Shown piece after piece: positions 1-53,810 of a stretch of DNA of 53,810 bases. How positions within the stretch are numbered: position 1 is the stretch's first letter; each line of letters opens with the position of its first letter. Below the pieces are notes generated by a model. It was not told the DNA's origin. It ran no database searches and saw nothing but the letters and a program-made list of their open reading frames with translations. Made by a program: the position numbers and the translations under genes. The DNA is from a virus (taxonomy: Duplodnaviria; Caudoviricetes), in the IMG/VR virus record IMGVR_UViG_3300044814_000019, positions 1 to 53,810 of that record; one strand, 5' to 3'.

Positions 1-127
1 GCAGTCCTCGCCGGGCCTTTAACTATCAACCCGCAATCTGGAGTAATTCCAGGATTCACGATCAATCAATCTCTATCTGGCTCGTCCCTGCCGACCGGCA
101 ATGCCGCAAATCTGATCTTCATAACAG
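1..127. repeat. terminal direct repeat (assembly overlap), identical to 53684-53810
   Basis: Exact 127-bp identity with the last 127 bp. An ORF reads through the join. 127 is a common assembler k-mer size. Confidence 0.95.
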
Positions 128-1152
128 GAGACACCGCACAGGCTGGGGCTGGTTTCATCAATGGTTCGGAAATCACGCATTTCGTGGGAGGGTCAGCAGT
201 CACAGGCGGCCGAGAGGCGTTCGCCTCCTTTCTAAAGCTCACCGCCCCGACAAATGCCTCCAACCCAAATCGCAACTATGTTGGGATTTGGGGGAATGCC
301 TTCTCGGATGCCGGCGATGGCGGGACGAATACAGGCGCGGGTGCCTTGGGCGCGCTTTTTGGGAGTGGCGCCTGGGGTGATCTTCAGTCCGGGGCGACGA
401 ATCTTCTCAATGTTTCTGCCGCTGAGTACAACGTCTCGGCGCGTACAGGGGCAAGCGTCAAGCATAAGACCATCATCCAGGCAGTCCAGCACGCTCTTGA
501 TGCGGTTCCAGGTGCCACGACAGATGCGGCAATCGTGGTGTCGTCGCAGGGCTCACCCGCGACCGGATTGACTGATGGATTGCTATTCTCCGATATGGCG
601 GGAGCGCAGGGCGTAAAGACGGCTGGCTCGCTGATCCGATCGACCGGCGGCACATTCGCAAACGGTGTTGACTTCTCCGCGTCCACTCTCACTACTGCAT
701 ACAAGTCGAGCGGGTTTAACGTAGACGGCAGTGGCAACGTCACGATGAACAACCGCGCCGTAGCGGGGGATATCTGGGCCGGGACCAGCAATAAATTTCT
801 TGATGCTGCAAGCGCACAGGCTGCACTCGCACCGCAGGCCATCGCGATCTCGACTAGCACGTTTACGCCGGTTATCGCGAATGGCATCAACTACGAAATT
901 ACGCTCGTCCACGCCTCGTGCCCATGCACGATCGCCAATATCGCGAGTCCTCCAGTAGGGCAGTCGTTCTATCTGACGGTCATTCAAAGTGCGACGGGAA
1001 GCGATACCATCGGGACATGGGGGACCAGTTATAAGTTCCCCGGCGGAACGCATCCGACATTATCAACAGGTGCGAATGCAGTGGACATTCTACCGGTGTA
1101 TTGCCGGACTGCAACATTCTGCGCTGTGGTGTTCGCGGGGAATTTCCAATGA
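1..1152 (+). CDS. 3' part of a signal-peptide-bearing tail-fibre-like protein that starts at 52835 (about 666 aa in total)
   Basis: Frame 1 is open from base 1 and in frame with ATG 52835 across the overlap. G/S/T/A-rich. C-terminal QSATGSDTIGTWGTSYKFPGGTHPTLSTGANAVDIL resembles phage fibre tip domains. Confidence 0.8.
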   Translation, partial: AVLAGPLTINPQSGVIPGFTINQSLSGSSLPTGNAANLIFITGDTAQAGAGFINGSEITHFVGGSAVTGGREAFASFLKLTAPTNASNPNRNYVGIWGNAFSDAGDGGTNTGAGALGALFGSGAWGDLQSGATNLLNVSAAEYNVSARTGASVKHKTIIQAVQHALDAVPGATTDAAIVVSSQGSPATGLTDGLLFSDMAGAQGVKTAGSLIRSTGGTFANGVDFSASTLTTAYKSSGFNVDGSGNVTMNNRAVAGDIWAGTSNKFLDAASAQAALAPQAIAISTSTFTPVIANGINYEITLVHASCPCTIANIASPPVGQSFYLTVIQSATGSDTIGTWGTSYKFPGGTHPTLSTGANAVDILPVYCRTATFCAVVFAGNFQ

Positions 1153-2030
1153 CGCGGGTAGCAATAGCCGTAATTGGCTTTGTCATTGGCTTCTTCCTTG
1201 TCTTCTCTTCGCTGCAACATGCGCCAGCTCTGCCGCTACCGGGGCATCAGCCGCCGTTCTTCCTTGGGAGCACTGCGCAGACCGGATTTGGGAATCTTTC
1301 TGCAGACGGGACAGCCAATAATAAGGGGACTTCATCGGCGACAGTAGCTATTAATCTGTCCGCCGCGACTGCCGGTGATATTATTGTTGTTGCGACTAAT
1401 TGTTATCGGACTGCTGCGCAAGGCTCTCTTACGTCTGTTTCAACGGTTGCCTCTACTAACCTGCCTTCTGGTGGCTGGCATTTGCGTAAGCAGCTACAGA
1501 TGTCTGGAACCAATTCCTCAGGACTTGGAATCACAGCCTTCAACGATTTGGAGATTTGGTGGACTTATTCTTCTGCCACTCTCAGCGCCGAGTCCATCAC
1601 TGTCACGTATGGCGCCGCCTGCGACTGCCTGCAGTCGTGGGGTTTGGCTGTGAAGGGTTTTATAGGCACGCTATACCAAACCGCTCCTTGGGATGTAAAT
1701 GCATCGTTGCCGGCCGCGCGAACAGATCAAGGAACCAGCGAGCTGCCCAACAACCCATCGATAACCACCACGGCCTCTCATTTCATGCTCATCCAAGCAG
1801 TCGGAACTTATGGTGGGATTTATACGCAAAATCTAACTTCCGATGCTACATGCTGCACTGGTGGTGCTGATACAAATATCGACAACTCGAATACGAGGCA
1901 GGCTAACCTTGCTGTGCAATATGGCCCGGTTCCGCAAACCGGCACGATTGCGTCCGGCTACACGCTGATAATGGGCGGCTCGATGCCATTCACCTACCAC
2001 GCCATCGCTGATGCGCTAACATCGCCCTAG
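1149..2030 (+). CDS. exported/signal-anchored Thr/Ser-rich beta protein, fibre-associated
   Basis: ATGA overlap with the upstream stop. Hydrophobic N-terminus MTRVAIAVIGFVIGFFLVFSSLQHAPA. 5 Cys. Confidence 0.75.
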   Translation: MTRVAIAVIGFVIGFFLVFSSLQHAPALPLPGHQPPFFLGSTAQTGFGNLSADGTANNKGTSSATVAINLSAATAGDIIVVATNCYRTAAQGSLTSVSTVASTNLPSGGWHLRKQLQMSGTNSSGLGITAFNDLEIWWTYSSATLSAESITVTYGAACDCLQSWGLAVKGFIGTLYQTAPWDVNASLPAARTDQGTSELPNNPSITTTASHFMLIQAVGTYGGIYTQNLTSDATCCTGGADTNIDNSNTRQANLAVQYGPVPQTGTIASGYTLIMGGSMPFTYHAIADALTSP

Positions 2031-2078
2031 CGCCCACGACCAAGGAAGAGGCCATCGGTCGTATGCAAGCGGACGGCG
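2030..2078 (+). repeat. 49-bp near-perfect copy of 17002-17050
   Basis: gcgcccacgaccaaggaagaggccatcggYcgtatgcaagcggacggcg, 1 mismatch. Confidence 0.9.
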
Positions 2079-2164
2079 CTACATTTTTAAAGGGCCTATG
2101 AAAGCTCGAAATTGGGTGGTATTATGCTTTGGACGTGTCATACCAACCGAACTGAGGGCAGCCC

Positions 2165-2425
2165 ATGATCACTTTTCGCGGTGTCAAGACCGGCTTCAAT
2201 AAGACGGGCAGCAATGAGTGTTGCCCGAACTTTATGGGGCCGCCGGCCACGAAGTTCTCGGGGCGTGGGGGCTTGCCGGAAGGGCCGCTGAAGCGCTACC
2301 CTGGCGTCGTGGCGGACATTGGCGGGGGCAACCGCCGGCTGGCAAAGTCCAATCACGGCGAAGGTGAAGGCTCTGGCACGCGCTTTAGCGGGTCGCCGTC
2401 CGGCTTCAGCAGAGGTCGCAAATAA
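2165..2425 (+). CDS. small basic Gly/Arg/Lys-rich protein
   Basis: RBS GAGGG upstream. 86 aa, low complexity and basic. Confidence 0.65.
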   Translation: MITFRGVKTGFNKTGSNECCPNFMGPPATKFSGRGGLPEGPLKRYPGVVADIGGGNRRLAKSNHGEGEGSGTRFSGSPSGFSRGRK

Positions 2426-2442
2426 GCGCGGGGAGGGGTGCG

Positions 2443-2859
2443 TTGTTTTATAGACCAGGCGGCTCCGCGACGCGGATCAGTAACCAAACCGATACCGTCT
2501 ACGCCGACAGCGTGAACGGTGCGACTGGCTGGCTGCCTGTGAGTAAGGGCAACACTATTTCCGTCAACATAGCCCGCGCTTCGCTAGCGTTCGTCACCGC
2601 TGCGGCCAGCACCATAACGCCGTCCTATGTGGCGCCGGAAGCGCAAGTCGTCATGGAAATGAAGATGTACGGCGGCGACCCGGATTCGTCTGCACGACCA
2701 ATCGACCAATGGCAGAACATCGTTGTTGCTTCGTCGCGGCGTGCCCACCGCGAAGGCTGGGTACGGCTGCGCATCGTCAATATCAACAGCAGCGGAGGGA
2801 CGGGCGTCGTCATGGATATGCAGATCGCCCGTACGGGTGATGTTGGTGCATCTACATGA
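2443..2859 (+). CDS. hypothetical (probable virion) protein
   Basis: Strong RBS GGGGAGGGG before a TTG start. ATGA overlap with the next gene. Confidence 0.7.
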   Translation: MFYRPGGSATRISNQTDTVYADSVNGATGWLPVSKGNTISVNIARASLAFVTAAASTITPSYVAPEAQVVMEMKMYGGDPDSSARPIDQWQNIVVASSRRAHREGWVRLRIVNINSSGGTGVVMDMQIARTGDVGAST

Positions 2860-3485
2860 GCGGCTTTGACCAAGGGACGGCACAAGGCGGCGTCTTCGCC
2901 CAGGCAAAGCAGTTCGGCTCGATCCTGCGGGGTTTCGGGCCGCCCGTGCCGGCTGCTGGTGTCGTCGGCGATCTGTACATAGACACACAGACATGGTTTC
3001 TGTACGAGAAGCGCAATTCGGAAGCCACGGACCCGTGGGGCCACTATCTGTTTGCTGTGCCGGCACAGTACCAGTCAGGTCTGAATTGGTTTAGTTCCTC
3101 GCTTCCGACGAACAATTTTGGCGTAGACGGTGACTATTGCCTGCTTTGGGCTGGTTTCAACAATTACGGACTTCAGCCATCTTTTTGCGGTCCAAATACC
3201 GATGGGTACTGGCCGGAAAGCGGAGACGGACCGGCTTTGCTGCTCGATCCGACGAATGCAGGGTATACGATTCCTGTCGGGCTGACAGACGAAGGCGCGC
3301 TCATTGCGTTCGGCAATTCGTGGCAGCTTGTAGTTGCCGGCCTCGATACCGAATACGTCCTATCCATCCCGGTTCCACAAGTTACGGGTACGTCTTTGAT
3401 CGAGCGCGGGTTGCAGTCGGCACCGGCTGTCGTTCCTCTCGCCATCAATCCGCTGTACGCGGCTGTAGATGAGCACGCCATATGA
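2856..3485 (+). CDS. tail-associated protein, paralogue A (GxPxxxxGVVGDxYID motif)
   Basis: N-terminal about 120 aa highly similar to 3482-3910. The motif resembles the C-terminus of the needle-like protein at 20576. Confidence 0.75.
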   Translation: MSGFDQGTAQGGVFAQAKQFGSILRGFGPPVPAAGVVGDLYIDTQTWFLYEKRNSEATDPWGHYLFAVPAQYQSGLNWFSSSLPTNNFGVDGDYCLLWAGFNNYGLQPSFCGPNTDGYWPESGDGPALLLDPTNAGYTIPVGLTDEGALIAFGNSWQLVVAGLDTEYVLSIPVPQVTGTSLIERGLQSAPAVVPLAINPLYAAVDEHAI

Positions 3486-3910
3486 GCGGGTTCGACAACG
3501 GTACGATTCAACAGGGTGTCTTTGCGCAGGCGAAGCAGTTCGGCCCAGTGCTGCTCGGCACTGGCGAGCCCGTGCCGGCGGCCGGCGTTGTTGGTGACGT
3601 ATACATCGACACGCAAACTCAATTTTTATACGTCAAGCGTTCCAGCGATAGCACAAGCCCGTGGGGTAACTACCTGTTTGCCGTGCCTCCGACCTACCAA
3701 GGCGTGCTTAAGTGGTTCAGTTCGGCGCACCCGACGAACGATCTTGGTGCGAATGGCGACTATTGTCTGCTTTGGGGCGGCTACCCGAATTACGGGTTGC
3801 AGCCGTCCATCCTTGGACCAAAGGCAGCCGGCGCGTGGCCCGCCAACCCAGCTGCAGTCGCGGTCGCACTTAACCCGCTCTACACGGCGGAAAATGAGCA
3901 CGCGGTATGA
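3482..3910 (+). CDS. tail-associated protein, paralogue B
   Basis: MSGFDNGT..GVFAQAKQFG..VVGDVYIDTQT..NYGLQPS..NPLY..EHAV is shared with 2856-3485. Confidence 0.75.
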   Translation: MSGFDNGTIQQGVFAQAKQFGPVLLGTGEPVPAAGVVGDVYIDTQTQFLYVKRSSDSTSPWGNYLFAVPPTYQGVLKWFSSAHPTNDLGANGDYCLLWGGYPNYGLQPSILGPKAAGAWPANPAAVAVALNPLYTAENEHAV

Positions 3911-4518
3911 GCTACAATTCGGCAACGGATTTTATCGGGCTACTGCGGCTTGTCGGCAGTGGTGTGCGCTCGGAACGGATGCCGGGGCTTGATTACGTCG
4001 TCGCCGCGCTGGCCCGTGCAGGCATGTTTGCGCTGTCAGTTGGACAGACCGCGCCAACGGCAAATCAGCCGAGTACGTTTTGGTTCCAGCCTGCCATCCT
4101 ATCATGGTCGGCGGAAGGCACGCTGTACATCTGGAATCCGGTGGCCGGAGCTTATCAGGTCGCAACGCCAGCGCTGTGGCAAGCGTTCCTGTCGTCATCC
4201 GGTTCGGTGTTTCAATCGCTCGCCGCTGCGAACAACACCATAAATCCGGGAGTGTCGCTTGCTGCCATACAGCGTGCCGCGCCCGTTAATACGGCTGTGT
4301 TGTTGCCGACGATCGCAGCGCAGTACCTTACGCAGAAAGACATCGTGTTAGTTGACTTTTCAACAGGAGTCGTCAACCACACCATTGCGTTATCGACGCC
4401 GGATGGTGCTACAATTATGCAGCAAGTGGGGTGGCAGCTCCTATCAACGGCGGCCTACCTGGCGCGCGTACGTCTTCGTCCGTCTCCCGATCTCAACTCT
4501 TGGGTTTTAATACCATGA
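3907..4518 (+). CDS. hypothetical tail/fibre-attachment protein
   Basis: Translationally coupled in the virion gene run. 203 aa. Confidence 0.65.
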   Translation: MSYNSATDFIGLLRLVGSGVRSERMPGLDYVVAALARAGMFALSVGQTAPTANQPSTFWFQPAILSWSAEGTLYIWNPVAGAYQVATPALWQAFLSSSGSVFQSLAAANNTINPGVSLAAIQRAAPVNTAVLLPTIAAQYLTQKDIVLVDFSTGVVNHTIALSTPDGATIMQQVGWQLLSTAAYLARVRLRPSPDLNSWVLIP

Positions 4519-5795
4519 AAATCCGTACCGCCGCAGCTCTCGCGTTCTTTTTGCTTTGCGCTCCCGTTCTTGCTCAGCAGACGCCGAACCACTCCATCCC
4601 GATCGGGCGCGGTGCCGGCATCACTGGCTACGGCGCCGCGGTGCCGAGCACTGCAGGACAGCCGCTCGTCAGCCAGGGCGCAACTACAGACCCGGCTTTC
4701 GGCACGATCGCCAACAGCGGATTTACGGCTGGCCCTGCGAATAGCGTCAAGGGCAGCTTGGACGGCACCAGCGTAGGGGACGAAGCGGTCCCTGCGTGCA
4801 CGGGTGTCAACCAAGCACTGCGCTGGACGGCCGGCGTCGGCTTTAGCTGCGGCACCGTCAGCGTCACGACTGGCTTTGATATGCCGGTCAATCTTGGCCT
4901 GTCCGCTTCTGCGTCCGGCAACGCGCTTACCATCACTCTGACGCAAGCGAGCGGGTCTGCGCCTACCGGCACCAGTCCGGTTTTGGTGCCGTTCCGATCC
5001 ACCACGGCGACGGCTGGCACGGTGACGTGGAGCACGATATCTGCCACTCAATCTATCGTCGTGCCGGCTGGCGCGACTCTCGGCACTTCAAGCGGAAGCG
5101 TTCCTTTCCGCGCCTGGATTTTTGAAGAGTACCACGGCGGTACGCCGGAGCTGGCCGTCGCGACGTGCAGCAGCCCGACAGCGGTTTTTCCATGTGCTGC
5201 TTGGGAAAGTTCGCTACCCACCAGCATAACCATTGGAGGGTCTTCCAACAGCGGCGGCGTGCTGTATGCCACGACTGGCGTCGCTGCTGATGCTGTACGG
5301 ATTATCGGCTATTGCGATTACGCCAGCGGCTTGGGCACGGCGGGTACTTGGGCTAGTTCGTGCACGGCTTTGCAAGTGTTTGGTCCTGGAATCAAGAAGC
5401 CAGGCGATGTGGTGCAGACTGTTGTTGGCACGCGAAACACCCCAACCTCCACGATTTCGGCTACGTTCGTCACGTCCAACATAACGGCGTCTATTTCGCT
5501 GAGTTCGTCAATGAACCTTGTTATGGGTTCTTACTATGCCGACGCTCAACCTACGAGCGGAACAACACAGACGGTTACCCACCAACCGACCCGGGGAAGC
5601 ACGCAAATAGGAATACCTGTTGGCTACACCACTTCAGCGTCCGGCATTCTCGCAAATGTGTACGGATCGTTTCTGGATGCCCCAGGCACCGCCGCTTCGA
5701 CCGCATACGCAGCGTTTTATAAGGTGAACGCTGGCCAAGGTACTGCATTTCCGGCAACGAATGGACAGATCATGCTGCAAGAGATCATGGGATAG
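4515..5795 (+). CDS. signal-peptide-bearing tail-fibre-like protein
   Basis: ATG 4515 overlaps the upstream stop. MKIRTAAALAFFLLCAPVLA|QQ is a Sec-type signal. T/S/G-rich with 6 Cys in the mature part. C-terminal PGDVVQTV...IMLQEIMG is fibre-like. Confidence 0.8.
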   Translation: MKIRTAAALAFFLLCAPVLAQQTPNHSIPIGRGAGITGYGAAVPSTAGQPLVSQGATTDPAFGTIANSGFTAGPANSVKGSLDGTSVGDEAVPACTGVNQALRWTAGVGFSCGTVSVTTGFDMPVNLGLSASASGNALTITLTQASGSAPTGTSPVLVPFRSTTATAGTVTWSTISATQSIVVPAGATLGTSSGSVPFRAWIFEEYHGGTPELAVATCSSPTAVFPCAAWESSLPTSITIGGSSNSGGVLYATTGVAADAVRIIGYCDYASGLGTAGTWASSCTALQVFGPGIKKPGDVVQTVVGTRNTPTSTISATFVTSNITASISLSSSMNLVMGSYYADAQPTSGTTQTVTHQPTRGSTQIGIPVGYTTSASGILANVYGSFLDAPGTAASTAYAAFYKVNAGQGTAFPATNGQIMLQEIMG

Positions 5796-5798
5796 GTC

Positions 5799-6731
5799 AT
5801 GCCGAGCTTTTACGATACCGTAATTCGCAACTCGACTGCTTTCCGCAGCAGCGCAGTTTGCAAGGATCTCGCGCTACTCGAGCCGGGCACGCGGACGGCC
5901 GTGGTCGCGCTGTTGGCGGACGCCAAAGAGCAGGGCATCGACTTGCGGCTGTTGGAGACTTATCGATCGCAGACGCGGCAGAGTGCGCTATTCGTGCAGC
6001 GCGCAACGCAACTCCGCACGGTCGGGTGTCATGGCTACGGCGTTGCGGCAGATTTCGGCGTCTTCGTCAATGGCAAGTACGCCGAAGACAACAAGCCGTA
6101 CGTGTTCCTCCGCGTCATGGCGCGCAAGCATGGTTTGGTTTCAGGTCAAGATTGGGGGCACGCTGCCGAGAGCGCCAGCTTCGTCGATAGCGGCCATGTA
6201 CAGCGCGTGCCGGTGTGGCGGCAAAGCGCACTATTCTCCGGTGCGTGGTACCCACCGGAAGTATATGACCCGTATCAGGATGAGGCCGCACAGCATTCGG
6301 ACGTGGTTGCCAGCTTGGCGGCGCCATCTGCGCCAGTTGCGGCCTCTGTGCCAACGCCTTCGGCCGCCCTGTACCGAAATACGGGTATCGTCGCAACGGT
6401 GTTCGGCGGCGCTGCCGATCATGAAACCAGCGCGTATACCGGCCACCGAATCGACGACACGATCGTAGGTGTCGCGCTGCCGGCGCACATGCCGGGCGTC
6501 AAGGTTCGCGTTCACAGCGGCAGTAAGTCAGTCGTCGCGGACGTTGTTGACATCGGACCGTGGAACACGAATGATCCGTATTGGGTTACTCACGCACGCC
6601 CCCAAGCCGAGAGCGGGACCGACATGCGCGGCCGGCACACAAACAAGGCCGGCATAGATTTGACGCCAGCCGCAGCCCGCGCGCTCGGGATTGACGGCAA
6701 GGGCATCGTGGATTGGGAGCTTGTAGGCTAA
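5799..6731 (+). CDS. endolysin: M15-family peptidase plus C-terminal RlpA-like double-psi beta-barrel
   Basis: YRSQTRQ..CHGYGVAADF..DWG..DSGHVQ (M15 Zn ligands), a Pro/Ala linker, then VVDIGPW..IDLTPAAARALG (DPBB). Confidence 0.8.
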   Translation: MPSFYDTVIRNSTAFRSSAVCKDLALLEPGTRTAVVALLADAKEQGIDLRLLETYRSQTRQSALFVQRATQLRTVGCHGYGVAADFGVFVNGKYAEDNKPYVFLRVMARKHGLVSGQDWGHAAESASFVDSGHVQRVPVWRQSALFSGAWYPPEVYDPYQDEAAQHSDVVASLAAPSAPVAASVPTPSAALYRNTGIVATVFGGAADHETSAYTGHRIDDTIVGVALPAHMPGVKVRVHSGSKSVVADVVDIGPWNTNDPYWVTHARPQAESGTDMRGRHTNKAGIDLTPAAARALGIDGKGIVDWELVG

Positions 6732-6732
6732 G

Positions 6733-7206
6733 ATGGCGCCTGATCAGCGCATAATTCGTCCTGATCCTGATCCGACTGAGCGGACGATTGAGCAGTCGCT
6801 TCGGGAAGTTGCGAACGTAGAAAAATTCCTGATGGGCCAGATCAATGCCCTTCAGGGGTTAATCGAAGAAAAATTAGTAGGCGTAGCGACTCAGTTTTCT
6901 ATGCGGGACACAGCGCTCACAGCCGCGTTCAAGGCCGCACAGGATGCCGTTACTGAGCAGAATCGGAGTAACGAAAAGGCCGCCACCAAATCGGAGGAGT
7001 CTTTCACCAAGCAAATCGACCAGATGAAACTACTTATCGAAACTAAAGGCAACGCGTCCGATGACAAGATTTATGACATCAAGGAAACAATGTCGCGCCG
7101 GGAGGGGCACTCGAAGGGGCTTGGTGACGGCTGGGGGTATTTGGTCGGCGCTATTGGCGTCGTGTGGGGAGTTGTTGCAACAATAGGGTTGATTACGAAA
7201 CATTGA
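6733..7206 (+). CDS. coiled-coil protein with C-terminal transmembrane helix (lysis region)
   Basis: Helical body followed by WGYLVGAIGVVWGVVATIGLI. Confidence 0.7.
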   Translation: MAPDQRIIRPDPDPTERTIEQSLREVANVEKFLMGQINALQGLIEEKLVGVATQFSMRDTALTAAFKAAQDAVTEQNRSNEKAATKSEESFTKQIDQMKLLIETKGNASDDKIYDIKETMSRREGHSKGLGDGWGYLVGAIGVVWGVVATIGLITKH

Positions 7207-7219
7207 GGAGGAGACGACC

Positions 7220-7405
7220 ATGGGTGCAAATATATGGTTTTGGTTGATTTACGTCCTCGTCGGCGTATTTGGCGGCTTTGGCATGAATCCGTGGCGTCCG
7301 ACTCCCTATGCGTGGGGCGTATTCGGCAGCTACCTTGTGCTGTTCATTCTCATTGGCATTCTGGGGCTTCACGACTTCGGCAGCCCGATTCAAGGCGGCC
7401 GTTGA
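7220..7405 (+). CDS. small two-TM membrane protein (holin candidate)
   Basis: RBS GAGGAGGAG. Two hydrophobic segments. Confidence 0.7.
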   Translation: MGANIWFWLIYVLVGVFGGFGMNPWRPTPYAWGVFGSYLVLFILIGILGLHDFGSPIQGGR

Positions 7406-7410
7406 CACCC

Positions 7411-7767
7411 ATGACCTTCCGTAATCCCTTCAGTCATGCCGACGATGACCGGAGACACAGCGAAACTGTCGGGTTGCTGAAAACCATCATCGCAAACCAG
7501 GAGAAAACCATGATCGACACGTCTAAGATCCTCGCTTCTGTTGCTGCGGAAAGGACCGAGCTGGGCTCGTGGCAGACGCTCGCGACCGCCCTGCAAAAGG
7601 TAATCTCTGACCAAGCCACCGCGCTTGCCGCCGCTATCTCCAACAGCGATCCGGCTGCCATGGCCAAGGTCCAAGCCGATCTCGACAAGGCGTCCAGCGA
7701 TCTCGACACTGACAACGCCACCGCCGCGAACGCCATTATCGCGAACACGCCAGCGGCAAATCCCTGA
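7411..7767 (+). CDS. helical Ala-rich protein (alternative in-frame start at 7510)
   Basis: ATG 7411, and a second ATG at 7510 with RBS CAGGAG. Confidence 0.6.
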   Translation: MTFRNPFSHADDDRRHSETVGLLKTIIANQEKTMIDTSKILASVAAERTELGSWQTLATALQKVISDQATALAAAISNSDPAAMAKVQADLDKASSDLDTDNATAANAIIANTPAANP

Positions 7768-7845
7768 GTCTGCCGGCACCGAGACACGGCCTCTGTCCGA
7801 GGCCGTGAAGACCGCCGCTCTGGCGGAACGACCCTCCCTCTACTG

Positions 7846-7876
7846 GCCCTGCCTGGAAACGGGCGGGGCTTTTTTT
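7846..7876 (+). terminator. rho-independent terminator
   Basis: GCCCTGCCTG-GAAA-CGGGCGGGGC followed by T7. Confidence 0.85.
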
Positions 7877-7932
7877 ATGTCTGACACTGTGCTATGCAGG
7901 GCCCCTTAATCCATTTGGAAGGGCCAAGCGCT

Positions 7933-8283
7933 ATGAACAAGACGCAGCTTCAAACCAGTACCGCAGCCCTTATTGGCGTCGCTGCCGGCTTCGCAGCAGC
8001 CCACGGGTGGCTTGGGCTGGGCGTGGGCGACTGGACTACCATACTCGGCGCCCTAGTCGCGGCCGGCGCTGTCGTGGCTCCTGCCATCGTCACGCGCGCC
8101 ACAGCCCTGAAAGACGCCGTAGGCAGCATGCCAGCGACTACCGTCGTGACCGACAAGGCCACGGCCGACGCATTGCCCGACAATCCTAACGTGATTGCCG
8201 CCACGCCGGAAATCGTCGCCGCCGTTAAGAAGGGGAGCGATGCCACTCCCGGCGTTCCGTATACGGGCGCGACGGTGCGGTGA
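7933..8283 (+). CDS. holin-like two-TM protein
   Basis: MNKTQLQTSTAALIGVAAGFAAAHGWL..WTTILGALVAAGAVVAPAIV. RBS GGAAGGG. Confidence 0.65.
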   Translation: MNKTQLQTSTAALIGVAAGFAAAHGWLGLGVGDWTTILGALVAAGAVVAPAIVTRATALKDAVGSMPATTVVTDKATADALPDNPNVIAATPEIVAAVKKGSDATPGVPYTGATVR

Positions 8284-9824
8284 ACTTTCCGTGGGCGCCA
8301 GCAGCTTCGCTCGTACAGACTAAGGAAGCCGTACGGGCGAAGCTTTGCAATTTCGATTACTATCGTGAAAAGTTTCTGTGTGTGCGTCCTCGCGAAGGCG
8401 GCGAGCGCATTCCGTTCATCTTGAACAGTGCGCAGCGCATGTTGCATGCCCGCATCGAGCGCGAGCGCGAAGTGTTCGGAATGGTGCGGGCACTCATCCC
8501 CAAAGCGCGCCGCATGGGCGTTAGCACGTACATAGGCGGTCGGTATTTCCATCAAACTGCAACGACGTTCGGGCGGCGCGCGCAAGTCGTGGCTCATAGA
8601 GCCGACAGCGCGAGAAACCTGCACCGGGAAGTGAAAGAATTTGCCGCCGGGTTGCCGGCGGCTTTACGTCCTTCGATCGGCGCCACGAACGCTCAAGAGT
8701 TGATTTTCGACAAGCTTAAGTCGTTGTACAAAGTATCGTCGGCGGACGGTGGCGACATCGGCCGTTCTGACGACTTTCACTTATTGCATATGTCCGAAGC
8801 GGCTCTATTTGACAACGTCGAAGATTTGTCGTCGGGTTTGCTTAAGACCGTATCGAGCCTTCCCGGTACCGAAATAGCCATGGAGAGCACTGGCAACGGT
8901 CAATCCGGTATGTTCTACAACATGTGTGAACAGGCAAATGCAGATGGCAATAGGGGACCGTGGCGTATTCATTTTTTGCCGTGGTCGCTGATGCCTGAGT
9001 ACCGCACGGCAGTCCCGTTTGGCTGGAAAGCACCTAAAGAATTTGAAGACTACGCTCGGCTGCACAGTTTGGACCGTGAGCAGCTCTATTGGTTTTGGAA
9101 AGAAAACTACGACTTAGCCACCATGAACGGCGGCCAGCCCGAGACGATTCACCGACTGACACGGCAAGAGTTTCCGGCCATCTATAGCGAGTGCTTCATG
9201 GCCGATAGCACGCTGGACTTCTATCCGGCGTCGTTGGTGCAGGCAGCCATGACCAGCAAGCCAGCGCCTTCCGCTGGGGCACTGAAGCTGCTCTGTGTGG
9301 ACCCGGCTGGCGACGGTCAAGACAAGCCCTTTGTATGCGATCGGCAAGGATCTGCGATCGGAATGCGGGTGTGGGGCGAACTGGCATCCCGCGATGCTAA
9401 CGTGGCGTCTGACTGGCTTGTGGCGACATTCCGACGCTTCGATATGGACGCCATTCTGGTTGACGGTACGGGTGGCTATGGGCGCGACCTGGTGGCGGGT
9501 TGCCGGCTGCGCATGCGGGAGTTGGGGCCGGAAAAGATTGTGGCCGTCATATTCAGCCATGGCGCCAACAACTCCGTTATGTACGGCAACCGGCGTGCGG
9601 AGTTGCACGACAAGCTGCTGCGCTGGCTCGGCGGCAAGGTATCAATGCCAAACGACAAGATGGCGCAAGAGGAAGCGGCGGCGTACAAGTGGGGGCAGAA
9701 TGCCTGCCGACGTGACGAGACGGCGCGACTGTTCATGACGCCGAAAGAGAAGATCAGGAAGCAAATCGGCCGCTCGCCAGATCGCTGGGATGCGTGCGCT
9801 ATTTCTATGGCGATCGAGGGCTGA
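8280..9824 (+). CDS. terL: terminase large subunit
   Basis: LNSAQ Q-motif, KARRMGVST Walker A, LHMSE Walker B, ESTGNG coupling motif, CVDPAGDGQD and SPDRWDA nuclease motifs. Confidence 0.93.
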   Translation: MNFPWAPAASLVQTKEAVRAKLCNFDYYREKFLCVRPREGGERIPFILNSAQRMLHARIEREREVFGMVRALIPKARRMGVSTYIGGRYFHQTATTFGRRAQVVAHRADSARNLHREVKEFAAGLPAALRPSIGATNAQELIFDKLKSLYKVSSADGGDIGRSDDFHLLHMSEAALFDNVEDLSSGLLKTVSSLPGTEIAMESTGNGQSGMFYNMCEQANADGNRGPWRIHFLPWSLMPEYRTAVPFGWKAPKEFEDYARLHSLDREQLYWFWKENYDLATMNGGQPETIHRLTRQEFPAIYSECFMADSTLDFYPASLVQAAMTSKPAPSAGALKLLCVDPAGDGQDKPFVCDRQGSAIGMRVWGELASRDANVASDWLVATFRRFDMDAILVDGTGGYGRDLVAGCRLRMRELGPEKIVAVIFSHGANNSVMYGNRRAELHDKLLRWLGGKVSMPNDKMAQEEAAAYKWGQNACRRDETARLFMTPKEKIRKQIGRSPDRWDACAISMAIEG

Positions 9825-9834
9825 CGTACCTGTA

Positions 9835-9863
9835 TTGACCTGTGTGGCAATGTATGTCATACG
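9835..9863 (+). promoter_or_regulatory. putative sigma70 promoter TTGACC-N17-CATACG
   Basis: -35 TTGACC at 9835. Contains the TGTCATAC motif. Confidence 0.5.
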
Positions 9864-9895
9864 CTTACCACTGTCAACCGTACAGGATCACAATT

Positions 9896-10186
9896 ATGGA
9901 CGTAATAGACACAGAAATCCCGAAACCGCTCAGCATGGCACCGGATGCCGTGCGCTCGCGCGCCCGCCGGGTGAAGGCCAAAGCGAGGTTCAGGCTTAAA
10001 CCTGAGCCCAAAGCGAAACTCAGGTCCAAGCGATCGCCGAAGTCGAAGCCCAGCACCGTTACGCGCTCGGAGCGGCTGGACATGCGGCTGACGAAAGCGG
10101 AGAAAGCCAAGATCATCGCCAAGGCCAAGAAAACCCGGCGTACGGTCACTAGCTTGGTTATCGAGGCGATCGAAAAGATCAAATGA
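9896..10186 (+). CDS. basic protein with C-terminal ribbon-helix-helix-like DNA-binding domain
   Basis: RSERLDMRLTKAEKAKIIAKAKKTRRTVTSLVIEAIEK follows the RHH beta-alpha-alpha pattern. Confidence 0.7.
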   Translation: MDVIDTEIPKPLSMAPDAVRSRARRVKAKARFRLKPEPKAKLRSKRSPKSKPSTVTRSERLDMRLTKAEKAKIIAKAKKTRRTVTSLVIEAIEKIK

Positions 10187-10331
10187 GAACAGGAAGGGGC
10201 TTCGTTTTTGAGGTTTCTTCCTTACTGGCTTGGCGCCCCTGAAAGCTGCCATATGCCGATTTGCCAGCTTTGAGGATGGCGCTGACTTCATCCACAATTC
10301 GACTGTTGTCGGGCATTCGTTTCGGTTCCAT
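10179..10331 (-). CDS. small hypothetical protein (50 aa)
   Basis: Perfect RBS AAGGAGGT before ATG 10331. Confidence 0.55.
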   Translation of the reverse strand: MEPKRMPDNSRIVDEVSAILKAGKSAYGSFQGRQASKEETSKTKPLPVLI

Positions 10332-10363
10332 TCTTACCTCCTTGGCTCCACGCATTTGTAACG

Positions 10364-10392
10364 AAAAAGGCCCCGACTGTGAAGTCGGGGCC
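10364..10392 (-). terminator. rho-independent terminator
   Basis: GGCCCCGACT-TCAC-AGTCGGGGCC followed by T5 on the minus strand. Confidence 0.85.
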
Positions 10393-10455
10393 AAGTACAG
10401 GGAGGGTCGTAAAACCCCAAGCGGACAGCTTGGGCTCGGTGGGCCGCGCATGGCC

Positions 10456-10761
10456 CTATTCGTCCTTGGCGTTACCTTTGATCTGATTTTCCAGCCCACG
10501 AACGGTACCGCCCATCGTGGTCACCATCAGACTGAAATCGCTGACTTCCTGGGCCGCAATCCGGGTATGTTCGCGCATTGCCGATGACAACTTGCGGAGG
10601 CGATCGGCCAGTTTTTTGCCTTCCTGCTCGATAGCATCGGCCGCGCTGTCGATGCTGGCTGCGCTCGTACTGCCGATGTGGTCGACCGCCGCGACGGTGA
10701 TTTCGGCAACCCGTTCTGGCGTTCCGGTATCCACGGGCGTTAATCTGGTTACGGCGTTCAT
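10456..10761 (-). CDS. coiled-coil hypothetical protein
   Basis: MNAVTRLTP..., helical, directly downstream of the OMP gene. Confidence 0.65.
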   Translation of the reverse strand: MNAVTRLTPVDTGTPERVAEITVAAVDHIGSTSAASIDSAADAIEQEGKKLADRLRKLSSAMREHTRIAAQEVSDFSLMVTTMGGTVRGLENQIKGNAKDE

Positions 10762-10763
10762 GG

Positions 10764-11492
10764 CTACCACTTCAACGCCAGGCCGGCGAGGTAGGTCGTG
10801 CCCACCCCGCCGCATGCTTGACCCTGCGGAAGGCCGTTGCCGAAGCACAAGCCCTTCTGCGGGAACTTGGTCATGGCGAACACGTCCACTACGGACCCCG
10901 AAGTGAGCTGGCCCAGCATGCCGACGCCCATTCCGGGGGCCAAGCGCCAGTCCTTGTTAGAGCCCATGCCGGCAATGTCGACCGTGATGTCGTCCTCGGT
11001 CAGTGCGCCGAAGATGTACGGTTTGATGTTCGATGCGACCTGTCCGCCGGGAAGGGTCGGGAACGGCGGGACCTGGAGGTTGAAGGTCGGGAACAGGGCT
11101 GCGATATCATTGAGCGGGGCCCCGACCATGACGCGCTGGGTGAACGTCGCCGGCCCGGTCAGGCTGAATCCCTGGGCCGATCCGTTGAAGTTCTGCCAGC
11201 CGAACCAGCCCTCCGCCGCGGCGAAATAGGCGCTGTTCGGGACGTTCCAGACATAGCCGACGATGCCGGCCACGCCGATCTGGTTGGATACGAGGCTGTT
11301 CTGATTAACGCCCGGAATATCGGCCGTCACGGTGCCCCCGCCCCCCAGGGTGCCAACGCCGAAATAAATCCCGCTGGTCGACGGGTAGGCCGTGCTGAGC
11401 AGCGGCGCTTTGACGGGGAAAGGCTTCATATCAGCCGCGAAAGCCGGGCTGCAAAGCACGGTTCCGAGCAGTAAACAAGCAATCCGTTTCAT
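10764..11492 (-). CDS. outer-membrane beta-barrel protein (Omp25/RopB-like porin family)
   Basis: Signal peptide ..PAFA|ADMKPFPVKAP (typical rhizobial OMP start), GIYFGVG strand, alternating beta strands, C-terminal YLAGLALKW beta-signal. Confidence 0.75.
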   Translation of the reverse strand: MKRIACLLLGTVLCSPAFAADMKPFPVKAPLLSTAYPSTSGIYFGVGTLGGGGTVTADIPGVNQNSLVSNQIGVAGIVGYVWNVPNSAYFAAAEGWFGWQNFNGSAQGFSLTGPATFTQRVMVGAPLNDIAALFPTFNLQVPPFPTLPGGQVASNIKPYIFGALTEDDITVDIAGMGSNKDWRLAPGMGVGMLGQLTSGSVVDVFAMTKFPQKGLCFGNGLPQGQACGGVGTTYLAGLALKW

Positions 11493-11570
11493 GTCATCTA
11501 TCCTTTGTGAGTGGAATTTACGTGACCACTCTACGCCGGAAAGGTGTGGTAAAGCCGCAACAGTCGGGAT

Positions 11571-11786
11571 TTATTGTGCGGGAGCGAAGCACACGATACC
11601 GCCCCACCAAAAATGACATACGAGGAATCCGGTAATGAAGCCGGCGATGTACGGGAACGGTGGCCACGCCTTACTGACGGTCCACACCCATCGGGAGAGC
11701 GTCGGCGTACCCCGGCGCAGCGCCAGCCCTTCGAACAGCGCAAAGCTGCCCACGATGACGAATAGCCAAACAGCCCACAGTATCAT
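11571..11786 (-). CDS. small two-TM membrane protein
   Basis: MILWAVWLFVIVGSFALFEG..TLSRWVW..YIAGFITGFLVCHFWW. Confidence 0.7.
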   Translation of the reverse strand: MILWAVWLFVIVGSFALFEGLALRRGTPTLSRWVWTVSKAWPPFPYIAGFITGFLVCHFWWGGIVCFAPAQ

Positions 11787-11790
11787 TTTC

Positions 11791-12339
11791 CTACCCTGCC
11801 TTGATGCGGAACCCAGCTCCAGTGAATTGACCCTTGGTGCCGTCCTTGGCGTCCACGTTGGCGGTGTACTTGCCGGATAGGTCTTTGTTACTCGGGTCCA
11901 TGCCGGCGTACAGGCTGGCGAGCTGCATGCGGTGGCGCTTGCGGATGTGATCGCCAACGGCCTTCGGGCGTGCGACTAAGATCGGGCGGAATGCCTTGCC
12001 CTCCTTGTCCGTGCCGGCGACAAGATCCCGGAACAGCTTGGACATTTCGTCGTCCGTGACTTCCTTGAAACCCTTGTTGTGGGCGTCCGCGATTTCGTGC
12101 GGAATGCTGTTGATGATCCTGAACTCATATTGCGGGTATTTTTCCTTGTTCGGGATGAACAGCTTTAGCGGCCGATCGAGTGTCAAGTTCTTGATGATCT
12201 CGTCAATGTCGAGCGCTTCCTTGAACGGCGATGCATTTGACATGGCGTCGCCGGCCGATTGCGGCTCGGGTACGGATGCCGGCGGATTCGGCTTGAGCGC
12301 GTCGGGGATGCCTGCAAACGGATTTGTCGGGTCGTTCAT
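11791..12339 (-). CDS. head-module protein following the scaffold
   Basis: RBS CAGGA. 182 aa, with YEFRIIN..GFKEV. Position in the head operon. Confidence 0.65.
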   Translation of the reverse strand: MNDPTNPFAGIPDALKPNPPASVPEPQSAGDAMSNASPFKEALDIDEIIKNLTLDRPLKLFIPNKEKYPQYEFRIINSIPHEIADAHNKGFKEVTDDEMSKLFRDLVAGTDKEGKAFRPILVARPKAVGDHIRKRHRMQLASLYAGMDPSNKDLSGKYTANVDAKDGTKGQFTGAGFRIKAG

Positions 12340-12558
12340 GGTGTTTCCTGCTTATTGAAATGCGTCGTGAGTGGCGCCAGAATGCGTGTCTCTCGGTTCC
12401 GCCGCGCTGATTTCTTCCAGCCGCTTTGCGAGTTTACGCATTTCATGTGCTTCCAAAATCAAGGCTCGCGAACGTACCTCTAACAGCTCCACGCCTCGCA
12501 TCAATTTCGCATGCGTGCGCTTGCGGTCGGCTGCTATTTCATCGTCTTGCTGCGTAGC

Positions 12559-13221
12559 CTATTTCTTTCCCTTCGCGAGCTGCGCCTTGCTGTAGTGCGC
12601 CTCAAGCGCCTTGGCTACAAATTTCTCGCGCCCTTCTTTAACACTCGGCGTTTTGGGCGCGAACTTGTCCGCCGTGCGGTTGATTTCCTTTTGCACGTCG
12701 GCCGGGGCATCGGACATCTTCGTCCACGGTCCCGACGTGCGGCGTGTGCGCGTACCGCCGGCATCGGCGTCCGCCGGCCCGTCGCTGGCGCGTGGTTTCT
12801 TTGCTTTGGCAGCAGCGGCTTCCGCTTCCTCTGCCTCTCGCGCTTCGCGTTCTTCGTCGGTTTCGCTTTCCGGCGGCTCTTTGGCGGCCGGTTTGAATTC
12901 TTCATCAACGACCTTGACCAGCGCCGCCGTGAACTCGGCAGCCGTCCCGAATTTCTTCGGGTCCATGGTCTTGCCGAGTTCGATCGTACGGCCGGATTTC
13001 TTCGGGTCCGTGCCGAACCACGGCAGTTTGTTCAGTTCCGCACGTATCTCGGCATCGCCGTACGCCATTGATGGCTTAGGCGCGGACGCGCTGTTGAGCG
13101 TGCTGATTCGGTCGGCTATCTTGCGCGCCGCTTCCGTGTCACCGTTGGTCACAGCGGTATCGAGTTCAGCTTGTAGGCCGCTTTTGGCGTGCTCCAGCAG
13201 CATTACGTTAAGGTCGGGCAT
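12559..13221 (-). CDS. capsid scaffolding protein
   Basis: Helical and charged, with AVTNGDTE and LPWFGTD motifs. Follows portal and GroES. Confidence 0.65.
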   Translation of the reverse strand: MPDLNVMLLEHAKSGLQAELDTAVTNGDTEAARKIADRISTLNSASAPKPSMAYGDAEIRAELNKLPWFGTDPKKSGRTIELGKTMDPKKFGTAAEFTAALVKVVDEEFKPAAKEPPESETDEEREAREAEEAEAAAAKAKKPRASDGPADADAGGTRTRRTSGPWTKMSDAPADVQKEINRTADKFAPKTPSVKEGREKFVAKALEAHYSKAQLAKGKK

Positions 13222-13690
13222 AGATCACCTTTTCGCGTGGCTGAATTTTCAAATCTTCCGGGGCGGCTTGCGCGGGTGCTTTCGCTGCGTCTTCGTCCCA
13301 CAGCAGTGTTGCCGGGTCCGGCATCTTATCGGACGGTACGCAGCCGATCACGTCTTGAAAGCTAGAGAGGTAGCGCCAGTGCCCGGCACCGGAAATCTTG
13401 CCGCCCACCGTCTGCGTCCCGGCGTACGGACGAAAAATAACCCAGTCACCGGTGTTCACGGGCTGCCGACTGAGGGCGCCCTCCGCATCTTTGTAGACGA
13501 ATGCAAGCGGCCCCATGGCGACGACGCGCCCGACCATGACGTTGTATTGCGCCATGTCCCGATAAACATCGGGTATCTGTATGCTGCCTACCATCTTTGG
13601 CGGCACCGGCAGCCGTACGATAACTATGTCTCGCGTCGGCTGTACGTGGGCGTGTGGTATAGCGAAGTCATGGACGCCGATGTTGCTCAT
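13208..13690 (-). CDS. groES: GroES-like co-chaperonin
   Basis: QPTRDIVIVR..GSIQIPD..GRVVAMGP..VNTGDWVIFRPYAGT..DVIG is the Cpn10 signature. Confidence 0.85.
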   Translation of the reverse strand: MSNIGVHDFAIPHAHVQPTRDIVIVRLPVPPKMVGSIQIPDVYRDMAQYNVMVGRVVAMGPLAFVYKDAEGALSRQPVNTGDWVIFRPYAGTQTVGGKISGAGHWRYLSSFQDVIGCVPSDKMPDPATLLWDEDAAKAPAQAAPEDLKIQPREKVIYARP

Positions 13691-13916
13691 TCAGCTCTCG
13701 ATTTGCATTATTGAAAATTTCGATGATCTTTTCCGGTGGTTGCTCCAGCAGCCGCGCTGTTTCATTGAGGCCCGCTGCCAGCCCCTGGACCTCCGGAAGT
13801 ACCGTTCGGCCCCGCAGGAAGTCCTCCACTATCGGTGCCTGGCGGAACTTGAGATACATTACCAGGGCCTTGGTTTCCGGACTGCTGAGCCATTCCGCTA
13901 AGGATGCCGTCTGCAT
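13668..13916 (-). CDS. small head-module protein overlapping the portal 3' end
   Basis: AEWLSSPETKAL..., coupled to the GroES start. Confidence 0.6.
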   Translation of the reverse strand: MQTASLAEWLSSPETKALVMYLKFRQAPIVEDFLRGRTVLPEVQGLAAGLNETARLLEQPPEKIIEIFNNANRELNEQHRRP

Positions 13917-15699
13917 TGTTCGCGCCCGCCATCAGTTCTTGTACGGTTTGCTCTATCTGTGCCATTTGCAGCAAAGCCGCGCGGTTGTCAAGCATTCCGC
14001 CGCTGGCTTCGACCATGTTCAACAAGGCTTGGGTCAGGTCTACGGCAACTTGGGCCTTGGCTTTCATTTGTTCGATTTGCATCTTGCCCATCCCGATCAT
14101 GCCCTTCATCTTTTCGTCGGGCGTGAGCTGCGGCTGCGCCGGGGGAGAGCCTAGCAGTTTCTGTGGATCGGGGAGCCGCAGCGTACGGTACAGGCGCAAA
14201 CGCACTTCGTCCCATTTCGTCATGGGATCTTTCATCAACTCCATGTAGATGCCGGCGAGCGCCGTACGTTGCATCTCGGTTGCCAGTGACGGGTCTGCCG
14301 TGACCGCAATGCCGTCCTTGCTGGACGCCAAGACGTTCTCGGGAAGCATGTCGTATGCATCCGCCATCTGGACGAACATGCGGAACTCTTGCGTCATCGA
14401 CGCCACAAGCCGACGATGCACGGCGGATTGTACTTGCGTGCCCGTATCTATGATGCCTTTCGCCATGGTTGCCGTCATGGACGAAGGTGCATTTTCCATC
14501 AGGTTCAGCGTACCGGCAAGCCGGTCGCCTAGCGTCATCAGCTTTTCGAGCGTCGCAACTGAGCCGGGCGACACCGACTTGACGGGGAACGGGGAGAACT
14601 TGTTGGCGAGCGGAGCACCATCCGTGTTGAGCGTGGCAATGCGATTGTTTTTCAACTCGATCTTGTCGGGGAGCCCAAAACCGCCGCCGGCAAACACGCC
14701 GCCGTTTTCGCTCTCGCTTTTGGCAGTTTCCACGATCGACCCTAAAAGCCGGTCGGCAGAGCTTTCCGTACGGTCCAGCAGCTTGCCAAATCCCATCGGA
14801 AGGAAAGTACCTTTCGGGTCCGGCAGGAAACGGTACGGGTAAAAACGACGGATCGGGTTGAAGAACAGAACCTCTTCGGTATCGACGACGGTCTTGGCGG
14901 ACCACCGAGGTTTTATCCGTACGACTTCCGGCGTATCGTCGCGAGCGATTACAATAGTCCACGGCTCGTCTATCCCGTCGCCGTCGAGATCGAGCCACAA
15001 GTCAGTGTCGTAAAAATGCTTCACCGCTTGCGGGTCGCGATCGTCATCGTATCGAGGTTCGTAATCAACCCACTTTTTGCGCTCAATCAAACGGTCGATT
15101 TCGTACGGGTAGCGTTCAAACTCGTCGGTAATGCGCGGTGCGCGCTCTATGGAGCGGATGCTGTCGTTTACGATGACGGACGTACATGGACGGAAAGCAG
15201 AATGAAACACGCGATCTTCATCGTCAAAGTCGCGCTTGCGCCAGCTCAAGCCAGTAACCGACATGTGAATAATCAGCGGGTCCGTGTCCAAAGTCCAGTT
15301 CGGGTCCTTTGTACGGAGCTGGCTGGATACCCACGCCGCTAGATCTTCGCTGCCGGGTTCGCTGGCGCGCGCCAAGTCGGGCTCGCCTAATAGCGCATCG
15401 GTTGCGCGAGCTGAAAATTGAATGACAGCAGATAACGTCATTTCAGTTTTTGGTGGTGGCTCTTCCCCGGCGCCCTCTTGCTCGCGATCGTTCGGATTGT
15501 CGTTTTCGTCGTTTTCGATTTTGTCGAGGTAGCCTTTGGCCTTCCCCATCCAATCCGACATCGACTGTTCGTCGATGCCGATCAACTCGATAATGTCGGT
15601 CGCGAGTGTACGGCGCTCATCCGGGCTCAATTTCTCGGCAACGTTGCCGAAATCTTGCGGCTTCTTTAGATCGAGCTTTAAGACGGGAAGATCGCGCAT
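13762..15699 (-). CDS. portal protein (P22-like podoviral)
   Basis: 645 aa from ATG 15699. DEQSMSDW, LDLDGDGIDEPW, FLPMGFGKLL, SAVHRRL..EFR, ADP motifs and a Q/G-rich tail. Confidence 0.88.
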   Translation of the reverse strand: MRDLPVLKLDLKKPQDFGNVAEKLSPDERRTLATDIIELIGIDEQSMSDWMGKAKGYLDKIENDENDNPNDREQEGAGEEPPPKTEMTLSAVIQFSARATDALLGEPDLARASEPGSEDLAAWVSSQLRTKDPNWTLDTDPLIIHMSVTGLSWRKRDFDDEDRVFHSAFRPCTSVIVNDSIRSIERAPRITDEFERYPYEIDRLIERKKWVDYEPRYDDDRDPQAVKHFYDTDLWLDLDGDGIDEPWTIVIARDDTPEVVRIKPRWSAKTVVDTEEVLFFNPIRRFYPYRFLPDPKGTFLPMGFGKLLDRTESSADRLLGSIVETAKSESENGGVFAGGGFGLPDKIELKNNRIATLNTDGAPLANKFSPFPVKSVSPGSVATLEKLMTLGDRLAGTLNLMENAPSSMTATMAKGIIDTGTQVQSAVHRRLVASMTQEFRMFVQMADAYDMLPENVLASSKDGIAVTADPSLATEMQRTALAGIYMELMKDPMTKWDEVRLRLYRTLRLPDPQKLLGSPPAQPQLTPDEKMKGMIGMGKMQIEQMKAKAQVAVDLTQALLNMVEASGGMLDNRAALLQMAQIEQTVQELMAGANNADGILSGMAQQSGNQGPGNVSQVPPGTDSGGLPAGPNGTSGGPGAGSGPQ

Positions 15700-15831
15700 G
15701 AGGTCCCTTGTATGACACGTCCTGTATGACAAAGCAAGGGCACTATACCATATATTGCGTGTGTCCGTGTTCGGTGCTAAGTTCCTTTCGCGGGTAGCAC
15801 CGACGCCCGGCCAGTAACAGGGAGAACTACC
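15700..15831. promoter_or_regulatory. divergent portal/capsid promoter region with tandem GTATGACA sites
   Basis: GTATGACA at 15710 and 15724. Minus-strand TGGTATAGT at 15742-15750. Plus-strand GGTGCTAAGT at 15773. Confidence 0.6.
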
Positions 15832-16764
15832 TTGCAAGTTATAGATCGCAGCCTCCAACCTAGCCAATATTGGCCGGGGCTCTATGCCCTTTTCGGACTC
15901 GACTACGAACGGCTGATGCCGATCTACACCCAGTTTTTCGACACCAAGTCATCCGAGAAAGCGTTTGAGGAGTTCATGACCGAACGCGCCGGCCTCGGCC
16001 TCGCCGTACAGCAGCCCGAGCTGGAGCCGGTGCAGTTCGACGTGCCGAACGAAGGCTACCGCACTCAGGTCACGCATGCGTCGTACGGCCTCGCCGTTGC
16101 GGTCTCGCGCGAAGCCGAAGATGACAACCTATACGAAGATGTCGGCGCCCGCATGATGAAGGAAATGGCGTTCAGCTTCCGGCAGACCGAAGAATACATC
16201 GCCCACGCGCCGTTGCAGGTCGCCGTGGACGCCGTGAACGGCATTCGCGCCGATGGCGTGCCGCTCGGCTCCCCGAGCCATCCGACTGCTTCCGGGCTGC
16301 AGAGCAACCTGCTCGTTTCGGCCAACGTGTCGGAACTGGCATTCGAGAATGCCGTCATCCAGATTTCGTACACGCGCAACGGTCGTGGTTTCATCATCAA
16401 TGAGCTGCCGCGCCGCGTCATCCTGTCGCCGGAAAGCGGCCCGGAAACCCGGCGTATTCTCGGCTCGCCGTTGCAGTGGAATGCGCAGACGAACAACATC
16501 AACGTCCTGCGGTCCACCGGCGCCCTGCCCGAAGTCATCGAGACGCCCTACCTCGTCGACAAGGACAACTACTTCATCCAGACCTCCGAGCAGGACAAGG
16601 ACAACGGCCAGGGCTTCACCTTCTGGGAGCGCTCCGCGCTGGAGATGCGCGAGGACAGCAACTGGAGCAACCAAGCGAAGCTCATGGCGGGCTGGATGCG
16701 GTGCGCGGCTTCCATCGTCGATTGGCGCACGGTGTACGTCAGTCCCGGCGCCGACAACGTATAG
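15832..16764 (+). CDS. major capsid protein (HK97 fold, Mu gpT-like)
   Basis: PGLYALFGLDY..SEKAFEE..HASYGLAVAVSREAEDDNLY..DGVPLGSPSHP. RBS GGGAG. Strong codon bias. Confidence 0.9.
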   Translation: MQVIDRSLQPSQYWPGLYALFGLDYERLMPIYTQFFDTKSSEKAFEEFMTERAGLGLAVQQPELEPVQFDVPNEGYRTQVTHASYGLAVAVSREAEDDNLYEDVGARMMKEMAFSFRQTEEYIAHAPLQVAVDAVNGIRADGVPLGSPSHPTASGLQSNLLVSANVSELAFENAVIQISYTRNGRGFIINELPRRVILSPESGPETRRILGSPLQWNAQTNNINVLRSTGALPEVIETPYLVDKDNYFIQTSEQDKDNGQGFTFWERSALEMREDSNWSNQAKLMAGWMRCAASIVDWRTVYVSPGADNV

Positions 16765-16797
16765 CGAGACAGGGACAAACCAAAGGAGAACGGACTT

Positions 16798-17157
16798 ATG
16801 AGCGACTTGAAGAACAACCTTCAGAACGTATTGAGCGGACTGAAGGGACTGGAAGAGCGCGCCCGGGGGTTGAAAAACCAGAACCTTGCGGACATCGCCG
16901 CGTCGGCGCATGGGAAGGTCAAGCAGCTTTCCGAACACCCGGACCTGGAGTTGGCGGACGAAAGGAAAGACCAATCGCACCCCGGCAATCCGGTGTACGT
17001 CGCGCCCACGACCAAGGAAGAGGCCATCGGCCGTATGCAAGCGGACGGCGACGCAAACCCGGAGGGTAGCGCCCGCATGAATTGGCCGCACCTGTTCGAG
17101 CCGGCGCCACCGCCTTTCAATCCGAACGCCGGAGCGCCACCGGTCCCGCATTCGTAA
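16798..17157 (+). CDS. hypothetical protein co-transcribed with the capsid
   Basis: RBS AAGGAG. Followed by a terminator. Confidence 0.75.
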   Translation: MSDLKNNLQNVLSGLKGLEERARGLKNQNLADIAASAHGKVKQLSEHPDLELADERKDQSHPGNPVYVAPTTKEEAIGRMQADGDANPEGSARMNWPHLFEPAPPPFNPNAGAPPVPHS

Positions 17158-17177
17158 CCGCGCAGTATTTAGTATTT

Positions 17178-17210
17178 AGGCCGCCTGCCGCAAGGGTGGG
17201 CGGCCTCTTT
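17178..17210 (+). terminator. rho-independent terminator
   Basis: AGGCCGCCTGCC-GCAA-GGGTGGGCGGCCT followed by CTTT. Confidence 0.75.
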
Positions 17211-17242
17211 CATCAGGGCAGCGCGTGTGATACATTCGCGGC

Positions 17243-17860
17243 ATGTCAGCGCCGCGCCACACGGCCGTCCCGAAATTCCCGCCCTTCGCTACTTGGGGCG
17301 CGTGCTCGCGCTGCAACGCCCGCGTCCTGTACTCGACGCTGAAGCGCGAACGGCTAACAGGGCTGCTTGTGTGCTCCAAAGCCAGCGGACGCGCCACGCG
17401 CCCTTGCTGGGACCCCTGGCCGGCTGTGTACGACTTCCAGGCTTTCCCCGACAAATCGATCGAGCCGCCACCGGAACCGCTGCCGCTGCGCTGGAACCTC
17501 GACGCCATCTGGGGCAACGGCCCTGTCGAAGGCACTACGGCCGTCTTCGCTGCGGCTCCCAAAGCCGCGCCTGACGACGCTACGCGGCTTGCCAAGCTGC
17601 TTACGTCGGTTCCCTACTATGCCAGTCTCGGGAAGTCGGCGGCGTTCATGGGACCGAATGCGCCACTATCGAGCAAGGTGCTCAACCTGACGACGATTGT
17701 GCCTCAAGAGTACGACGGGACGTTCTTGCCAAGTAATTCCATTCGCACAGTGACGCCGCCGGATGAGGCAACTGAACTGGCAAACGTCACCAAGACGGAC
17801 CCGGATTTTCCGAACGATCAATTGTGGTCACCGCCGTGGAGTGCCGCTAAGGGAGTTTGA
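17243..17860 (+). CDS. Zn-ribbon-containing head/tail-associated protein
   Basis: CSRC..GLLVC..CWDP motif. Confidence 0.7.
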   Translation: MSAPRHTAVPKFPPFATWGACSRCNARVLYSTLKRERLTGLLVCSKASGRATRPCWDPWPAVYDFQAFPDKSIEPPPEPLPLRWNLDAIWGNGPVEGTTAVFAAAPKAAPDDATRLAKLLTSVPYYASLGKSAAFMGPNAPLSSKVLNLTTIVPQEYDGTFLPSNSIRTVTPPDEATELANVTKTDPDFPNDQLWSPPWSAAKGV

Positions 17861-17863
17861 AAA

Positions 17864-18115
17864 ATGTTTCCGAAAACAGGTGCGAAGGTGACGCAAACAG
17901 TGTTTCCAGTTTTCAAGAAATACCGCCGCAAACAAATTGCGGAAATGGCAGATTGGGAGCCGGGTTACGACATGGCTGGCGTATCCATTTCCGAACCGGA
18001 CAAGGCGACGGGATCTCCAAAGGCGGGCGACAAGATTGCGCGCAACCCAAAGAACCACGAAGATAAGTGGTTAGTTGCAGCGGCTTACTTTGCCGAGAAC
18101 TTCGGACCTGTTTGA
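17864..18115 (+). CDS. hypothetical phage protein
   Basis: RBS AGGGAG. KKYRRKQIAEM..GSPKAGDKIARNP..WLVAAAYFAENF. Confidence 0.7.
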   Translation: MFPKTGAKVTQTVFPVFKKYRRKQIAEMADWEPGYDMAGVSISEPDKATGSPKAGDKIARNPKNHEDKWLVAAAYFAENFGPV

Positions 18116-18801
18116 TGCCCGTAACAGCCGCCCAAATCATCACGAGTGCCTTACACCTGTTCGGGATCACGGACCAGACCGAGGCCCCCACGGCTACAGA
18201 CATATCGAACAACGTCACGATCCTGAACGATTTGCTCCGCGCCGAGCAAGCGGATGGCGCGTGTCAGTACCTCATCAAGCGCCTCGCGTTCACGATGCCG
18301 CCCGGCACGAATGGGCAAGTCTATACGTTCGTAGTCGGCAACGGCAGTCTTGGCTACTTGGTCCAAGTTGACGCGGTGGCCGTGCGCGCCATTTGGATGA
18401 ACGACATAAACCTAACCGTGAATCGCGAGACACGTATGGCGCCGATTGCGGATTGCGTGCGCACAACGTATCCCGGCGTCGTCACCAAATGGCATCAGGA
18501 ACGGCAGGCGGACGGCTCCGTGCTGATTACCGCGTGGCAGCCGCCCCGCGCACCCGCGAACGCGCTGATCGAGTATGGCGGCCGTCTCGCGCTGATTTCC
18601 GCGCCGGATGGTAGCGATACGGTTGCGCTGCCGCCGGAAGGCATACACGATGCTACGCTGTTGTTAGGGCGCCGCATCATGGGCTCGTATGGTCGTACGC
18701 TGAGCCAGACGGACCCGATCGTCATGGATGCCGAACGCGTCAACGCGCGGTGGCGTGATTATGCGAGAGGGCAAATGTGGTTAAGATTCGTTAGGAGCTG
18801 A
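18115..18801 (+). CDS. head-completion/adaptor protein (P22 gp4-like)
   Basis: TAAQIITSALHLFGI..EAPTATD..ILNDLL N-terminus, LPPEG near the C-terminus. Precedes the gp10-like gene. Confidence 0.7.
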   Translation: MPVTAAQIITSALHLFGITDQTEAPTATDISNNVTILNDLLRAEQADGACQYLIKRLAFTMPPGTNGQVYTFVVGNGSLGYLVQVDAVAVRAIWMNDINLTVNRETRMAPIADCVRTTYPGVVTKWHQERQADGSVLITAWQPPRAPANALIEYGGRLALISAPDGSDTVALPPEGIHDATLLLGRRIMGSYGRTLSQTDPIVMDAERVNARWRDYARGQMWLRFVRS

Positions 18802-18802
18802 T

Positions 18803-19060
18803 ATGGGCGAAGTTGTAAGTATTAAAGGCGAGACGGACATACAAGGCGCGAAAGCTACTGCTGCCGTTGTTGCTTGGTTGCGCGAGCAGGCCAATGGATT
18901 GGAGAGCGGTGAAGTGCGTCCAGCTCATAAAGCCGTGCTGACAGTGTTTGAAGATTGCAGCGGCACAATCAGGACGCATACCGTATTTTGTAACACGTCG
19001 GCAGTTGAGCGTATCGGTATTATGTACATGGCGCTAAACGATACGGCGAACGTGGGTTAG
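18803..19060 (+). CDS. small hypothetical protein
   Basis: RBS AGGAG. Fills the gap between two tail genes. Confidence 0.65.
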   Translation: MGEVVSIKGETDIQGAKATAAVVAWLREQANGLESGEVRPAHKAVLTVFEDCSGTIRTHTVFCNTSAVERIGIMYMALNDTANVG

Positions 19061-19061
19061 C

Positions 19062-20510
19062 ATGCCCATAATCGACATCCTAGGTTCGTTCCAAGATCCT
19101 TTGAACTTGGACGAGGGCGCGGGGAAGCTCGTTAACGTGCGCGTCGTGCCACGCGAGCAGAAAGAAGGCAAACCCGGTAAGGCTCGTCTTGTCGGCGCAC
19201 CGGGCCTGACGCAGGTTTGCCAGCCAACGGCTGTGCCATGCATCGCTATAGGGCAAGCCCTGCGGACGGTATGGAGCGGCCACGCGGACGGTTCGATTTA
19301 TTACAACGTGCAGACCAACGCACCGTCGTTGGCCGGCTTCGTCGCTGTGGATGCGCAACAGCCCGTCATTCGTTTCGCTGAAGATCGTACAGCGCTCTGC
19401 ATCGCATCGAATGCGAATACCAACAACGCCGCGGAATACGGTACTGGCTATACGGCGGTCATGACGCCGATGGCAGGCGTTGTCAACGCTGGCTTTGACG
19501 CCAGTATTAATTTTGACCCGTCTGCCGTCGCCGAGTTGAACAACATAACGGTATGGTCCGCCGCGTCCAATTTTTATGCGAGCCAAGACAGTAAAATGTA
19601 CAGCTCGCAACCGCTGAACCCCGCTAACGTGCTGCCGAACAGCTTTGCGACGAAGGAAGCCCGTGCCGATCGCGTTGTTGATCTGGCAGTGTCGGGGCTC
19701 GTATTATGGCCCCTTGGCTCCCGCTCGCTCGAACAATGGTACGATCCGGGCGGGCAAACCGACTTCGCGTTTACAGCCTACCCGAACTCGCTTTATTCCG
19801 TGGGACTCGCTGCGCGCCTGTCGCTTGCCACGCTACGCGACATAATTATGTTCGTGGGCACTGATCGCCGCATATGGCTGTGTACGGGGCAGACGGGTCA
19901 GCCGGTATCGCCCGCATGGATCGATCTGCTTTTGCAGCAGCTCACGGCGGCAACGCTGGCGACGTTGACAGCGTATGCATACGGGCAAGGAGGCGGCGAT
20001 TTCTATGTGCTCACGCTACCCGGCCAGTGGACGCTGGAACTATGCGGCTCTACCGGCGTCTGGTCTTACCGACAAACACCTGGTGGCCGGCTGGATCATG
20101 CGGGGCGCTGTGCCACGGAATTCAGCGGAGGGGTTACATACGTCGGGCTGGATACGGGCCAAATCTGTACCGTGAACATAAACGACAGCACGGAACCGGC
20201 CGGCACGCTGCAGCGCGCCATAATAACGCCGTATGTTGGCAGCGAAGAAACGCGGCAGACGTACAATTCAATCGACGTAACGTCATCAATGGGACCGGCG
20301 GCCGGGAGCTTTCAATTGGACTGGTCCCAAGACAGGGCCGCAACTTGGAACGGTGCACGACAAATTACGATGCCGCAACCCGGTACGCAGAGAGCGATCG
20401 GCCGGAATTTCGGCACCGGACGGCGGCGACAATTCCGCTTGCAGTACAGCGGTGCGCAAGCTCCCTTTACGATTGATGAATTGTTTTGTTCGGTAAATCT
20501 AGGTACTTAG
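19062..20510 (+). CDS. tail hub / packaged-DNA stabilisation protein (P22 gp10-like)
   Basis: LVN..LVGAPGL, FATKEARAD, LGSRSLEQW, LDWSQDRAATW, NFGTGRRRQFRL. Confidence 0.82.
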   Translation: MPIIDILGSFQDPLNLDEGAGKLVNVRVVPREQKEGKPGKARLVGAPGLTQVCQPTAVPCIAIGQALRTVWSGHADGSIYYNVQTNAPSLAGFVAVDAQQPVIRFAEDRTALCIASNANTNNAAEYGTGYTAVMTPMAGVVNAGFDASINFDPSAVAELNNITVWSAASNFYASQDSKMYSSQPLNPANVLPNSFATKEARADRVVDLAVSGLVLWPLGSRSLEQWYDPGGQTDFAFTAYPNSLYSVGLAARLSLATLRDIIMFVGTDRRIWLCTGQTGQPVSPAWIDLLLQQLTAATLATLTAYAYGQGGGDFYVLTLPGQWTLELCGSTGVWSYRQTPGGRLDHAGRCATEFSGGVTYVGLDTGQICTVNINDSTEPAGTLQRAIITPYVGSEETRQTYNSIDVTSSMGPAAGSFQLDWSQDRAATWNGARQITMPQPGTQRAIGRNFGTGRRRQFRLQYSGAQAPFTIDELFCSVNLGT

Positions 20511-20575
20511 CAAAAGATGCTTGGTGCGGTGTTCTTGCCATACCTAGCCGTACAGGATCGTGCGAGTAAGTCAAC

Positions 20576-21028
20576 ATGCCGCTCAAACTGCCGCCCCCGC
20601 CACAGCTCCCCGTATCGTTCGGTGGTTTTGGACAGCAGCTAAATCGTTGGTTGCTTGAAATTCAGTCCATTTTGAATAGTGGGGGTACGATCGACCCTAG
20701 CAACGTTGATGGGTTGCCGGCGCTCATTATCCAAGTCGAAACGCTGGCCACAGAAGTCGCAACGCTGACTGCGGAGGTCGTGGCCAATACTGCCGACATC
20801 GCCACGCTGATTGCAGAGGTTGCGGCCAACACCGCCAACATCGCCACGAATACCGCCGATATCGCGACAAACACTGCCGCTCTTGCGGCTCTGGCTCTCA
20901 TACGGAACGGTGCTGGCGCTCCAGCGGCCGGACTTGGCAATAATGGTGATTTGTACATCAACAACACAGGCGGTGCCGGTACGTTCCTGTACGGTAAGAT
21001 CGCCGGTGCGTGGATCGCGTTTGCTTAA
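20576..21028 (+). CDS. tail needle/plug-like coiled-coil protein (P22 gp26-like)
   Basis: Heptad repeats ANTADIA/TNTADIA. C-terminal GAPAAGLGNNGDLYIN knob. Confidence 0.7.
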   Translation: MPLKLPPPPQLPVSFGGFGQQLNRWLLEIQSILNSGGTIDPSNVDGLPALIIQVETLATEVATLTAEVVANTADIATLIAEVAANTANIATNTADIATNTAALAALALIRNGAGAPAAGLGNNGDLYINNTGGAGTFLYGKIAGAWIAFA

Positions 21029-21429
21029 CCAAACATCGTAGCGCAATCAACAGTGATCTGGAAGTCTGCCAATGTACGGACAATAAAATACGCACCGCCC
21101 GCACGTTCCCAGCGCCGTTGAAACTTGATTTGGTCTGGGTCCTGTACGTTTTTGCCGTCTTTGAGTTCGATTGCAAGTTTGCGTCCACTAACCGGGAACG
21201 CGAGAAAATCCGCCACACCAGCCAAGACACCTTTGCGCTTCATTTTGACGTGATACTGTACGTGCGCTTTACGTTCATTGGCGACATGAAAAATCAGCAG
21301 TTCGGGGTGCGCCTTTTGGACCCAAGTCCACGCCTTTACATGGGTCTCGTTCTCGGACGGACCCTTGGCCCCCTGAGGGCAGTGCGGCCCCTTGACTTTG
21401 GGCGCTTTTTTGACGGGTTTCTTGGTCAT
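21025..21429 (-). CDS. VRR-NUC (PD-(D/E)xK) nuclease / resolvase
   Basis: FHVANE..MKRKGVLAGVADFL..AIELK..Q..DQIKF. Confidence 0.85.
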   Translation of the reverse strand: MTKKPVKKAPKVKGPHCPQGAKGPSENETHVKAWTWVQKAHPELLIFHVANERKAHVQYHVKMKRKGVLAGVADFLAFPVSGRKLAIELKDGKNVQDPDQIKFQRRWERAGGAYFIVRTLADFQITVDCATMFG

Positions 21430-21632
21430 TTTCGCACTTTCGCCGTCATCACGCCCAGTTCCCTAAGCCGATCCTCGCAGCGTGGCAGCCATACCTCCAG
21501 AGCCTCCCGGAGCGCCGCAGAGCGGTTCTTTATGGTCTCACTGTCGATGTTCCGGGTGACGTAATCCAGGCGCTCCACAAGCGCCACAGGCAGCCGGCCG
21601 GATATCATGACGGTCTTTCGTTCTGTGCCCAT
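21426..21632 (-). CDS. ribbon-helix-helix transcription regulator
   Basis: TVMISGRLPVALVERLD..NRSAALREALEVWL. Confidence 0.8.
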   Translation of the reverse strand: MGTERKTVMISGRLPVALVERLDYVTRNIDSETIKNRSAALREALEVWLPRCEDRLRELGVMTAKVRK

Positions 21633-21681
21633 AGGTGCTATGCTCTAGCCGAATGTATGACACAACGCAAGGGCCTCGCAA

Positions 21682-22320
21682 ATGACGGTAGCGGCACCGG
21701 TCGGTTTTGGCGGCGGCCTCGGGGCAGTCATTGGCGCTCAGATAGGGGCCGACGATCTCAACAAGGGGCAGAATGCCGTCGACCACACGACAGACGCCTT
21801 CACGGCGGGAACGCAGCCGTACAACACGTTCGGACAGTCGTTCTTGCCGACTGCCACCAACGCGATAGGCAACATTCAGGGAAAGGCCGGAAACGTTCAA
21901 AGCTACGATCAGTTCATGTCCGGCTATTCGAATACGCCGGCCGCGCAGTACCAGATTCAGCAAGCGGACCAAGCACAGAACAACAGCGCCGCCGCCACTG
22001 GCGGTCTGCTTTCCGGTGCCAATGAGCGCGCACTTGGCACCATCAATCAAGGCATCACAGCGCAAGGTGCAAATACGGCGTACAACGAATACCTGCAAGG
22101 CAATCAGCAAGGTTTCGGCCAACTTGAAAGCGCCCTTGGCAATATGTTCAGTGCGATCGGCGTAGGGCAGACAGCGACGGGGCAGCAAGCTGGCGTTGAC
22201 ACGGCGCAGATCGGCGCCACGTCGAGTATAGCGCAAGCGCAGGCAAAGAACGCCGAAAGTAAAGGCAGCGGACTTGGGTCTATGTTCAGTGGGCTTGTTT
22301 CGAACATATTTGCGGTTTAA
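21682..22320 (+). CDS. DNA ejection/pilot protein (P22 gp7-like)
   Basis: Gly-rich N-terminus, QPY..GQ, TPAAQYQIQQ..NNSAAATGGLLSGA. Confidence 0.75.
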   Translation: MTVAAPVGFGGGLGAVIGAQIGADDLNKGQNAVDHTTDAFTAGTQPYNTFGQSFLPTATNAIGNIQGKAGNVQSYDQFMSGYSNTPAAQYQIQQADQAQNNSAAATGGLLSGANERALGTINQGITAQGANTAYNEYLQGNQQGFGQLESALGNMFSAIGVGQTATGQQAGVDTAQIGATSSIAQAQAKNAESKGSGLGSMFSGLVSNIFAV

Positions 22321-22820
22321 CTGCGTACGATTGAATAAACGTAGCAATCCTGCGGCTCCGTGCTGACATTCGGAAAGAACTCAAATCGCCGTAACAACCC
22401 CTCACGCATGGCGCCCATGCGTTCGGTCATGCGCTGACCTGCGATGTTATCGACGTGCACGTACGTCCACAGTCGCCACGTTTGCGGGTGCGTAAAAATC
22501 CACTGCACGAACGGCCGGCAGAACTCGCGACCGGCACCGCGTGCTTTCCAGTCGGGACGGAACATGATTGACATGGTTGCCTGATGCCGCGCAACCTCTA
22601 GCCCGATGACACCCAGAAGATCATTGTCGGAGTACACGCCTTGCCACTTTGCAATGCTATTGCGGTACCGCTCTATGAGCTGCGTCGCTTCGTCAACGGA
22701 TTTGTGCGTACGGAAGCCCATGTATCGCGTCACGTCGGGGTTGCCCGTCATGACAAATAGAGCCGGACCTTCCCACGGGTTGAGGTCGCGAACAGTGAAG
22801 CGGCCGACTTGTGCGGTCAT
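22317..22820 (-). CDS. GNAT (RimJ/RimL-like) acetyltransferase
   Basis: NPDVTRYM..RGAGRE..HVDNIAGQRMTERMGAMREGLLRR. Confidence 0.85.
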   Translation of the reverse strand: MTAQVGRFTVRDLNPWEGPALFVMTGNPDVTRYMGFRTHKSVDEATQLIERYRNSIAKWQGVYSDNDLLGVIGLEVARHQATMSIMFRPDWKARGAGREFCRPFVQWIFTHPQTWRLWTYVHVDNIAGQRMTERMGAMREGLLRRFEFFPNVSTEPQDCYVYSIVRS

Positions 22821-24757
22821 TTACGCATGCGTACGTCAAAATAGCCCTCCGCGTCAAGCGGTAATCCTAAAGTCCACGATCTCGGTCTTTTCATTATGCT
22901 CCGCATTTGTTCACAGCGCTCTTCGGCAATAGCTCCGGGGGACAAAGCCAAAATAGAATCGTACACGTCTAAAATCAAAACCACGTCCGGCAGCTCACGC
23001 TCGATATCGGCCTCGGCCGCCGTCACAAGATCTCGCGTCATGGACTGGCAGGCAATTTCTAGTAGTGAACCGCCGAACGCCTTTTGACGGAGCATTGCGC
23101 CAAATTTGCCGCGGAAGAACGCCATTTCGCCGTCGTACGTGATATGTGCCGAGTAGTGCGGCACCGCACGGCCGGATGGCAGTAGCATCCACACGGTACC
23201 GCGGCCGTCCTTTTGGAAAGCAACTTTGCCGGCCGGAAAAATGCGGCCGGGCTGCTCGTAGATAGCAAACTTGAACGCATCGGCGAGCGCGCACCAAAGC
23301 GATTGCAAAAGCGGATTTGCCTGCCGATACCCATCGATACTAGAACGGGCTTTAGCTTCATCTATACTAATGCCGCCTTTACGCATGTGTGCTAGGAAAG
23401 TTTTCCAGCCGAGTTGATAGTTGCCGCCAAGCGTAACGTTTTTATAGATGGTGTACTCTTTTAAGTTCGTCTTTTTCGTCCACCCTTCGGGCCACCCGCC
23501 CATTTTAATGGCGTTGTATATGTACGGATTATTGTTTTTATCTGCAACCACGTTTAGGCGCTCGGTATCTCCCGCCATCCATAGCGCAATCCGGTATTCT
23601 GCGCCTGACAAGTCGTTGTCGCAAACCATCCAACCATCAGGAGCGATAATTACGCTCCGCAAGCAGTCTGTAAGTGCGATGTTGTTGTACCTGTAGCCGG
23701 CTTTGAGACCCTGAATTACGCTGTCAATCGTAGGTCTGCCATCTTCCCCGTCGTACTTACCGGATGGCCGCGCGATGTTGAACATATTTGCGCCTTCGGA
23801 AGTACCCCGGCCTGACCGTGCACCGAAGTACCGCGTTGCGTCTTTGTAAAAACCGCTCACATGGCGATCGAGCAGCGCTTGCGCTTTCAACGGGGCGGAG
23901 CCGCCTTCGGACTGCAGTAGCTCCAAAACAATCCGCACGTCTGGGTGCAGATTTTCGTCGGCCAACTTTTCCGCAACGATATGCTTTTGTGTGCTTTCCA
24001 ACCCAGCCGCTCGGTTGCCGCTATTGCACCACTCCATGATGCGCTGGCGTTGTGACAGCTTCGTTACTGCATTCTGCGTCAGCTCCATCAATGTGGCAGT
24101 GCTCTCCTGCTCAATTTCCTGCCGGCGCATTGCAATGGCAGTAGCTAGGTGCACGTCGATCGGCAATCCGATTTCGTTCTTTCGCCACGTGCGTTCGAAA
24201 ATCAGACGTTCGTGATCGGTCAAGGGTGGCAAGCGCTCGTCAACTCCTTTCAAAGCGCGTTTGTCACGAAGGCAGTACGCTACCAGCTTGCGGTATGTTT
24301 CCACGTCTTCATTGAACGTGCCGTCTTTTTGGGGTTTGCACGTCGCCATGACCAGCGCGTGACCTTCGGGGCTCTTACCTTCGGTCCCGAGCGTACGGCA
24401 GACTTGTTCTAAACCGCCGGGCAGCGCCAGTGCTTGAGCGCGTGCCATCGTGCAATCAATCTTAGATAGCGGCAAATCGAGAAACGGATTAACAGCGCGC
24501 AAAATCGCCACATCAAAATTAGCGTGATGTGCGACAAAGCGCCGGCACTCCCGCACATCGGCATACAGGTCTGCGAGCGCATGTGTGCCTAGGAACGGGT
24601 GCACGGGACATGCGGTCTTTTCGACGCCGCGGAACTCCCATGCTACACAAGTCACGCCTGTTGATGGGTCTGCCGCATAGCGTCGCGCGCCAGCCCGTTT
24701 AAGATCGGTGCGTGAGCGCGTCTCAAAATCGCATAGGAGATCGTCAGGGTGTGCCAT
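22817..24757 (-). CDS. polA: family A DNA polymerase with 3'-5' exonuclease
   Basis: ExoI DFETRS, ExoII HANFD, ExoIII YCLRD, GARSGR, motif A DLSGAEYR, motif B KNVTLGGNY, motif C VYDS. Confidence 0.9.
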   Translation of the reverse strand: MAHPDDLLCDFETRSRTDLKRAGARRYAADPSTGVTCVAWEFRGVEKTACPVHPFLGTHALADLYADVRECRRFVAHHANFDVAILRAVNPFLDLPLSKIDCTMARAQALALPGGLEQVCRTLGTEGKSPEGHALVMATCKPQKDGTFNEDVETYRKLVAYCLRDKRALKGVDERLPPLTDHERLIFERTWRKNEIGLPIDVHLATAIAMRRQEIEQESTATLMELTQNAVTKLSQRQRIMEWCNSGNRAAGLESTQKHIVAEKLADENLHPDVRIVLELLQSEGGSAPLKAQALLDRHVSGFYKDATRYFGARSGRGTSEGANMFNIARPSGKYDGEDGRPTIDSVIQGLKAGYRYNNIALTDCLRSVIIAPDGWMVCDNDLSGAEYRIALWMAGDTERLNVVADKNNNPYIYNAIKMGGWPEGWTKKTNLKEYTIYKNVTLGGNYQLGWKTFLAHMRKGGISIDEAKARSSIDGYRQANPLLQSLWCALADAFKFAIYEQPGRIFPAGKVAFQKDGRGTVWMLLPSGRAVPHYSAHITYDGEMAFFRGKFGAMLRQKAFGGSLLEIACQSMTRDLVTAAEADIERELPDVVLILDVYDSILALSPGAIAEERCEQMRSIMKRPRSWTLGLPLDAEGYFDVRMRK

Positions 24758-24800
24758 GGTGAAATGGGAGGGGCGTGCAACACGCCCCCTCCCTGCTCAC

Positions 24801-25601
24801 TTAGCGCGGGCCGAACGGGTTAACCGGCGGCGCGCTAAAATGGGATGGTGTCGCCGCAGGCCCACCGAAACCCGGCCCACTCAGGGCCTGAGCACCCGAA
24901 AGGGCAGGGGCGTTCAGTGTCGGGGCAAATCCGCCTGCCGGCGGCGTAAAACCCCCAGGCTGTCCAAACTGCTGTTGCGGCGCTCCGAAGGGCTGAGGCA
25001 CAAACCCACCGGGCGACGCACTGAAGCCCGCAGGACGCAAGCCTTGCTGTTCCGCCATCCGCATCAGCTCGGCACCGCTGACGGAATTGGCGAACACGAT
25101 TTCCTCGCCCGGCGATGAAAACACAACGGCGTTGAGGTACAGCTTGACGCCACGCGGGTCGTTCTGTTTCACGGCTGCCGTTACGCCGGCCATGACGTAA
25201 TCACCGGACTTCACGCCGACTTTGTTCGTCAGCTTCGTGAGTACGCCGCCGGCTTGAACGATTTCGACATTCGGCGGGTTACCGCTCGATCCTGAAAATA
25301 GCCAGTGACCTTTGGCAAACTCGGACGACTTGCCCTCCGGGCTTGGCATGTCGCCATCGATGACGGGCCAAACGAGGACATGCGGATTCGTTTGGTAAAT
25401 TTTGCCGCACGCCGCCGCGATGCCCGCTAGCGCCGGTTCCTGGAACCACTGCGCCACAGTCTTCTTGACGAGGAACATGGCGAAGTAGTTGGGCTTCTGC
25501 GTGGGCTGCCCTTTGTACTCGCGGGAGGGGTCCCACAAGTGCCGCATGTCCGCAATGCGAGCGTTGAACACCGTTGCAGCTTCGTATTGTCGCTGTGCCA
25601 T
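24801..25601 (-). CDS. ssb: phage single-stranded DNA-binding protein (DUF2815/gp2.5-like) with low-complexity tail
   Basis: WPVIDGD..GHW..VKSGDY..GVKLYLNAV. Sits between polA and the Cas4-like gene. Confidence 0.75.
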   Translation of the reverse strand: MAQRQYEAATVFNARIADMRHLWDPSREYKGQPTQKPNYFAMFLVKKTVAQWFQEPALAGIAAACGKIYQTNPHVLVWPVIDGDMPSPEGKSSEFAKGHWLFSGSSGNPPNVEIVQAGGVLTKLTNKVGVKSGDYVMAGVTAAVKQNDPRGVKLYLNAVVFSSPGEEIVFANSVSGAELMRMAEQQGLRPAGFSASPGGFVPQPFGAPQQQFGQPGGFTPPAGGFAPTLNAPALSGAQALSGPGFGGPAATPSHFSAPPVNPFGPR

Positions 25602-25624
25602 TTGTCAGTTTCCTTTTGCCATTG

Positions 25625-25813
25625 TCAAAGTTTCAACATGGGTAGTGTAGACGTACGGTTAGCGTTGGTCAATGCTTTTCGTTCGGCCATTCCAGATATC
25701 TGCCCCATTTCATAGGCACTATGGAATTGTTCAACGGGCGTATCATCAACGCCTAGGTAGCCATCCCGAAATCCGCGCTGCCAAGCATCGGACTTAGTGG
25801 CCCACTCTCGCAC
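25625..25813 (-). CDS. small hypothetical protein
   Basis: GTG start next to the upstream stop. AWQRGFRDG..AYEMG pattern. Confidence 0.5.
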   Translation of the reverse strand: MREWATKSDAWQRGFRDGYLGVDDTPVEQFHSAYEMGQISGMAERKALTNANRTSTLPMLKL

Positions 25814-25814
25814 G

Positions 25815-26792
25815 TCAATAACTCGCTTTGAGCGGCGCCTCGGGCTTGTGCGCTCCGACAGCCGCATATTGCTTACCAGCCAGCCCGAGCTTTTCAGCTT
25901 GCGCTGGCGACACTGGCTTGATTCCACGCGCACCGAAACTCTCATACAGCACTTTGGCGGCTTGCTCCTGGTCATTCCAGGCGCGGAATGCGCGGCCCGG
26001 CTTCAGTATAGCGCCCGGTGTTGCGTAACCGAGCTTCAGCTTCATAGTCAATGCGTCATCGTAAACGGCTTTTACGTCGCCAAGCGCCCGGATGATTCGC
26101 AACAGCCGTACAAGTTCTTCGCTGGTCAAACTCTCGGGAGCGCGCGACATGGCGCCCATGACGAAACCGGCATCGGTCGCCATCGCAGGGCATTGCTGAA
26201 ACGCGTTGCACCAGCGGCACCAAGGACCGGGACGCGGAGCGCTACGGTCGGCAATCTGCCGCAGCACGCGATCACGGTGCGCTACGACTTCGCTGCGGTG
26301 CGCGACCCACTGCTTAAACGGTGTTTCGTCCAAGCCGTTCGGCTGAAAGATCACTAGGCGCCACCATTCGGCGTCACACTGACTAAGCAGTGCAGCCGCG
26401 TATGTCAGCATTTGCTTGTTGTGATATGCATCAACATCCCACCTGCCGTTTTTCAGATCAAGTATGGTGGCGATGTGTGGTGCGTGGTTGAATACGTCAG
26501 TCGTGCCGCCGCATTCGTGCGCCAGCTCGACCTTCAATTCTGCGTACAGATCGCCGGGTTCCAGTCCGCGTATAAACGCCATCCCGAGCGCGATCGTATC
26601 CTCGGCTGTGTCGCCTTCGGCTGCATCGGCGTCCGTAAAGGATGCCGCCAGCAGCGCGTGTACGCGCGTGCCTTCGTCGGCGGCGAGCTGCGTTTTCAGC
26701 GGCTTTGGCGCCTCGGGCACGCTGTTGCGTGCACTGAAAGAGCACTCTAACCACGTTGCGGCGGATGATGGTGCGAAGATCGCGTGGGCCAT
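25815..26792 (-). CDS. Cas4-like PD-(D/E)xK exonuclease (DUF2800)
   Basis: HAIFAPSSAATWLEC, ADEGTRVH, GGTTD, LDLKNG, NKQMLTYA, WCRWC..CP. Confidence 0.88.
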   Translation of the reverse strand: MAHAIFAPSSAATWLECSFSARNSVPEAPKPLKTQLAADEGTRVHALLAASFTDADAAEGDTAEDTIALGMAFIRGLEPGDLYAELKVELAHECGGTTDVFNHAPHIATILDLKNGRWDVDAYHNKQMLTYAAALLSQCDAEWWRLVIFQPNGLDETPFKQWVAHRSEVVAHRDRVLRQIADRSAPRPGPWCRWCNAFQQCPAMATDAGFVMGAMSRAPESLTSEELVRLLRIIRALGDVKAVYDDALTMKLKLGYATPGAILKPGRAFRAWNDQEQAAKVLYESFGARGIKPVSPAQAEKLGLAGKQYAAVGAHKPEAPLKASY

Positions 26793-26798
26793 CAGACC

Positions 26799-27125
26799 TC
26801 AACCTTTTCTACGCCAGCCGCGGTTATGTCGCTGCGTCTGCCATTCGAGGTTTTTGCTACGATCATCTAGCGAGTTGTCATTCAGATGCGCTGCATCATG
26901 GCCATCACTTGGACGCGGCTTCCCATGCAATTCTAAAATGAAGTGGGACAGCAGAATAGTCACTTTCCGGCCTTTTATTCTCGTTGTCCGCTTGGCATAA
27001 ACTTTTTGATTTCGCCGTTGTGCTGAAAGTTTATACTGCCAACACCAACGCGAAACTATCGGATAGTCTTCATCATCGATGATCGTAGTGTACCGCATGT
27101 TGGCCCCAAGCAGTAACTCAGCCAT
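26799..27125 (-). CDS. HNH homing endonuclease (no AP2 domain)
   Basis: TIIDDEDY..HLNDNSLDDRSKNLEWQTQRHN. Confidence 0.8.
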   Translation of the reverse strand: MAELLLGANMRYTTIIDDEDYPIVSRWCWQYKLSAQRRNQKVYAKRTTRIKGRKVTILLSHFILELHGKPRPSDGHDAAHLNDNSLDDRSKNLEWQTQRHNRGWRRKG

Positions 27126-27146
27126 ATATGGACCTTTTGGAATTTA

Positions 27147-27305
27147 GGGGGCGGTGTGCATCCATTAGCCGCCCCCAAGGACGCAGTGGTGCGCCCTTTA
27201 TGAATGCAGAGGTTGGCTGCTTTGAACGCTGCAACATCCGGAGCCCGACGCGCCGCAAACAGCCTTTCTTTACCGATCCCTCTGCTGACCGGCCCTACAC
27301 CGCGC
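27147..27305 (-). ncRNA. candidate structured RNA / leader in the intergenic region
   Basis: Nested stems and two further hairpins, with G-U pairs favouring the minus strand. Confidence 0.35.
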
Positions 27306-27309
27306 CGGG

Positions 27310-27741
27310 CTATGCGTTCATCAGCTTGGCGATGTTCTCCAGCCCCGGAACCGCGAGCTTGGGCAGGAAAACAGCCTTGATCTGGTCCATGGTGGCGGCA
27401 CTGGCTTCCGCACCGCATTGACCCCGGAACCAGTTCAGCACCGCGTCGGCAGGCTGACCGCTGGCGATTGCGCTGTCGATGCGGGCGACGATACGCTGAA
27501 CGAGGCCCGCAACAGTCGGATCGACAGTGGGCTGCCCAGCTGCGCCGGGAAACTGCGGCGGTGTGAACGCGGCCGGCGGGGGTGCAGGATTGAACGCAGT
27601 GGACTGCCCCTGGGGGGGCATCAGCGGGGGCGGGGCCTGCGTCGTGCCGGCCGGCTGGCCATCGTCGTCCTTGCCGCCGCGCGGATTCTTGATACGAGCC
27701 TTGAACTCCGCTTCGTTTTCGAATTCGACCGTGATCTTCAT
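27310..27741 (-). CDS. hypothetical replication-module protein with Pro/Ala linker
   Basis: RBS GGAGAG. MKITVEF N-terminus and helical C-domain. Confidence 0.75.
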   Translation of the reverse strand: MKITVEFENEAEFKARIKNPRGGKDDDGQPAGTTQAPPPLMPPQGQSTAFNPAPPPAAFTPPQFPGAAGQPTVDPTVAGLVQRIVARIDSAIASGQPADAVLNWFRGQCGAEASAATMDQIKAVFLPKLAVPGLENIAKLMNA

Positions 27742-27819
27742 ATTTCGCTCTCCGTGGTTTGATGACGCAAATGTATGACAAAGTTTTAGGGGTGCGTCAA
27801 CACCCTATTTCCGTACAAG

Positions 27820-29451
27820 TCATTTTTTGTGTATCTGTCTTTGCGTATCATACAGAGCCGCCGCGATATAGCGTCCATTCAGCGCGCGTATGAGGTACAC
27901 CGAATGTACGTCGGGCAGTACCTCATACGGCCACAACGCCGTAGTGTATCGCGTCGTCAAAGTCCAGCCGCCCGAAGGATTCTTGACCGGCGGACTGACG
28001 ATTTCTTGCCAAGGACTGCTTTCCACTATTTTGCGAATGCTGACGGCTTCGTTCGCACCGCCTCGCATTTTCAGATCCTTGCCGGCTGCCATGACCACGG
28101 TATTGTCAAAACCACAGAACGGGCAGAGCGGATGCAAAAATGCGGCATACGTTTCTTCGCACGCCGCGCATGTCTTTATTTCGGATTGCTGTTGACGGCA
28201 GTGCGGGCAGCGCATGCCGTGAAAATGCGGATCGAATCGTTCGTCGCAGCTCTTGCACTTCGGCGCGCTCCGGTGCAGCGTTTGGCACTCCGGGCACGTC
28301 TTACCGTTTTCCCACGTCTCCCATTCGGCTGTGCACGGGTCCGCTTCGCATTCCAGTAACCGGCCCGGTGCCGCCATGACGGCGTCGAGGGTGCCGTGGC
28401 GCTGAATGTTGCCGCCAAAATCCGACACTAGACAGTTAGCTGCATACGGCGTTATGCGGGCGCCGCGCCCCAGCGATTGCGCGTACAGTACAGCGGACTT
28501 GGTAGCTCGGCAGAACGCCATATAATCAATGTCGATGACGTTAAAGCCCGTCGTGAACATGTTGCACGATACGAGGACTTCCGCGCGCCCGGCTTTGAAT
28601 GCATCCACAGCTTTGTCACGCTTGCCTGTGATCGACCGCGAGTGCACTCCAACAACCGAAGCACCGCGCTTTTGCAGCTCAGCTTCCATCCTATCGACGT
28701 GCTCGATATTACAGCAAAACACCAACACGCGGCGACGGCCGTATTTTTGCATCACGTCCAAGATGGTTTTCGCGTGGCTCGGCGACAGCTTGATTGCGCG
28801 TGGCGCCATCTCGTCCATGTCGAAATCGCCGGCTACGGTTTTCAGCCCCGCCACTTCGATTGTTTCATCTTCACCGGCATCCACCGGGACCAGTGGTTTA
28901 ACGTAACCGTCGCGGAGCGCGTCGAGGAAAGTATACTTGAAAACAACCGGACCGAATGTGCGGTTGAGATCGCCGGTACCGTCTGATCGAAATGGCGTCG
29001 CGGTCAATCCGTGGACTTTGGTTTGCGCGAGTTTATCGAAAAGCCGCCGGTATTGCGACGACTTAGCGGGCGGCGTCCGGTGAACTTCGTCCACAAGAAT
29101 CGCCACCACGTCACGGAAAAGGTGAAGTCTACTAACGATTGTTCCGATAGTTCCGACTGTAACTCGGGCGAAGGCGTTGACGCTAATGGATGCTGAACAG
29201 ACGCCAGGGATGCACCCAAGTTGTTTGCATGCTTCGGCATTTTGAACCACCAGTTCTTTGTTGTGCGCAACGATCAGTACGCGGCCGAATTGACTGTAGT
29301 GAATTGCCAGCATCCCGAGCATGGCACTCTTGCCCGACGCGACGGACGCTTCGGCAACACTAAACCGTCCTTCGTGAGCAACAAGCGCTTGAACGCCCTC
29401 TATTTGATGACGGCGCGGTATGAAGGGTGCAAGGATCGGAGCCGGGTACAT
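27820..29451 (-). CDS. SF2 helicase (RadD/YejH-like) with C-terminal Zn fingers
   Basis: PRRHQ, SGKS, DEVH, GLTATPFR, FTTGFN, QSLGRGAR, multiple CxxC. Confidence 0.9.
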   Translation of the reverse strand: MYPAPILAPFIPRRHQIEGVQALVAHEGRFSVAEASVASGKSAMLGMLAIHYSQFGRVLIVAHNKELVVQNAEACKQLGCIPGVCSASISVNAFARVTVGTIGTIVSRLHLFRDVVAILVDEVHRTPPAKSSQYRRLFDKLAQTKVHGLTATPFRSDGTGDLNRTFGPVVFKYTFLDALRDGYVKPLVPVDAGEDETIEVAGLKTVAGDFDMDEMAPRAIKLSPSHAKTILDVMQKYGRRRVLVFCCNIEHVDRMEAELQKRGASVVGVHSRSITGKRDKAVDAFKAGRAEVLVSCNMFTTGFNVIDIDYMAFCRATKSAVLYAQSLGRGARITPYAANCLVSDFGGNIQRHGTLDAVMAAPGRLLECEADPCTAEWETWENGKTCPECQTLHRSAPKCKSCDERFDPHFHGMRCPHCRQQQSEIKTCAACEETYAAFLHPLCPFCGFDNTVVMAAGKDLKMRGGANEAVSIRKIVESSPWQEIVSPPVKNPSGGWTLTTRYTTALWPYEVLPDVHSVYLIRALNGRYIAAALYDTQRQIHKK

Positions 29452-29669
29452 CAGCGCTTTGCTCGCGTCTCGTTCTCATACCGCAGGCTGTCGTGGTACC
29501 AAAACTCACTTGCGAGCGCCGCACTTCGAAAACCAAGTCCGAAAAGCGCGGCACGGAAAACAACTTCACTGATAGTCCGCGCTTGAAACTCAGCAACTGC
29601 AGCGGCCAGCTTCGCGCGTTCGATTTCAGCGGCGTCAACCGGATCGTGTCTGCTGTTAATGCTCGGCAT
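29451..29669 (-). CDS. hypothetical protein
   Basis: Coupled ORF in the minus-strand operon. Confidence 0.6.
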   Translation of the reverse strand: MPSINSRHDPVDAAEIERAKLAAAVAEFQARTISEVVFRAALFGLGFRSAALASEFWYHDSLRYENETRAKR

Positions 29670-29934
29670 GGTTTTTCCCCAGGTATTGCATATCCCGATC
29701 AAGAGCTTCACGCAATTTAGCTAACGTAGCGTTAACAACGTCATCCTTGCTGGCATGGCTGCCCGCAATTGCCAGCGCCATGACGCCTGCCAAGCCGTCG
29801 ATGTACGCTGCGACGACATCCTGACCGCAGTGACGGCTTGTGCTGATTGTGTGCGCGAACACAATCATGTGTGTGCGTATCGCGTCACGGAGCGTGACGC
29901 CGGCCGCTGTCTCGATTTTTAAGCCGTCATCCAT
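29656..29934 (-). CDS. hypothetical protein
   Basis: RBS GGAG. Coupled ORF. Confidence 0.65.
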   Translation of the reverse strand: MDDGLKIETAAGVTLRDAIRTHMIVFAHTISTSRHCGQDVVAAYIDGLAGVMALAIAGSHASKDDVVNATLAKLREALDRDMQYLGKNHAEH

Positions 29935-30250
29935 TGTCCAGCTCCAGACCTAATTCACTTGCCAATTTCCAGACACGCGACATGATCTGCTGTACGGTCA
30001 TGTACTGCGTATTGACCTGCGGCATTCCGATATCTTGCAGCTCAATTGTCGTGCCGTCAAGGAATTTCACTTCGCCGCGCGGCACGATCTGGCCCCGTTG
30101 CGTGTTGGCCGTGAAAATCAGCATTGGATTGTTGGAATGCACCACAACTGCGGTATGCGTGACAGCGTACGCGAAATCGCTCTGCAGCAGCGCAACAATA
30201 TCCTCGACCGATCGAGGGTGTGGCTCCCATGGGAACAGTTCTTCAGTCAT
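29927..30250 (-). CDS. hypothetical protein (N-terminal LFPWE)
   Basis: ATGA-coupled to the methyltransferase. Confidence 0.65.
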   Translation of the reverse strand: MTEELFPWEPHPRSVEDIVALLQSDFAYAVTHTAVVVHSNNPMLIFTANTQRGQIVPRGEVKFLDGTTIELQDIGMPQVNTQYMTVQQIMSRVWKLASELGLELDNG

Positions 30251-31245
30251 GGCATGTACTGCATAGCCGCTTTTATGAATTCTTCGGCTTGCGGCGCGAC
30301 GATAGCATTACCGTAGCCCCGCAAAAGTCCCACTCGATTGGCAACCCCATGAGCCAGCGGGAATGAACTGGGTTCAACTGGCCGCCACTTGTCATCTTTG
30401 CATCGAAGCCAGTCAGCAGCTCGCCAGTAGCCGTTAGTCGAGCCGGTCCCGTTATTGAAGTCACCAAGGCTTGCGTTTTTCGGCCGCTGTCCGTACTGCC
30501 CGCAGCCGTTGTTGTTGGCCAGCCCGCTAGCCATGCCGAACGGCCAAGCAGGGCATTCGTCGGAACCGTCCCCTCGCTTGCTCCGTCCTTCCAATCCCGC
30601 GTTGTTGTTGTTGGCCAGCCCGCTAACTGAACTTGTAACTCCAGAGGTTGACCCATCCCCCTCCCATGCTTCGCTATGCATCGAGCGTTCCGGGCTTCGT
30701 AATCGGACAGTTTCGGCGTCCCCCGCACCGTAAAAGCTCGTGGCGTAGGCCATCCAATAAAGCCGCTGTCTGATGTGCGGCGCCCCGAAGCCCGCAGCGC
30801 ATTGATCGAGCGCCCCGAAGGCGTAGTTCGTACCTTCCATGTCAGATTGTACAAGGTCGAGCCAAGCAAGTCCGTCCGGACTCGCAACCTGCTCGCCAAA
30901 AACGACGTCAGGTCTACACTGCTCGATAAGATGGAAAAACGCAGGCCATAAGTGCCGCTCGTCAGTAAACCCCGCGCCTTGGCCTGCTTGGCTGAAAGGT
31001 TGGCATGGGCAAGAACCGCTCCAGCTTTGCCGATCATCGGGCCACCCGGCGCGACGCATGGCGTAAGACCAGACACCGATGCCGGCGAAGAAATGGCATT
31101 GCGTGTACTTGGCAAGCTCCAAGGGAGTAACATCTTCGATGCTCCTTTCGTCGACATCGCCGGGTGCGATCATGTTCGCAGCAATCAATTTGCGCAGCCA
31201 CTCGGCTGCGAACGGGTCTTTTTCATTGTAGTAGGCTATTCCCAC
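30247..31245 (-). CDS. C5 DNA cytosine methyltransferase, alpha subunit
   Basis: FFAGIG (motif I), SCPCQPFS (IV), GEQV (VI), PHIRQRLY (VIII), GYGNAIV (X). Confidence 0.9.
   Translation of the reverse strand: MGIAYYNEKDPFAAEWLRKLIAANMIAPGDVDERSIEDVTPLELAKYTQCHFFAGIGVWSYAMRRAGWPDDRQSWSGSCPCQPFSQAGQGAGFTDERHLWPAFFHLIEQCRPDVVFGEQVASPDGLAWLDLVQSDMEGTNYAFGALDQCAAGFGAPHIRQRLYWMAYATSFYGAGDAETVRLRSPERSMHSEAWEGDGSTSGVTSSVSGLANNNNAGLEGRSKRGDGSDECPAWPFGMASGLANNNGCGQYGQRPKNASLGDFNNGTGSTNGYWRAADWLRCKDDKWRPVEPSSFPLAHGVANRVGLLRGYGNAIVAPQAEEFIKAAMQYMP
30273..31157 (-). CDS. overprinted methyltransferase beta subunit (TRD/motif IX), true start uncertain
   Basis: Long alternative-frame ORF with three GWPT repeats and LNPVHSRWLMGLPIEW (motif IX-like). 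Confidence 0.65.
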   Translation of the reverse strand: MSTKGASKMLLPWSLPSTRNAISSPASVSGLTPCVAPGGPMIGKAGAVLAHANLSAKQAKARGLLTSGTYGLRFSILSSSVDLTSFLASRLRVRTDLLGSTLYNLTWKVRTTPSGRSINALRASGRRTSDSGFIGWPTPRAFTVRGTPKLSDYEARNARCIAKHGRGMGQPLELQVQLAGWPTTTTRDWKDGASEGTVPTNALLGRSAWLAGWPTTTAAGSTDSGRKTQALVTSITGPARLTATGELLTGFDAKMTSGGQLNPVHSRWLMGLPIEWDFCGATVMLSSRRKPKNS

Positions 31246-31285
31246 GGCATCTTCTTTCGTAAATAGCTCGCATCCATCGGGTACA

Positions 31286-31870
31286 CTATTTCTCCGTCGC
31301 CGTCGTCCCAGACCACGGAAATCTCTGCATCTGCTTTTTCAGTTTTTCAACAAGTTTCTCTAGTTCTTCAATACTAGCGTCGCTTTTTATTCTGTTGGCC
31401 CGGTTACTGATAACCCACACGTTGCCGCGAACATAACCTAACGATGCCACTATTTTATCTAGTGAGGGAGACGCATCGTTAAATTTTCCCCTTCCTACTT
31501 TCAGCTCCGTACCAAACACCGGGCAGAATGCGGGTACTTGTACGTCATTTTCCGTGATGTTGAATGGGATGTTTCTTTCGGCTGCTCTTTTCTTTGCGCT
31601 TTTAAGCGAAATTTTTATAAAATCTTTTTCGTATCGCCTTCGCTCGCGCTCTTTTGCCAAGGCGGGGTCCACGGCGTACCGTTTGCGGTCTGACTCTCTG
31701 CGGCGTTCTGGGTACCTGTCGCGGTGTCTTTTATTTGCGTTTCTTCTGCACTGCATGCACTGACCGCGCTTGTCTCGGCCCGCGTCATGTCCGTTCCTGC
31801 ATGTATCACCCACGGCGTAGGCTGGTATGTCGTGTGTGCCAGAGGCGTGTGGGTCGCACCAAGGAAACAT
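31286..31870 (-). CDS. HNH/endonuclease VII-like homing endonuclease
   Basis: CRNGH..CMQC, CPVFG..PSLDKI..GYVRGNVWVISNRANRIK. Confidence 0.8.
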   Translation of the reverse strand: MFPWCDPHASGTHDIPAYAVGDTCRNGHDAGRDKRGQCMQCRRNANKRHRDRYPERRRESDRKRYAVDPALAKERERRRYEKDFIKISLKSAKKRAAERNIPFNITENDVQVPAFCPVFGTELKVGRGKFNDASPSLDKIVASLGYVRGNVWVISNRANRIKSDASIEELEKLVEKLKKQMQRFPWSGTTATEK

Positions 31871-31930
31871 CGTCGCCCGTCCATTTCCTTTTTACCGCAC
31901 GCGCAGATGCCGTCCCACTCGCCGTTCGCA

Positions 31931-32119
31931 TCAACGCCCATCGTCTTCGCCTGGAAACCCCTCTTGACGAGAGACGATGGCAATGCCGTGCATGTCGATT
32001 TCACCCTCATCGTTAATTGCGTGTTCGTAACCGGCCGCCTCCATTTTGTTGTATATTTCTTTATACGCGGCCCTGCTGACTTCCATAGTTACGTACGTAT
32101 GTGTCTGTCTTATTACCAC
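31931..32119 (-). CDS. small hypothetical protein
   Basis: THTYVTMEVSRAAYKEI..AAGYEHA..IDMHGIA. Confidence 0.6.
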   Translation of the reverse strand: MVIRQTHTYVTMEVSRAAYKEIYNKMEAAGYEHAINDEGEIDMHGIAIVSRQEGFPGEDDGR

Positions 32120-34161
32120 GGAAAGCTCTCCTTCGGTATTTCGATTGTGAACGGAATAGTCAATTCTTGCCGTACGCTGCCGGCCGGCGGATATATAACA
32201 AAAAACGGAAAACCGTACAAGGCCCGAAGGTGCCCGCTGTCCATTAAATTTTTCAAACCGTCTTCGAACATTTTTTTGGCGGCGTCCTTACTGACGACGT
32301 AGCCGGGTACTTCGCCCTTGATAGCGTGACCAACTTCGGCCGCTACGCTGTCAAATCTGACGACGCTGCCCGCTCGCAGGGCGTCCATGCCCGCAGCCGT
32401 AACGCCCGGCAGCATCGCGGCCAGCCTGAGCACCGCGGACTGCTCCTTGTTCTCTTTGATGATCTCGGAAGTGCGCTTAAACACGTTAACCGTTGTTGTA
32501 CGCCCCTTCGCGTCTTTACCGTAGTTCTCCGAGACGATTCGGCCGGTATAACTCTTGGCCTTCGGCGCTCCGCGCGCCTTGCCACAATCGACCGATACGT
32601 AATCGTTGCGAGTGCCAGTGACGCGGTACACAAAGCCGCTATTGCCGGTTTTGGCGCCGTTGCCTTTCTGCCACGCGTCTTCGTTGCCGAGCGGCAAGTG
32701 ATCAGTGACGACCAAAGCCGCGTTTGTACGGCGCGCTACGCTTTTCAAGATGAACATGGCTTTTAGGACAGCTTCAGTATCGTTGTCGGCAAAACAAAGG
32801 CCCGACGCTCCCCAAGTATCTAGCACGATCATATCGACGCGCTTGCCCATCGCAGCTAGTGCTTGCACTTGGGCCACACACTGCTGTTCGAAGGCCATCG
32901 GTTCGTTAACACTGTGAATCAAATGAAACCGCAGCCTCAATTCGAGCGCATTCGGCTCTTGTCGTAACAAGTGCCTTACGCGTCGTTCTGTGCCGTAATC
33001 ATCTTCGGCGGCGACCCATAATACGTGACCATCGACGCGTTCGTTATCGGCGTCGAGCCACGCTTGCCCTCGTAGAAATTGCACAGCCATATCAGTAACG
33101 AGCGCGGACTTGCCGGCGCCGCTGTGCCCGGTGAAGAAATGAACTTCACCACAAAGTATCCGTTGATATAATAACCATGGTAACTCTGCACTGTCATCCT
33201 CCAATGAGATTTCAAAGCCCGATCGCAATTCCAGCGTCGGCATTGTTCGTGCATCGTTTAGTCCTTGCAGAATCGTACGTCGCGACATGATCGCTTGCAT
33301 GATCAGATTGCCACGTAAGACTGGTAGTTCGTCTTGTCGGCTTATTTCTTCGCCCAGCGTGCGGCCGCCAATGCCTTCGTCCAGGCTGTGACCGGCTTCT
33401 ATGATGGCGTCTTCAATCTCGCTTCGCGTACACATGGCATGCTGTGCAGCGAATTTCAGCACGCCAACAATTGCGAAGATCGTAGATCCTCGCCCTTCGG
33501 TTTTGCCTAGCAGTTCATGCTTGAGCATCCCGAGGTATCGAGCGGCAGCATCACGCCCAGCCTCCCACTCATCGTACGTTTGCGGCGCCGCGTATTTCAA
33601 TTCGTCGGCGCTAGCGGTTTCGTGGTCGGCCGTAAAGCGTAGCGACGTTCCGGCTCTTAGTGGGACCTCTGACAAAACCTTTTGCAGTTGTTCGGCTGTC
33701 AAACGCGGCCAGTCAGCATCCCAATTTTCCCAACGGTAATCTCGGCCGGTATCTTTGTGCGGGCCGAAAGCAACGAACTGGCCTCCCATCAACTGCAGCT
33801 TATTGCCGTCTGGGAAACTAAACGTGCGGCCCTGTACGGGTGCGTCAACAAGATAAAACGGAATCAAGAACCTCGGCTCGCGACCCCAGCGCACGGGGAT
33901 ACTCGGACCTAATACGGAACGAAACGCTGCGAGCAATCGTTGTGATACCTGCGGGTCCGAATGGTCACAGTCGAAAGCGGTCAGTCCGTTATCGCCGCAG
34001 CGGAGTCCTACGCCGCCCGCGCCTGGGTGCGCGATTGGGTAGGTCCATATATTCCAACCCTCACCGATCGGGGCTTTGGAATTTCGGGCAATGGCCAGTG
34101 GGAACAGGCCGCGCGCGATGGCGGCGTCCCAGAAGGCTTGCAGGTCAGGCGGAAAAGACAC
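32113..34161 (-). CDS. primase-polymerase fused to RecA-like (AAA_25) helicase
   Basis: N-terminal SKAPIGEGW..GVGLRCG..AFDCD..QFVAFGPH. Walker A GHSGAGKS, Walker B IVLDT. Confidence 0.85.
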   Translation of the reverse strand: MSFPPDLQAFWDAAIARGLFPLAIARNSKAPIGEGWNIWTYPIAHPGAGGVGLRCGDNGLTAFDCDHSDPQVSQRLLAAFRSVLGPSIPVRWGREPRFLIPFYLVDAPVQGRTFSFPDGNKLQLMGGQFVAFGPHKDTGRDYRWENWDADWPRLTAEQLQKVLSEVPLRAGTSLRFTADHETASADELKYAAPQTYDEWEAGRDAAARYLGMLKHELLGKTEGRGSTIFAIVGVLKFAAQHAMCTRSEIEDAIIEAGHSLDEGIGGRTLGEEISRQDELPVLRGNLIMQAIMSRRTILQGLNDARTMPTLELRSGFEISLEDDSAELPWLLYQRILCGEVHFFTGHSGAGKSALVTDMAVQFLRGQAWLDADNERVDGHVLWVAAEDDYGTERRVRHLLRQEPNALELRLRFHLIHSVNEPMAFEQQCVAQVQALAAMGKRVDMIVLDTWGASGLCFADNDTEAVLKAMFILKSVARRTNAALVVTDHLPLGNEDAWQKGNGAKTGNSGFVYRVTGTRNDYVSVDCGKARGAPKAKSYTGRIVSENYGKDAKGRTTTVNVFKRTSEIIKENKEQSAVLRLAAMLPGVTAAGMDALRAGSVVRFDSVAAEVGHAIKGEVPGYVVSKDAAKKMFEDGLKNLMDSGHLRALYGFPFFVIYPPAGSVRQELTIPFTIEIPKESFPW

Positions 34162-34174
34162 GTTGACGCCCGAG

Positions 34175-34810
34175 TCAGGGCGTCAACACATTTGGCGGGA
34201 ACGCGGTAATGATGTCCGTGCGTTGACGCACCCGTTCCACCGCCGCCGCATTCGCCGCCCACGCCGCATTCGCCGCATTCGCCGCATTCGCCGCCGCCCC
34301 CGCCGCCCACGCCGCCGCCCCCGCCGCCCACGCCGCCGCCCCCGCCGCCCACGCCGCCGCCCCCGCCGCATCCGCCGCCCACGCCGCCGCCCCCGCCGCA
34401 TCCGCCGCATTCGCCGCATCCGCCGCATTCGCCGCATTCGCCGCCGCCCACGCCGCCGCATCCAGGTCAACAGAGTTGTCGCCTTCGCACCATTTTTTGA
34501 CTGCAGCGATACAGTCATGCACCCTGGCATCCGCTGTGTGCACAGATGCCCTCGCGACAGCTGGCACTATGGTACTGGATATGACGCGCCTGCGAACCGA
34601 AATATCGGACCAATTCAGCACGCGAATGCACCAGAGGGCGTCAGCAACGCCATTTGCTTGCGCTATGTCTCCGAGTGAAAGACGGGTATTCATCGGTGTT
34701 TTTGCCGGGAGCGCGCCGAGCAACTGCGACCATCCGGTCGCACATGGATGCGCATTGCTAATGTCTTGCAACGTGAATAAAATCTTTTTACGGTGAGGGT
34801 GGTTTACCAT
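34175..34810 (-). CDS. hypothetical protein with AAWAA/AANAA low-complexity tract
   Basis: PCATGW..NGVADALWC. GCG-rich repeat tract. Confidence 0.75.
   Translation of the reverse strand: MVNHPHRKKILFTLQDISNAHPCATGWSQLLGALPAKTPMNTRLSLGDIAQANGVADALWCIRVLNWSDISVRRRVISSTIVPAVARASVHTADARVHDCIAAVKKWCEGDNSVDLDAAAWAAANAANAADAANAADAAGAAAWAADAAGAAAWAAGAAAWAAGAAAWAAGAAANAANAANAAWAANAAAVERVRQRTDIITAFPPNVLTP
34240..34462. repeat. coding low-complexity tandem repeats (9- and 21-bp units)
   Basis: (CGCCGCATT)n and CGCCGCCCCCGCCGCCCACGC units. Confidence 0.85.
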
Positions 34811-34884
34811 GGTCGAATACTCCGCCCACTGAGGGTCCGCGAGGCGCCGGCATTTGAAAGGCTACGCTCGTTGAGTTGGAGGTG

Positions 34885-35097
34885 TCAAGCGATTTCATCC
34901 ATAAGAAAAACCACCAAATCGACGACAATGTCTCGCAGCGCTTCGATGGTGTACAATTCACCGGCGCGAAGACGAATTTTATAAAGCTCTTTCTTACGCC
35001 ATTCTCCCATCAGTATTTCACGAGCTTCGTGAAATCCGCACGAGTGCGTGTCGCGGTACGCTCTGATCTCAGTTCCGGTTGGTTTCAGATTCATCAT
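34885..35097 (-). CDS. small hypothetical protein
   Basis: RBS GGAG. ATGA-coupled. Confidence 0.6.
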   Translation of the reverse strand: MMNLKPTGTEIRAYRDTHSCGFHEAREILMGEWRKKELYKIRLRAGELYTIEALRDIVVDLVVFLMDEIA

Positions 35098-35264
35098 ATC
35101 GTCTCCACCCAAACGCTGATTATGATATGCGCGAAGAACGCCGCGCCGATCAGCAACGCACTGCCGACAATAATGCGCGCTGTGCGTTCGCCGAAAGCGA
35201 ACGCGATGGCGGCGACAATCGCGAAGATGCCGAGTGCGCCACCGTGGCTGTGATGGTGCCTCAT
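35094..35264 (-). CDS. small two-TM membrane protein
   Basis: MRHHHSHGGALGIFAIVAAIAFAFG..IIVGSALLIGAAFFAHIII. Confidence 0.6.
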   Translation of the reverse strand: MRHHHSHGGALGIFAIVAAIAFAFGERTARIIVGSALLIGAAFFAHIIISVWVETI

Positions 35265-35356
35265 GGCATTACCAGAATAAGAATGCATGCCCATGCGTAG
35301 AAAAGTGTTGCGACGCCGACCAGCAACACAAATGCGGTAATCTTTGCGTCGCTCAT
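35261..35356 (-). CDS. 31-aa single-TM peptide
   Basis: MSDAKITAFVLLVGVATLFYAWACILILVMP, ATGA-coupled at both ends. Confidence 0.6.
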   Translation of the reverse strand: MSDAKITAFVLLVGVATLFYAWACILILVMP

Positions 35357-35574
35357 GGCTCGTAACTCACTTCGGGTAGCAATGCGTTTGCTGGCGCCGT
35401 TACGCGTCCTACTCGCCACACATTGCCGTCGTTAGGATCAGCTACGACGCGGTAGCAGTACAGGCGGGCCTTATCGTCGCGTTTGAATTCTCCGGGCGCT
35501 GCGCTGTTCTCGAAAACGGCGCGCTTGCGGGCACCTTCATACGTCTTGTATTTCTGTGCAATCAGTTTCATCAT
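35353..35574 (-). CDS. small early hypothetical protein
   Basis: RBS GGAG. Coupled ORF. Confidence 0.6.
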   Translation of the reverse strand: MMKLIAQKYKTYEGARKRAVFENSAAPGEFKRDDKARLYCYRVVADPNDGNVWRVGRVTAPANALLPEVSYEP

Positions 35575-35738
35575 ACAGACTCCGTCTCAAACTGCTTCCA
35601 CCACTCGATCGATTGCGCGTATTGAAGCACCTCGACCATGTCTTTGCAAGCCTGGTCGAATTCGTTGGTGGTGGCAAGCGCCAGCTTGCGGGCGGCTTCC
35701 TGCACTAATTCCTTGTCGGTCTTTATTCGGTTGATCAT
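35571..35738 (-). CDS. small early hypothetical protein (55 aa)
   Basis: MINRIKTDKELVQEAARKL..., preceded by the conserved leader and a TTGACA promoter. Confidence 0.65.
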   Translation of the reverse strand: MINRIKTDKELVQEAARKLALATTNEFDQACKDMVEVLQYAQSIEWWKQFETESV

Positions 35739-35768
35739 TTTGCGCTCTCCAGCGGTTTGAGTGGTTAT

Positions 35769-35797
35769 GTTCTAGCGTACGTACGGAGGACTGTCAA
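35769..35797 (-). promoter_or_regulatory. early sigma70 promoter TTGACA-N17-TAGAAC
   Basis: Canonical -35 and 17-bp spacer, with the leader motif downstream. Confidence 0.65.
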
Positions 35798-35808
35798 GCC
35801 TCACTCGC

Positions 35809-36018
35809 CTAGGCGGCTCGCAAGAGCCGCCGTTTGTTACCGGCCACATTCGACCACTTGGCGATTCGGCCCATGTGATACTCAATTGAGGCGCGTAATT
35901 CGGTTTCGCTCGAAAGCGGCGCACAACCGTGAATTGACAAGATGTCTTGCGAAATGATTGCCGGGTGGTTCTGGATTTGGGTGAGGGCGGCGATCAGGTC
36001 TTGGCGGCGGATGTTCAT
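35809..36018 (-). CDS. small early hypothetical protein
   Basis: MNIRRQDL..., preceded by the leader AACCGCTGGAGAGCG. Confidence 0.7.
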   Translation of the reverse strand: MNIRRQDLIAALTQIQNHPAIISQDILSIHGCAPLSSETELRASIEYHMGRIAKWSNVAGNKRRLLRAA

Positions 36019-36055
36019 TTTTCGCTCTCCAGCGGTTCGGCGTTTCGATGCCCAG

Positions 36056-36084
36056 AACGTACACACATGCCAGTACGCTGTCTA
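36056..36084 (-). promoter_or_regulatory. early promoter TAGACA-N17-TACGTT
   Basis: Near-identical to 36359-36387. Confidence 0.65.
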
Positions 36085-36095
36085 GTAACGAATTG

Positions 36096-36332
36096 TTACA
36101 GATCTGCGTCCTGAGCCCACGACGGCACCCAACCCTTGGGGGCGCGCCACTTGTGGCCGCCCGGCGTTACCCGGTAGCACTCCTCGGTGCCGCGATCCTC
36201 GACCACCACGCTTATGCGCCGGGTCGCCGCGATGCTGCGGGCCGCCTGGATCGTCGCGTCGCACACCCGTTGCGACTGGACGCCGTCCGTGATCGTGTGG
36301 CCGTCGAGGCCGTAGATCGTGCTGTAGGTCAT
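36096..36332 (-). CDS. small early hypothetical protein
   Basis: RBS CAGGAG. MTYSTIYGLDG... Confidence 0.7.
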   Translation of the reverse strand: MTYSTIYGLDGHTITDGVQSQRVCDATIQAARSIAATRRISVVVEDRGTEECYRVTPGGHKWRAPKGWVPSWAQDADL

Positions 36333-36358
36333 GTCCATCTCCTGTTTTCGATGTTCGT

Positions 36359-36387
36359 AACGTACACACATGCCAGTACGCTGTCAA
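36359..36387 (-). promoter_or_regulatory. early promoter TTGACA-N17-TACGTT
   Basis: Canonical -35 and spacer, duplicated at 36056. Confidence 0.75.
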
Positions 36388-36971
36388 CCTCCTTCCCAAG
36401 GCATTTTTGAATTATTTTTGGCAAGCTGCTCATGTATCCTTTTTGTGGCTTCCGCCATAGTCAGGGGCTCAGGCAGCCGCCGATATGTCGCCGGTTCCAG
36501 CGGCTTCGTGGGCGGCTTCGTGGGCGGCTTGAAGCCGACGGTTTCGGCTGGCCGTTGCTGGCCGCGCAATTCCTTGAGCTGCACATACAGGCCCTCCAGC
36601 TCCTCTTTCATGGTGGCGTTGGCCGTACGCAGTGTTTCCAGTTCCTGCATTATTTCTGCCGGTACTGCTGCGATTGTGGTCTGTACGGGCGCCGACCCAT
36701 TCGCAACCGGCCTAGACGTGCCGCCGCGCGATCCGGGACCGCCGGCCTTACGTTCCGCACGGCACTTCGGGCAGTTGCGCAGCAGCAGTCCCGCGTTTTT
36801 CTTGCTGCCGTCGAGCGCGTGCCTAGTCACGTCGATGCTGATTTCAACTCCACAGGTCACGCACGGCTGCGTCACTCGGTACAGATGAATATAGTTGCCG
36901 TTCCAGAACTTTGTGACTGGGTCGCCGCCTTGCCAGCCATCCGGTAGCTCGCCATCGAATTTCGGGTGCAT
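36384..36971 (-). CDS. Zn-ribbon plus coiled-coil protein
   Basis: RBS CAGGAG. CVTC..CPKC, coiled coil, KPPT repeats, ends KMPWEGG. Confidence 0.7.
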   Translation of the reverse strand: MHPKFDGELPDGWQGGDPVTKFWNGNYIHLYRVTQPCVTCGVEISIDVTRHALDGSKKNAGLLLRNCPKCRAERKAGGPGSRGGTSRPVANGSAPVQTTIAAVPAEIMQELETLRTANATMKEELEGLYVQLKELRGQQRPAETVGFKPPTKPPTKPLEPATYRRLPEPLTMAEATKRIHEQLAKNNSKMPWEGG

Positions 36972-37185
36972 GTCAAAAACTCCTGTAAATCGCATTAATG
37001 CGTGTAAATTTCTGTGTAAACCACAATTCACCGCAGCGCAACATGTAAATTCACCGTATCACGTACTTGTGAACTCACGGTGAAAAGCCGTAAATTTACA
37101 GCGTACATATTCAATCAGTCCCTTCGAAGTGTGGGGGTGTGCAGGCTAAGCAGTAGCACACCCACTAGACGAGGGGGAGTCAGAG

Positions 37186-37680
37186 GTGATAACACCCACC
37201 CGTGAAAACGCGGAAATTCACATGAACACACTCCCAGCCACAATACGGCTCCCATACACGGCTGTACAGACGGTTGCGAATCACACGGATCGCATCGGTC
37301 GGCTGGTACGGATGAAAAGCTCGACGCTGACAACAGCGTGCAGGCAAGCCGGATTGCCGATCGAGCTTGCGGAGCTTTGCGGCGGATTGCTCGCGAGCGT
37401 CGTCGATGACCTGGTGACGATCGGACGACTGCGGCGCACGGATTTCGAACGCACGAAGCGTAAGCAACGCGTTCTGGCGGCTGCTGATGAGCCTGCAGCA
37501 TCGGCGCTGCGGATTGCCATCGTCGCATCGCCGGTCAATGGGCGGGCCGCTGTGGCCCATTGGGATGCCATTTGCGAGGGTTATGAACTGGGCAAGCTGG
37601 CCTGGCTTTTGGGGGTGGACACGGAAACGAGCTACGGCTATGGTCGGCGGATGGAAAAACGGGAAAAGCGTACGCAATGA
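37186..37680 (+). CDS. hypothetical protein
   Basis: Purine-rich RBS. 164-aa ORF. Confidence 0.55.
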   Translation: MITPTRENAEIHMNTLPATIRLPYTAVQTVANHTDRIGRLVRMKSSTLTTACRQAGLPIELAELCGGLLASVVDDLVTIGRLRRTDFERTKRKQRVLAAADEPAASALRIAIVASPVNGRAAVAHWDAICEGYELGKLAWLLGVDTETSYGYGRRMEKREKRTQ

Positions 37681-37830
37681 CGTGGCGGGAACTGTCGCGA
37701 GCTCTGTGGAGCACCAATGCTGCGCTAGACCGTGGCGAGCCGTGCGCGCATGTACGCACTTGGCTATTATATCTGGCGGCGCAGTGGAGGGAGTCGGCCG
37801 TAAAACTGCGAAAATAATTCAAAATAGGTG

Positions 37831-37859
37831 TTGACACGGTTTTGGATCGTGTGTACGGT
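37831..37859 (+). promoter_or_regulatory. early promoter TTGACA-N17-TACGGT with AT-rich upstream element
   Basis: Canonical -35 and spacer, with AAAATAATTCAAAAT upstream. Confidence 0.75.
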
Positions 37860-37895
37860 GTGGGCATTGGAAACGCAAACCGCTGGAGAGCGCAA

Positions 37896-38111
37896 ATGAC
37901 CAAGAAGGAATACGCGGCTCGCAAACTTGCATACAACACTGCTTTGTGGGAAGGTCGCGTTCTTCGTTTCTTTAATGGTCAGTCTCACCAATCTTACTCG
38001 ACAGTTGAGCGCCGCGATGCTGCGTTAGTCGAAGCTAAGGCAGCAGGCATTCCGTGCGAAATCGTCACCGTCACGCGCGAGTACGCTGCTGCGCATGGTG
38101 TTAGTGTTTAG
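37896..38111 (+). CDS. small early hypothetical protein
   Basis: MTKKEYAARKL..., preceded by the leader motif. Confidence 0.7.
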   Translation: MTKKEYAARKLAYNTALWEGRVLRFFNGQSHQSYSTVERRDAALVEAKAAGIPCEIVTVTREYAAAHGVSV

Positions 38112-38114
38112 GAC

Positions 38115-38143
38115 TTGACACCCGCTAATTCCTTCCGTACGCT
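38115..38143 (+). promoter_or_regulatory. early promoter TTGACA-N17-TACGCT
   Basis: Canonical -35 and spacer. Confidence 0.75.
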
Positions 38144-38173
38144 ACCAACATTCAAACCGCTGGAGAGCGCACC

Positions 38174-38584
38174 ATGAATACCAACACCCCCGCCCTTGCC
38201 ACCGTTTACGCTGATCTCGAATCGGTGCTAGCCAAACTGCAGGCCATCGACGCCAATGCGATCGAGAGCGCCAATCTCGTTCCGATGATCAAAGCCGTAC
38301 AGTCGATCGGCGCGTACACCGCAGCGATTGACGCCCAGATCCAAGCACGTGCGATCGGCAACGGCGAGCTGATTCCCGGCGTTGTCGTCAAGGACGCCAT
38401 CGTACATCGCAAGTGGCAGGATGACACTGCCGCTGCGCAGCTCGCGCAAGAGCAGTTCGGCGACGCGGCATTCGATCGCAAGATGAAATCACCGGCCGGC
38501 ATTGAGAAACTCGGCGATGCTGGCAAGTCGTTCGTCGCGGTGGCGAGCTTCAAGCCGGAAGCTGGCAAGCGAGTGGTTTACTGA
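38174..38584 (+). CDS. stand-alone paralogue of the DUF2800 C-terminal domain
   Basis: IPG..RKW.D..AA..FG..SPA..EKLG.AGK..AV..KPEA..Y is shared with 25815-26792. Confidence 0.75.
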   Translation: MNTNTPALATVYADLESVLAKLQAIDANAIESANLVPMIKAVQSIGAYTAAIDAQIQARAIGNGELIPGVVVKDAIVHRKWQDDTAAAQLAQEQFGDAAFDRKMKSPAGIEKLGDAGKSFVAVASFKPEAGKRVVY

Positions 38585-38586
38585 CG

Positions 38587-38766
38587 ATGACCTTTGACAT
38601 AGTGGAAAAGGCGGCAAACTGGCGCGTACACGCATCGTTCAGCAGTAGAGACGAAGCGGAGCGCTATCTGCGTGAAGACTTTTTCAGGTACGCAGAGAGG
38701 AATATCTACTGCGTAAGCAAAGGACTCAGTGTGGACGACTTTGAAATAATCGAGTGCGAAACATGA
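38587..38766 (+). CDS. small hypothetical protein (59 aa)
   Basis: MTFDIVEKAANWRVHASF... fills the operon. Confidence 0.55.
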   Translation: MTFDIVEKAANWRVHASFSSRDEAERYLREDFFRYAERNIYCVSKGLSVDDFEIIECET

Positions 38767-38768
38767 AC

Positions 38769-38915
38769 ATGGACAACGAGCGGCAGCGCACCCTTGAGGC
38801 CAGCATCGAGCGGCTGCGCCAGCGTGCCAAGCGCTTGGCAAAGGACGACACACGCGCTATCGTCGTTGTCGGCATTCTGCTCGGCATTCTGGATTTGCTC
38901 GGAGATGAGCTATGA
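38769..38915 (+). CDS. small hypothetical protein (48 aa)
   Basis: MDNERQRTLEASIERLRQRAKRL..VVVGILLGILDLLGDEL. Confidence 0.55.
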   Translation: MDNERQRTLEASIERLRQRAKRLAKDDTRAIVVVGILLGILDLLGDEL

Positions 38916-38983
38916 ATTGGTGGTTTATCGTTGCGCTGACAGCAAATTTTGTTGCTTGGTATCTTGCGTGGCTGCTCCAATGA
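38912..38983 (+). CDS. 23-aa hydrophobic peptide
   Basis: MNWWFIVALTANFVAWYLAWLLQ. RBS GGAG, ATGA-coupled at both ends. Confidence 0.55.
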   Translation: MNWWFIVALTANFVAWYLAWLLQ

Positions 38984-39216
38984 ACATCAAAGAATTCGGC
39001 GCACTCAAAGTCGGCGACAAGATCAGCAATCTCGCCATCGGCGGCTTGAACTGCGGCGAGATTGTCGAATGCACGTCCAGCGGCGTGCGTGTCGTGTGGG
39101 GGCCGCGCCATGATCGCGAGACGCGGTTTTTCTACAGCGTCGTTGGCACGTCTTGGATGCAATGGAGCAGCGTGACACCGCTTGGAGACGTGACACCGCT
39201 TGGAGACGTGCCATGA
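38980..39216 (+). CDS. small SH3/Tudor-like hypothetical protein
   Basis: MNIKEFGALKVGDKI..GEIV..VRVVW. Confidence 0.6.
   Translation: MNIKEFGALKVGDKISNLAIGGLNCGEIVECTSSGVRVVWGPRHDRETRFFYSVVGTSWMQWSSVTPLGDVTPLGDVP
39171..39210 (+). repeat. 18-bp tandem duplication containing the gcrA RBS
   Basis: CGTGACACCGCTTGGAGA x2 followed by CGTG. Confidence 0.9.
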
Positions 39217-39569
39217 CGCTGTGGACCGAGGAACGCGATACGCAGCTCCGCAAGTTGCGCGATCGGGGTTTTACGTTCGATGATATCGCTGCCAAGCTGG
39301 ACACGACTAAGGGCAGCGTCATCGGCAGGGCGGGTAGGCTCGGCCTGCCGAAGCGAGGGCAGCCCGTATGGCGGCACGTCTACCATCGCGCTGTCGCGTC
39401 AACTCCGTTGCTGCCTTCTGTTGGCCCTGTTGCGTTGCTCGACCTGGAGCCGCACCATTGCCGTTGGCCGGTCAATGACGCGCCTTACTTGTTCTGCGCC
39501 GGCACGAAAATCGACGGCAGTTCGTACTGCGAGCATCATTTCGGCGTATCCAGGCGTGGGGTGACATGA
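39213..39569 (+). CDS. gcrA: GcrA-family cell-cycle regulator
   Basis: WTEER..LRKL..GFTFDDIAAKL..TKGSVIGRAGRLGL (HTH) and LLDL..HCRWPV..FC..SYCEHH (sigma-binding Zn domain). Confidence 0.92.
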   Translation: MTLWTEERDTQLRKLRDRGFTFDDIAAKLDTTKGSVIGRAGRLGLPKRGQPVWRHVYHRAVASTPLLPSVGPVALLDLEPHHCRWPVNDAPYLFCAGTKIDGSSYCEHHFGVSRRGVT

Positions 39570-39796
39570 CTTTGGGTAGTAGATGGAGGATTTACATCAT
39601 GTTCAAGCACTACACTGTAGGTGGAAAGTTCGATGCGGATACCCTTAAAGGCAGCATTACGGGGTTGTACGGGCGCATACCGCCAGATCTGCAAAGACTT
39701 GTTCGCAAGATAATGGACTCTCCTAGCATGGACTACGGAGCTATGGAGCTTCTGGACGTGTTTCAAATTGAGTGGAGGGATGAAAACAAGCCGTGA
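39566..39796 (+). CDS. hypothetical protein
   Basis: Coupled ORF. A likelier start at 39599 has RBS GGAGG. Confidence 0.6.
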   Translation: MTLGSRWRIYIMFKHYTVGGKFDADTLKGSITGLYGRIPPDLQRLVRKIMDSPSMDYGAMELLDVFQIEWRDENKP

Positions 39797-40044
39797 AGGA
39801 ACCAGTAAAGCTCGTCACCAAACCGACTGCGAAAGCTGAGATTCGCGACAGCATCATACGGAACTTGCGCGAAGTCCTGGCGCAAGCGGAGGCGGGCGAC
39901 ATCGACGCGGTGATTATACTTGCCCTGCATCCTAATGGCGAGTGGAGCGGTAACGACATTGCCACAACGCGGTTTTCCGAAGTAATCGGGCGGATTGAAA
40001 TCGTAAAACAGCAATGGGTTGCGCAGTACCTGAAAGCACGGTGA
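39793..40044 (+). CDS. hypothetical protein
   Basis: LREVLAQAEAGDIDAVII. GTGA-coupled. Confidence 0.65.
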   Translation: MKEPVKLVTKPTAKAEIRDSIIRNLREVLAQAEAGDIDAVIILALHPNGEWSGNDIATTRFSEVIGRIEIVKQQWVAQYLKAR

Positions 40045-40120
40045 CAGCCGGCCCATAACCGTGCTACTGTGTTGCAATTCCTCGCGTTGTTCGCGAGGAA
40101 GCAGCGCGGAGCACGGCAAA

Positions 40121-43100
40121 ATGGCGGACGACTTCGGTAGCGGGCTGGCGGCACTCGACAATAGCGGCACGCTGCCCGCGAAGATGCCGCAGCCGCAAGG
40201 CAATCCGATTCAACAGTTCGGCAGTTCGCTCGCCAAGATACTGCCCGGGCCGCACTATACGTCCCTGCCCCCCGGCGCGCCCGCGCTCGACCAAGCGGAG
40301 AATCAGCTTAAGCAGCAGGTTGACCGTGCCAGTCAGGTTGCGGCCAATCCGATTGCGCAGCTGTTCGCGCCCGAGCAGGTCCAAGCGGCGCGTAACTTCG
40401 TGCCAAAAGCAGCCGAACAGCTTCGTACGATTGCTCAACAGAAACAGCAGCAGGTGGACATCCAAAAGAGTGCAACTAACTTCGGAATGCCGCAGTCCGC
40501 TCAAAATCCGTTCATGACGAACGACACGATTGATAACTGGCTGCTTGATCAATACAAAGCCGGCGATTTTAGCAAAGCCAACATGCTCAAGGCGCGCGGC
40601 AAAGGCGATTGGGTGCAGGACTTCGCCGGGCAGGCCGTGGACGGCGCCGGGGCCAAGCTCGCAGCGGCAAACGGAGTCATTACGAAGCTGAACGCTGCCG
40701 GCGGCAATCAACCCGCGTACGCGGCCACGCTTCGGAGTCTATCGCCGCAAGAAAAGCAATCCATTACTTCGCTGGGATTGCAAACGATCCCGGAAAAGGC
40801 GTCGGACTGGCAGGATGTTGTACAGCAGCACGGCGCGGCGTTTCTGCAGGCGCAACAGCTCCATTCCCAGGTTAGCCAGAAGCTCGCCAACATCACGAAT
40901 TTTGACGGTACGGTCCCCAAAGACGTGGAATCCGCGTCGCACGGGGACATCCGAATTGGCAGCTCAAACGAGCCCGCCGGCTTCCCCGTTCGCACGCGAT
41001 CAATCGACGGGCAGACAGGCCACGTCGGCCCCAACGGCTCTGTACAGATGGAAAAGTACGGGCTCGCGCCGAAAGTCGGCGGCTGGAATGCTACCAACCC
41101 GGACCGTCTCGCTAAAAACGACAAGATGCTTGCTGGCGACGACGTGAAAGGCGCCATAAATCAGTACAACATCGCCAATAAATTCAAAAACGAAGCGATG
41201 AATCTCGGGATGTACAGCTCATCGGCCGGGTTGGCGTTGCTGAAAGACACGCTTGGCGGCGTCGGCCGCGATGTAGCCGAAAAGTCGGCTGCCGCCGGCA
41301 CGACTGGCTTGTCGCAGATGTTTTCCAACCAAATGGGCGGCGTCGAGGGCTTCATCAACCGAGCAACGAGTGAAATAGCAGCCTACAAGAATTGGGTGGA
41401 TGGCGGTAAGAAAGGCGATCGACCGCGCATGTCGGATCAAACAATGCGCGGGCTCCAATTTATTGCGAACGAAAACTACAACTACGCACAACAGCAAGCG
41501 ACCGGGCGTCTTAGCGGCCCAATGCGTGACGCTGGGCAGATCGGGCGTCCGCTGGAAGATATGCCGCTGGACGCTGATTTGAAAGCCAGCGTCGCGCAGT
41601 ACCACGAAGAAGGCCGCGTAGACGCCATCAACGGCTGGCGTTCGTACCCCAGCATTGTGCGCGGCAATCAGCGCATTTTTTTCCCGCAAGGCTCAAATGT
41701 AAACGGCGCCAGTGCGCCACGACCACCGCTCAATACCGATGGCAGCGCCAATGGTGGAAGTTCCTTGACACCCGTACCGCAGGCGGGGCAGACTGCAGAC
41801 GCTCCTGTGTCAGGCGGGGGCGCATCGCCGAGGCCCGTGCCGTCGCCGTCAGCCTCCCAGCCCAGCAGCGGCACGGGCCAACCTTTCAAAAATCCGCAAG
41901 TCAACGACGCGATTACAAAGGTCTCAGCTGAGACTGGCGTCGATCCCGCCCTCATGCGGCGTTTTGCACAGATCGAGAGCGGCGGTCGGGCTGGCCCCGA
42001 GGCCGATACCGGATCGTACAGAGGCCTATTCAATCTCTCTGTGCCTGAGTTCAACAAGTACGGCGGCGGCGACATTCACAATCCCGAGGACAACGCGCGC
42101 GCCGCTGCGAATAAGTTAAAAGCTGAAGCGGCGCAATTCCAAGCTGCTAACGGGCGACCGCCGACGCCGGCTGAGCAATACTTGGTGCACAATCAAGGCG
42201 CGGCTGGGCTGGCGGCGCACGAGGCTAACCCGGACGCGCCGGCATGGCAGAACATGTACGCGACCGGTGAGGGACGCCAGAAAGGCATAGCTTGGGCCAA
42301 GAAAGCGGTTTGGGGCAACATACCGGACGACGTGAAGGCCAAGTTCCCCGGTGGCGTCGATAGCGTCACCAGCCGACAATTCATAGACGTGTGGCAGGCA
42401 AAGTTCGGAGGCGGGTCTGCGTCAAGTAATGCGCCGGCACCCGCTGCTGACCCGGCGGCCCCGACAAGCTTGACGCCGAGACAGCGCGAAGCCATGGCGC
42501 GCCGCGGGATTGACACGTCAGCGGCGCCGCGAGGATTGACGCCTGAGCAGCAGGCAGCATACTCAGAGCAGATGGCCCAGCAGGGGCGCGACATGGTCGG
42601 TGCCGCCCCCGCAGCACTCGGGACTATCGGCGCACTTGGCGGCGGTGCACTTGGCGGCCCTCCTGGTGCTGTCGCCGGGGGTGCGGCCGGCAGCGGCGCC
42701 GGCCAAGTGTTGAAAGACTACGTACAAGGCAACGCTCAGAGCCCGGCCAAGATTGCTGAGCAGGCCGCGCTTGGCGGTGTGCTCGGTGTTGCGTCGGCGG
42801 CACGGCCAGTCCTGGCAGCCGCGGGCCGCGTCGTCGGCAGCGGTGCGATCGAAGCCGGCACGAAGGCGGCCGAAGGTGGTAGCGGTCCTGAGATAGTTGA
42901 CGCGGGATTGCGCGGTGCGGCCGAAGGTCTCGGCGGCGAAGCGCTGGGGCGCTTCGTTTCGTCGGGCGGCGCGGCGATGTACAAGGCGGTGTCGCGCTAC
43001 ACGACGCCGGCGCAGCAAGAATTGATGGACCATGCTGGCAAGCTCGCAGCGGCGCGCGAAGTGCTGAAAACCGAGCAACCTAAATTGCCCGGCGATACGG

Positions 43101-44143
43101 GGCCTAATCCGAAATACGAAGCCGCGAAAAAGCAGGCGGACGATGCAACAGCGGCGATTAAAGCCGACCATGGGCAAAATCCTGATGATGTGGTTCATGC
43201 GTATGAACAAGCAACGTCCGGCGTGTCGGCCGGGGAAGCGGCAGTCATGCGCAAGGCTGCGAGTGAAAAAGCCGCTACGTCACAGGGCTACAATCAGCTA
43301 CGCCAAGACGCACGCGATGCCGGCGTCGGAGCGCCGAAGTCCAATCAACCGACGCCTAACGGCCCGCTTGCGCAGATCCGTACCGCAGAAAACCCGACGG
43401 GCGTGGTCGAGGCTAAATTTGCACCCGATGCGCAGCACGCCGAAATGCTGATTAAAGCGCCCGCTAAAGATTGGGGCGAAAAGTGGCAGCAATTGCAGAA
43501 TGCTGGTAGCGAATTGATCCAGAAGCGCATGGCGTTTCTGCAAAACGGCGATCGGCCAAGCGCAGACGCGATGGATGGCATCTTCCAAGGCGTACGGAAC
43601 CAGCAAAAGGCAGCGGCGGAATACGTATTCGGCGCGAAGAAAGGCGGTGAAGTCATCAGTCGGCTTGAAAATCTGGATCAGCGTTATGCTAAGGTCATGA
43701 ATGCGACGCAGGGGATGGACTACGGCAAAATGCGGAGTGTAATTCAGGCCGGCAACACGCCGGAACGTCGCGCGCTGGAAAAGAACTTCAAGGCGTTCGC
43801 GGGCGACGATCCTTCGGCCATGCGTGCGTTCAATGCAATGAAAGCTGGCGCGAAGGGGCGCTTGACCGACGAAGCCAAGTTGATGGTCCCGCTTATTACG
43901 GCTGAAAGTTTGGCGCACTTCGGCGGCATTCCGACTTTCGGCGTCATAAGCGCGGCGGTTGGCGGTCATCGCCTATACAAAGTCATGCAGCAGTTCATGA
44001 ACGCCAAAGTGCTCGGGCGGCCGGTCAAATTCAGAGATTTTTTCAATCGAGAACTGCAGTCGAGCGGTGCCGGACAGGCCGTCAGGGGCGCAGTACAGCG
44101 CGGCGCCGTACAAGGTGACGCGCTGGCCGGCGTCTCGCCATAA
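40121..44143 (+). CDS. large internal virion/ejection protein with lytic transglycosylase domain
   Basis: 1340 aa from ATG 40121. VDPALMRRFAQIESG..GLFN..NPEDNARAAA..YLVHNQG (SLT-like). Gly/Ala-rich membrane-spanning-like segment. Confidence 0.82.
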   Translation: MADDFGSGLAALDNSGTLPAKMPQPQGNPIQQFGSSLAKILPGPHYTSLPPGAPALDQAENQLKQQVDRASQVAANPIAQLFAPEQVQAARNFVPKAAEQLRTIAQQKQQQVDIQKSATNFGMPQSAQNPFMTNDTIDNWLLDQYKAGDFSKANMLKARGKGDWVQDFAGQAVDGAGAKLAAANGVITKLNAAGGNQPAYAATLRSLSPQEKQSITSLGLQTIPEKASDWQDVVQQHGAAFLQAQQLHSQVSQKLANITNFDGTVPKDVESASHGDIRIGSSNEPAGFPVRTRSIDGQTGHVGPNGSVQMEKYGLAPKVGGWNATNPDRLAKNDKMLAGDDVKGAINQYNIANKFKNEAMNLGMYSSSAGLALLKDTLGGVGRDVAEKSAAAGTTGLSQMFSNQMGGVEGFINRATSEIAAYKNWVDGGKKGDRPRMSDQTMRGLQFIANENYNYAQQQATGRLSGPMRDAGQIGRPLEDMPLDADLKASVAQYHEEGRVDAINGWRSYPSIVRGNQRIFFPQGSNVNGASAPRPPLNTDGSANGGSSLTPVPQAGQTADAPVSGGGASPRPVPSPSASQPSSGTGQPFKNPQVNDAITKVSAETGVDPALMRRFAQIESGGRAGPEADTGSYRGLFNLSVPEFNKYGGGDIHNPEDNARAAANKLKAEAAQFQAANGRPPTPAEQYLVHNQGAAGLAAHEANPDAPAWQNMYATGEGRQKGIAWAKKAVWGNIPDDVKAKFPGGVDSVTSRQFIDVWQAKFGGGSASSNAPAPAADPAAPTSLTPRQREAMARRGIDTSAAPRGLTPEQQAAYSEQMAQQGRDMVGAAPAALGTIGALGGGALGGPPGAVAGGAAGSGAGQVLKDYVQGNAQSPAKIAEQAALGGVLGVASAARPVLAAAGRVVGSGAIEAGTKAAEGGSGPEIVDAGLRGAAEGLGGEALGRFVSSGGAAMYKAVSRYTTPAQQELMDHAGKLAAAREVLKTEQPKLPGDTGPNPKYEAAKKQADDATAAIKADHGQNPDDVVHAYEQATSGVSAGEAAVMRKAASEKAATSQGYNQLRQDARDAGVGAPKSNQPTPNGPLAQIRTAENPTGVVEAKFAPDAQHAEMLIKAPAKDWGEKWQQLQNAGSELIQKRMAFLQNGDRPSADAMDGIFQGVRNQQKAAAEYVFGAKKGGEVISRLENLDQRYAKVMNATQGMDYGKMRSVIQAGNTPERRALEKNFKAFAGDDPSAMRAFNAMKAGAKGRLTDEAKLMVPLITAESLAHFGGIPTFGVISAAVGGHRLYKVMQQFMNAKVLGRPVKFRDFFNRELQSSGAGQAVRGAVQRGAVQGDALAGVSP

Positions 44144-44151
44144 GGTACGCA

Positions 44152-44460
44152 ATGTTTCCGTGGCTGTTCACGCAAAAACCAAAAGCGACGGCGCCACGCG
44201 AGGTCATGCTGGATCGGTTGCGAGAAGGCGTACCATCGGAGTTAGCGGCTCGCGCCGCTGGCATCGAATGGAGCGCGGTAAAAGACGACCCTGAAATAGA
44301 CAAGGCACTCGCCGAAGGTGAAATACTACTGTTCGAACGAGCGCGTGACAGTGGCGTTACCGGCGTCGTACGCGCGGCGCTCAGGAACGAGACGAAGTCG
44401 TGGGTCCCCAAAGCTGAAGCGCCGCTAGGACTCAGTTTAGAAGACTATTTGCGTGATTAA
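44152..44460 (+). CDS. probable terminase small subunit (HTH)
   Basis: LREGVPSELAARAAGI HTH, helical core, LSLEDYL C-terminus. No other TerS candidate was seen. Confidence 0.5.
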   Translation: MFPWLFTQKPKATAPREVMLDRLREGVPSELAARAAGIEWSAVKDDPEIDKALAEGEILLFERARDSGVTGVVRAALRNETKSWVPKAEAPLGLSLEDYLRD

Positions 44461-44956
44461 GGGGTATCCAACCTGTTTTATCGTTCTTTCTTCGGTTGCA
44501 TGTTATGCACGCCCAAACTAAGTTGTTTTCAGTGTGTTTGCCGCCTTTAGATACTGGCGCTATATGATCTAACTCGCCTTCACCATGCAGCGCTGAACCA
44601 CAGTACGCGCACTTATCGTTTTGTGACGCACGGAGCGCGTCAAGAAAATGCTTATCAACAGCGCTGGTTTCTTTTTCAGCCGCGCGCCTTCTGTGTCGCT
44701 GTTTAGCGTTTTTAGCTTTCGCAGCGGCGGGATTTGACGTACGCCATAGTTTTTCACTGGTACTTTGTTTTTCGGGATTGTTATGACGCCAGCGATTATT
44801 AATGGTGCGTTTCTTTTCAAGGTTGCCGACGCGCCAACGTTCTTTGCTCGCGCGAGCGCAAGGCACGCACAGCTTTTTATTGGCTGCCGCGTAACGCAAC
44901 GTGCCGCCGCAGTTACGGCAGGGTTTCCCATGGAAGTGTTTGTTTTGGTTTTTCAT
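44432..44956 (-). CDS. HNH endonuclease
   Basis: CRNC..CVPC, CAYCG..LDHIAPVSKGGKHTENNLVWACITCNRRK. Confidence 0.88.
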   Translation of the reverse strand: MKNQNKHFHGKPCRNCGGTLRYAAANKKLCVPCARASKERWRVGNLEKKRTINNRWRHNNPEKQSTSEKLWRTSNPAAAKAKNAKQRHRRRAAEKETSAVDKHFLDALRASQNDKCAYCGSALHGEGELDHIAPVSKGGKHTENNLVWACITCNRRKNDKTGWIPLNHANSLLN

Positions 44957-45062
44957 CTTTTTGCGTTTTAAGCATGTACGGCGCAACGTTGTTGGCGTCG
45001 CGTTTGAGAAATGTAGGGATTTCGAGGCTGTCCCGTACAGGTGACTTCTCCCAGGGCATCAT
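44913..45062 (-). CDS. 49-aa protein carrying an FtsZ C-terminal-peptide-like motif
   Basis: RBS GGAG. DSLEIPTFLKRDAN. Candidate promoter TTGACG-N17-TTATCT upstream. Confidence 0.6.
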   Translation of the reverse strand: MMPWEKSPVRDSLEIPTFLKRDANNVAPYMLKTQKDEKPKQTLPWETLP

Positions 45063-45240
45063 ATGTGTGCGTCTCCAGTCTGCCGTACGGACATGCACAG
45101 ATAACGCCGTTTACAAACCTGCGTCAACCCACTAAATGTATGACATGCGCCCATCTGAAAAACTAGCCCTTGCGGTATGACATTTTACCCGCTAGCTTCT
45201 TGTCCATTGATTTCCTTTTGCTAATCGAAAGGCAGCTCCA

Positions 45241-45978
45241 ATGTTCAATATCGTAAACGCCGGCCAGCTCGGAGGCGGTTACCGCCATTACTCCGGTTTG
45301 CTGCCACTCACGCCCGGTGACGGCGGACCGCAGGCGCAAGCGTCTGTCCGTGTGTTCCACATCCCCGCAGCCAACGCAGCGGCGATTTTTCGGGGCGATA
45401 TCGTCGTAATGGCGTCGGGCTCAATCGGCACGCCAGGCGCGGCCGACCTGCCTCAAAACATCGGTACGCCGGCAACGCCGTCCGTCGTCATCGGCAACGG
45501 CGGCGGTACGTTGCTCGGCAACGCATCCATGGTTGCGAACATCACTCGTTGGGTGCCTGGTGACACGACCAGCGTCATTGCCGGCGTCGTTGTGGGTTGG
45601 GGGCCGATCACGCTGTACCAAGCGAAAAACGGTTTTCAGTACGCGCCGGCATCCACCGAGTGCTGGGCATTTGTCGAAACCGATCCGGCGCTTGAAATGA
45701 GCTGCACCATGCCGACCGTGCCGGGCACTGCGTTCAATCTCGATCTTCAATCCGGCATCGACTTGAAGGCCAATGCCGGGCAGCAATCGACGCGCTTTGG
45801 CATTTCGGGTGTGTCGCTCGACCCGGCGACCATCGCGACCACGTCCACGCTGCCACTTCGCATCCTCGACAGCGGCCAGCAAATCGGCAACGATCCGACT
45901 GCTGCCGGCTTCGTCGCCCGCGTTCAGTTCAACCTTTCTCGCCACTACAGGGGCGGCGCCGGCTTCGTCGCCGACTAG
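45241..45978 (+). CDS. capsid decoration/cement-like protein
   Basis: AAAIFRGDIVVM..GVVVG..VETDP..TLPLRIL. Strong codon bias similar to the capsid gene. Confidence 0.65.
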   Translation: MFNIVNAGQLGGGYRHYSGLLPLTPGDGGPQAQASVRVFHIPAANAAAIFRGDIVVMASGSIGTPGAADLPQNIGTPATPSVVIGNGGGTLLGNASMVANITRWVPGDTTSVIAGVVVGWGPITLYQAKNGFQYAPASTECWAFVETDPALEMSCTMPTVPGTAFNLDLQSGIDLKANAGQQSTRFGISGVSLDPATIATTSTLPLRILDSGQQIGNDPTAAGFVARVQFNLSRHYRGGAGFVAD

Positions 45979-46014
45979 CCCGCTACGCAGTCACAGGAAC
46001 GAAGGGACATCACA

Positions 46015-46551
46015 ATGAAACTGTTTTGTAAGTTCAGCGCTGCGTTGCTGGTCGCGTTGATGCCGTTTTCCGCGGCTCTTGCGCAGACCGTCGTACAGGT
46101 TCCGTCGAACATAAACGCCGGAGTCGTTGCGGATCTCGGTAACGGCCCGACCGAAGTTCGCATGCTCCAAGGCAACATGGGGCTTTTCACTTCGCAAGGA
46201 TCTGGCATCGGCAGTGGGTCGACTACCACTATTACTTTGACGGCCAGCGCCGCCGCTAATCCGCCGTGTGTTGGGTGCTTAATATCGGGCACCGGCGTCA
46301 CGTCGGGGACGACCGTGACGGCGTTCAACGGCACCACGACGATTACCACGAATACGTCGCAGACAATTGCCGCCAGCACGGCGTTGTCGTGGGGCAAGGC
46401 GTGTCCGTCAGCGCCACCTTCGGCACCGCTCGCGTTGGTGCAGGCCGCAGTCGGTTCCGATCTCCCGATGTACACGCAAGCGCGCGTATGCGCATACGGC
46501 GGAAACGGTCCCGGCGGTCTGTACACTCAGTACGCCATCGGGGCGCACTAA
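46015..46551 (+). CDS. signal-peptide protein, paralogue of the N-terminal domain of 52835
   Basis: MKLFCKFSAALLVALMPFSAALA|Q. 4 mature Cys. Confidence 0.8.
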   Translation: MKLFCKFSAALLVALMPFSAALAQTVVQVPSNINAGVVADLGNGPTEVRMLQGNMGLFTSQGSGIGSGSTTTITLTASAAANPPCVGCLISGTGVTSGTTVTAFNGTTTITTNTSQTIAASTALSWGKACPSAPPSAPLALVQAAVGSDLPMYTQARVCAYGGNGPGGLYTQYAIGAH

Positions 46552-46628
46552 GTAGCTGGTTTGTTCTGGGCTGCCGTGTTCGCGTTGCCGTGCCTTAAGC
46601 GGGGCAATCAGCAAAAAGGTAAAGCCTG

Positions 46629-46940
46629 ATGGTCGCCAATCCCATAAAGACCATACCGCGCAGCTATCAGTCATGGGTCGCGCTCGCCGCGACGCCTGCG
46701 ACTGATTTTGAGCTGGACGCAGGCAGGTACGGCTTGACCGTGCAAACTGCCGGCTTTACGAGCTATCAGCTCCAGAGGTTGTTGCCCGATGGCGCGACGT
46801 ACGCGCCTGTCATGCCGGTAGCTGCCGCAGCGGGGTACACGGTGCTCGATTTGCCGGCGGGGCGGTACAGCATGGTTGTGGTCGGCGCAACTGCGTTTAC
46901 CGGTCTGATTGAAAAGATCGACACAGGGCGCGCACGATGA
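46629..46940 (+). CDS. small beta-rich virion-like protein
   Basis: 103 aa, no signal peptide, coupled to the next gene. Confidence 0.7.
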   Translation: MVANPIKTIPRSYQSWVALAATPATDFELDAGRYGLTVQTAGFTSYQLQRLLPDGATYAPVMPVAAAAGYTVLDLPAGRYSMVVVGATAFTGLIEKIDTGRAR

Positions 46941-47680
46941 AAAAACTCTTGCTTTTTGTTTTGCTGGCGTTGAGTGCGCTGTCTGCGCCCGCGAACGCGC
47001 AACAAGCGTCGTCAGCTTTCATTGTGTCGTCATGCGGTACACTTCCGGCCGGACTGACGTACGCCGCTGGGCAGTTCGGCATCCTCACGATGGATACGAC
47101 GGGAAAGCTCTGCGATAGCGCCACTGGCGGCGGAGGAGGTGGAGGCGCCATCACAGCTGCATCCGGCTCCTATGCCTCCGGGGCGCTGTCATCCGGTTCC
47201 GTGGTGGACCTCGGTTCGCAAGCCGATGCCGCCTGTGGAACGGCAACGGGTACGTGCTCGCTCATTGCGCTGCAGAAGTTCAATAATACGGCGACTAATT
47301 CGGCAATCCCCGCTGGTTCTGCAATCATCGGGCAAACTGGAATCGACCAAACTACTCCTGGTACCACTAACAAAGTTACCGTAGGTGCTCTGCCGCGTGC
47401 AGCTCGCAACACTCCTGGCTGTACAGTCGGAGCGACATCTGGGACATGCCTAGCTGCCGCTACTGCTATCACATTCCTGCAGATTCAGAACACATCGACG
47501 GCTAATACCGTGGCCTGCAACATAGTTGGCGGTACAGCTGTTCTCAACTCGGCGACCTCCGTACAGCTTGCTGTCGGCCAGTCGGCGTCATGGGGTCCGA
47601 ACACAGGCGGGGTGCCGAGCGGTGCGATCAATTGTATTGCCTCCGGGGCTTCTACACCGCTTTATGTTGAATGGAACTAG
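46937..47680 (+). CDS. signal-peptide, Cys-rich fibre-like protein
   Basis: MKKLLLFVLLALSALSAPANA|QQ. 8 Cys. IPAGSAIIGQTGIDQTTPGTTN repeat motif. Confidence 0.8.
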   Translation: MKKLLLFVLLALSALSAPANAQQASSAFIVSSCGTLPAGLTYAAGQFGILTMDTTGKLCDSATGGGGGGGAITAASGSYASGALSSGSVVDLGSQADAACGTATGTCSLIALQKFNNTATNSAIPAGSAIIGQTGIDQTTPGTTNKVTVGALPRAARNTPGCTVGATSGTCLAAATAITFLQIQNTSTANTVACNIVGGTAVLNSATSVQLAVGQSASWGPNTGGVPSGAINCIASGASTPLYVEWN

Positions 47681-47683
47681 GCC

Positions 47684-49141
47684 ATGAAAACCAAAAATCT
47701 ATTGGTTACCATCGCGTTTGGGGCGTGCTTTACGCTTGCTCTTGCGGTTGGCACGCAGGGACAGATTCAGCCCCCTCCGGGAAGCGGTGGCGGTAGCACA
47801 CCCGGCGGCTCGACGACGCAATGTCAGTACAACAACGCCGGTGCGTTTGGCGGCATCACTGGCTGCACAACTAACGGCACGGCGGTAACGCTGGTTGCTC
47901 CGGTGTTGGGCACGCCAGCAAGCGGAGTTGGGACTAACCTAACGGGCGTGCCGTTGACTACAGGCGTGACCGGAAATCTTCCGGTCACAAATTTGAACTC
48001 TGGCACTGCCGCGTCCTCGACAACATTCTGGCGCGGGGATGCAACTTGGGCAACACCGGCAGGGAGTGGGTCTCCAGGTGGATCAACGACTCAACTTCAA
48101 TATAATAATGCTGGCGCGTTCGCCGGAATTACTGACTGGACAACAGCCGGAACTACCGATCTTACCGGCCTGACCGGCAGCACTCTATCGGTTAATGGTG
48201 CTACAATCGGCACCAATAAATTTGCTGTGCTCGGCAAGACAGGCATAGGCGTTGGCAATCAGTCGGCCGCAAGCGTTTTTGGTACGGCTGGATATAATTT
48301 AGCGCAGCCAACTGGCACTGATACCGACACTGCTTCAACTGGAACGATTGCCCTCACATATGTAAATTCCTGGGGCTCCCGCACACTCGCCGCAAGCAGC
48401 GCCACGACACTGACGACAGTGGCGGGTAACTTTTTTGATGTTCCGGCTGCTGGCACGAATGTCACGTTTACCAATTCAGCACCTTCTGCAATTTTCAACA
48501 GTTCTGGGGTTGCTGGGTCGATAGTCGGATTTTCCGCCCCAGGAAACACAACAGCTTTTCGTTCTTATATGATGATTGCAAATAATACGGGAGTTAAGTT
48601 TCAGCGTTGGACTGATAATTTTGCTGCTCCTGCTGCAAGTGTATGGACTACTGATAATTCTCAGGGTAACGATACGTTTAATGTTTCAAATATCCTTACT
48701 GTTGCTGGAAACGCTATTATCAGCGGCCCTGCTTCCGCGACGTTTCAATTTGGTGCAGCAGCCGCTGCTTCGCCTGTAGCTCAAATTGCCAGAGCGCAGC
48801 CTTCGCGAGCCGGCACTGACACAAACGTCGGCGGTGCTAGTATTACATTTCAATCTGGTAATGGAACTGGAACCGGAACGCTTTCAGCAATTGCTCTGCA
48901 ATCGCCTATTGCTGTCGGCAGCGGCACTGGAGCGCAGACGCAGACTACAGGCCTGACAATTAAAGGCGGCACCGCCGTTCTGTCTGGTTACACAGTTTCA
49001 ACCCTACCCGCATCACCGACTACAGGCGCCATGGCTTATGTTACCGATGCTGTCGCTTGTACTTTTTTAGCAACTGTTACCGGCGGCGGTTCAACATTCT
49101 GCCCGGTTATTTGGACTGGCACAGCTTGGCAGGGCTCGTAA
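47684..49141 (+). CDS. signal-peptide tail-fibre-like protein
   Basis: Signal peptide, two [16 protein letters not shown] repeats, [24 protein letters not shown]-terminal [16 protein letters not shown]. Confidence 0.8.
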
Positions 49142-50218
49142 ATGCTAAAGTGTGTTTTATCGCTGATTATTAGTTCGGCGCTCGCTTGGAGTGCGCATGG
49201 CGTACAACTTCCAATTCCGGGCCTATGGCAGCCGCCAGCAATATCGGCGGATGGCAGCAAGATTTATATCCCGACATTTCCAGATAGCATTCTTGGGTCC
49301 CCGCCAGGATACTACCATTCGTCATATGATACCGGAAATACGTGGGTAAGGCAGGCCGGGTCGGGGAATAGGTTCTGGGTTGTTGGCTGCGCATCATCTG
49401 ATGGAACTATTGTTTATGGCGCTGATCAGAGCAGCAACGGTCTTGGCTCGATTTGGAAATCAATTGATAGCGGCGTTACGTGGGCGCAAACCAATAGTCC
49501 GCTAAAAGCATGGCAGCAGGTTTCCTGTTCAAGCGACGGGACAAAACTTGTTGGCTGCATTGGCTCACAAGGGGCGCAGGACGATTTATTTACATCAATC
49601 GACGGTGGAGTAACTTGGGTAGATCAAACAGGGTCGTTAACGCGTAATTGGTTGTTTTGCGTTATATCTGGCGACGGCGCCAAAATAGCCGCAACCAATT
49701 GGCTAGCGCACGGCCCCAACGGCGACGGTAAGGTTTACATATCAACCAACTGGCAAAGCGGGAGTCCTGTTTGGACAGGCAGCAATGCATCTGCAAATGG
49801 CTCTACGTTTGCTACGCCGAATTATTCTCGCGATGGATCGACGCTCTACGCTGCGTATAACGCTAACGGCAGCACCAGTCACATTTACAAAACGACCGAC
49901 AATGGTGCGAATTGGATTGACGTAAATCCTCCTGGGGGGACGACAAATCAGCGAAATTGGGGGTGGGTTGCGTGCTCAGCCAACGGACAGCGCGTCGTCG
50001 CATCAACCCTAGGACCGCGCACAGCATTTGTCTCAAACGATTTCGGTGCAACATGGACAGCATTCAATCCACAGCCTTACGGTCCGGCTGGATGGCAGGC
50101 ATCCTTCTTGGCTGTCTCCGATAATGGACTTGTCATCGTAAACGCTGGCTACGCCGGATACGTCAGCGTCTCTACGGACGGCGGCGCTCATTTTAACGTT
50201 ACTCAGGCAGTCAACTAA
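49142..50218 (+). CDS. signal-peptide beta-propeller with Asp-box (BNR) repeats
   Basis: Six SxDxGxTW-like boxes (SYDTGNTW, SIDSGVTW, SIDGGVTW, TTDNGANW, SNDFGATW, STDGGAHF). Confidence 0.8.
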   Translation: MLKCVLSLIISSALAWSAHGVQLPIPGLWQPPAISADGSKIYIPTFPDSILGSPPGYYHSSYDTGNTWVRQAGSGNRFWVVGCASSDGTIVYGADQSSNGLGSIWKSIDSGVTWAQTNSPLKAWQQVSCSSDGTKLVGCIGSQGAQDDLFTSIDGGVTWVDQTGSLTRNWLFCVISGDGAKIAATNWLAHGPNGDGKVYISTNWQSGSPVWTGSNASANGSTFATPNYSRDGSTLYAAYNANGSTSHIYKTTDNGANWIDVNPPGGTTNQRNWGWVACSANGQRVVASTLGPRTAFVSNDFGATWTAFNPQPYGPAGWQASFLAVSDNGLVIVNAGYAGYVSVSTDGGAHFNVTQAVN

Positions 50219-50219
50219 C

Positions 50220-52808
50220 ATGAAAAAACGCATCCTCCCCCTTCTCGGCACCCTCCTAATCATCAGCGCCCTATCTGCATCGGCGTTCAGCGGGCCGGTC
50301 GAGGACGCGGCACTACAGTCGGGCTTCAACTCCTGGCGGCAGAACGGGAAGAACTTCCCGCTAGCGCAACTCAAGACGTGGCTCGCCGCAACCGCACCGA
50401 AAGGGCAGGCTGGACCACAGGGCGCCCCCGGTCCTATGGGATTGCAGGGACCGTCTGGGCCACAGGGTCCCGTCGGTTCGCAGGGGCCGGCTGGCGATCA
50501 GGTGGCGTGGAACGTGCATGGCACGGCAACATCGTTTGTGAATAGCACTTCATCCGTTGGAACAAATCTGACCAATTCATTCGGTTCGGCAGCAATGCCG
50601 TTTATGAATGTTTTCAAAACTGCTCAGCAGTGGTTTACGCGGACAGCAAGCATTGGTGATACCAACGAGGAAGCGTATCTCTACGCCAATGTTCTCGATG
50701 CCAATGGATACGCAACCAAGCTAACCGGCAATCCAACCGGGACATTTAACGCGACGTTCAACGGCACGACGACCATGGTGGTGAACTCGCCGACCAGCGG
50801 GGTAACTCCGTGGTTGGGCGGAACTCTAAACGTCGCCGGATCGCCAACTGTTACTGCTTGCCCGGTCGCAGGCTGTGGTGGGACGGGCAGTTATACGATT
50901 TCCGCCACTGTTTCCTCCGCCACGACCTCGGTCATTGAGAGCCCGACATTTACCCAACTTTCGATGGGGGTGCTAGGAGAGGTATCTACATTCGCGAGTC
51001 CATTTTATCCTGGCGGGAACGGCTCGTGGCTGTTCAAGTGGGATGGAAACGATTGTGCTGGATCGACCTGTTTTGAGTACCATAACGATGCAACTCTTGC
51101 GAGCCATTCATGCTCAGGTGGAACTTGCACCGACGTTCTGAATGTATCGCCAAGCTCAGGTGGCATTCGCGTATTTGAAACAGGCACCGGAGTAACGGCG
51201 CCGACCAACATTCGTCTTGTGCAGACGGCGCAGTACAACGCATTGAGCAGCGCGCAAAAAACCTCATTCGACAGCGGTGGAATATTTTTCAACCCCGACA
51301 GCACGAAGTACGACAAGCAGTTTCGCGGCTTCCGCATGATGGGGTGGAACCGCACGATAACTAGTATGGTGACTTCGTGGTCACAGAGATCGACTGTTGG
51401 GTGGGTATTCTGGCAGGATGGGATAAAATATAATTTCGACGTGCCGATAGAGGTGCAGCTTTCTTACTGCAACCAGCTTCACGGAGAGTGCTGGCTAAAC
51501 TCCCCCTGTATCGCTGATCAAGCGTACTACACCAGCGAAGCAACTTTCGTTCTGGCCAACCTTAACAGCGATCTTCCGGTTGTTCACGAAGCCTGCAATG
51601 AACAGTGGAACGGCGGTTCATTTCCTTCAGCGCTGCTTGCTGCGCAAAACACCAATGGTGCCGCTCTTTTTACCACTTGTACTGCTCTAAGCACGTTTCA
51701 GTGCAGGCTTGATTACAATGTCTATCAGGCCGTGACTTCATCGCTGATCTGGAAAAGCATTTGGACGGGCGGAAATGCAAGTCGCCTCACCATGGTTATG
51801 GGCGGTCAGTTTGGAAATCCGGGGGGCATAGATTTACCAAAATGCCAAATGCTTGCTACAGCGGACGGCGGTTCGTCGTACTGGACCGGACAGGCTTGCA
51901 GTCACGTCGATGCTGATGCGACTGCACCTTATTTCCCGGTTGGGTCGTTCGCCGGCATGTCGCCGCTGGCATGGACTGCCGATTCGGATGGTGGCTTGGC
52001 CCGTGTCTACACGCAACTTACATCCGGCACTTTGATCCCGAGCTCCAATGTCGCCGGTAACTGTGGCAATGGTGCGGGCATTACTTGCGGCGGCCCTGTT
52101 AACTACACTCTGACAACGGGGCTTAGCTTGAGCGCTGCCCCGGCAAATGGCTTCTGCATCGCCGCGACGTTCAATCAAATCGGTAGCACAAATCCTCACA
52201 TTGCGATAGATTCTCTCGGGTCTCTCCCGGTTATGGGGATGGACGGAGTTGTTGTGAACGCCATCCAAGCGCAGCAGTATGCATTGTGCTACACAACGGC
52301 AACTGCATCTGGCTCCGTAACTCCGCAATGGCAATTGAACGCCCCGCGATTTCCTTGTGGCACCAGTGAAATGGATTGCCAGGGAGTTTTGACTGCGTTG
52401 GCAAACACAACGGTTGCACAAGTATTCGGCATTAAGCTAATTGGTTACGAAGGCGGACAGACTTATAATGACCCGTGCGCCAATAGCGGCAATACGGCGT
52501 ATTGTGGAAACGCAGGCCATCCGGACGTTTTGCAAGAAACACTGCAAACGAACTTCAATCTTTCAACTCAAATGGGGCAGGCATACTCAGCATGGCTTGA
52601 TGAGCAAAAAGCTAACGGCATGGTTGATCTTTACCAGCTATCGGATAGCGGTCCTTGGTTGACAGACGGTTCCTTGTTGGGGCAAACTAACTACTTCCCG
52701 TTCAATCCAGGGACTTATTCGAGTAGCACACCAACCGCACGACAAAACGCCATTTACACCTGGATTCTAGCCAACCCATGTTGGTGGGCTGGCTGTACGA
52801 TAAATTAG
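50220..52808 (+). CDS. signal-peptide protein: collagen stalk plus clan GH-A-like glycoside hydrolase domain
   Basis: 11 Gly-X-Y triplets, PFMNVFK, VPIE..WLN.P, NEQWN (acid/base-like), YEGGQ (nucleophile-like), many Cys. Confidence 0.7.
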   Translation: MKKRILPLLGTLLIISALSASAFSGPVEDAALQSGFNSWRQNGKNFPLAQLKTWLAATAPKGQAGPQGAPGPMGLQGPSGPQGPVGSQGPAGDQVAWNVHGTATSFVNSTSSVGTNLTNSFGSAAMPFMNVFKTAQQWFTRTASIGDTNEEAYLYANVLDANGYATKLTGNPTGTFNATFNGTTTMVVNSPTSGVTPWLGGTLNVAGSPTVTACPVAGCGGTGSYTISATVSSATTSVIESPTFTQLSMGVLGEVSTFASPFYPGGNGSWLFKWDGNDCAGSTCFEYHNDATLASHSCSGGTCTDVLNVSPSSGGIRVFETGTGVTAPTNIRLVQTAQYNALSSAQKTSFDSGGIFFNPDSTKYDKQFRGFRMMGWNRTITSMVTSWSQRSTVGWVFWQDGIKYNFDVPIEVQLSYCNQLHGECWLNSPCIADQAYYTSEATFVLANLNSDLPVVHEACNEQWNGGSFPSALLAAQNTNGAALFTTCTALSTFQCRLDYNVYQAVTSSLIWKSIWTGGNASRLTMVMGGQFGNPGGIDLPKCQMLATADGGSSYWTGQACSHVDADATAPYFPVGSFAGMSPLAWTADSDGGLARVYTQLTSGTLIPSSNVAGNCGNGAGITCGGPVNYTLTTGLSLSAAPANGFCIAATFNQIGSTNPHIAIDSLGSLPVMGMDGVVVNAIQAQQYALCYTTATASGSVTPQWQLNAPRFPCGTSEMDCQGVLTALANTTVAQVFGIKLIGYEGGQTYNDPCANSGNTAYCGNAGHPDVLQETLQTNFNLSTQMGQAYSAWLDEQKANGMVDLYQLSDSGPWLTDGSLLGQTNYFPFNPGTYSSSTPTARQNAIYTWILANPCWWAGCTIN

Positions 52809-52834
52809 ATTGACGAGCGAGGCCGAGTATCCAG

Positions 52835-53810
52835 ATGAAAAAGCTCTTAGTCGCTCTATCAGTGCTATGCTGTACAGCGGTATCCGCGCTGGCGCAGAGC
52901 GCCGTCACGTTACCGATTGCTGCGAACGCCGTCGCCGACATCGGCAACGGCCCCATAAAAGTCCGCATGGTCGCGGGCAACGCGTCAATTTTCACGTCAC
53001 AAGGATCTGGCACTGGCAGCACGTCCGGCGCGTCTACAGCTTTGACGCTAACTGCGACGCCTGCAACACCACCGATCGTTGGCGGCCTGATTTCCGGCGT
53101 GGGTATCACATCAGGAACGACGGTCATCGCGTACAACGGTACGACGGGCATCACTTTGTCGGCCGCGATGACCGTAGCCGGCGGTACGGCGGTTGCGTGG
53201 GGTGCCGCGTGTCCGTCGACGCCGCCCAGCAACGTAATTCAAGCGTCACCCCAAGCCGACTACTACATTATGTACACGCAAGCCCGCGTGTGCGCAGTCT
53301 CGCCGGGCGGTCCGGTAAATACGCTTTTGATTGATCCGATTTTTTACGACCAAGCGACGCAGGGCGGTGGCGCCGGCCTAGTCGGATCAGTGTCCAATTC
53401 CGATGGAACGTTGACAATTACGCCAACAACCGGAGTGGTTATAGCATCTATTGCTTTGGGGCACCCAAACACATGGACTTCCACGCAGACATTTTCCACT
53501 TCCCCACTTGTTCCGACAGCGGCGCCTGGAACCAATAACACTCAGGCTGCTTCGACCGCATTTGTGCAAGCAGCGACGGCAACTTTTCTCAATAGTTTAT
53601 GCACTACGGCTGGCGCGTTTCCTGTCTATAACACAGTCAGCGCTGCCTGGGTTTGCTCTACAGTCGGCGGCGCAGGTTCGCAAGCAGTCCTCGCCGGGCC
53701 TTTAACTATCAACCCGCAATCTGGAGTAATTCCAGGATTCACGATCAATCAATCTCTATCTGGCTCGTCCCTGCCGACCGGCAATGCCGCAAATCTGATC
53801 TTCATAACAG
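52835..53810 (+). CDS. 5' part of a signal-peptide tail-fibre-like protein (continues at base 128)
   Basis: MKKLLVALSVLCCTAVSALA|Q. Contains the SPLVPTAAPGTNNTQAASTAFVQAA tail-fibre repeat. Missed by the ORF track because it runs off the end. Confidence 0.8.
   Translation, partial: MKKLLVALSVLCCTAVSALAQSAVTLPIAANAVADIGNGPIKVRMVAGNASIFTSQGSGTGSTSGASTALTLTATPATPPIVGGLISGVGITSGTTVIAYNGTTGITLSAAMTVAGGTAVAWGAACPSTPPSNVIQASPQADYYIMYTQARVCAVSPGGPVNTLLIDPIFYDQATQGGGAGLVGSVSNSDGTLTITPTTGVVIASIALGHPNTWTSTQTFSTSPLVPTAAPGTNNTQAASTAFVQAATATFLNSLCTTAGAFPVYNTVSAAWVCSTVGGAGSQAVLAGPLTINPQSGVIPGFTINQSLSGSSLPTGNAANLIFIT
53684..53810. repeat. terminal direct repeat (copy of 1-127)
   Basis: Exact identity with 1-127. 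Confidence 0.95.

Follow-up and report, generated by a model that had tools for sequence, protein, structure and literature searches.

What is a three-residue peptide doing at the ends of unrelated DNA-transaction and packaging proteins of one phage, and is it read by a common partner? The window, that is, the whole 53.8-kb stretch of DNA analysed here, is a complete uncultured phage genome. A GcrA-like gene (PF07750, E 4e-18) is the only hint of a host, and this hint is alphaproteobacterial. A first-pass annotation had listed ten sites in this genome at which a motif of the form Phi-P-W, with Phi as its first residue, lies close to a protein terminus. All ten (10/10) were found in place and are given in Table 1 together with the other features discussed below.

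Table 1. Features of the window that carry the Phi-P-W motif or bear on its interpretation.
Feature	Position (nt)	Strand	Description
TerL	8280..9824	+	514 aa, large terminase; GTG start overlaps stop of gene upstream
TerL F-P-W (V/M-N-F-P-W, residues 3-5)	8286-8294	+	on ~15-20-residue extension ahead of conserved domain
Family-A DNA polymerase	22817..24757	-	646 aa; phrog_17; without motif
SSB tip N-P-F-G-P-R	24804..24821	-	gp2.5/Enc34-like SSB, Pfam PF10991; outside P-W set
p107	29927..30250	-	107 aa core protein; MTEELFPWE (30235-30227), L-F-P-W-E at nt 30227-30238
"Minigene" ending K-K-M-P-W-E-stop	31236..31286	-	MPW 31250-31242
HNH#1	31286..31870	-	endonuclease-VII-like; phrog_3322, phrog_1035
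HNH#1 R-F-P-W-S-G near end	31304-31324	-	FPW 31321-31313
HNH#1 M-F-P-W at start	31859-31870	-	FPW 31867-31859
Primase-helicase	32113..34161	-	682 aa; motif in C-terminal tail, residues 660-682
Primase-helicase terminal S-F-P-W-stop	32116..32124	-	F-P-W = last three residues
Primase-helicase I-P-F	32149..32157	-	second, degenerate copy, ~9 residues before terminal motif
p195	36384..36971	-	C-terminal tail K-M-P-W-E-G-G then stop; MPW at nt 36396-36404
p102	44152..44460	+	102 aa core protein; M-F-P-W at nt 44152-44163 (site 44155-44163)
HNH#2	44432-44956		Pfam PF01844, phrog_1035; start overlapped by 3' end of p49
p49	44913..45062	-	M-M-P-W-E N-terminal (45059-45051), L-P-W-E-T-L-P C-terminal (44936-44928)

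TerL matched the terminase large subunit family phrog_2 in PHROGs and is 28-30% identical to phage TerL proteins (tblastn). The primase-helicase consists of Prim-Pol and AAA_25 domains (Pfam PF09250, PF13481; PHROG primase/helicase families), and the position of its upstream I-P-F reads MPW, LPW or IPW in relatives. p195 has a zinc-ribbon-like N-terminus followed by a coiled-coil-like stretch and the motif-bearing C-terminal tail. The p49 homologue in a related genome (G013) reads MMPWE … HPWEK; p49 also bears an FtsZ-tail-like peptide, which indicates that not every client is a DNA enzyme. Two earlier labels were not borne out. p102, previously labelled a TerS candidate, had no match in Pfam, PHROG, NCBIfam or PDB-profile searches, leaving that name unsupported. 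The supposed minigene is the 3' remnant of a member of the p68 small-gene family (~55-68 aa); its frame reads VVWDDGDGEIVYPMDASYLRKKMPWE and matches G013_338 (…VWHDSGDGKPITYPMDASYLRKQMPWD) and members in G002 and G004. HNH#1 is an insertion relative to G001, and its start overlaps, in another frame, a conserved small zinc-ribbon gene, while its 3' end overlaps the p68 remnant, again in another frame. Some of the listed copies are by-products, the minigene being a remnant and the ends of HNH#1 overlapping remnants of neighbouring small genes.

To quantify the recurrence, a copy was counted as terminal when it lay no more than 10 residues from a protein end; the gene calls behind the motif counts came from our own crude caller. 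In the window, [FMY]PW was terminal in 7/7 cases (automatic gene calls; binomial P 1.2e-7), whereas 300 residue shuffles gave 0.26 terminal copies on average and never more than 2. Across 11 genomes, 71 of 79 [FMY]PW copies were terminal (shuffle mean 2.9, maximum 8), and only 27 of 207 copies of other xPW tripeptides were. The first-pass annotation had estimated that well below one terminal FPW per genome would arise by chance and had proposed a comparison with shuffled proteomes, which did not refute the motif. For 16 related complete genomes, the counts were 98/115 for [F/M/Y]-P-W versus 35/290 for other x-P-W, and nearly all of the 17 "internal" copies were either second tandem copies 11-16 residues from the end or lay behind mis-called starts. 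A control phage, KX257490.2, had no [FMY]PW, and 0 of its 5 other xPW copies were terminal. FPW, MPW and PWE took ranks 1-3 of 1015 for terminal enrichment in an unbiased tripeptide scan. The recurrence of the motif at termini is real and far beyond chance.

The motif is also kept in related phages. Among primase-helicase orthologues, 23/23 distinct C-terminal tails end in xPW plus 0-7 residues, with F (10), M (10), Y (2) or G (1) as the first motif residue and CCG (11), CCA (11) or CCT (1) as the Pro codon. In the TerL proteins of related phages, xPW was present in 40/40 distinct N-terminal regions, often as two tandem copies, with the Pro codons CCG (21), CCT (17), CCC (6) and CCA (6). W4 of p102 is invariant in 11 orthologues, and the motif is present in most orthologues after reading through mis-called starts; P7 and W8 of p107 are invariant in 12 orthologues, and 17 of 18 members of the p195 family have the C-terminal motif. 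Altogether 33 protein families carry it, 11 of them in at least three genomes. Carriers in the relatives also include DNA methylases and HNH genes, among them an N6_N4 methylase (PF01555, E 9e-17) and a Dam-like protein. The consensus is M-x(0-4)-[FMLY]-P-W-[ED]-x-P-P for N-terminal copies, which are followed by Pro-rich linkers, and [KP]-x-[EK]-[KTS]-[MFY]-P-W-[EQ] for C-terminal copies, in which K/R is commonest one position upstream of Phi. The residue before P was F, M, Y, L or W in 112/112 unique contexts, these having been selected by that pattern. At the nucleotide level, 132 of 259 9-mers able to code for [FMY]PW were in frame and in the sense direction (~1 in 6 expected), and 115 of these 132 were terminal. 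Since the motif draws on each of the four Pro codons and varies in its first residue, selection acts on the protein rather than on the DNA. The frame-independent nucleotide conservation that would have pointed to a DNA element was thus not seen, as synonymous Pro codons vary and the motif depends on the frame. These results bear out the earlier proposal of a phage-specific short linear motif: it is lineage-specific, conserved at the protein level and placed at the flexible ends of DNA-transaction and packaging proteins that are unrelated to each other.

The first residue of the motif changes in a concerted manner. In G003 and G012, Phi is Y in TerL (twice), the primase-helicase, p107 and p195; in their sister genome, G005, it is F, F, W and F across the same four families. 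Phi is M in all four families in G011, where the two TerL copies read L and M, and it is M in most of clade D. In clade B, p195 keeps M and the other families have F. Within genomes, Phi agreed in 52 of 82 pairs across protein families, a concordance that rests on about 2-3 lineage events and depends on our own gene calls, tree and simple substitution model. Simulated independent evolution of Phi on the core tree gave 26.1 +/- 6.4 pairs, and 52 was reached in 3 of 5000 simulations. Such parallel changes of Phi in four unrelated proteins of a lineage point to a single receptor common to them. Of the earlier suggestion of docking onto a shared hub, the part concerning a single reader is favoured, and this reader may be a hub, an adaptor, a chaperone or a protease. 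In a covariation scan for receptor columns, phylogeny was a confounder and no protein stood out clearly.

The tails were further considered in AlphaFold2 (AF2) models. In the primase-helicase model, residues 660-682 had pLDDT <50 and no secondary structure, and the preceding domain (580-659) scored ~80-89. p107 (mean pLDDT 90.1) was folded from residue 15 onwards with its N-terminal 14 residues as coil, and no match was found for its predicted fold. Both of the tails modelled are disordered according to these predictions. Taken together, we consider it probable that the lineage-specific element Phi-P-W-(E/Q/D), in which Phi is mostly F, M or Y, serves as a short linear docking motif with one common receptor. 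Disordered tails at the N- or C-terminus of non-virion proteins would display it, often as a tandem pair; these proteins are the primase-helicase, TerL, the three small core proteins p102, p107 and p195, and small accessory proteins, and in relatives also DNA methyltransferases and HNH endonucleases. We infer that all copies would be bound by a single receptor pocket accommodating the Pro-Trp pair, and that this receptor would bring the enzymes for replication, modification, cleavage and packaging of phage DNA to the same place. The polymerase, SSB, exonuclease, SNF2 helicase and VRR-NUC protein are all without the motif, which is compatible with the hub model but no proof of it.

Complex prediction weakly supports the phage family-A DNA polymerase as candidate receptor, the sole candidate with any support. 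Residues 625-682 of the primase-helicase with the polymerase and the SSB core gave an ipSAE of 0.36 (best of 3 controls, 0.00), reaching a mark that 116 of 157 solved complexes and 2 of 215 mismatches reach but in the range (score <=0.60) that holds 18 of the 157 solved complexes and both mismatches. The score dropped to 0.00 when the polymerase was replaced. The runs had at least 7% shared contacts and a partner pLDDT of at least 43, and one of the three scored 0.01. Because no interface was reported, the contact may not involve the motif itself. The score may also reflect the T7 helicase-polymerase complex, whose structure is solved. The receptor could equally well be a host protein.

Docking by short tails has precedents. 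In T7, the C-terminal tail of the gp2.5 SSB docks on the gp5 DNA polymerase, and the docking tails end in Phe. To our knowledge, only two T7 proteins have such tails, and few phage proteins share a docking tail at all (T7 gp4 and gp2.5; T4 gp43, gp55 and gp33). The tails of the gp4 helicase are described as contacting basic patches of gp5 (PMC8472574). The likeness lies in a short peptide on a flexible helicase-primase tail that recurs on a second protein and has one partner as its reader, and the placement agrees, as the motif is at the primase-helicase C-terminus in all 23 distinct tails and this tail is modelled as disordered. However, T7 tails are acidic and exclusively C-terminal, whereas here the flanks are rich in K, P, E and T, W is followed by 0-7 further residues and many copies sit at the N-terminus. 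T7 tails are on few proteins, in contrast to the 33 families here that include TerL, methylases and HNH nucleases. The T7 SSB shares the tail, while the SSB tip here differs: orthologous tips read PF[GA]PR, PFPGR, AWPSR or TWPQR, and Phi-P-W was found on 0 of 15.

Sliding clamps are likewise hubs, bound by a range of unrelated DNA enzymes through a single short peptide at a terminus, such as the beta-clamp motif QL[SD]LF and the gp45-binding tails of T4/RB69 gp43, gp55 and gp33, and T4 gp45 is also linked to late transcription and packaging. The Phi-P-W consensus is unrelated to clamp-binding peptides of the QL[SD]LF or QxxLxxFF type, the PCNA PIP-box included. No clamp family was found among the 73 (Pfam) and 74 (PHROGs) called window proteins, a divergent clamp being possible. 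The PF00712 clamp profile had 0 matches in six frames of the window (controls positive in 10/14 genomes), as did PF02916 in a window search that had no positive control. The bacterial SSB tip, D-D-D-I-P-F, is acidic and needs a free C-terminus. It shares with Phi-P-W a hydrophobic-Pro-aromatic tripeptide that goes from a disordered tail into a hydrophobic pocket, but the polarity is reversed, as there the hub bears the peptide and the clients the pockets, and here many clients bear the peptide. Moreover, the motif is N-terminal in TerL, p102 and p107 or is followed by up to 7 residues. The analogy with the SSB IPF tip drawn in the first-pass annotation is thus a formal one, the phage SSB having a different conserved tip.

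By sequence, the nearest published motif known to us is (R/K)PWE, carried by the peroxins PEX39 and PEX13; both are reported to bind the same site of the WD40 protein PEX7 in a mutually exclusive manner, as a hand-over (PMC12339391). Common to both are the P-W-E core, a nearby basic residue and, for the peroxins, two unrelated carriers. The basic residue is directly before P in the peroxins, whereas here this position is hydrophobic and K/R is one position further up. The peroxin system is eukaryotic and serves peroxisomal import, and no homology is implied. No WD40 family was found among the window proteins (Pfam, E<=0.01); beta-propeller-like Pfam matches, Sortilin-Vps10 (below cut-off) and BNR, were only on the protein at 49142-50218 in the tail-fibre region.

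A different reader would be a host protease or adaptor of the Lon, ClpXP or ClpAP type that recognises the exposed Phi-P-W tail as a degron and keeps potentially toxic or stage-specific nucleases, terminase, methylases and a division inhibitor short-lived or timed. Lon prefers exposed aromatic-rich segments, and the motif is terminal, exposed, aromatic-rich and found at either end, with nucleases or methylases among many clients; the concerted change of Phi would fit adaptation to the protease of a new host equally well. However, the distance to the chain end is variable (0-7 residues after W, 0-10 or more before Phi), unlike in ssrA, which speaks against end-anchored degrons (ssrA-like C-tags, N-degrons) and leaves Lon-type or adaptor-type degrons unaffected. 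Tandem copies suggest avidity for an oligomeric partner, and the universal retention of the motif by the essential, stoichiometric primase-helicase and TerL would be odd for a destruction signal. We regard a degron as unlikely.

It is more doubtful still that the Pro-Trp pair is a sticker by which clients partition to a condensate or a surface with no single defined pocket. Candidate partners would be the FG/PQ-rich disordered SSB tail, p143 or the membrane; a long low-complexity region of the SSB is rich in G/P/Q/F, a linker in p143 is rich in P/Q, and the motif is very short and often duplicated. Against this, the strict invariance of P and W and the concerted switching of Phi between M, F and Y point to a shaped pocket, and other xPW tripeptides have no terminal bias. 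To the same low degree we would credit the primase-helicase itself as the socket, its own tail plugging into the neighbouring hexamer subunit and other tagged proteins mimicking the tail in order to load onto, regulate or displace the helicase. BRC repeats on RAD51 are a model for such mimicry, the helicase has two motif copies, and small tagged genes are concentrated in the interval beside the helicase gene; on the other hand, the tail is undocked in cis in the monomer model (pLDDT <50), and the proposal is a sub-case of the main docking explanation with a different receptor.

Finally, a 9-mer, TTYCCNTGG, that marks the borders of genes and serves in recombination, in coupling of translation or as a nuclease target, or that is left as a scar of cassette or homing-endonuclease insertion, with the peptide as its by-product, is hardly credible: four window sites do use the identical TTTCCGTGG, as the first-pass annotation had said, 5 of 10 window sites cluster at the HNH#1 insertion, where two overlap remnants of other genes, and a different frame of CCNTGG holds an NTG start codon, but this reading is largely refuted by the use of all four Pro codons and of Phi codons for F, M, Y, L, W or P at orthologous sites, by the in-frame, terminal bias of the coding-capable 9-mers, by flanking nucleotides with no obvious shared sequence and by genomes that keep the motif without HNH insertions.

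Collectively, the Phi-P-W tag is probably a lineage-specific docking motif on the principle known from T7 tails and clamp tails: one three-residue motif is on the termini of 33 families, including the packaging ATPase and the replicative helicase, and co-evolves across its carriers. Beyond the docking motif itself, we tentatively raise, as possible but not likely, a private address code in which one receptor reads Phi-P-W on more than 30 families, so that a single factory would couple replication, DNA methylation, homing-nuclease action, host-division control and packaging, with a pocket retuned at least 2 times (M->F->Y) and the clients following. The receptor would then possibly be a host or unannotated phage protein rather than the polymerase. 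If Phi-P-W is a docking code, the peptide and its P/W mutant would serve as bait and control for the hub of a clamp-less phage replisome, and the motif would help to predict the orphan genes whose products work where phage DNA is replicated or packaged. Mobile accessory genes such as HNH nucleases and methylases would plug into the machinery of their host phage via a few codons, and the concerted retuning of a motif and its receptor would be a rare natural example of its kind.

The PW tag, a Phi-P-W tripeptide in which Phi is mostly F, M or Y, lies at protein ends. All ten sites reported in the first-pass annotation were present where it had placed them, and TTTCCGTGG was common to four of them. 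The window genome has six distinct TTYCCNTGG sites, all of which encode an in-frame terminal FPW (within 10 residues of the protein end). The enrichment that had been proposed was borne out: with a gene caller blind to the motif, all seven [FMY]PW copies in the window were terminal, compared to a mean of 0.26 in residue shuffles, and as the terminal zone makes up 10% of all positions, this corresponds to a binomial P of 1.2e-7. A primase-helicase search recovered 27 related viral loci (66-90% identity) and a TerL profile search 52 loci (at least 71% identity); the genome set comprised the window and 15 complete relatives. Pooled over these 16 genomes, 98 of 115 [FMY]PW copies were terminal compared to 35 of 290 other xPW copies, and an unrelated control phage had no [FMY]PW. 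Nearly all of the 17 non-terminal copies were second tandem copies 11-16 residues from the end or lay behind mis-called starts, and approximately three were genuinely internal. FPW (36/37 terminal), MPW (25/32) and PWE (26/42) took the first three ranks for terminal enrichment when 1015 tripeptides were scanned without bias.

The consensus is M-x(0-4)-[FMLY]-P-W-[ED]-x-P-P at the N-terminus and [KP]-x-[EK]-[KTS]-[MFY]-P-W-[EQ]-x(0-3)-end at the C-terminus. At least one terminal copy was found in 33 protein families, 11 of them in three or more genomes. In the relatives it is carried by, among others, an N6_N4 DNA methylase, a Dam-like protein, a DUF6551 protein and many small proteins encoded between the primase-helicase and p107 (the protein at 29927). 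The motif was absent from the capsid, portal and tail-fibre proteins, and also from the polymerase, SSB, exonuclease, SNF2 helicase and VRR-NUC nuclease. AF2 models of two carriers suggest that the motif sits on disordered tails. Residues 660-682 of the primase-helicase had pLDDT below 50 behind a confident C-terminal domain, and residues 1-14 of p107 were coil ahead of a fold with a mean pLDDT of 90. No docking of the primase-helicase tail in cis was seen in the model, which was poor overall (mean pLDDT 59). Foldseek at E<=0.001 gave no PDB match to the p107 fold, the top VIA-align Z was 3.1, and its Atlas matches were viral clusters at 0.78 or below. A GNAT gene adjoining the polymerase gene, present in 14 of 16 genomes, encodes a conserved N/H/E-P-W-E-G-P at residues ~14-19, which seems to belong to the fold and not to be a tag.

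Relatives, whose examination the first-pass annotation had proposed, retained the motif in 23 of 23 distinct primase-helicase tails and 40 of 40 distinct TerL N-terminal regions. The primase-helicase tails end in xPW plus 0-7 residues (x = F in 10, M in 10, Y in 2, G in 1), and the TerL xPW is often doubled and lies ~10-20 residues ahead of the conserved domain. P7 and W8 are invariant in p107 orthologues, as is W4 in orthologues of p102 (the protein at 44152), and 17 of 18 members of the p195 family (the protein at 36384) carry the C-terminal motif. The Pro codon varied in both the primase-helicase (CCG 11, CCA 11, CCT 1) and TerL (CCG 21, CCT 17, CCC 6, CCA 6). Counting both strands, 259 9-mers could encode [FMY]PW; 132 were in frame and in the sense orientation, 115 of these terminal, and the motif-flanking nucleotides had no obvious shared sequence. 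These codon, frame and flank data do not support a frame-independent DNA element, the outcome that the first-pass annotation had named as counting against a protein motif.

The Phi residue changed in concert across unrelated carriers. Y is the Phi residue of both TerL copies, the primase-helicase, p107 and p195 in G003 and G012; the sister genome G005 has F, F, W and F in TerL, the primase-helicase, p107 and p195, respectively. G011 has M across all four of these families, with one L and one M copy in TerL. Most of clade D has M as well, and clade B has F, except that p195 there has kept M. Within-genome concordance was 39 of 63 pairs compared to 19.7 +/- 3.3 under permutation. Over all 16 genomes it was 52 of 82 pairs compared to 26.1 +/- 6.4 when independent evolution was simulated on the core-gene tree, with 3 of 5000 simulations matching the observed value, a comparison that depends on a simple model and on what may be two or three lineage events. 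Such in-step change, read from the sequences, is what a shared pocket would predict.

In all 16 genomes, the stretch separating the primase-helicase from p107 is a hot spot of variable small genes, most of them with PW tags. Here the 16-codon minigene, previously listed as a separate copy, turned out to be the 3' remnant of the p68 small-gene family. HNH#1, an HNH gene, is inserted relative to G001, with the 5' portion of a small conserved zinc-ribbon gene (NGEWDG.CACGK) on its upstream side and the 3' half of p68 on its downstream side. Both tags ascribed to HNH#1 are present, but they are not independent evidence, its MFPW overlapping the zinc-ribbon gene and its RFPWSG the p68 remnant, each in another frame. 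They may nevertheless be genuine tags, as both match the consensus context. The earlier labelling of p102 as TerS was without support, since family and profile searches were empty.

The protein p49 belongs to a real small-gene family and has PW at both ends together with an FtsZ-tail-like peptide. This peptide, E-I-P-T-F-L-K-R, resembles the conserved C-terminal peptide of FtsZ; its counterparts in homologues are AIPAFLKR (G013), EIPDFLKR (G001), DIPEFLKR (G009) and DIPGFLKR (G010). In E. coli FtsZ this peptide includes D373, I374, L378, R379 and K380 (PMC3618327). Judged by this likeness, the p49 peptide may mimic FtsZ and compete for FtsA and other readers of the FtsZ tail, which would make p49 an inhibitor of host division.

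We examined several candidates for the receptor. No clamp gene was found in the window with Pfam, PHROGs or a six-frame PF00712 search, nor with PF02916, a search that had no positive control. The SSB tip consists of an aromatic residue, two residues of which at least one is Pro, and a final Arg (PFGPR, PFAPR, PFPGR, AWPSR and TWPQR among orthologues in alignment A4), and is preceded by a long G/P/Q/F-rich low-complexity linker. This tip is a second, separate tail motif of the same replisome; since its conserved tip differs from the PW tag, the SSB is not a client. When columns separating F-type from M-type genomes were sought by covariation, most were found in the exonuclease (6/348) and p164 (3/169), and none in the SSB. 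Identification of the receptor by covariation was rejected, as the exonuclease tree splits along the same F/M line, a phylogenetic confound. The best Atlas TM for p143, a candidate hub, was not above 0.34. One complex was predicted, of the polymerase and SSB core (1-195) with primase-helicase residues 625-682 as partner. The scores were 0.45, 0.01 and 0.36 (median 0.36) compared to 0.00 for the best of three controls, one with the polymerase replaced. Of 157 solved complexes, 116 reached the mark used, as did 2 of 215 mismatches; of these, only 18 solved complexes but both mismatches reached it at 0.60 or below. The runs had at least 7% of contacts in common and a partner pLDDT of at least 43, and the output came without an interface. 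The prediction was rated as weak support and makes the polymerase a lead for the receptor and no more. There is a T7 precedent for a polymerase as tail partner (PMC8472574).

The record carries a direct terminal repeat and is a complete assembly, circularly closed. It had no nucleotide match to cultured phages in INPHARED (50,697 records); the identity of TerL to known phage terminases did not exceed 30% (tblastn), and the primase-helicase match to cultured phages spanned ~20% of its length. Pfam and PHROGs identified a podovirus-like structural set (capsid, head-closure Hc3, DNA-ejection protein, tail fibres) and a minus-strand replication arm with a VRR-NUC nuclease, GNAT, family-A DNA polymerase, gp2.5/Enc34-like SSB, DUF2800 exonuclease, SNF2-type helicase, C5 methylase, HNH genes and a Prim-Pol/AAA_25 primase-helicase. 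The portal was called from position and size alone, with no family match. A GcrA-like gene, the sole clue, hints at an alphaproteobacterial host. The window genome has no tRNA genes, and since a profile scan found no relatives in GTDB genomes, no host was assigned. A 1340-aa protein had no match in PDB, Pfam or NCBIfam. The GroES/Cpn10-like gene, kept in 15 of 16 genomes, is flanked by a 220-aa gene and the 645-aa presumed portal gene. One 211-aa protein, which contains the Ala/Trp repeat AAAWAA(G/D)…, matches phrog_18326 (function unknown) and had no homologue by clustering among the other 15 genomes. The p136 protein, found in 10 of 16 genomes, has a match confined to the C-terminal part of the DUF2800/PD-(D/E)XK exonuclease model and ends …KPEAGKRVVY, resembling the exonuclease end …KPEAPLKASY. 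It represents that domain as a free-standing copy. The G002 polymerase has 934 aa compared to ~646 aa elsewhere, and its extra ~290 residues, without a Pfam match, could be an intein or inserted domain.

Coordinates of the features discussed (window positions unless a locus is named)
Feature	Position	Strand	Details
Terminal repeat, two copies	1-127 and 53684-53810		127 bp
220-aa gene	12559-13221		
GroES/Cpn10-like gene	13208-13690	-	160 aa; PF00166, E 1e-5
GNAT gene	22317-22820	-	RimJ/RimL-type; PF13302
SSB C-terminal tip	24804-24821	-	
Exonuclease gene	25815-26792	-	
p68 remnant	31236-31286	-	
HNH#1	31286-31870	-	
HNH#1 with surroundings	31236-31941	-	
Ala/Trp-repeat gene	34175-34810	-	
Tandem repeats coding the Ala/Trp repeat	34243-34457		9, 21 and 30 bp
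p136	38174-38584	+	
GcrA-like gene	39213-39569	+	PF07750, E 4e-18
p49	44913-45062	-	
p49 FtsZ-tail-like peptide	about 45000-45023		
G002 DNA polymerase	L038:7937-10741		

Among 109 full-length primase-helicase homologues from the best 150 of 1297 matches, in a search of 1.84 billion representatives, PW lay within 16 residues of the end in only four (P0001, P0010, P0109 and P0076). P0010, a 34% identical helicase among the homologues listed, ends in ...MPWE; it had no match in IMG/VR or JGI metagenomes, and its clusters are one-membered. We found no published description of the phage motif in the titles and abstracts listed by full-text searches outside subscription journals. By sequence, the closest published motif is the eukaryotic PEX7-binding (R/K)PWE of PEX39 and PEX13 (PMC12339391). 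The phage motif and this peroxin motif are analogous and unrelated. Collectively, these results establish the terminal PW motif as real, conserved, protein-level and co-evolving across its carriers. The main rival to docking is that the tripeptide is a degron, as also put forward in the first-pass annotation, or an adaptor tag; we regard it as improbable. That one short tail peptide can bring several proteins to one partner is a known principle, exemplified by the T7 gp4 and gp2.5 tails, T4 clamp ligands, beta-clamp and PIP motifs and the SSB tip; the phage motif differs from each of these in the defining features of sequence and placement. Most likely, though with some reserve, the PW motif is a docking tag through which its carriers would share one receptor.

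Follow-up and report, generated by a model that had tools for sequence, protein, structure and literature searches.

A 49-residue phage protein contains a motif that resembles the C-terminal peptide of alphaproteobacterial FtsZ

RESULTS

Gene content and features of the locus

The window analyzed here is a complete soil phage genome from IMG/VR, 53,810 bp in length with direct terminal repeats. PHROG matches identify a DNA polymerase, a helicase, a primase, a Gp2.5-like SSB, an exonuclease, a DNA methyltransferase, and the large terminase, as well as a 482-aa connector protein (phrog_578, 19062-20510) and tail fibre proteins; no FtsZ_C domain is found anywhere in the genome. On the minus strand, the ORF list contains a 49-aa frame at 45062..44913. 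Just upstream of this region lies the gene for a 1360-aa protein that matches only PHROG families of unknown function. The features of the locus are as follows.

44152..44460, plus strand: 102-aa neighbour gene, convergent; its product starts M-F-P-W and matches no Pfam or PHROG family
44432..44986, minus strand: HNH endonuclease gene, likely ATG at 44956 (Pfam HNH, 3.9e-12; phrog_1035, 8.6e-23)
44913..45062, minus strand: gene for the 49-aa small protein, ATG at 45062, stop at 44915-44913
44925..44933, minus strand: C-terminal P-W-E (residues 44-46), within the overlap with the HNH frame
44973..44990, minus strand: extension N25-M30 (N-x-A-P-Y-M)
44991..45032, minus strand: FtsZ C-terminal-peptide-like motif, residues D11-N24
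45048..45056, minus strand: N-terminal P-W-E (residues 3-5), part of the M-x-P-W-E start
45073..45076, minus strand: ribosome-binding site GGAG
45241..45978, plus strand: 245-aa neighbour gene, divergent; blastn 68-76% to L002, L003, L007, and L008; no family

The original prediction had proposed an ORF at 44913-45062, with no strand named, that has its own ribosome-binding site and a candidate promoter, an FtsZ-like core at 45000-45026, and two PWE motifs. The frame is present, on the minus strand, and GGAG at 45076..45073 stands 10 nt ahead of its ATG. Residues 13 to 21 map to 45026..45000 exactly, and both P-W-E motifs are where the protein was said to carry them. The promoter was not recovered: a sigma-70 consensus scan of 44300-45400 gave 0 sites, and a terminator scan of the same interval also gave 0. 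The starts of the small gene and the 245-aa gene are separated by 178 nt of intergenic DNA. GGAG or GAGG also precedes the homologues of the small gene in L002, L003, L098, and L101. Because all 16 small-protein homologues share the start M-x-(x)-P-W-E, and because a stop codon lies one codon upstream of the start in L003, we regard the start codon as fixed.

The HNH gene overlaps the genes on both sides. Its overlap with the small gene covers the last 15 codons of the latter in another frame, from 44 nt (ATG 44956) to 74 nt (TTG 44986). L002, L003, L007, and L011 have the same flanking genes with no HNH gene between them, and the gene looks like a homing-type insertion in the phage sequence. 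As these relatives carry the small gene without it, we take the HNH gene as the insertion and the small frame as something other than its leader. The possibility that the small frame is the N-terminal part of the HNH protein, joined by frameshift, was rejected on the same grounds. Homologues of the 102-aa gene adjoin the small gene in L003, L007, L011, and G103.

Elsewhere in the genome, the first ~25 residues of a 194-aa ORF (31286-31870, minus strand) match a stand-alone 68-aa protein of phages G103 and G105, and the rest of this ORF is an endonuclease VII/HNH domain (phrog_3322). By its sequence, it looks like a second endonuclease insertion, in this case fused to a P-W-tagged small gene.

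Conservation of the small gene

A protein search with the 49-aa protein recovered nine homologues of 47 to 77 aa. Together with DNA-pattern and locus searches of related phage contigs and of a representative library, it gave 16 homologues in total (47 to 102 aa), which were aligned with the query (alignment A4, 17 sequences). Fifteen positions are invariant: M1, P3, W4, E5, D11, P16, L19, K20, R21, D22, N24, N25, A27, P28, and M30. Indels among the homologues are all in-frame. Over the first 30 codons, synonymous and nonsynonymous differences number 8 and 5 in the comparison with L002, 7 and 7 with L003, and 7 and 7 in a third comparison. The gene also holds its place between the 245-aa and 102-aa genes in L002, L003, L007, L008, and L011. 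Comparative evidence of this kind indicates that the small ORF is a real, conserved gene and that it is under purifying selection.

Two other accounts of the ORF were considered. The small protein has no Pfam or PHROG family, as would be the case for an untranslated frame that is open by chance. Given that 15 residues are invariant across the 17 aligned sequences and that the indels are in-frame, and given the GGAG, an excess of synonymous change, a kept position, and a motif expected only 1.7e-7 times per window (see below), we consider this account exceedingly improbable. The ORF might instead be a leader or coupling ORF that delivers ribosomes to the HNH gene or regulates it, as the overlap of 44 to 74 nt on the same strand would permit. 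This too is very improbable, for it is contradicted already by the four relatives that keep the small gene and have no HNH gene, and the sequence of the small peptide is itself conserved.

At E<=0.01, the small protein matches no Pfam and no PHROG family and so stands outside the Kil, Icd, and Gp0.4-type families represented there. Searches of cultured phages gave only E=8 noise in a Synechococcus phage for the 49-aa protein (tblastn), no match for 44100-46000 (blastn), and no match for a 176-aa carrier of the motif; a 25-aa FtsZ tail gave only noise at E 2-9 and one mis-filed Salmonella FtsZ. Scans of bacterial genome contigs and of viral contigs with alignment A1 found no relatives, and a single-protein scan of the viral contigs with the small protein found one locus, which encodes a histone-like carrier of the motif. 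The ESM Atlas returned only sub-0.9 feature matches to unnamed clusters. Contigs of four soil DNA runs were also compared. The sequence in run X1 was identical over the 43900-45900 region, making X1 a possible source of the phage. In run X2 only 43928-44882 and 45047-45659 were matched, so that most of the small gene was uncovered. One contig of run X3 joins 44447 to 45073 with the intervening letters unread, which fits the HNH-less relatives weakly.

AlphaFold2 modeling of the small protein with a 17-row alignment gave a pLDDT of 66, a pTM of 0.22, and no stable fold. The model has 3-residue helical turns at three motifs and no helix of 4 or more residues. On this model, we favor reading the small protein as a disordered chain in which short motifs follow one another.

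Resemblance of the central motif to the FtsZ tail

Ten of the 14 residues of D11-N24 are the same as in the commonest FtsZ tail of the Nitrobacter family, and one more is a K/R exchange. The tails used for comparison were 29 FtsZ ends read from Nitrobacter-family genomes. The peptide fits the acidic lead-in and L-[DE]-[IV]-P-x-[FY]-[LIM]-[KR]-[KR] in full, and x-A-N follows. In an analytic estimate from residue frequencies, L[DE]IPxFL[KR][KR] should occur 5.9e-5 times across the six translated frames of the window, and 1.7e-7 times when xAN is added; each pattern was observed once. The FtsZ of a Nitrobacter MAG and that of a second genome, both reached through a motif carrier from Afipia sp. 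P52-10, end in an acidic run, L-D-I-P-A-F-L-R-R-Q-A-N/T, and a stop.

A profile built from the phage small proteins alone, with no FtsZ included (A1), was used in a six-frame search of 101 Nitrobacter-family genomes at E<=10. It matched 92 of them. In 83 of these 92, the FtsZ_C domain is followed directly, on the same contig and strand, by the best match; these 83 genomes are relatives with near-identical tails and therefore amount to one comparison repeated. Counted from the other side, FtsZ_C was found in 95 genomes and a tail match stands beside it in 86, and two of the nine exceptions concern short contigs (C223 of G058, which reads as an FtsZ end, L040, and C226 of G072). The best 30 loci comprise 29 FtsZ ends and one mobile-element protein. 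Of the FtsZ ends, 26 finish R-R-Q-A-N, one Q-A-T, and two Q-A. Profile positions 10 to 24 are the part that aligns to the FtsZ tails, and the E-values per genome are modest (0.0008 to 1.7). The search showed that nothing else in these host-family genomes resembles the phage motif, as a sequence, more than the FtsZ tail does. The proposed likeness to the alphaproteobacterial FtsZ C-terminal peptide is thus specific. A PDB sequence search with the A4 profile found no FtsZ, its only match being an unrelated plant protein (E 0.9).

Features that depart from simple FtsZ mimicry

The original prediction had made conservation of the motif in homologues a point on which it could fail, and here the outcome is divided. 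I-P, L-K-R, and A-N are invariant or nearly so across the small family (I nearly invariant), but the position of the FtsZ Phe is F in only 6 of the 17 sequences, with I in 4, C in 4, M in 2, and A in 1. Variation is also seen at the acidic residue ahead of I-P. Among the matches listed, histone-like carriers of the motif have F at this position throughout.

The small family also keeps residues that FtsZ does not have. FtsZ frames stop right after the N, and the extension beyond it is absent from FtsZ; N25, A27, P28, and M30, within the extension, are invariant in A4. The strongest conservation in the small family, KRDANNxAPxM, reaches six residues past the FtsZ end. The motif is internal in the small protein, whereas in FtsZ it is the free C-terminus. 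One small-family member (L011:670-975, minus strand; P0122) carries an insertion rich in Cys and His and repeats A-N-N-R-A-P-F-M without the rest of the motif. Repetition of this distal block hints that it is a module of its own. Because conservation peaks past the FtsZ end and P0122 repeats that part alone, the true partner of the small protein might read the distal half.

Occurrence of the motif on unrelated phage and mobile-element proteins

The FtsZ-like core recurs on several kinds of phage and mobile-element proteins, among them histone-like, ParB/MT-A70, and GapR-like proteins. L-[DEG]-I-P-x-F-L-[KR]-R is found at the N-terminus of a Lys/Ala-rich, DNA-binder-like family of 160 to 190 aa that has no Pfam family. 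Its members (L001:2980-3510, L004:3709-4179, L006:568-1134, and P0014-P0021) begin with the FtsZ-tail-like motif, continue in a linker rich in Lys, Ala, and Pro, and end in a conserved domain of ~70 aa. Many of them have an internal Met right after the motif, and a shorter, motif-less form may also be made from such frames. In the phage histone-like/winged-helix-like family, the likeness to the small protein is an identical extended motif, I-P-x-F-L-K-R-D-A-N-N-x-A-x-F-M, at the protein end; these proteins differ from it in having the linker and the ~70-aa domain, in lacking P-W tags, and in belonging to other phage lineages.

A library search with profile A2 gave 348 matches, a number that mostly counts the C-terminal domain of the long carriers, which the profile included. 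Among the matches listed, 37 of 149 representatives have the motif near the N-terminus, and their sequences diverge after K-R. Clusters of the small family account for 6 of 150 matches listed in the search of the representative library with A2. At the C-terminus, the motif is found on ParB/MT-A70 proteins (P0011/L018 at G062:C7; L052 at G001:C5) in Afipia, Nitrobacter, and others. Further proteins that end in it are L054, L057, and the 167-aa P0012, and a GapR-like protein (P0013, PF10073) closes with it too.

Across the carriers only the FtsZ-like half is constant and the residues after F-L-K-R vary freely, from which we argue that the FtsZ-like half is the working part. Such a spread over unrelated proteins is, at the level of sequence, the signature of a portable docking motif.

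Hydrophobic-Pro-Trp tags

The N-terminal P-W-E is invariant in 17 of 17 small-family sequences. A P-W near the C-terminal end is present in 12 of the 17 and absent in 5. Four likely genes of the window, which start at 8280, 44152, 31870, and 45062, have an N-terminal hydrophobic-Pro-Trp tag.

8280-8300, plus strand: tag of the large terminase
31856-31870, minus strand: tag of the 194-aa endonuclease fusion
44152-44165, plus strand: tag of the 102-aa neighbour
45048-45062, minus strand: tag of the small protein

About 0.39 tagged genes are expected per 74 ORFs; with three counted, in an ORF set without the gene at 44152, the Poisson P is 0.008. The start codon of the terminase is inferred only from its longest frame. 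The tag is kept in the related phages G103, G104, and G105, and the terminases of three relatives (L092-L094) start with two tandem tags in a form close to the start of the small protein. Because the Pro and Phe codons differ between copies, selection appears to act on the tag peptide. The notion of a hub that binds P-W motifs, part of the original prediction, gains some footing here, since the large terminase and three further small proteins of the phage group carry the tag too.

The tag is also seen at L095:293, L097:3265, L100:806 and 871, and L103:6599. It is often followed by Pro-rich residues, and it heads a 68-aa and a 69-aa protein family in related phages. Two frames of the window end K-M-P-W-E, one at 36384-37031 (minus strand; G-G follows) and one at about 31245-31260 (minus strand), and are possible C-terminal copies of the tag.

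A GcrA-like gene in the same genome

One other gene of the genome may bear on the host cell cycle.

39153-39569, plus strand: GcrA-like cell-cycle regulator gene (PF07750, 7.7e-18)

The protein is 29 to 49% identical to copies in 38 of 41 Nitrobacter-family genomes. The distribution of GcrA presumably points to an alphaproteobacterial host for the phage. Together, the GcrA-like gene and the FtsZ-tail motif suggest a theme of cell-cycle interference.

DISCUSSION

The FtsZ C-terminal peptide of Caulobacter is required for binding of FtsA and FzlC and for cytokinesis; as described for FtsZ that lacks it, rings form and the cells do not divide (10.1101/632075). A phage protein that presents a copy of this peptide could interfere at the same point. 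We give about an even chance to the reading that the small protein is a decoy or adaptor for the receptors of the FtsZ tail (FtsA, FzlC) that blocks or redirects division. The protein would consist of three short linear motifs, namely the N-terminal M-x-P-W-E tag, a central copy of the FtsZ docking peptide, and, usually, a C-terminal P-W. In the infected host, an alphaproteobacterium that probably belongs to the Nitrobacter/Bradyrhizobium family, the FtsZ-tail pocket on FtsA and, where present, FzlC would be filled by the central motif, with other readers of the tail possible. The Z-ring would lose its coupling to its membrane anchors and to signalling downstream, and cytokinesis would be blocked. 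The extra N-x-A-P-aromatic-M residues would add affinity or a second contact, and the P-W tags may meanwhile connect the small protein to a phage partner. The proposal of a division inhibitor or adaptor is thus borne out as far as a conserved gene and a specific likeness to the FtsZ tail are concerned, but the Phe position is not conserved. A complex prediction for the FtsA of the Nitrobacter MAG (19-row alignment A3) and the small protein (A1) gave, without controls, a score of 0.00 and is evidence neither way.

Two other functions have to be weighed against that of a receptor decoy or adaptor. The conserved stretch L-K-R-D-A-N-N-x-A-P-aromatic-M might dock onto some other hub of the host or phage, in which case the FtsZ likeness would be partial, incidental, or an ancient capture without retained function. 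Conservation is highest where FtsZ has no counterpart, the Phe position is free, A-N-N-R-A-P-F-M is repeated alone in L011/P0122, and most carriers (methylase, GapR-like, and histone-like) are associated with DNA and have no obvious need for a partner at the division site, all of which would fit such a hub. Against it, in the wider set of carriers the FtsZ-like half is constant and what follows F-L-K-R is variable, the A-N end that is specific to the FtsZ of this family is part of the match, and the hosts offer no better match to the profile in 83 of 92 genomes; on balance we see another hub as possible but unlikely. The remaining alternative gives the protein a positioning role, with the P-W tags holding a phage partner that also reads the terminase tag and the FtsZ-like centre holding FtsA or FzlC, so that packaging or assembly is placed at the membrane or division site. 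The tag on four likely genes of the window when ~0.39 are expected, its retention in G103, G104, and G105 and doubling on their terminases, the differing Pro and Phe codons that indicate selection on the protein, and the second P-W near the C-terminal end in 12 of 17 small-family members speak for this role. However, nothing links the terminase to FtsA, the C-terminal P-W is absent in 5 of 17 members, and the terminase start comes from the longest frame alone, and we hold this role to be doubtful.

A still broader scheme would combine these elements, and we put it forward as improbable. In this scheme, alphaproteobacterial phages and mobile elements graft the FtsZ tail as an address label onto DNA binders, methylases, and mini-proteins in order to plug into FtsA or FzlC. 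With its three motifs, the small protein would then link a phage hub, read via the tags shared with the terminase, to the division or membrane machinery of the host, both arresting division and positioning a phage process.

Returning to the small protein as a decoy or adaptor for FtsZ-tail receptors, we compared it with known systems. It does not belong to the FtsZ/tubulin family, as it has 49 aa, no Pfam match, and no tubulin GTPase or FtsZ_C domain; without a GTPase domain or linker, it is not an FtsZ homologue. Its likeness to the FtsZ C-terminal peptide (CTC/CCTP) as described in 10.1101/632075 consists of the 10/14 identity, the acidic lead-in, L-E-I-P-x-F-L, two basic residues, x-A-N, and a disordered context. 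It differs in the internal position of the motif, in six further conserved residues, in K-R-D where FtsZ has R-R-Q, and in the Phe position that varies among its homologues. Free C-terminal fragments of E. coli FtsZ (residues 354-383) inhibit growth in vivo (Savinov et al., as reported in PMC10769210). These free tail peptides of ~30 residues are dominant-negative in cells and are the artificial counterpart of what we propose; they are laboratory pieces of a host protein, whereas the small protein is a natural, separately evolving phage gene product with extra motifs.

Tiny peptides that stop host division also bear comparison. T7 Gp0.4 and B. subtilis MciZ are such peptides, within a range of about 40 to 75 aa, and they act on FtsZ. 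Lambda Kil (PMC3961180) and P1 Icd (PMC11897509), small division inhibitors encoded by phages, are of the same order of size and, as described in these sources, also act on FtsZ. The small protein is proposed to act instead on the receptors of FtsZ, by imitation, and it has no sequence relation to any of the four (no PHROG or Pfam match). No description of a phage mimic of the FtsZ tail was found in the literature searched.

Short-linear-motif mimicry is a well-known strategy of eukaryotic viruses. The new aspect of the small phage protein is that it would hinder host division by imitating the docking peptide of FtsZ and not by acting on FtsZ. If true, this would amount to a new way for a phage to take over its host, as the phage division blockers checked act on FtsZ itself, and it would be among the few documented cases of such mimicry in bacterial viruses. 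The protein would in addition offer a ready probe of the FtsA/FzlC pocket of Alphaproteobacteria. Finally, unrelated proteins of phages and mobile elements bear the same label, which suggests that the division machinery serves as a landing site more widely than has been recognised.

Follow-up and report, generated by a model that had tools for sequence, protein, structure and literature searches.

Predicted signal peptides and paired cysteines on fibre-like and receptor-binding proteins of an uncultured podovirus-like phage

In the textbook account, tailed phages are put together entirely within the cytoplasm. Podoviruses complete their particles through adaptor systems, the tailspike of P22 being added last and phages of the G7C and SP6 type employing branched adaptors. 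All examples of this kind known to us lack signal peptides and are assembled in the cytoplasm. Virion proteins that carry signal peptides and mature outside the cytoplasm are familiar from filamentous phages (pIII, pVIII) and from membrane-containing phages. The virions of these phages are assembled at or in a membrane and possess neither a terminase-packaged head nor a tail, whereas the genome described here has genes for a large terminase and for a protein resembling a tail hub. Tailed phages also encode signal-bearing proteins that are not part of the virion, such as Llp of T5, Cor, Lom/Bor and secreted endolysins.

The closest architecture, by analogy, is that of the MAT (mosaic adhesive trimer) fibres of the predatory bacterium Bdellovibrio bacteriovorus. 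According to their published description, these proteins are encoded by chromosomal genes, consist of a signal peptide, a beta-rich domain that is conserved and spans ~130 residues, and a trimeric fibre that may or may not carry a Peptidase_S74 chaperone, and are displayed on the predator's own cell surface (PMC10769870). WceF from Pantoea stewartii is an exported trimer with the beta-helix fold of tailspikes, bears a Tat signal and acts on exopolysaccharide; it differs from the proteins considered below as a housekeeping enzyme that a bacterium encodes in an EPS cluster and that has neither a conserved docking N-domain nor a phage context (PMC7949094). In the seroconversion module described for phage VarioGold, an O-antigen-ligase gene lies beside the gene for a signal-peptide protein (PMC9658991).

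The window analyzed here is the whole of the IMG/VR record IMGVR_UViG_3300044814_000019 (53,810 nucleotides). Bases 1-127 are identical to the last 127 and the genome consists of this contig alone, and it is therefore taken to be circular. Judged by its sequence, it is a circular 53.7-kb contig of an uncultured short-tailed, podovirus-like phage. Its earlier assignment to the tailed phages is borne out by two PHROG matches: a large terminase is recognizable (phrog_2, 1.1e-17), and the hub-like protein aligns over 482 aa with phrog_578 ('head closure Hc3', 7.6e-40). Among cultured phages, no large terminase subunit (TerL) exceeds 30.4% identity to that of this contig, and a host search in 185,579 species genomes yielded no TerL relative above 37% identity. 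INPHARED contained no match to g47684 and one weak partial match to P0088, a longer relative from the g4515 family. No tRNA genes were found in the window. The genes of interest and the lysis genes that follow them are compiled in Table 1.

Table 1. Genes and other features of the late module. Signal peptides and domains are predictions; cysteines are those of the mature parts.
Feature	Position	Strand	Description	Cys
g45241	45241..45978	+	signal-less, 245 aa, conserved; always opens the module	
g46015	46015..46551	+	signal peptide and stand-alone ~150-aa beta-rich N-domain	4
g46629	46629..46940	+	signal-less, 103 aa; overlaps the start of exported g46937	0
g46937	46937..47680	+	signal, ~40-residue conserved mature N-terminus, then variable Cys-rich part	8
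g47684	47684..49141	+	signal peptide and fibre repeats (QYNNAGAF, FWRGDATW)	4
g49142	49142..50218	+	signal peptide and BNR/Sortilin-Vps10-type beta-propeller	5
g50220	50220..52808	+	signal, collagen-like stretch, domain of ~750 aa (24 Cys in close pairs)	24
g52835, first part	52835..53810	+	signal peptide, N-domain, start of fibre with PTAAPGTNNTQAASTAFV motif	8 (whole protein)
g52835, remainder	1..1152	+	continues across the circular join; whole protein 666 aa	
g1149	1149..2030	+	293 aa; begins with a long hydrophobic segment, either signal peptide or signal-anchor	5
g2443, g2856, g3482	2443..3910	+	all three signal-less and conserved; g2856 is a paralogue of g3482	
g3907	3907..4518	+	proposed adaptor; N-part 1-98, C-part 99-203	0
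g4515	4515..5795	+	signal, ~50-residue conserved mature N-terminus, three Cys pairs, TNF/C1q-like head 298-426	6
endolysin	5799..6731	+	closes the module; no signal peptide or SAR segment	
holin candidate	7220..7405	+	61-aa ORF with two hydrophobic segments, called from sequence	
terminator-like hairpin	7845..7870	+	11 pairs, 8 of them G-C, and a T-run	

Nine of the 64 open reading frames in the window begin with a signal-peptide-like sequence according to a crude heuristic of our own, used in place of SignalP, which asks for a net positive n-region, for a stretch of 10 residues that begins within the first 14 and averages at least 2.0 on the Kyte-Doolittle scale, and for small residues at -3/-1. 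Eight of the nine lie inside the block of 13 genes that extends from 46015 to 5795 across the join (hypergeometric P = 2.4e-6). They are the same eight genes, at the same positions, for which the initial annotation had claimed signal-like N-termini, including g52835 with its continuation to 1152. By the same heuristic, all eight show the layout of substrates of Sec and signal peptidase I, for which a basic n-region, an h-region of ~7-15 residues and small residues in front of the cleavage site are typical. A Gln behind the cleavage-like site had been claimed for most of them and is indeed the predicted +1 residue in five (g46015, g46937, g47684, g52835 and g4515). The hydrophobic segment of g1149 is of atypical length, longer and more hydrophobic than the others, and could be a signal-anchor instead of a cleaved signal. 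The ninth signal-peptide-like N-terminus belongs to the frame 10764-11492 on the minus strand, outside the block. Its product has no Pfam match and may be an outer-membrane barrel; because this reading draws on a C-terminal motif alone, the host is only tentatively regarded as diderm.

The initial annotation had proposed to survey homologues for joint conservation of signal peptides and cysteine pairs, and such a survey found signals kept in three families and cysteines co-varying in pairs. Signal-peptide-like N-termini, again as judged by the heuristic, are present in 107 of 120 homologues of g4515, in 72 of the 82 members of the N-domain family to which g46015 and g52835 belong and, among the matches listed, in 102 of 119 homologues of g46937; those not flagged are mostly fragments or have extended starts. 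Among the homologues, an N-domain or a g4515-type N-terminus without a signal was essentially not seen. The commonest residue reaches a frequency of 0.54 in the h-region versus 0.74-0.82 in the mature domain (51 long N-domain proteins). The hydrophobic core thus drifts in sequence with its hydrophobicity kept, and strong conservation sets in at the predicted +1 Gln; A-x-A followed by Gln is kept across hundreds of sequences of the g4515 and N-domain families. In the relative L091, an 805-aa protein in the same slot carries a twin-arginine-type signal, KRRDFL (RRxFL type) followed by a mildly hydrophobic Ala-rich stretch, the sole convincing case across the scanned loci and a parallel to the Tat signal of WceF. 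Such a conservation profile points to a cleavable targeting signal, and export is well supported on these comparative grounds.

The cysteines tell a similar story. They account for 1.92% of the residues in the mature parts versus 0.43% in nine signal-less structural-like proteins, and their number is even in six of the eight products; the five even counts given previously (4, 8, 4, 8 and 6) proved correct on recount. In the g4515 family (53 sequences), Cys95, 112, 218 and 227 are invariant and Cys267 and 283 are conserved in at least 90%. In the N-domain, Cys85 and Cys88 are both present in 24 sequences, both absent from 53 and never found singly, and Cys130 and Cys159 occur together in 75 of 77. 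The cysteines behave as disulfide pairs would, and folding with disulfides is well supported by this comparison.

On the evidence of folds, modules and repeats, the products of the block are of fibre, tailspike or receptor-binding nature. The C-terminus of g4515 is modeled as a TNF/C1q-like jelly roll that resembles the lectin 9ib6 (Z 15.1, rmsd 2.2, 122 residues aligned) and the cyanophage fibre domains 9k09 and 8ke9 (Z 10.3-10.5). Long N-domain proteins in relatives carry pectate-lyase-like, Peptidase_S74 and GDSL (SGNH) modules, with any Pfam match at all in 4 of 54, and the TNF-like fold together with the S74 modules suggests a trimeric state. The fibre motifs quoted by the initial annotation are present in g47684 and g52835. 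The repeats of g47684 (2301 fibre-like homologues) are found mostly on classic signal-less fibres; among the matches listed, 17 of 119 homologues, about one in seven, are signal-peptide-like and the others start as classic fibres, so the trait may extend beyond the clade studied here. The C-terminal 93 residues of g52835 match phrog_9017 (tail fiber, 6.4e-07), and six relatives with differing C-termini share its N-terminal stretch of 172-200 residues at 75-87% identity. A conserved N-terminus with variable C-termini is common to all three families (N-domain, g46937 and g4515), the mature N-terminus of g46937 displaying the motif S-[SA]-C-G-T. Carbohydrate-related similarities are found as well. 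The propeller of g49142 matches PF15902 (1.1e-08, 34.8 bits, cut-off 33) and weakly the NCBIfam glycosylhydrolase NF045728 (38 bits versus a cut-off of 175); an NCBIfam scan of 22 proteins gave sub-threshold matches only. For g50220, the Collagen match stays below its cut-off (24.2 versus 27.2 bits), PHROG tail-fibre matches are confined to the collagen part, and its Atlas model is similar (TM about 0.6) to bacterial proteins to which automatic annotation has given the name 'cellulose-binding protein'.

The N-domain is N-terminal in all 82 representatives of its family, and the AF2 model of g46015 reaches a pLDDT of 91. A fold search with this domain found no clear structural relative, the best VIA hit (Z 8.1, cupin-like, 74 residues aligned) being at noise level. 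Residues 60-127 resemble small beta domains of phage proteins (for example 8eci_2, Z 7.9, 32% identity over 66 residues), and the comparison with BFVD returned low TM scores only. PDB sequence searches gave nothing useful for the profiles A3 and A4 or for g2856, g50220 and g49142. Neighbourhood statistics for the N-domain stem from few genomes, the single-protein search having given two loci. The contigs are phage-sized for both families, the longest measuring 66,035 bases in the g4515 family and 52.6 kb in the N-domain family. The architecture of the MAT fibres recurs here: directly behind the signal peptide lie a beta-rich domain, likewise conserved, and then a fibre, a predicted trimer, and Peptidase_S74 occurs in some MATs and in relatives of the N-domain proteins (PMC10769870). 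In addition, the g4515 head resembles the C-terminal domain of Bd2734 (8okw, Z 11.4). Unlike the MAT genes, the genes of the block reside in a phage late module and on phage-sized contigs only, and the likeness is one of architecture.

The initial annotation had suggested that the interleaved signal-less genes encode docking partners on the virion side. For the pair g3907/g4515 this suggestion has gained support. The C-part of g3907 and the g4515-type N-terminus co-occur, with the C-part encoded directly upstream, in 30 loci without exception; the 30 include identical or near-identical contigs and represent roughly 22 distinct sequences. The C-part never occurs alone, the N-part only, without the g4515 type, is present in six loci, and in L017, L039 and L029 the N-part stands at the front of proteins whose C-termini match PHROG families of tail fibre or tail collar type. 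The pair could be a cassette that is inherited as a unit. It resembles adaptor systems of the P22, G7C and SP6 type. Common to both are a conserved N-terminal docking part, exchanged modules for receptor binding or depolymerase activity at the C-terminus, and a site adjoining the lysis genes; g3907 would likewise be an adaptor that binds the tail by its N-terminus and the next protein by its C-terminus. The hub-like protein of this contig is the one that matches phrog_578. The difference lies in the distal partner, which here has a conserved Sec signal and conserved cysteine pairs. The idea that g3907 and g4515 are the halves of a split fibre was rejected: one-piece signal-less fibres of relatives lack the mature g4515 N-terminal segment, and only the first ~98 residues are common to them.

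A g46629 homologue lies directly upstream of a g46937-type gene in L068-L073, L077 and L090. Homologues of g2443, g2856 and g3482 occur in 14, 26 and 26 of 67 loci, respectively, and have no family or PDB match. The opening gene, g45241, is shared by relatives with and without exported fibres (11 loci, 68-84% identity); it matches neither Pfam nor PHROG and offers a weak Atlas lead to phage cement proteins (score 0.84). For g1149, the loci contain a single weak relative (L029, 29% identity).

From these comparisons we infer a course of export, cleavage, disulfide formation and docking, and its timing, that would run as follows. The block would supply exchangeable receptor-binding proteins, comprising fibres, tailspike-like enzymes and lectin heads, which differ from the rest of the virion in their cleavable Sec signals. 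Late in infection they would cross the inner membrane, signal peptidase I would cut after A-x-A, leaving an N-terminal Gln in most of them, and folding and trimerization would take place in the oxidizing periplasm with formation of paired disulfides. There the proteins would wait during the assembly of heads and tails in the cytoplasm. The endolysin, having no signal, would require the holin to open the inner membrane. Upon this opening the compartments would mix and the exported proteins could dock via their conserved mature N-termini onto cytoplasmic adaptors already present on the particle. The clearest adaptor pair would be g3907, with its virion-anchor N-part and partner-specific C-part, and g4515. 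That receptor-binding proteins are Sec-exported, oxidatively folded and docked on the particle after holin action is our best reading, held tentatively and with slightly less than even confidence. Somewhat more doubtful is the broader proposal that a whole clade of tailed phages completes its virions outside the cytoplasm, with receptor-binding proteins sent through Sec, or Tat in one relative, and joined when the holin opens the membrane via g3907-type adaptors. In the literature searched, which lay outside the subscription journals, we found no tailed phage whose tail fibres are said to pass through Sec or Tat, and the prior for export with docking on the virion is low for this reason. The initial annotation had envisaged export, folding by Dsb proteins and either attachment to virions at lysis or decoration of the infected cell. 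Conserved signals, cysteine pairs and the Tat-type relative speak for export and disulfide folding; attachment at lysis, Dsb-dependent folding and decoration of the cell stand as proposals.

It is quite possible, if on balance doubtful, that the exported proteins never join the virion and work within or upon the infected cell's envelope, or free after lysis. By cleaving or binding glycans they might hide or destroy receptor polysaccharide, which would lead to superinfection exclusion and keep progeny from sticking to debris; they might loosen biofilm matrix or be displayed on the surface in the manner of the MAT proteins. The conserved N-domains would in that case anchor them to a component of the envelope instead of the virion, and all evidence for export fits this reading as well. 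Precedents are the MAT fibres, with the same architecture on a cell surface (PMC10769870), and the Tat-exported, trimeric WceF with its tailspike fold, which modifies exopolysaccharide (PMC7949094). The carbohydrate-type domains of the block and its relatives (BNR propeller, 'cellulose-binding'-like fold of g50220, pectate lyase) point in the same direction. In L077 and L090, a Wzy_C-like membrane protein (below the Pfam cut-off in both) is encoded inside the block, which fits an envelope-remodeling module better. This arrangement of an O-antigen-ligase-like gene adjoining signal-peptide genes recalls VarioGold, for which a ligase gene adjoining the gene for a signal-peptide protein is likewise described (PMC9658991). 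With VarioGold, Llp, Cor and Lom/Bor the phage described here would share the use of host Sec by a tailed phage for envelope-acting proteins. Those proteins differ, however, in being small, neither fibre- nor tailspike-like and devoid of docking N-termini with swapped receptor-binding modules, and none of them is known to be coupled to an adaptor of virion fibres. For g46015, the stand-alone N-domain gene, a function as virion fibre is not obvious; it counts against docking on the virion and is easier to place in the envelope, and the signal-less conserved g2443, g2856 and g3482 could then be the true virion fibres. On the other hand, action in the envelope does not predict the strict coupling between the C-part of g3907, a virion-fibre anchor protein, and the g4515 N-terminus. 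The restriction of the N-domain and g4515 families to phage-sized contigs leaves no host family for them to plug into, distal modules are swapped between the block and classic virion fibres, and the block is flanked by a virion internal protein and by the lysis genes, the usual fibre site of podoviruses. Three separate conserved N-terminal docking modules also exceed the needs of free enzymes.

Much less probable is that the hydrophobic N-termini are real and the proteins are nevertheless not exported during infection, fibre assembly taking its usual cytoplasmic course, for instance because the phage blocks Sec, because a phage chaperone captures the precursors or because the segment, a structural or membrane-tethering element, is removed or buried. 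Every characterized tailed phage takes this route according to the textbooks, small signal-less proteins that could be chaperones are encoded directly upstream (g46629; the MAGID type in L074 and L091), and the segment of g1149 is more anchor-like than a cleaved signal. Against it stands the drift of the h-region with conservation from +1 onwards, which is that of a removed targeting signal and not of a packed helix, as do the A-x-A before Gln kept in hundreds of sequences and the Tat-type signal at the same slot in L091. Co-varying cysteine pairs would be purposeless in a reducing cytoplasm, and N-domains or g4515 N-termini free of signals are essentially not seen. That starts are miscalled or the hydrophobicity is fortuitous and the real proteins begin downstream is hardly credible: the signal test is a heuristic and g4515 and g1149 have alternative upstream starts, but the other six of the eight genes lack an in-frame upstream start and abut or overlap their neighbours, the flagged genes are clustered far beyond chance, and the coding of signals is kept in hundreds of independent metagenomic homologues.

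If the broader proposal, a clade that completes its virions outside the cytoplasm, is true, it would add a new step to the morphogenesis of Caudoviricetes and would make infectivity dependent on the Sec, signal-peptidase and Dsb machinery of the host. Export as such would allow oxidative folding and periplasmic chaperones to shape host-range proteins of phages, would let the timing of lysis double as an assembly step and would turn host Sec and Dsb into determinants of infection and possible routes to resistance. Should the proteins never reach the virion, phage-borne, MAT-like exported fibres and depolymerases that remodel the surface of the infected cell would still be unusual. Annotation pipelines that count a signal peptide against a virion protein would misfile such genes, and disulfide-stabilized receptor-binding modules are attractive for engineering.

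The endolysin that follows the block stays just under the Pfam cut-off for VanY (24.2 versus 25 bits) and under that for DPBB_1 (21.1 versus 28.8 bits), and it matches PHROG endolysin families at 2.8e-06 and 8.2e-06. That it lacks a signal agrees with a membrane-opening holin; the holin candidate downstream has no family match. Terminator-like hairpins are in total not above those in shuffled sequences, and a single late transcription unit ending at the hairpin behind the holin candidate is for this reason weakly supported. This hairpin is the first strong one on the plus strand after 40061.

All eight genes for which the initial annotation had proposed export signals are present (g46015, g46937, g47684, g49142, g50220, g52835, g1149 and g4515, each named by its start coordinate), and each bears a signal-like N-terminus by our own heuristic, that is a positive n-region, a 10-residue Kyte-Doolittle mean of at least 2.0 starting within 14 residues and small residues at -3/-1. 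Gene g52835 runs over the circular join to position 1152 and encodes a 666-aa protein. Nine of the 64 ORFs in the window are flagged, and eight of these nine are the genes listed, all within a block of 13 ORFs (hypergeometric P = 2.4e-6 for the clustering). An in-frame upstream start is absent for six of the eight; these six touch or overlap their neighbours, and a downstream start is the sole way to omit the hydrophobic segment. In five of the eight, Gln is predicted at +1. Cysteine counts of the mature parts in block order are 4, 8, 4, 5, 24, 8, 5 and 6, with many residues in close pairs; the even counts 4, 8, 4, 8 and 6 noticed earlier in five mature parts are all among them. Cysteines make up 1.92% of these parts; in nine structural-like proteins of this genome that lack a signal the figure is 0.43%.

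Joint conservation of signals and cysteine pairs in homologues, proposed earlier as a check, could be followed in the three families large enough for a comparative test: signals are kept in all three, cysteine pairs in the g4515 and the N-domain families. A signal-like start is found in 107 of 120 g4515 homologues among the matches listed (272 in total), those not flagged being mostly fragments or extended starts. The cleavage junction of this family, A-x-A followed by Q-(W)-Q-T-P-N-H-S, is nearly invariant, Cys 95, 112, 218 and 227 are invariant and Cys 267 and 283 nearly so. Searching 1.84 billion representatives with the N-domain, the beta-rich domain of about 150 aa that follows the signal in g52835 and stands alone in g46015, retrieved 82 proteins (175 to 1102 aa), 72 of which are flagged; the domain occupies positions ~3-165 in nearly all full-length matches. 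Structural comparison assigns it to no known fold. Its Cys85/Cys88 pair is complete in 24 proteins, wholly absent in 53 and never reduced to a single residue, and both Cys130 and Cys159 occur in 75 of 77. For g46937, 102 of 119 homologues among the matches listed are flagged. Across 51 long N-domain proteins conservation is lowest in the h-region (0.54 versus 0.74-0.82 in the mature domain) and strong from +1, the pattern of a removed targeting signal, unlike that of a packed structural helix. In one relative the corresponding slot encodes a protein of 805 aa (L091:12634-15051; L091 and L039 are the same contig) with a Tat-type signal, KRRDFL and then an Ala-rich stretch, the only instance in our scan of loci; it matches no Pfam family. 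Conserved signals, h-region drift, cysteine pairing and the Tat-type variant together argue for real export of the block proteins as the reading to beat.

Both families checked occur on phage-size contigs only, the longest having 66,035 bases (g4515) and 52.6 kb (N-domain). A second g4515-related group (P0079-P0120, 640-690 aa, contigs of 57-66 kb) carries a conserved signal peculiar to it and, in the mature part, a Gln/Gly-rich N-terminus; the trait may be shared by further phage groups.

All three exported families combine a conserved N-terminus with a downstream part that is swapped. Six relatives whose C-termini are unrelated match the first 172-200 residues of g52835 at 75-87% identity, the first ~60 residues are conserved in g46937, and g4515-type proteins have the signal and ~50 mature residues in common while ranging from 413 to 920 aa. 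Pfam matches in four of 54 long N-domain proteins are to pectate-lyase-like (two, one with Peptidase_S74) and GDSL/SGNH domains (two), all typical tailspike modules. Repeats of g47684 recur in 2301 proteins, with a signal-like start in 17 of 119 among the matches listed and ordinary fibre starts in the others; exported forms and classic cytoplasmic fibres therefore draw on the same circulating distal modules. Further products of the block include a BNR/Sortilin-type propeller (g49142, Pfam) and a collagen stretch with a large Cys-rich domain (g50220), whose Atlas model resembles bacterial proteins automatically named cellulose-binding. The AF2 model of g4515 (pLDDT 81.7) ends in a TNF/C1q-like jelly roll that resembles the Photorhabdus lectin 9ib6 (Z 15.1, rmsd 2.2, 122 aligned), Chlamydia Pgp3 (Z 13.8), Bdellovibrio Bd2734 (Z 11.4) and fibre domains of cyanophages A4 and A-1(L) (Z 10.3-10.5); its top BFVD matches are uncharacterised Caudovirales proteins. 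When loci are centred on the homologue of g45241, the signal-less 245-aa protein opening the module, consecutive signal-bearing genes fill the slot in eight of 11. The other three, the most distant (68-71% identity), hold signal-less fibres with a different conserved N-terminus of MAGID type (see table). Matches to BNR, Sortilin, cadherin and pectate-lyase-like families occur in signal-bearing genes of this slot in relatives.

Positions of features in the window and in related loci (L numbers)
Feature	Position	Strand	Remarks
MAGID-type N-terminus	L074:11340-11798; L075, L076, L078; L091:8474-8575		Heads signal-less fibres in three relatives without exported genes; small protein directly before an exported gene in L074 and L091
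Polytopic membrane protein	L090:205-1266; L077:11317-12393; L071:11425-12390		Sub-threshold Wzy_C (O-antigen ligase) match; just upstream of g46629 homologue
157-aa protein after endolysin	6733-7206	+	Coiled-coil-like body, single C-terminal transmembrane segment
Holin candidate, 61 aa	7220-7405		Two-helix
Ninth signal-like ORF, 242 aa	10764-11492	-	C-terminal alternating hydrophobic stretch and terminal Trp
HNH endonuclease	44432-44986	-	PF01844, 3.9e-12; antisense within late structural run, between internal virion protein and g45241

Functionally, the modular podovirus tailspike-plus-adaptor system offers the nearest parallel. The proposed adaptor g3907 is signal-less, lacks cysteine, overlaps the start of g4515 and has two parts. 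Its N-part (1-98) heads longer signal-less proteins, often as several paralogues per genome, and in L017, L039 and L029 their remainder matches PHROG tail-fibre/tail-collar families with E-values down to 7e-17; because it heads proteins of this kind, the N-part would most simply be a virion anchor. When the C-part (99-203) and the g4515-type N-terminus were located by tblastn over 78 loci, they occurred together in 30, with no more than 66 nt between the ends of their alignments; these loci represent ~22 independent sequences, since L068/L069 are the contigs of L002/L003 and further pairs are near-identical. The C-part alone was found in none of the 78; in two loci the g4515 type is accompanied by a C-part so diverged that tblastn misses it and blastp recovers it, and six loci have the N-part only, without the g4515 type. 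Inheritance of the cassette as a unit could produce the same pattern. Recombination has replaced both flanks of the unit formed by C-part, signal and ~50 residues and has kept the unit itself intact, as is predicted for an interacting joint. Of the signal-less genes initially suggested as docking partners, g3907 thus gains in standing through its coupled C-part and fibre-type N-part; docking itself we infer. The layout of g46629/g46937 is similar, with a small signal-less protein directly before the exported gene, and in L074 and L091 a small MAGID-type protein takes this place.

The single most likely course, which we put forward tentatively, is that Sec-exported, oxidatively folded fibres dock on finished particles at holin opening. 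Late transcription would yield one long plus-strand unit, for which weak evidence comes from a terminator-like hairpin at 7845-7870, the sole strong one beyond 40061 on that strand. The fibre proteins would then be exported by Sec, cleaved before Gln, and folded oxidatively and trimerised in the periplasm, until the holin opens the inner membrane and they could reach the adaptors of the finished particle. The endolysin is without a signal of its own, and no lipoprotein-type outer spanin was seen in 6700-8300. Post-lysis docking, if shown, would add a new step to the assembly of tailed phages. Full-text literature searches, which covered few subscription journals, turned up no tailed phage with Sec- or Tat-exported fibres; receptor-binding proteins as such are known, and new here would be those of a phage with predicted export signals and disulfides.

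Somewhat less probable, and a serious contender, is that export is real and the proteins never enter the virion. From inside the host they would cleave, cover or bind surface polysaccharide, or they would decorate the cell. The stand-alone N-domain gene g46015 speaks for this, as do Wzy_C-like membrane proteins within the block of L077 (25.2 bits) and L090 (27.6 bits), both below the cut-off of 31.7. Such a gene hints at surface-polysaccharide remodelling; in L071 and L077, the loci with that side visible, the stand-alone N-domain gene precedes it, and the window itself has no Wzy_C-like gene of this kind. Three published cases point the same way: WceF, a tailspike-fold protein, is Tat-exported (PMC7949094), an O-antigen-ligase gene adjoins a signal-peptide gene in phage VarioGold (PMC9658991), and the MAT fibres of Bdellovibrio, displayed on the predator surface, consist of a signal peptide, a beta-rich domain that is conserved and ~130 aa long, and a trimeric fibre, in some cases with S74 (PMC10769870). 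By this description of their architecture, the MAT family comes closest to the block proteins. Docking on the virion and a role outside it are compatible, not exclusive. Disuse of the signals in infected cells is improbable, and an artefact is scarcely credible.

The window has a G+C content of 57.4% and an exact terminal repeat of 127 bases (1-127 = 53684-53810), the usual mark of circular assembly and not a biological repeat; because of these identical ends and a genome record consisting of a single contig it is taken as a circular assembly of ~53.7 kb. Among its products are a large terminase (TerL; phrog_2, 1.1e-17), a 482-aa protein matching phrog_578 'head closure Hc3' along its whole length (7.6e-40), and a family-A-type DNA polymerase, helicase, primase, gp2.5-like SSB and exonuclease. 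A 1360-aa protein without a Pfam domain, whose residues 598-731 match two unnamed PHROG families (2.1e-10 and 3e-08), is read as a putative internal virion protein, and the genome as that of a probable podovirus-like tailed phage. The HNH endonuclease gene looks like a homing-type insertion. TerL identity does not exceed 30.4% among 427 matching phage records or 37% among 185,579 species genomes, so that neither set holds a close relative, cultured in the former case; a sizeable uncultured clade is present in IMG/VR, where 41 loci have a TerL of 71-98% identity and many of them come from 50-55 kb contigs.

Short Gram-negative-style signals and the C-terminus of the minus-strand 242-aa protein, which resembles the C-terminal signal of outer-membrane beta-barrels, suggest a diderm host. 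This protein has no match in Pfam or NCBIfam, and relatives, too, have a signal-like ORF on the minus strand downstream of TerL. The only named bacterial relative among the matches listed is P0416, a signal-bearing 168-aa protein that is related to the C-terminal domain of g46937 and lies on a 285-kb contig; the sources name it hypothetical or Ig-like and assign it to Rhizobium freirei, a faint host lead.
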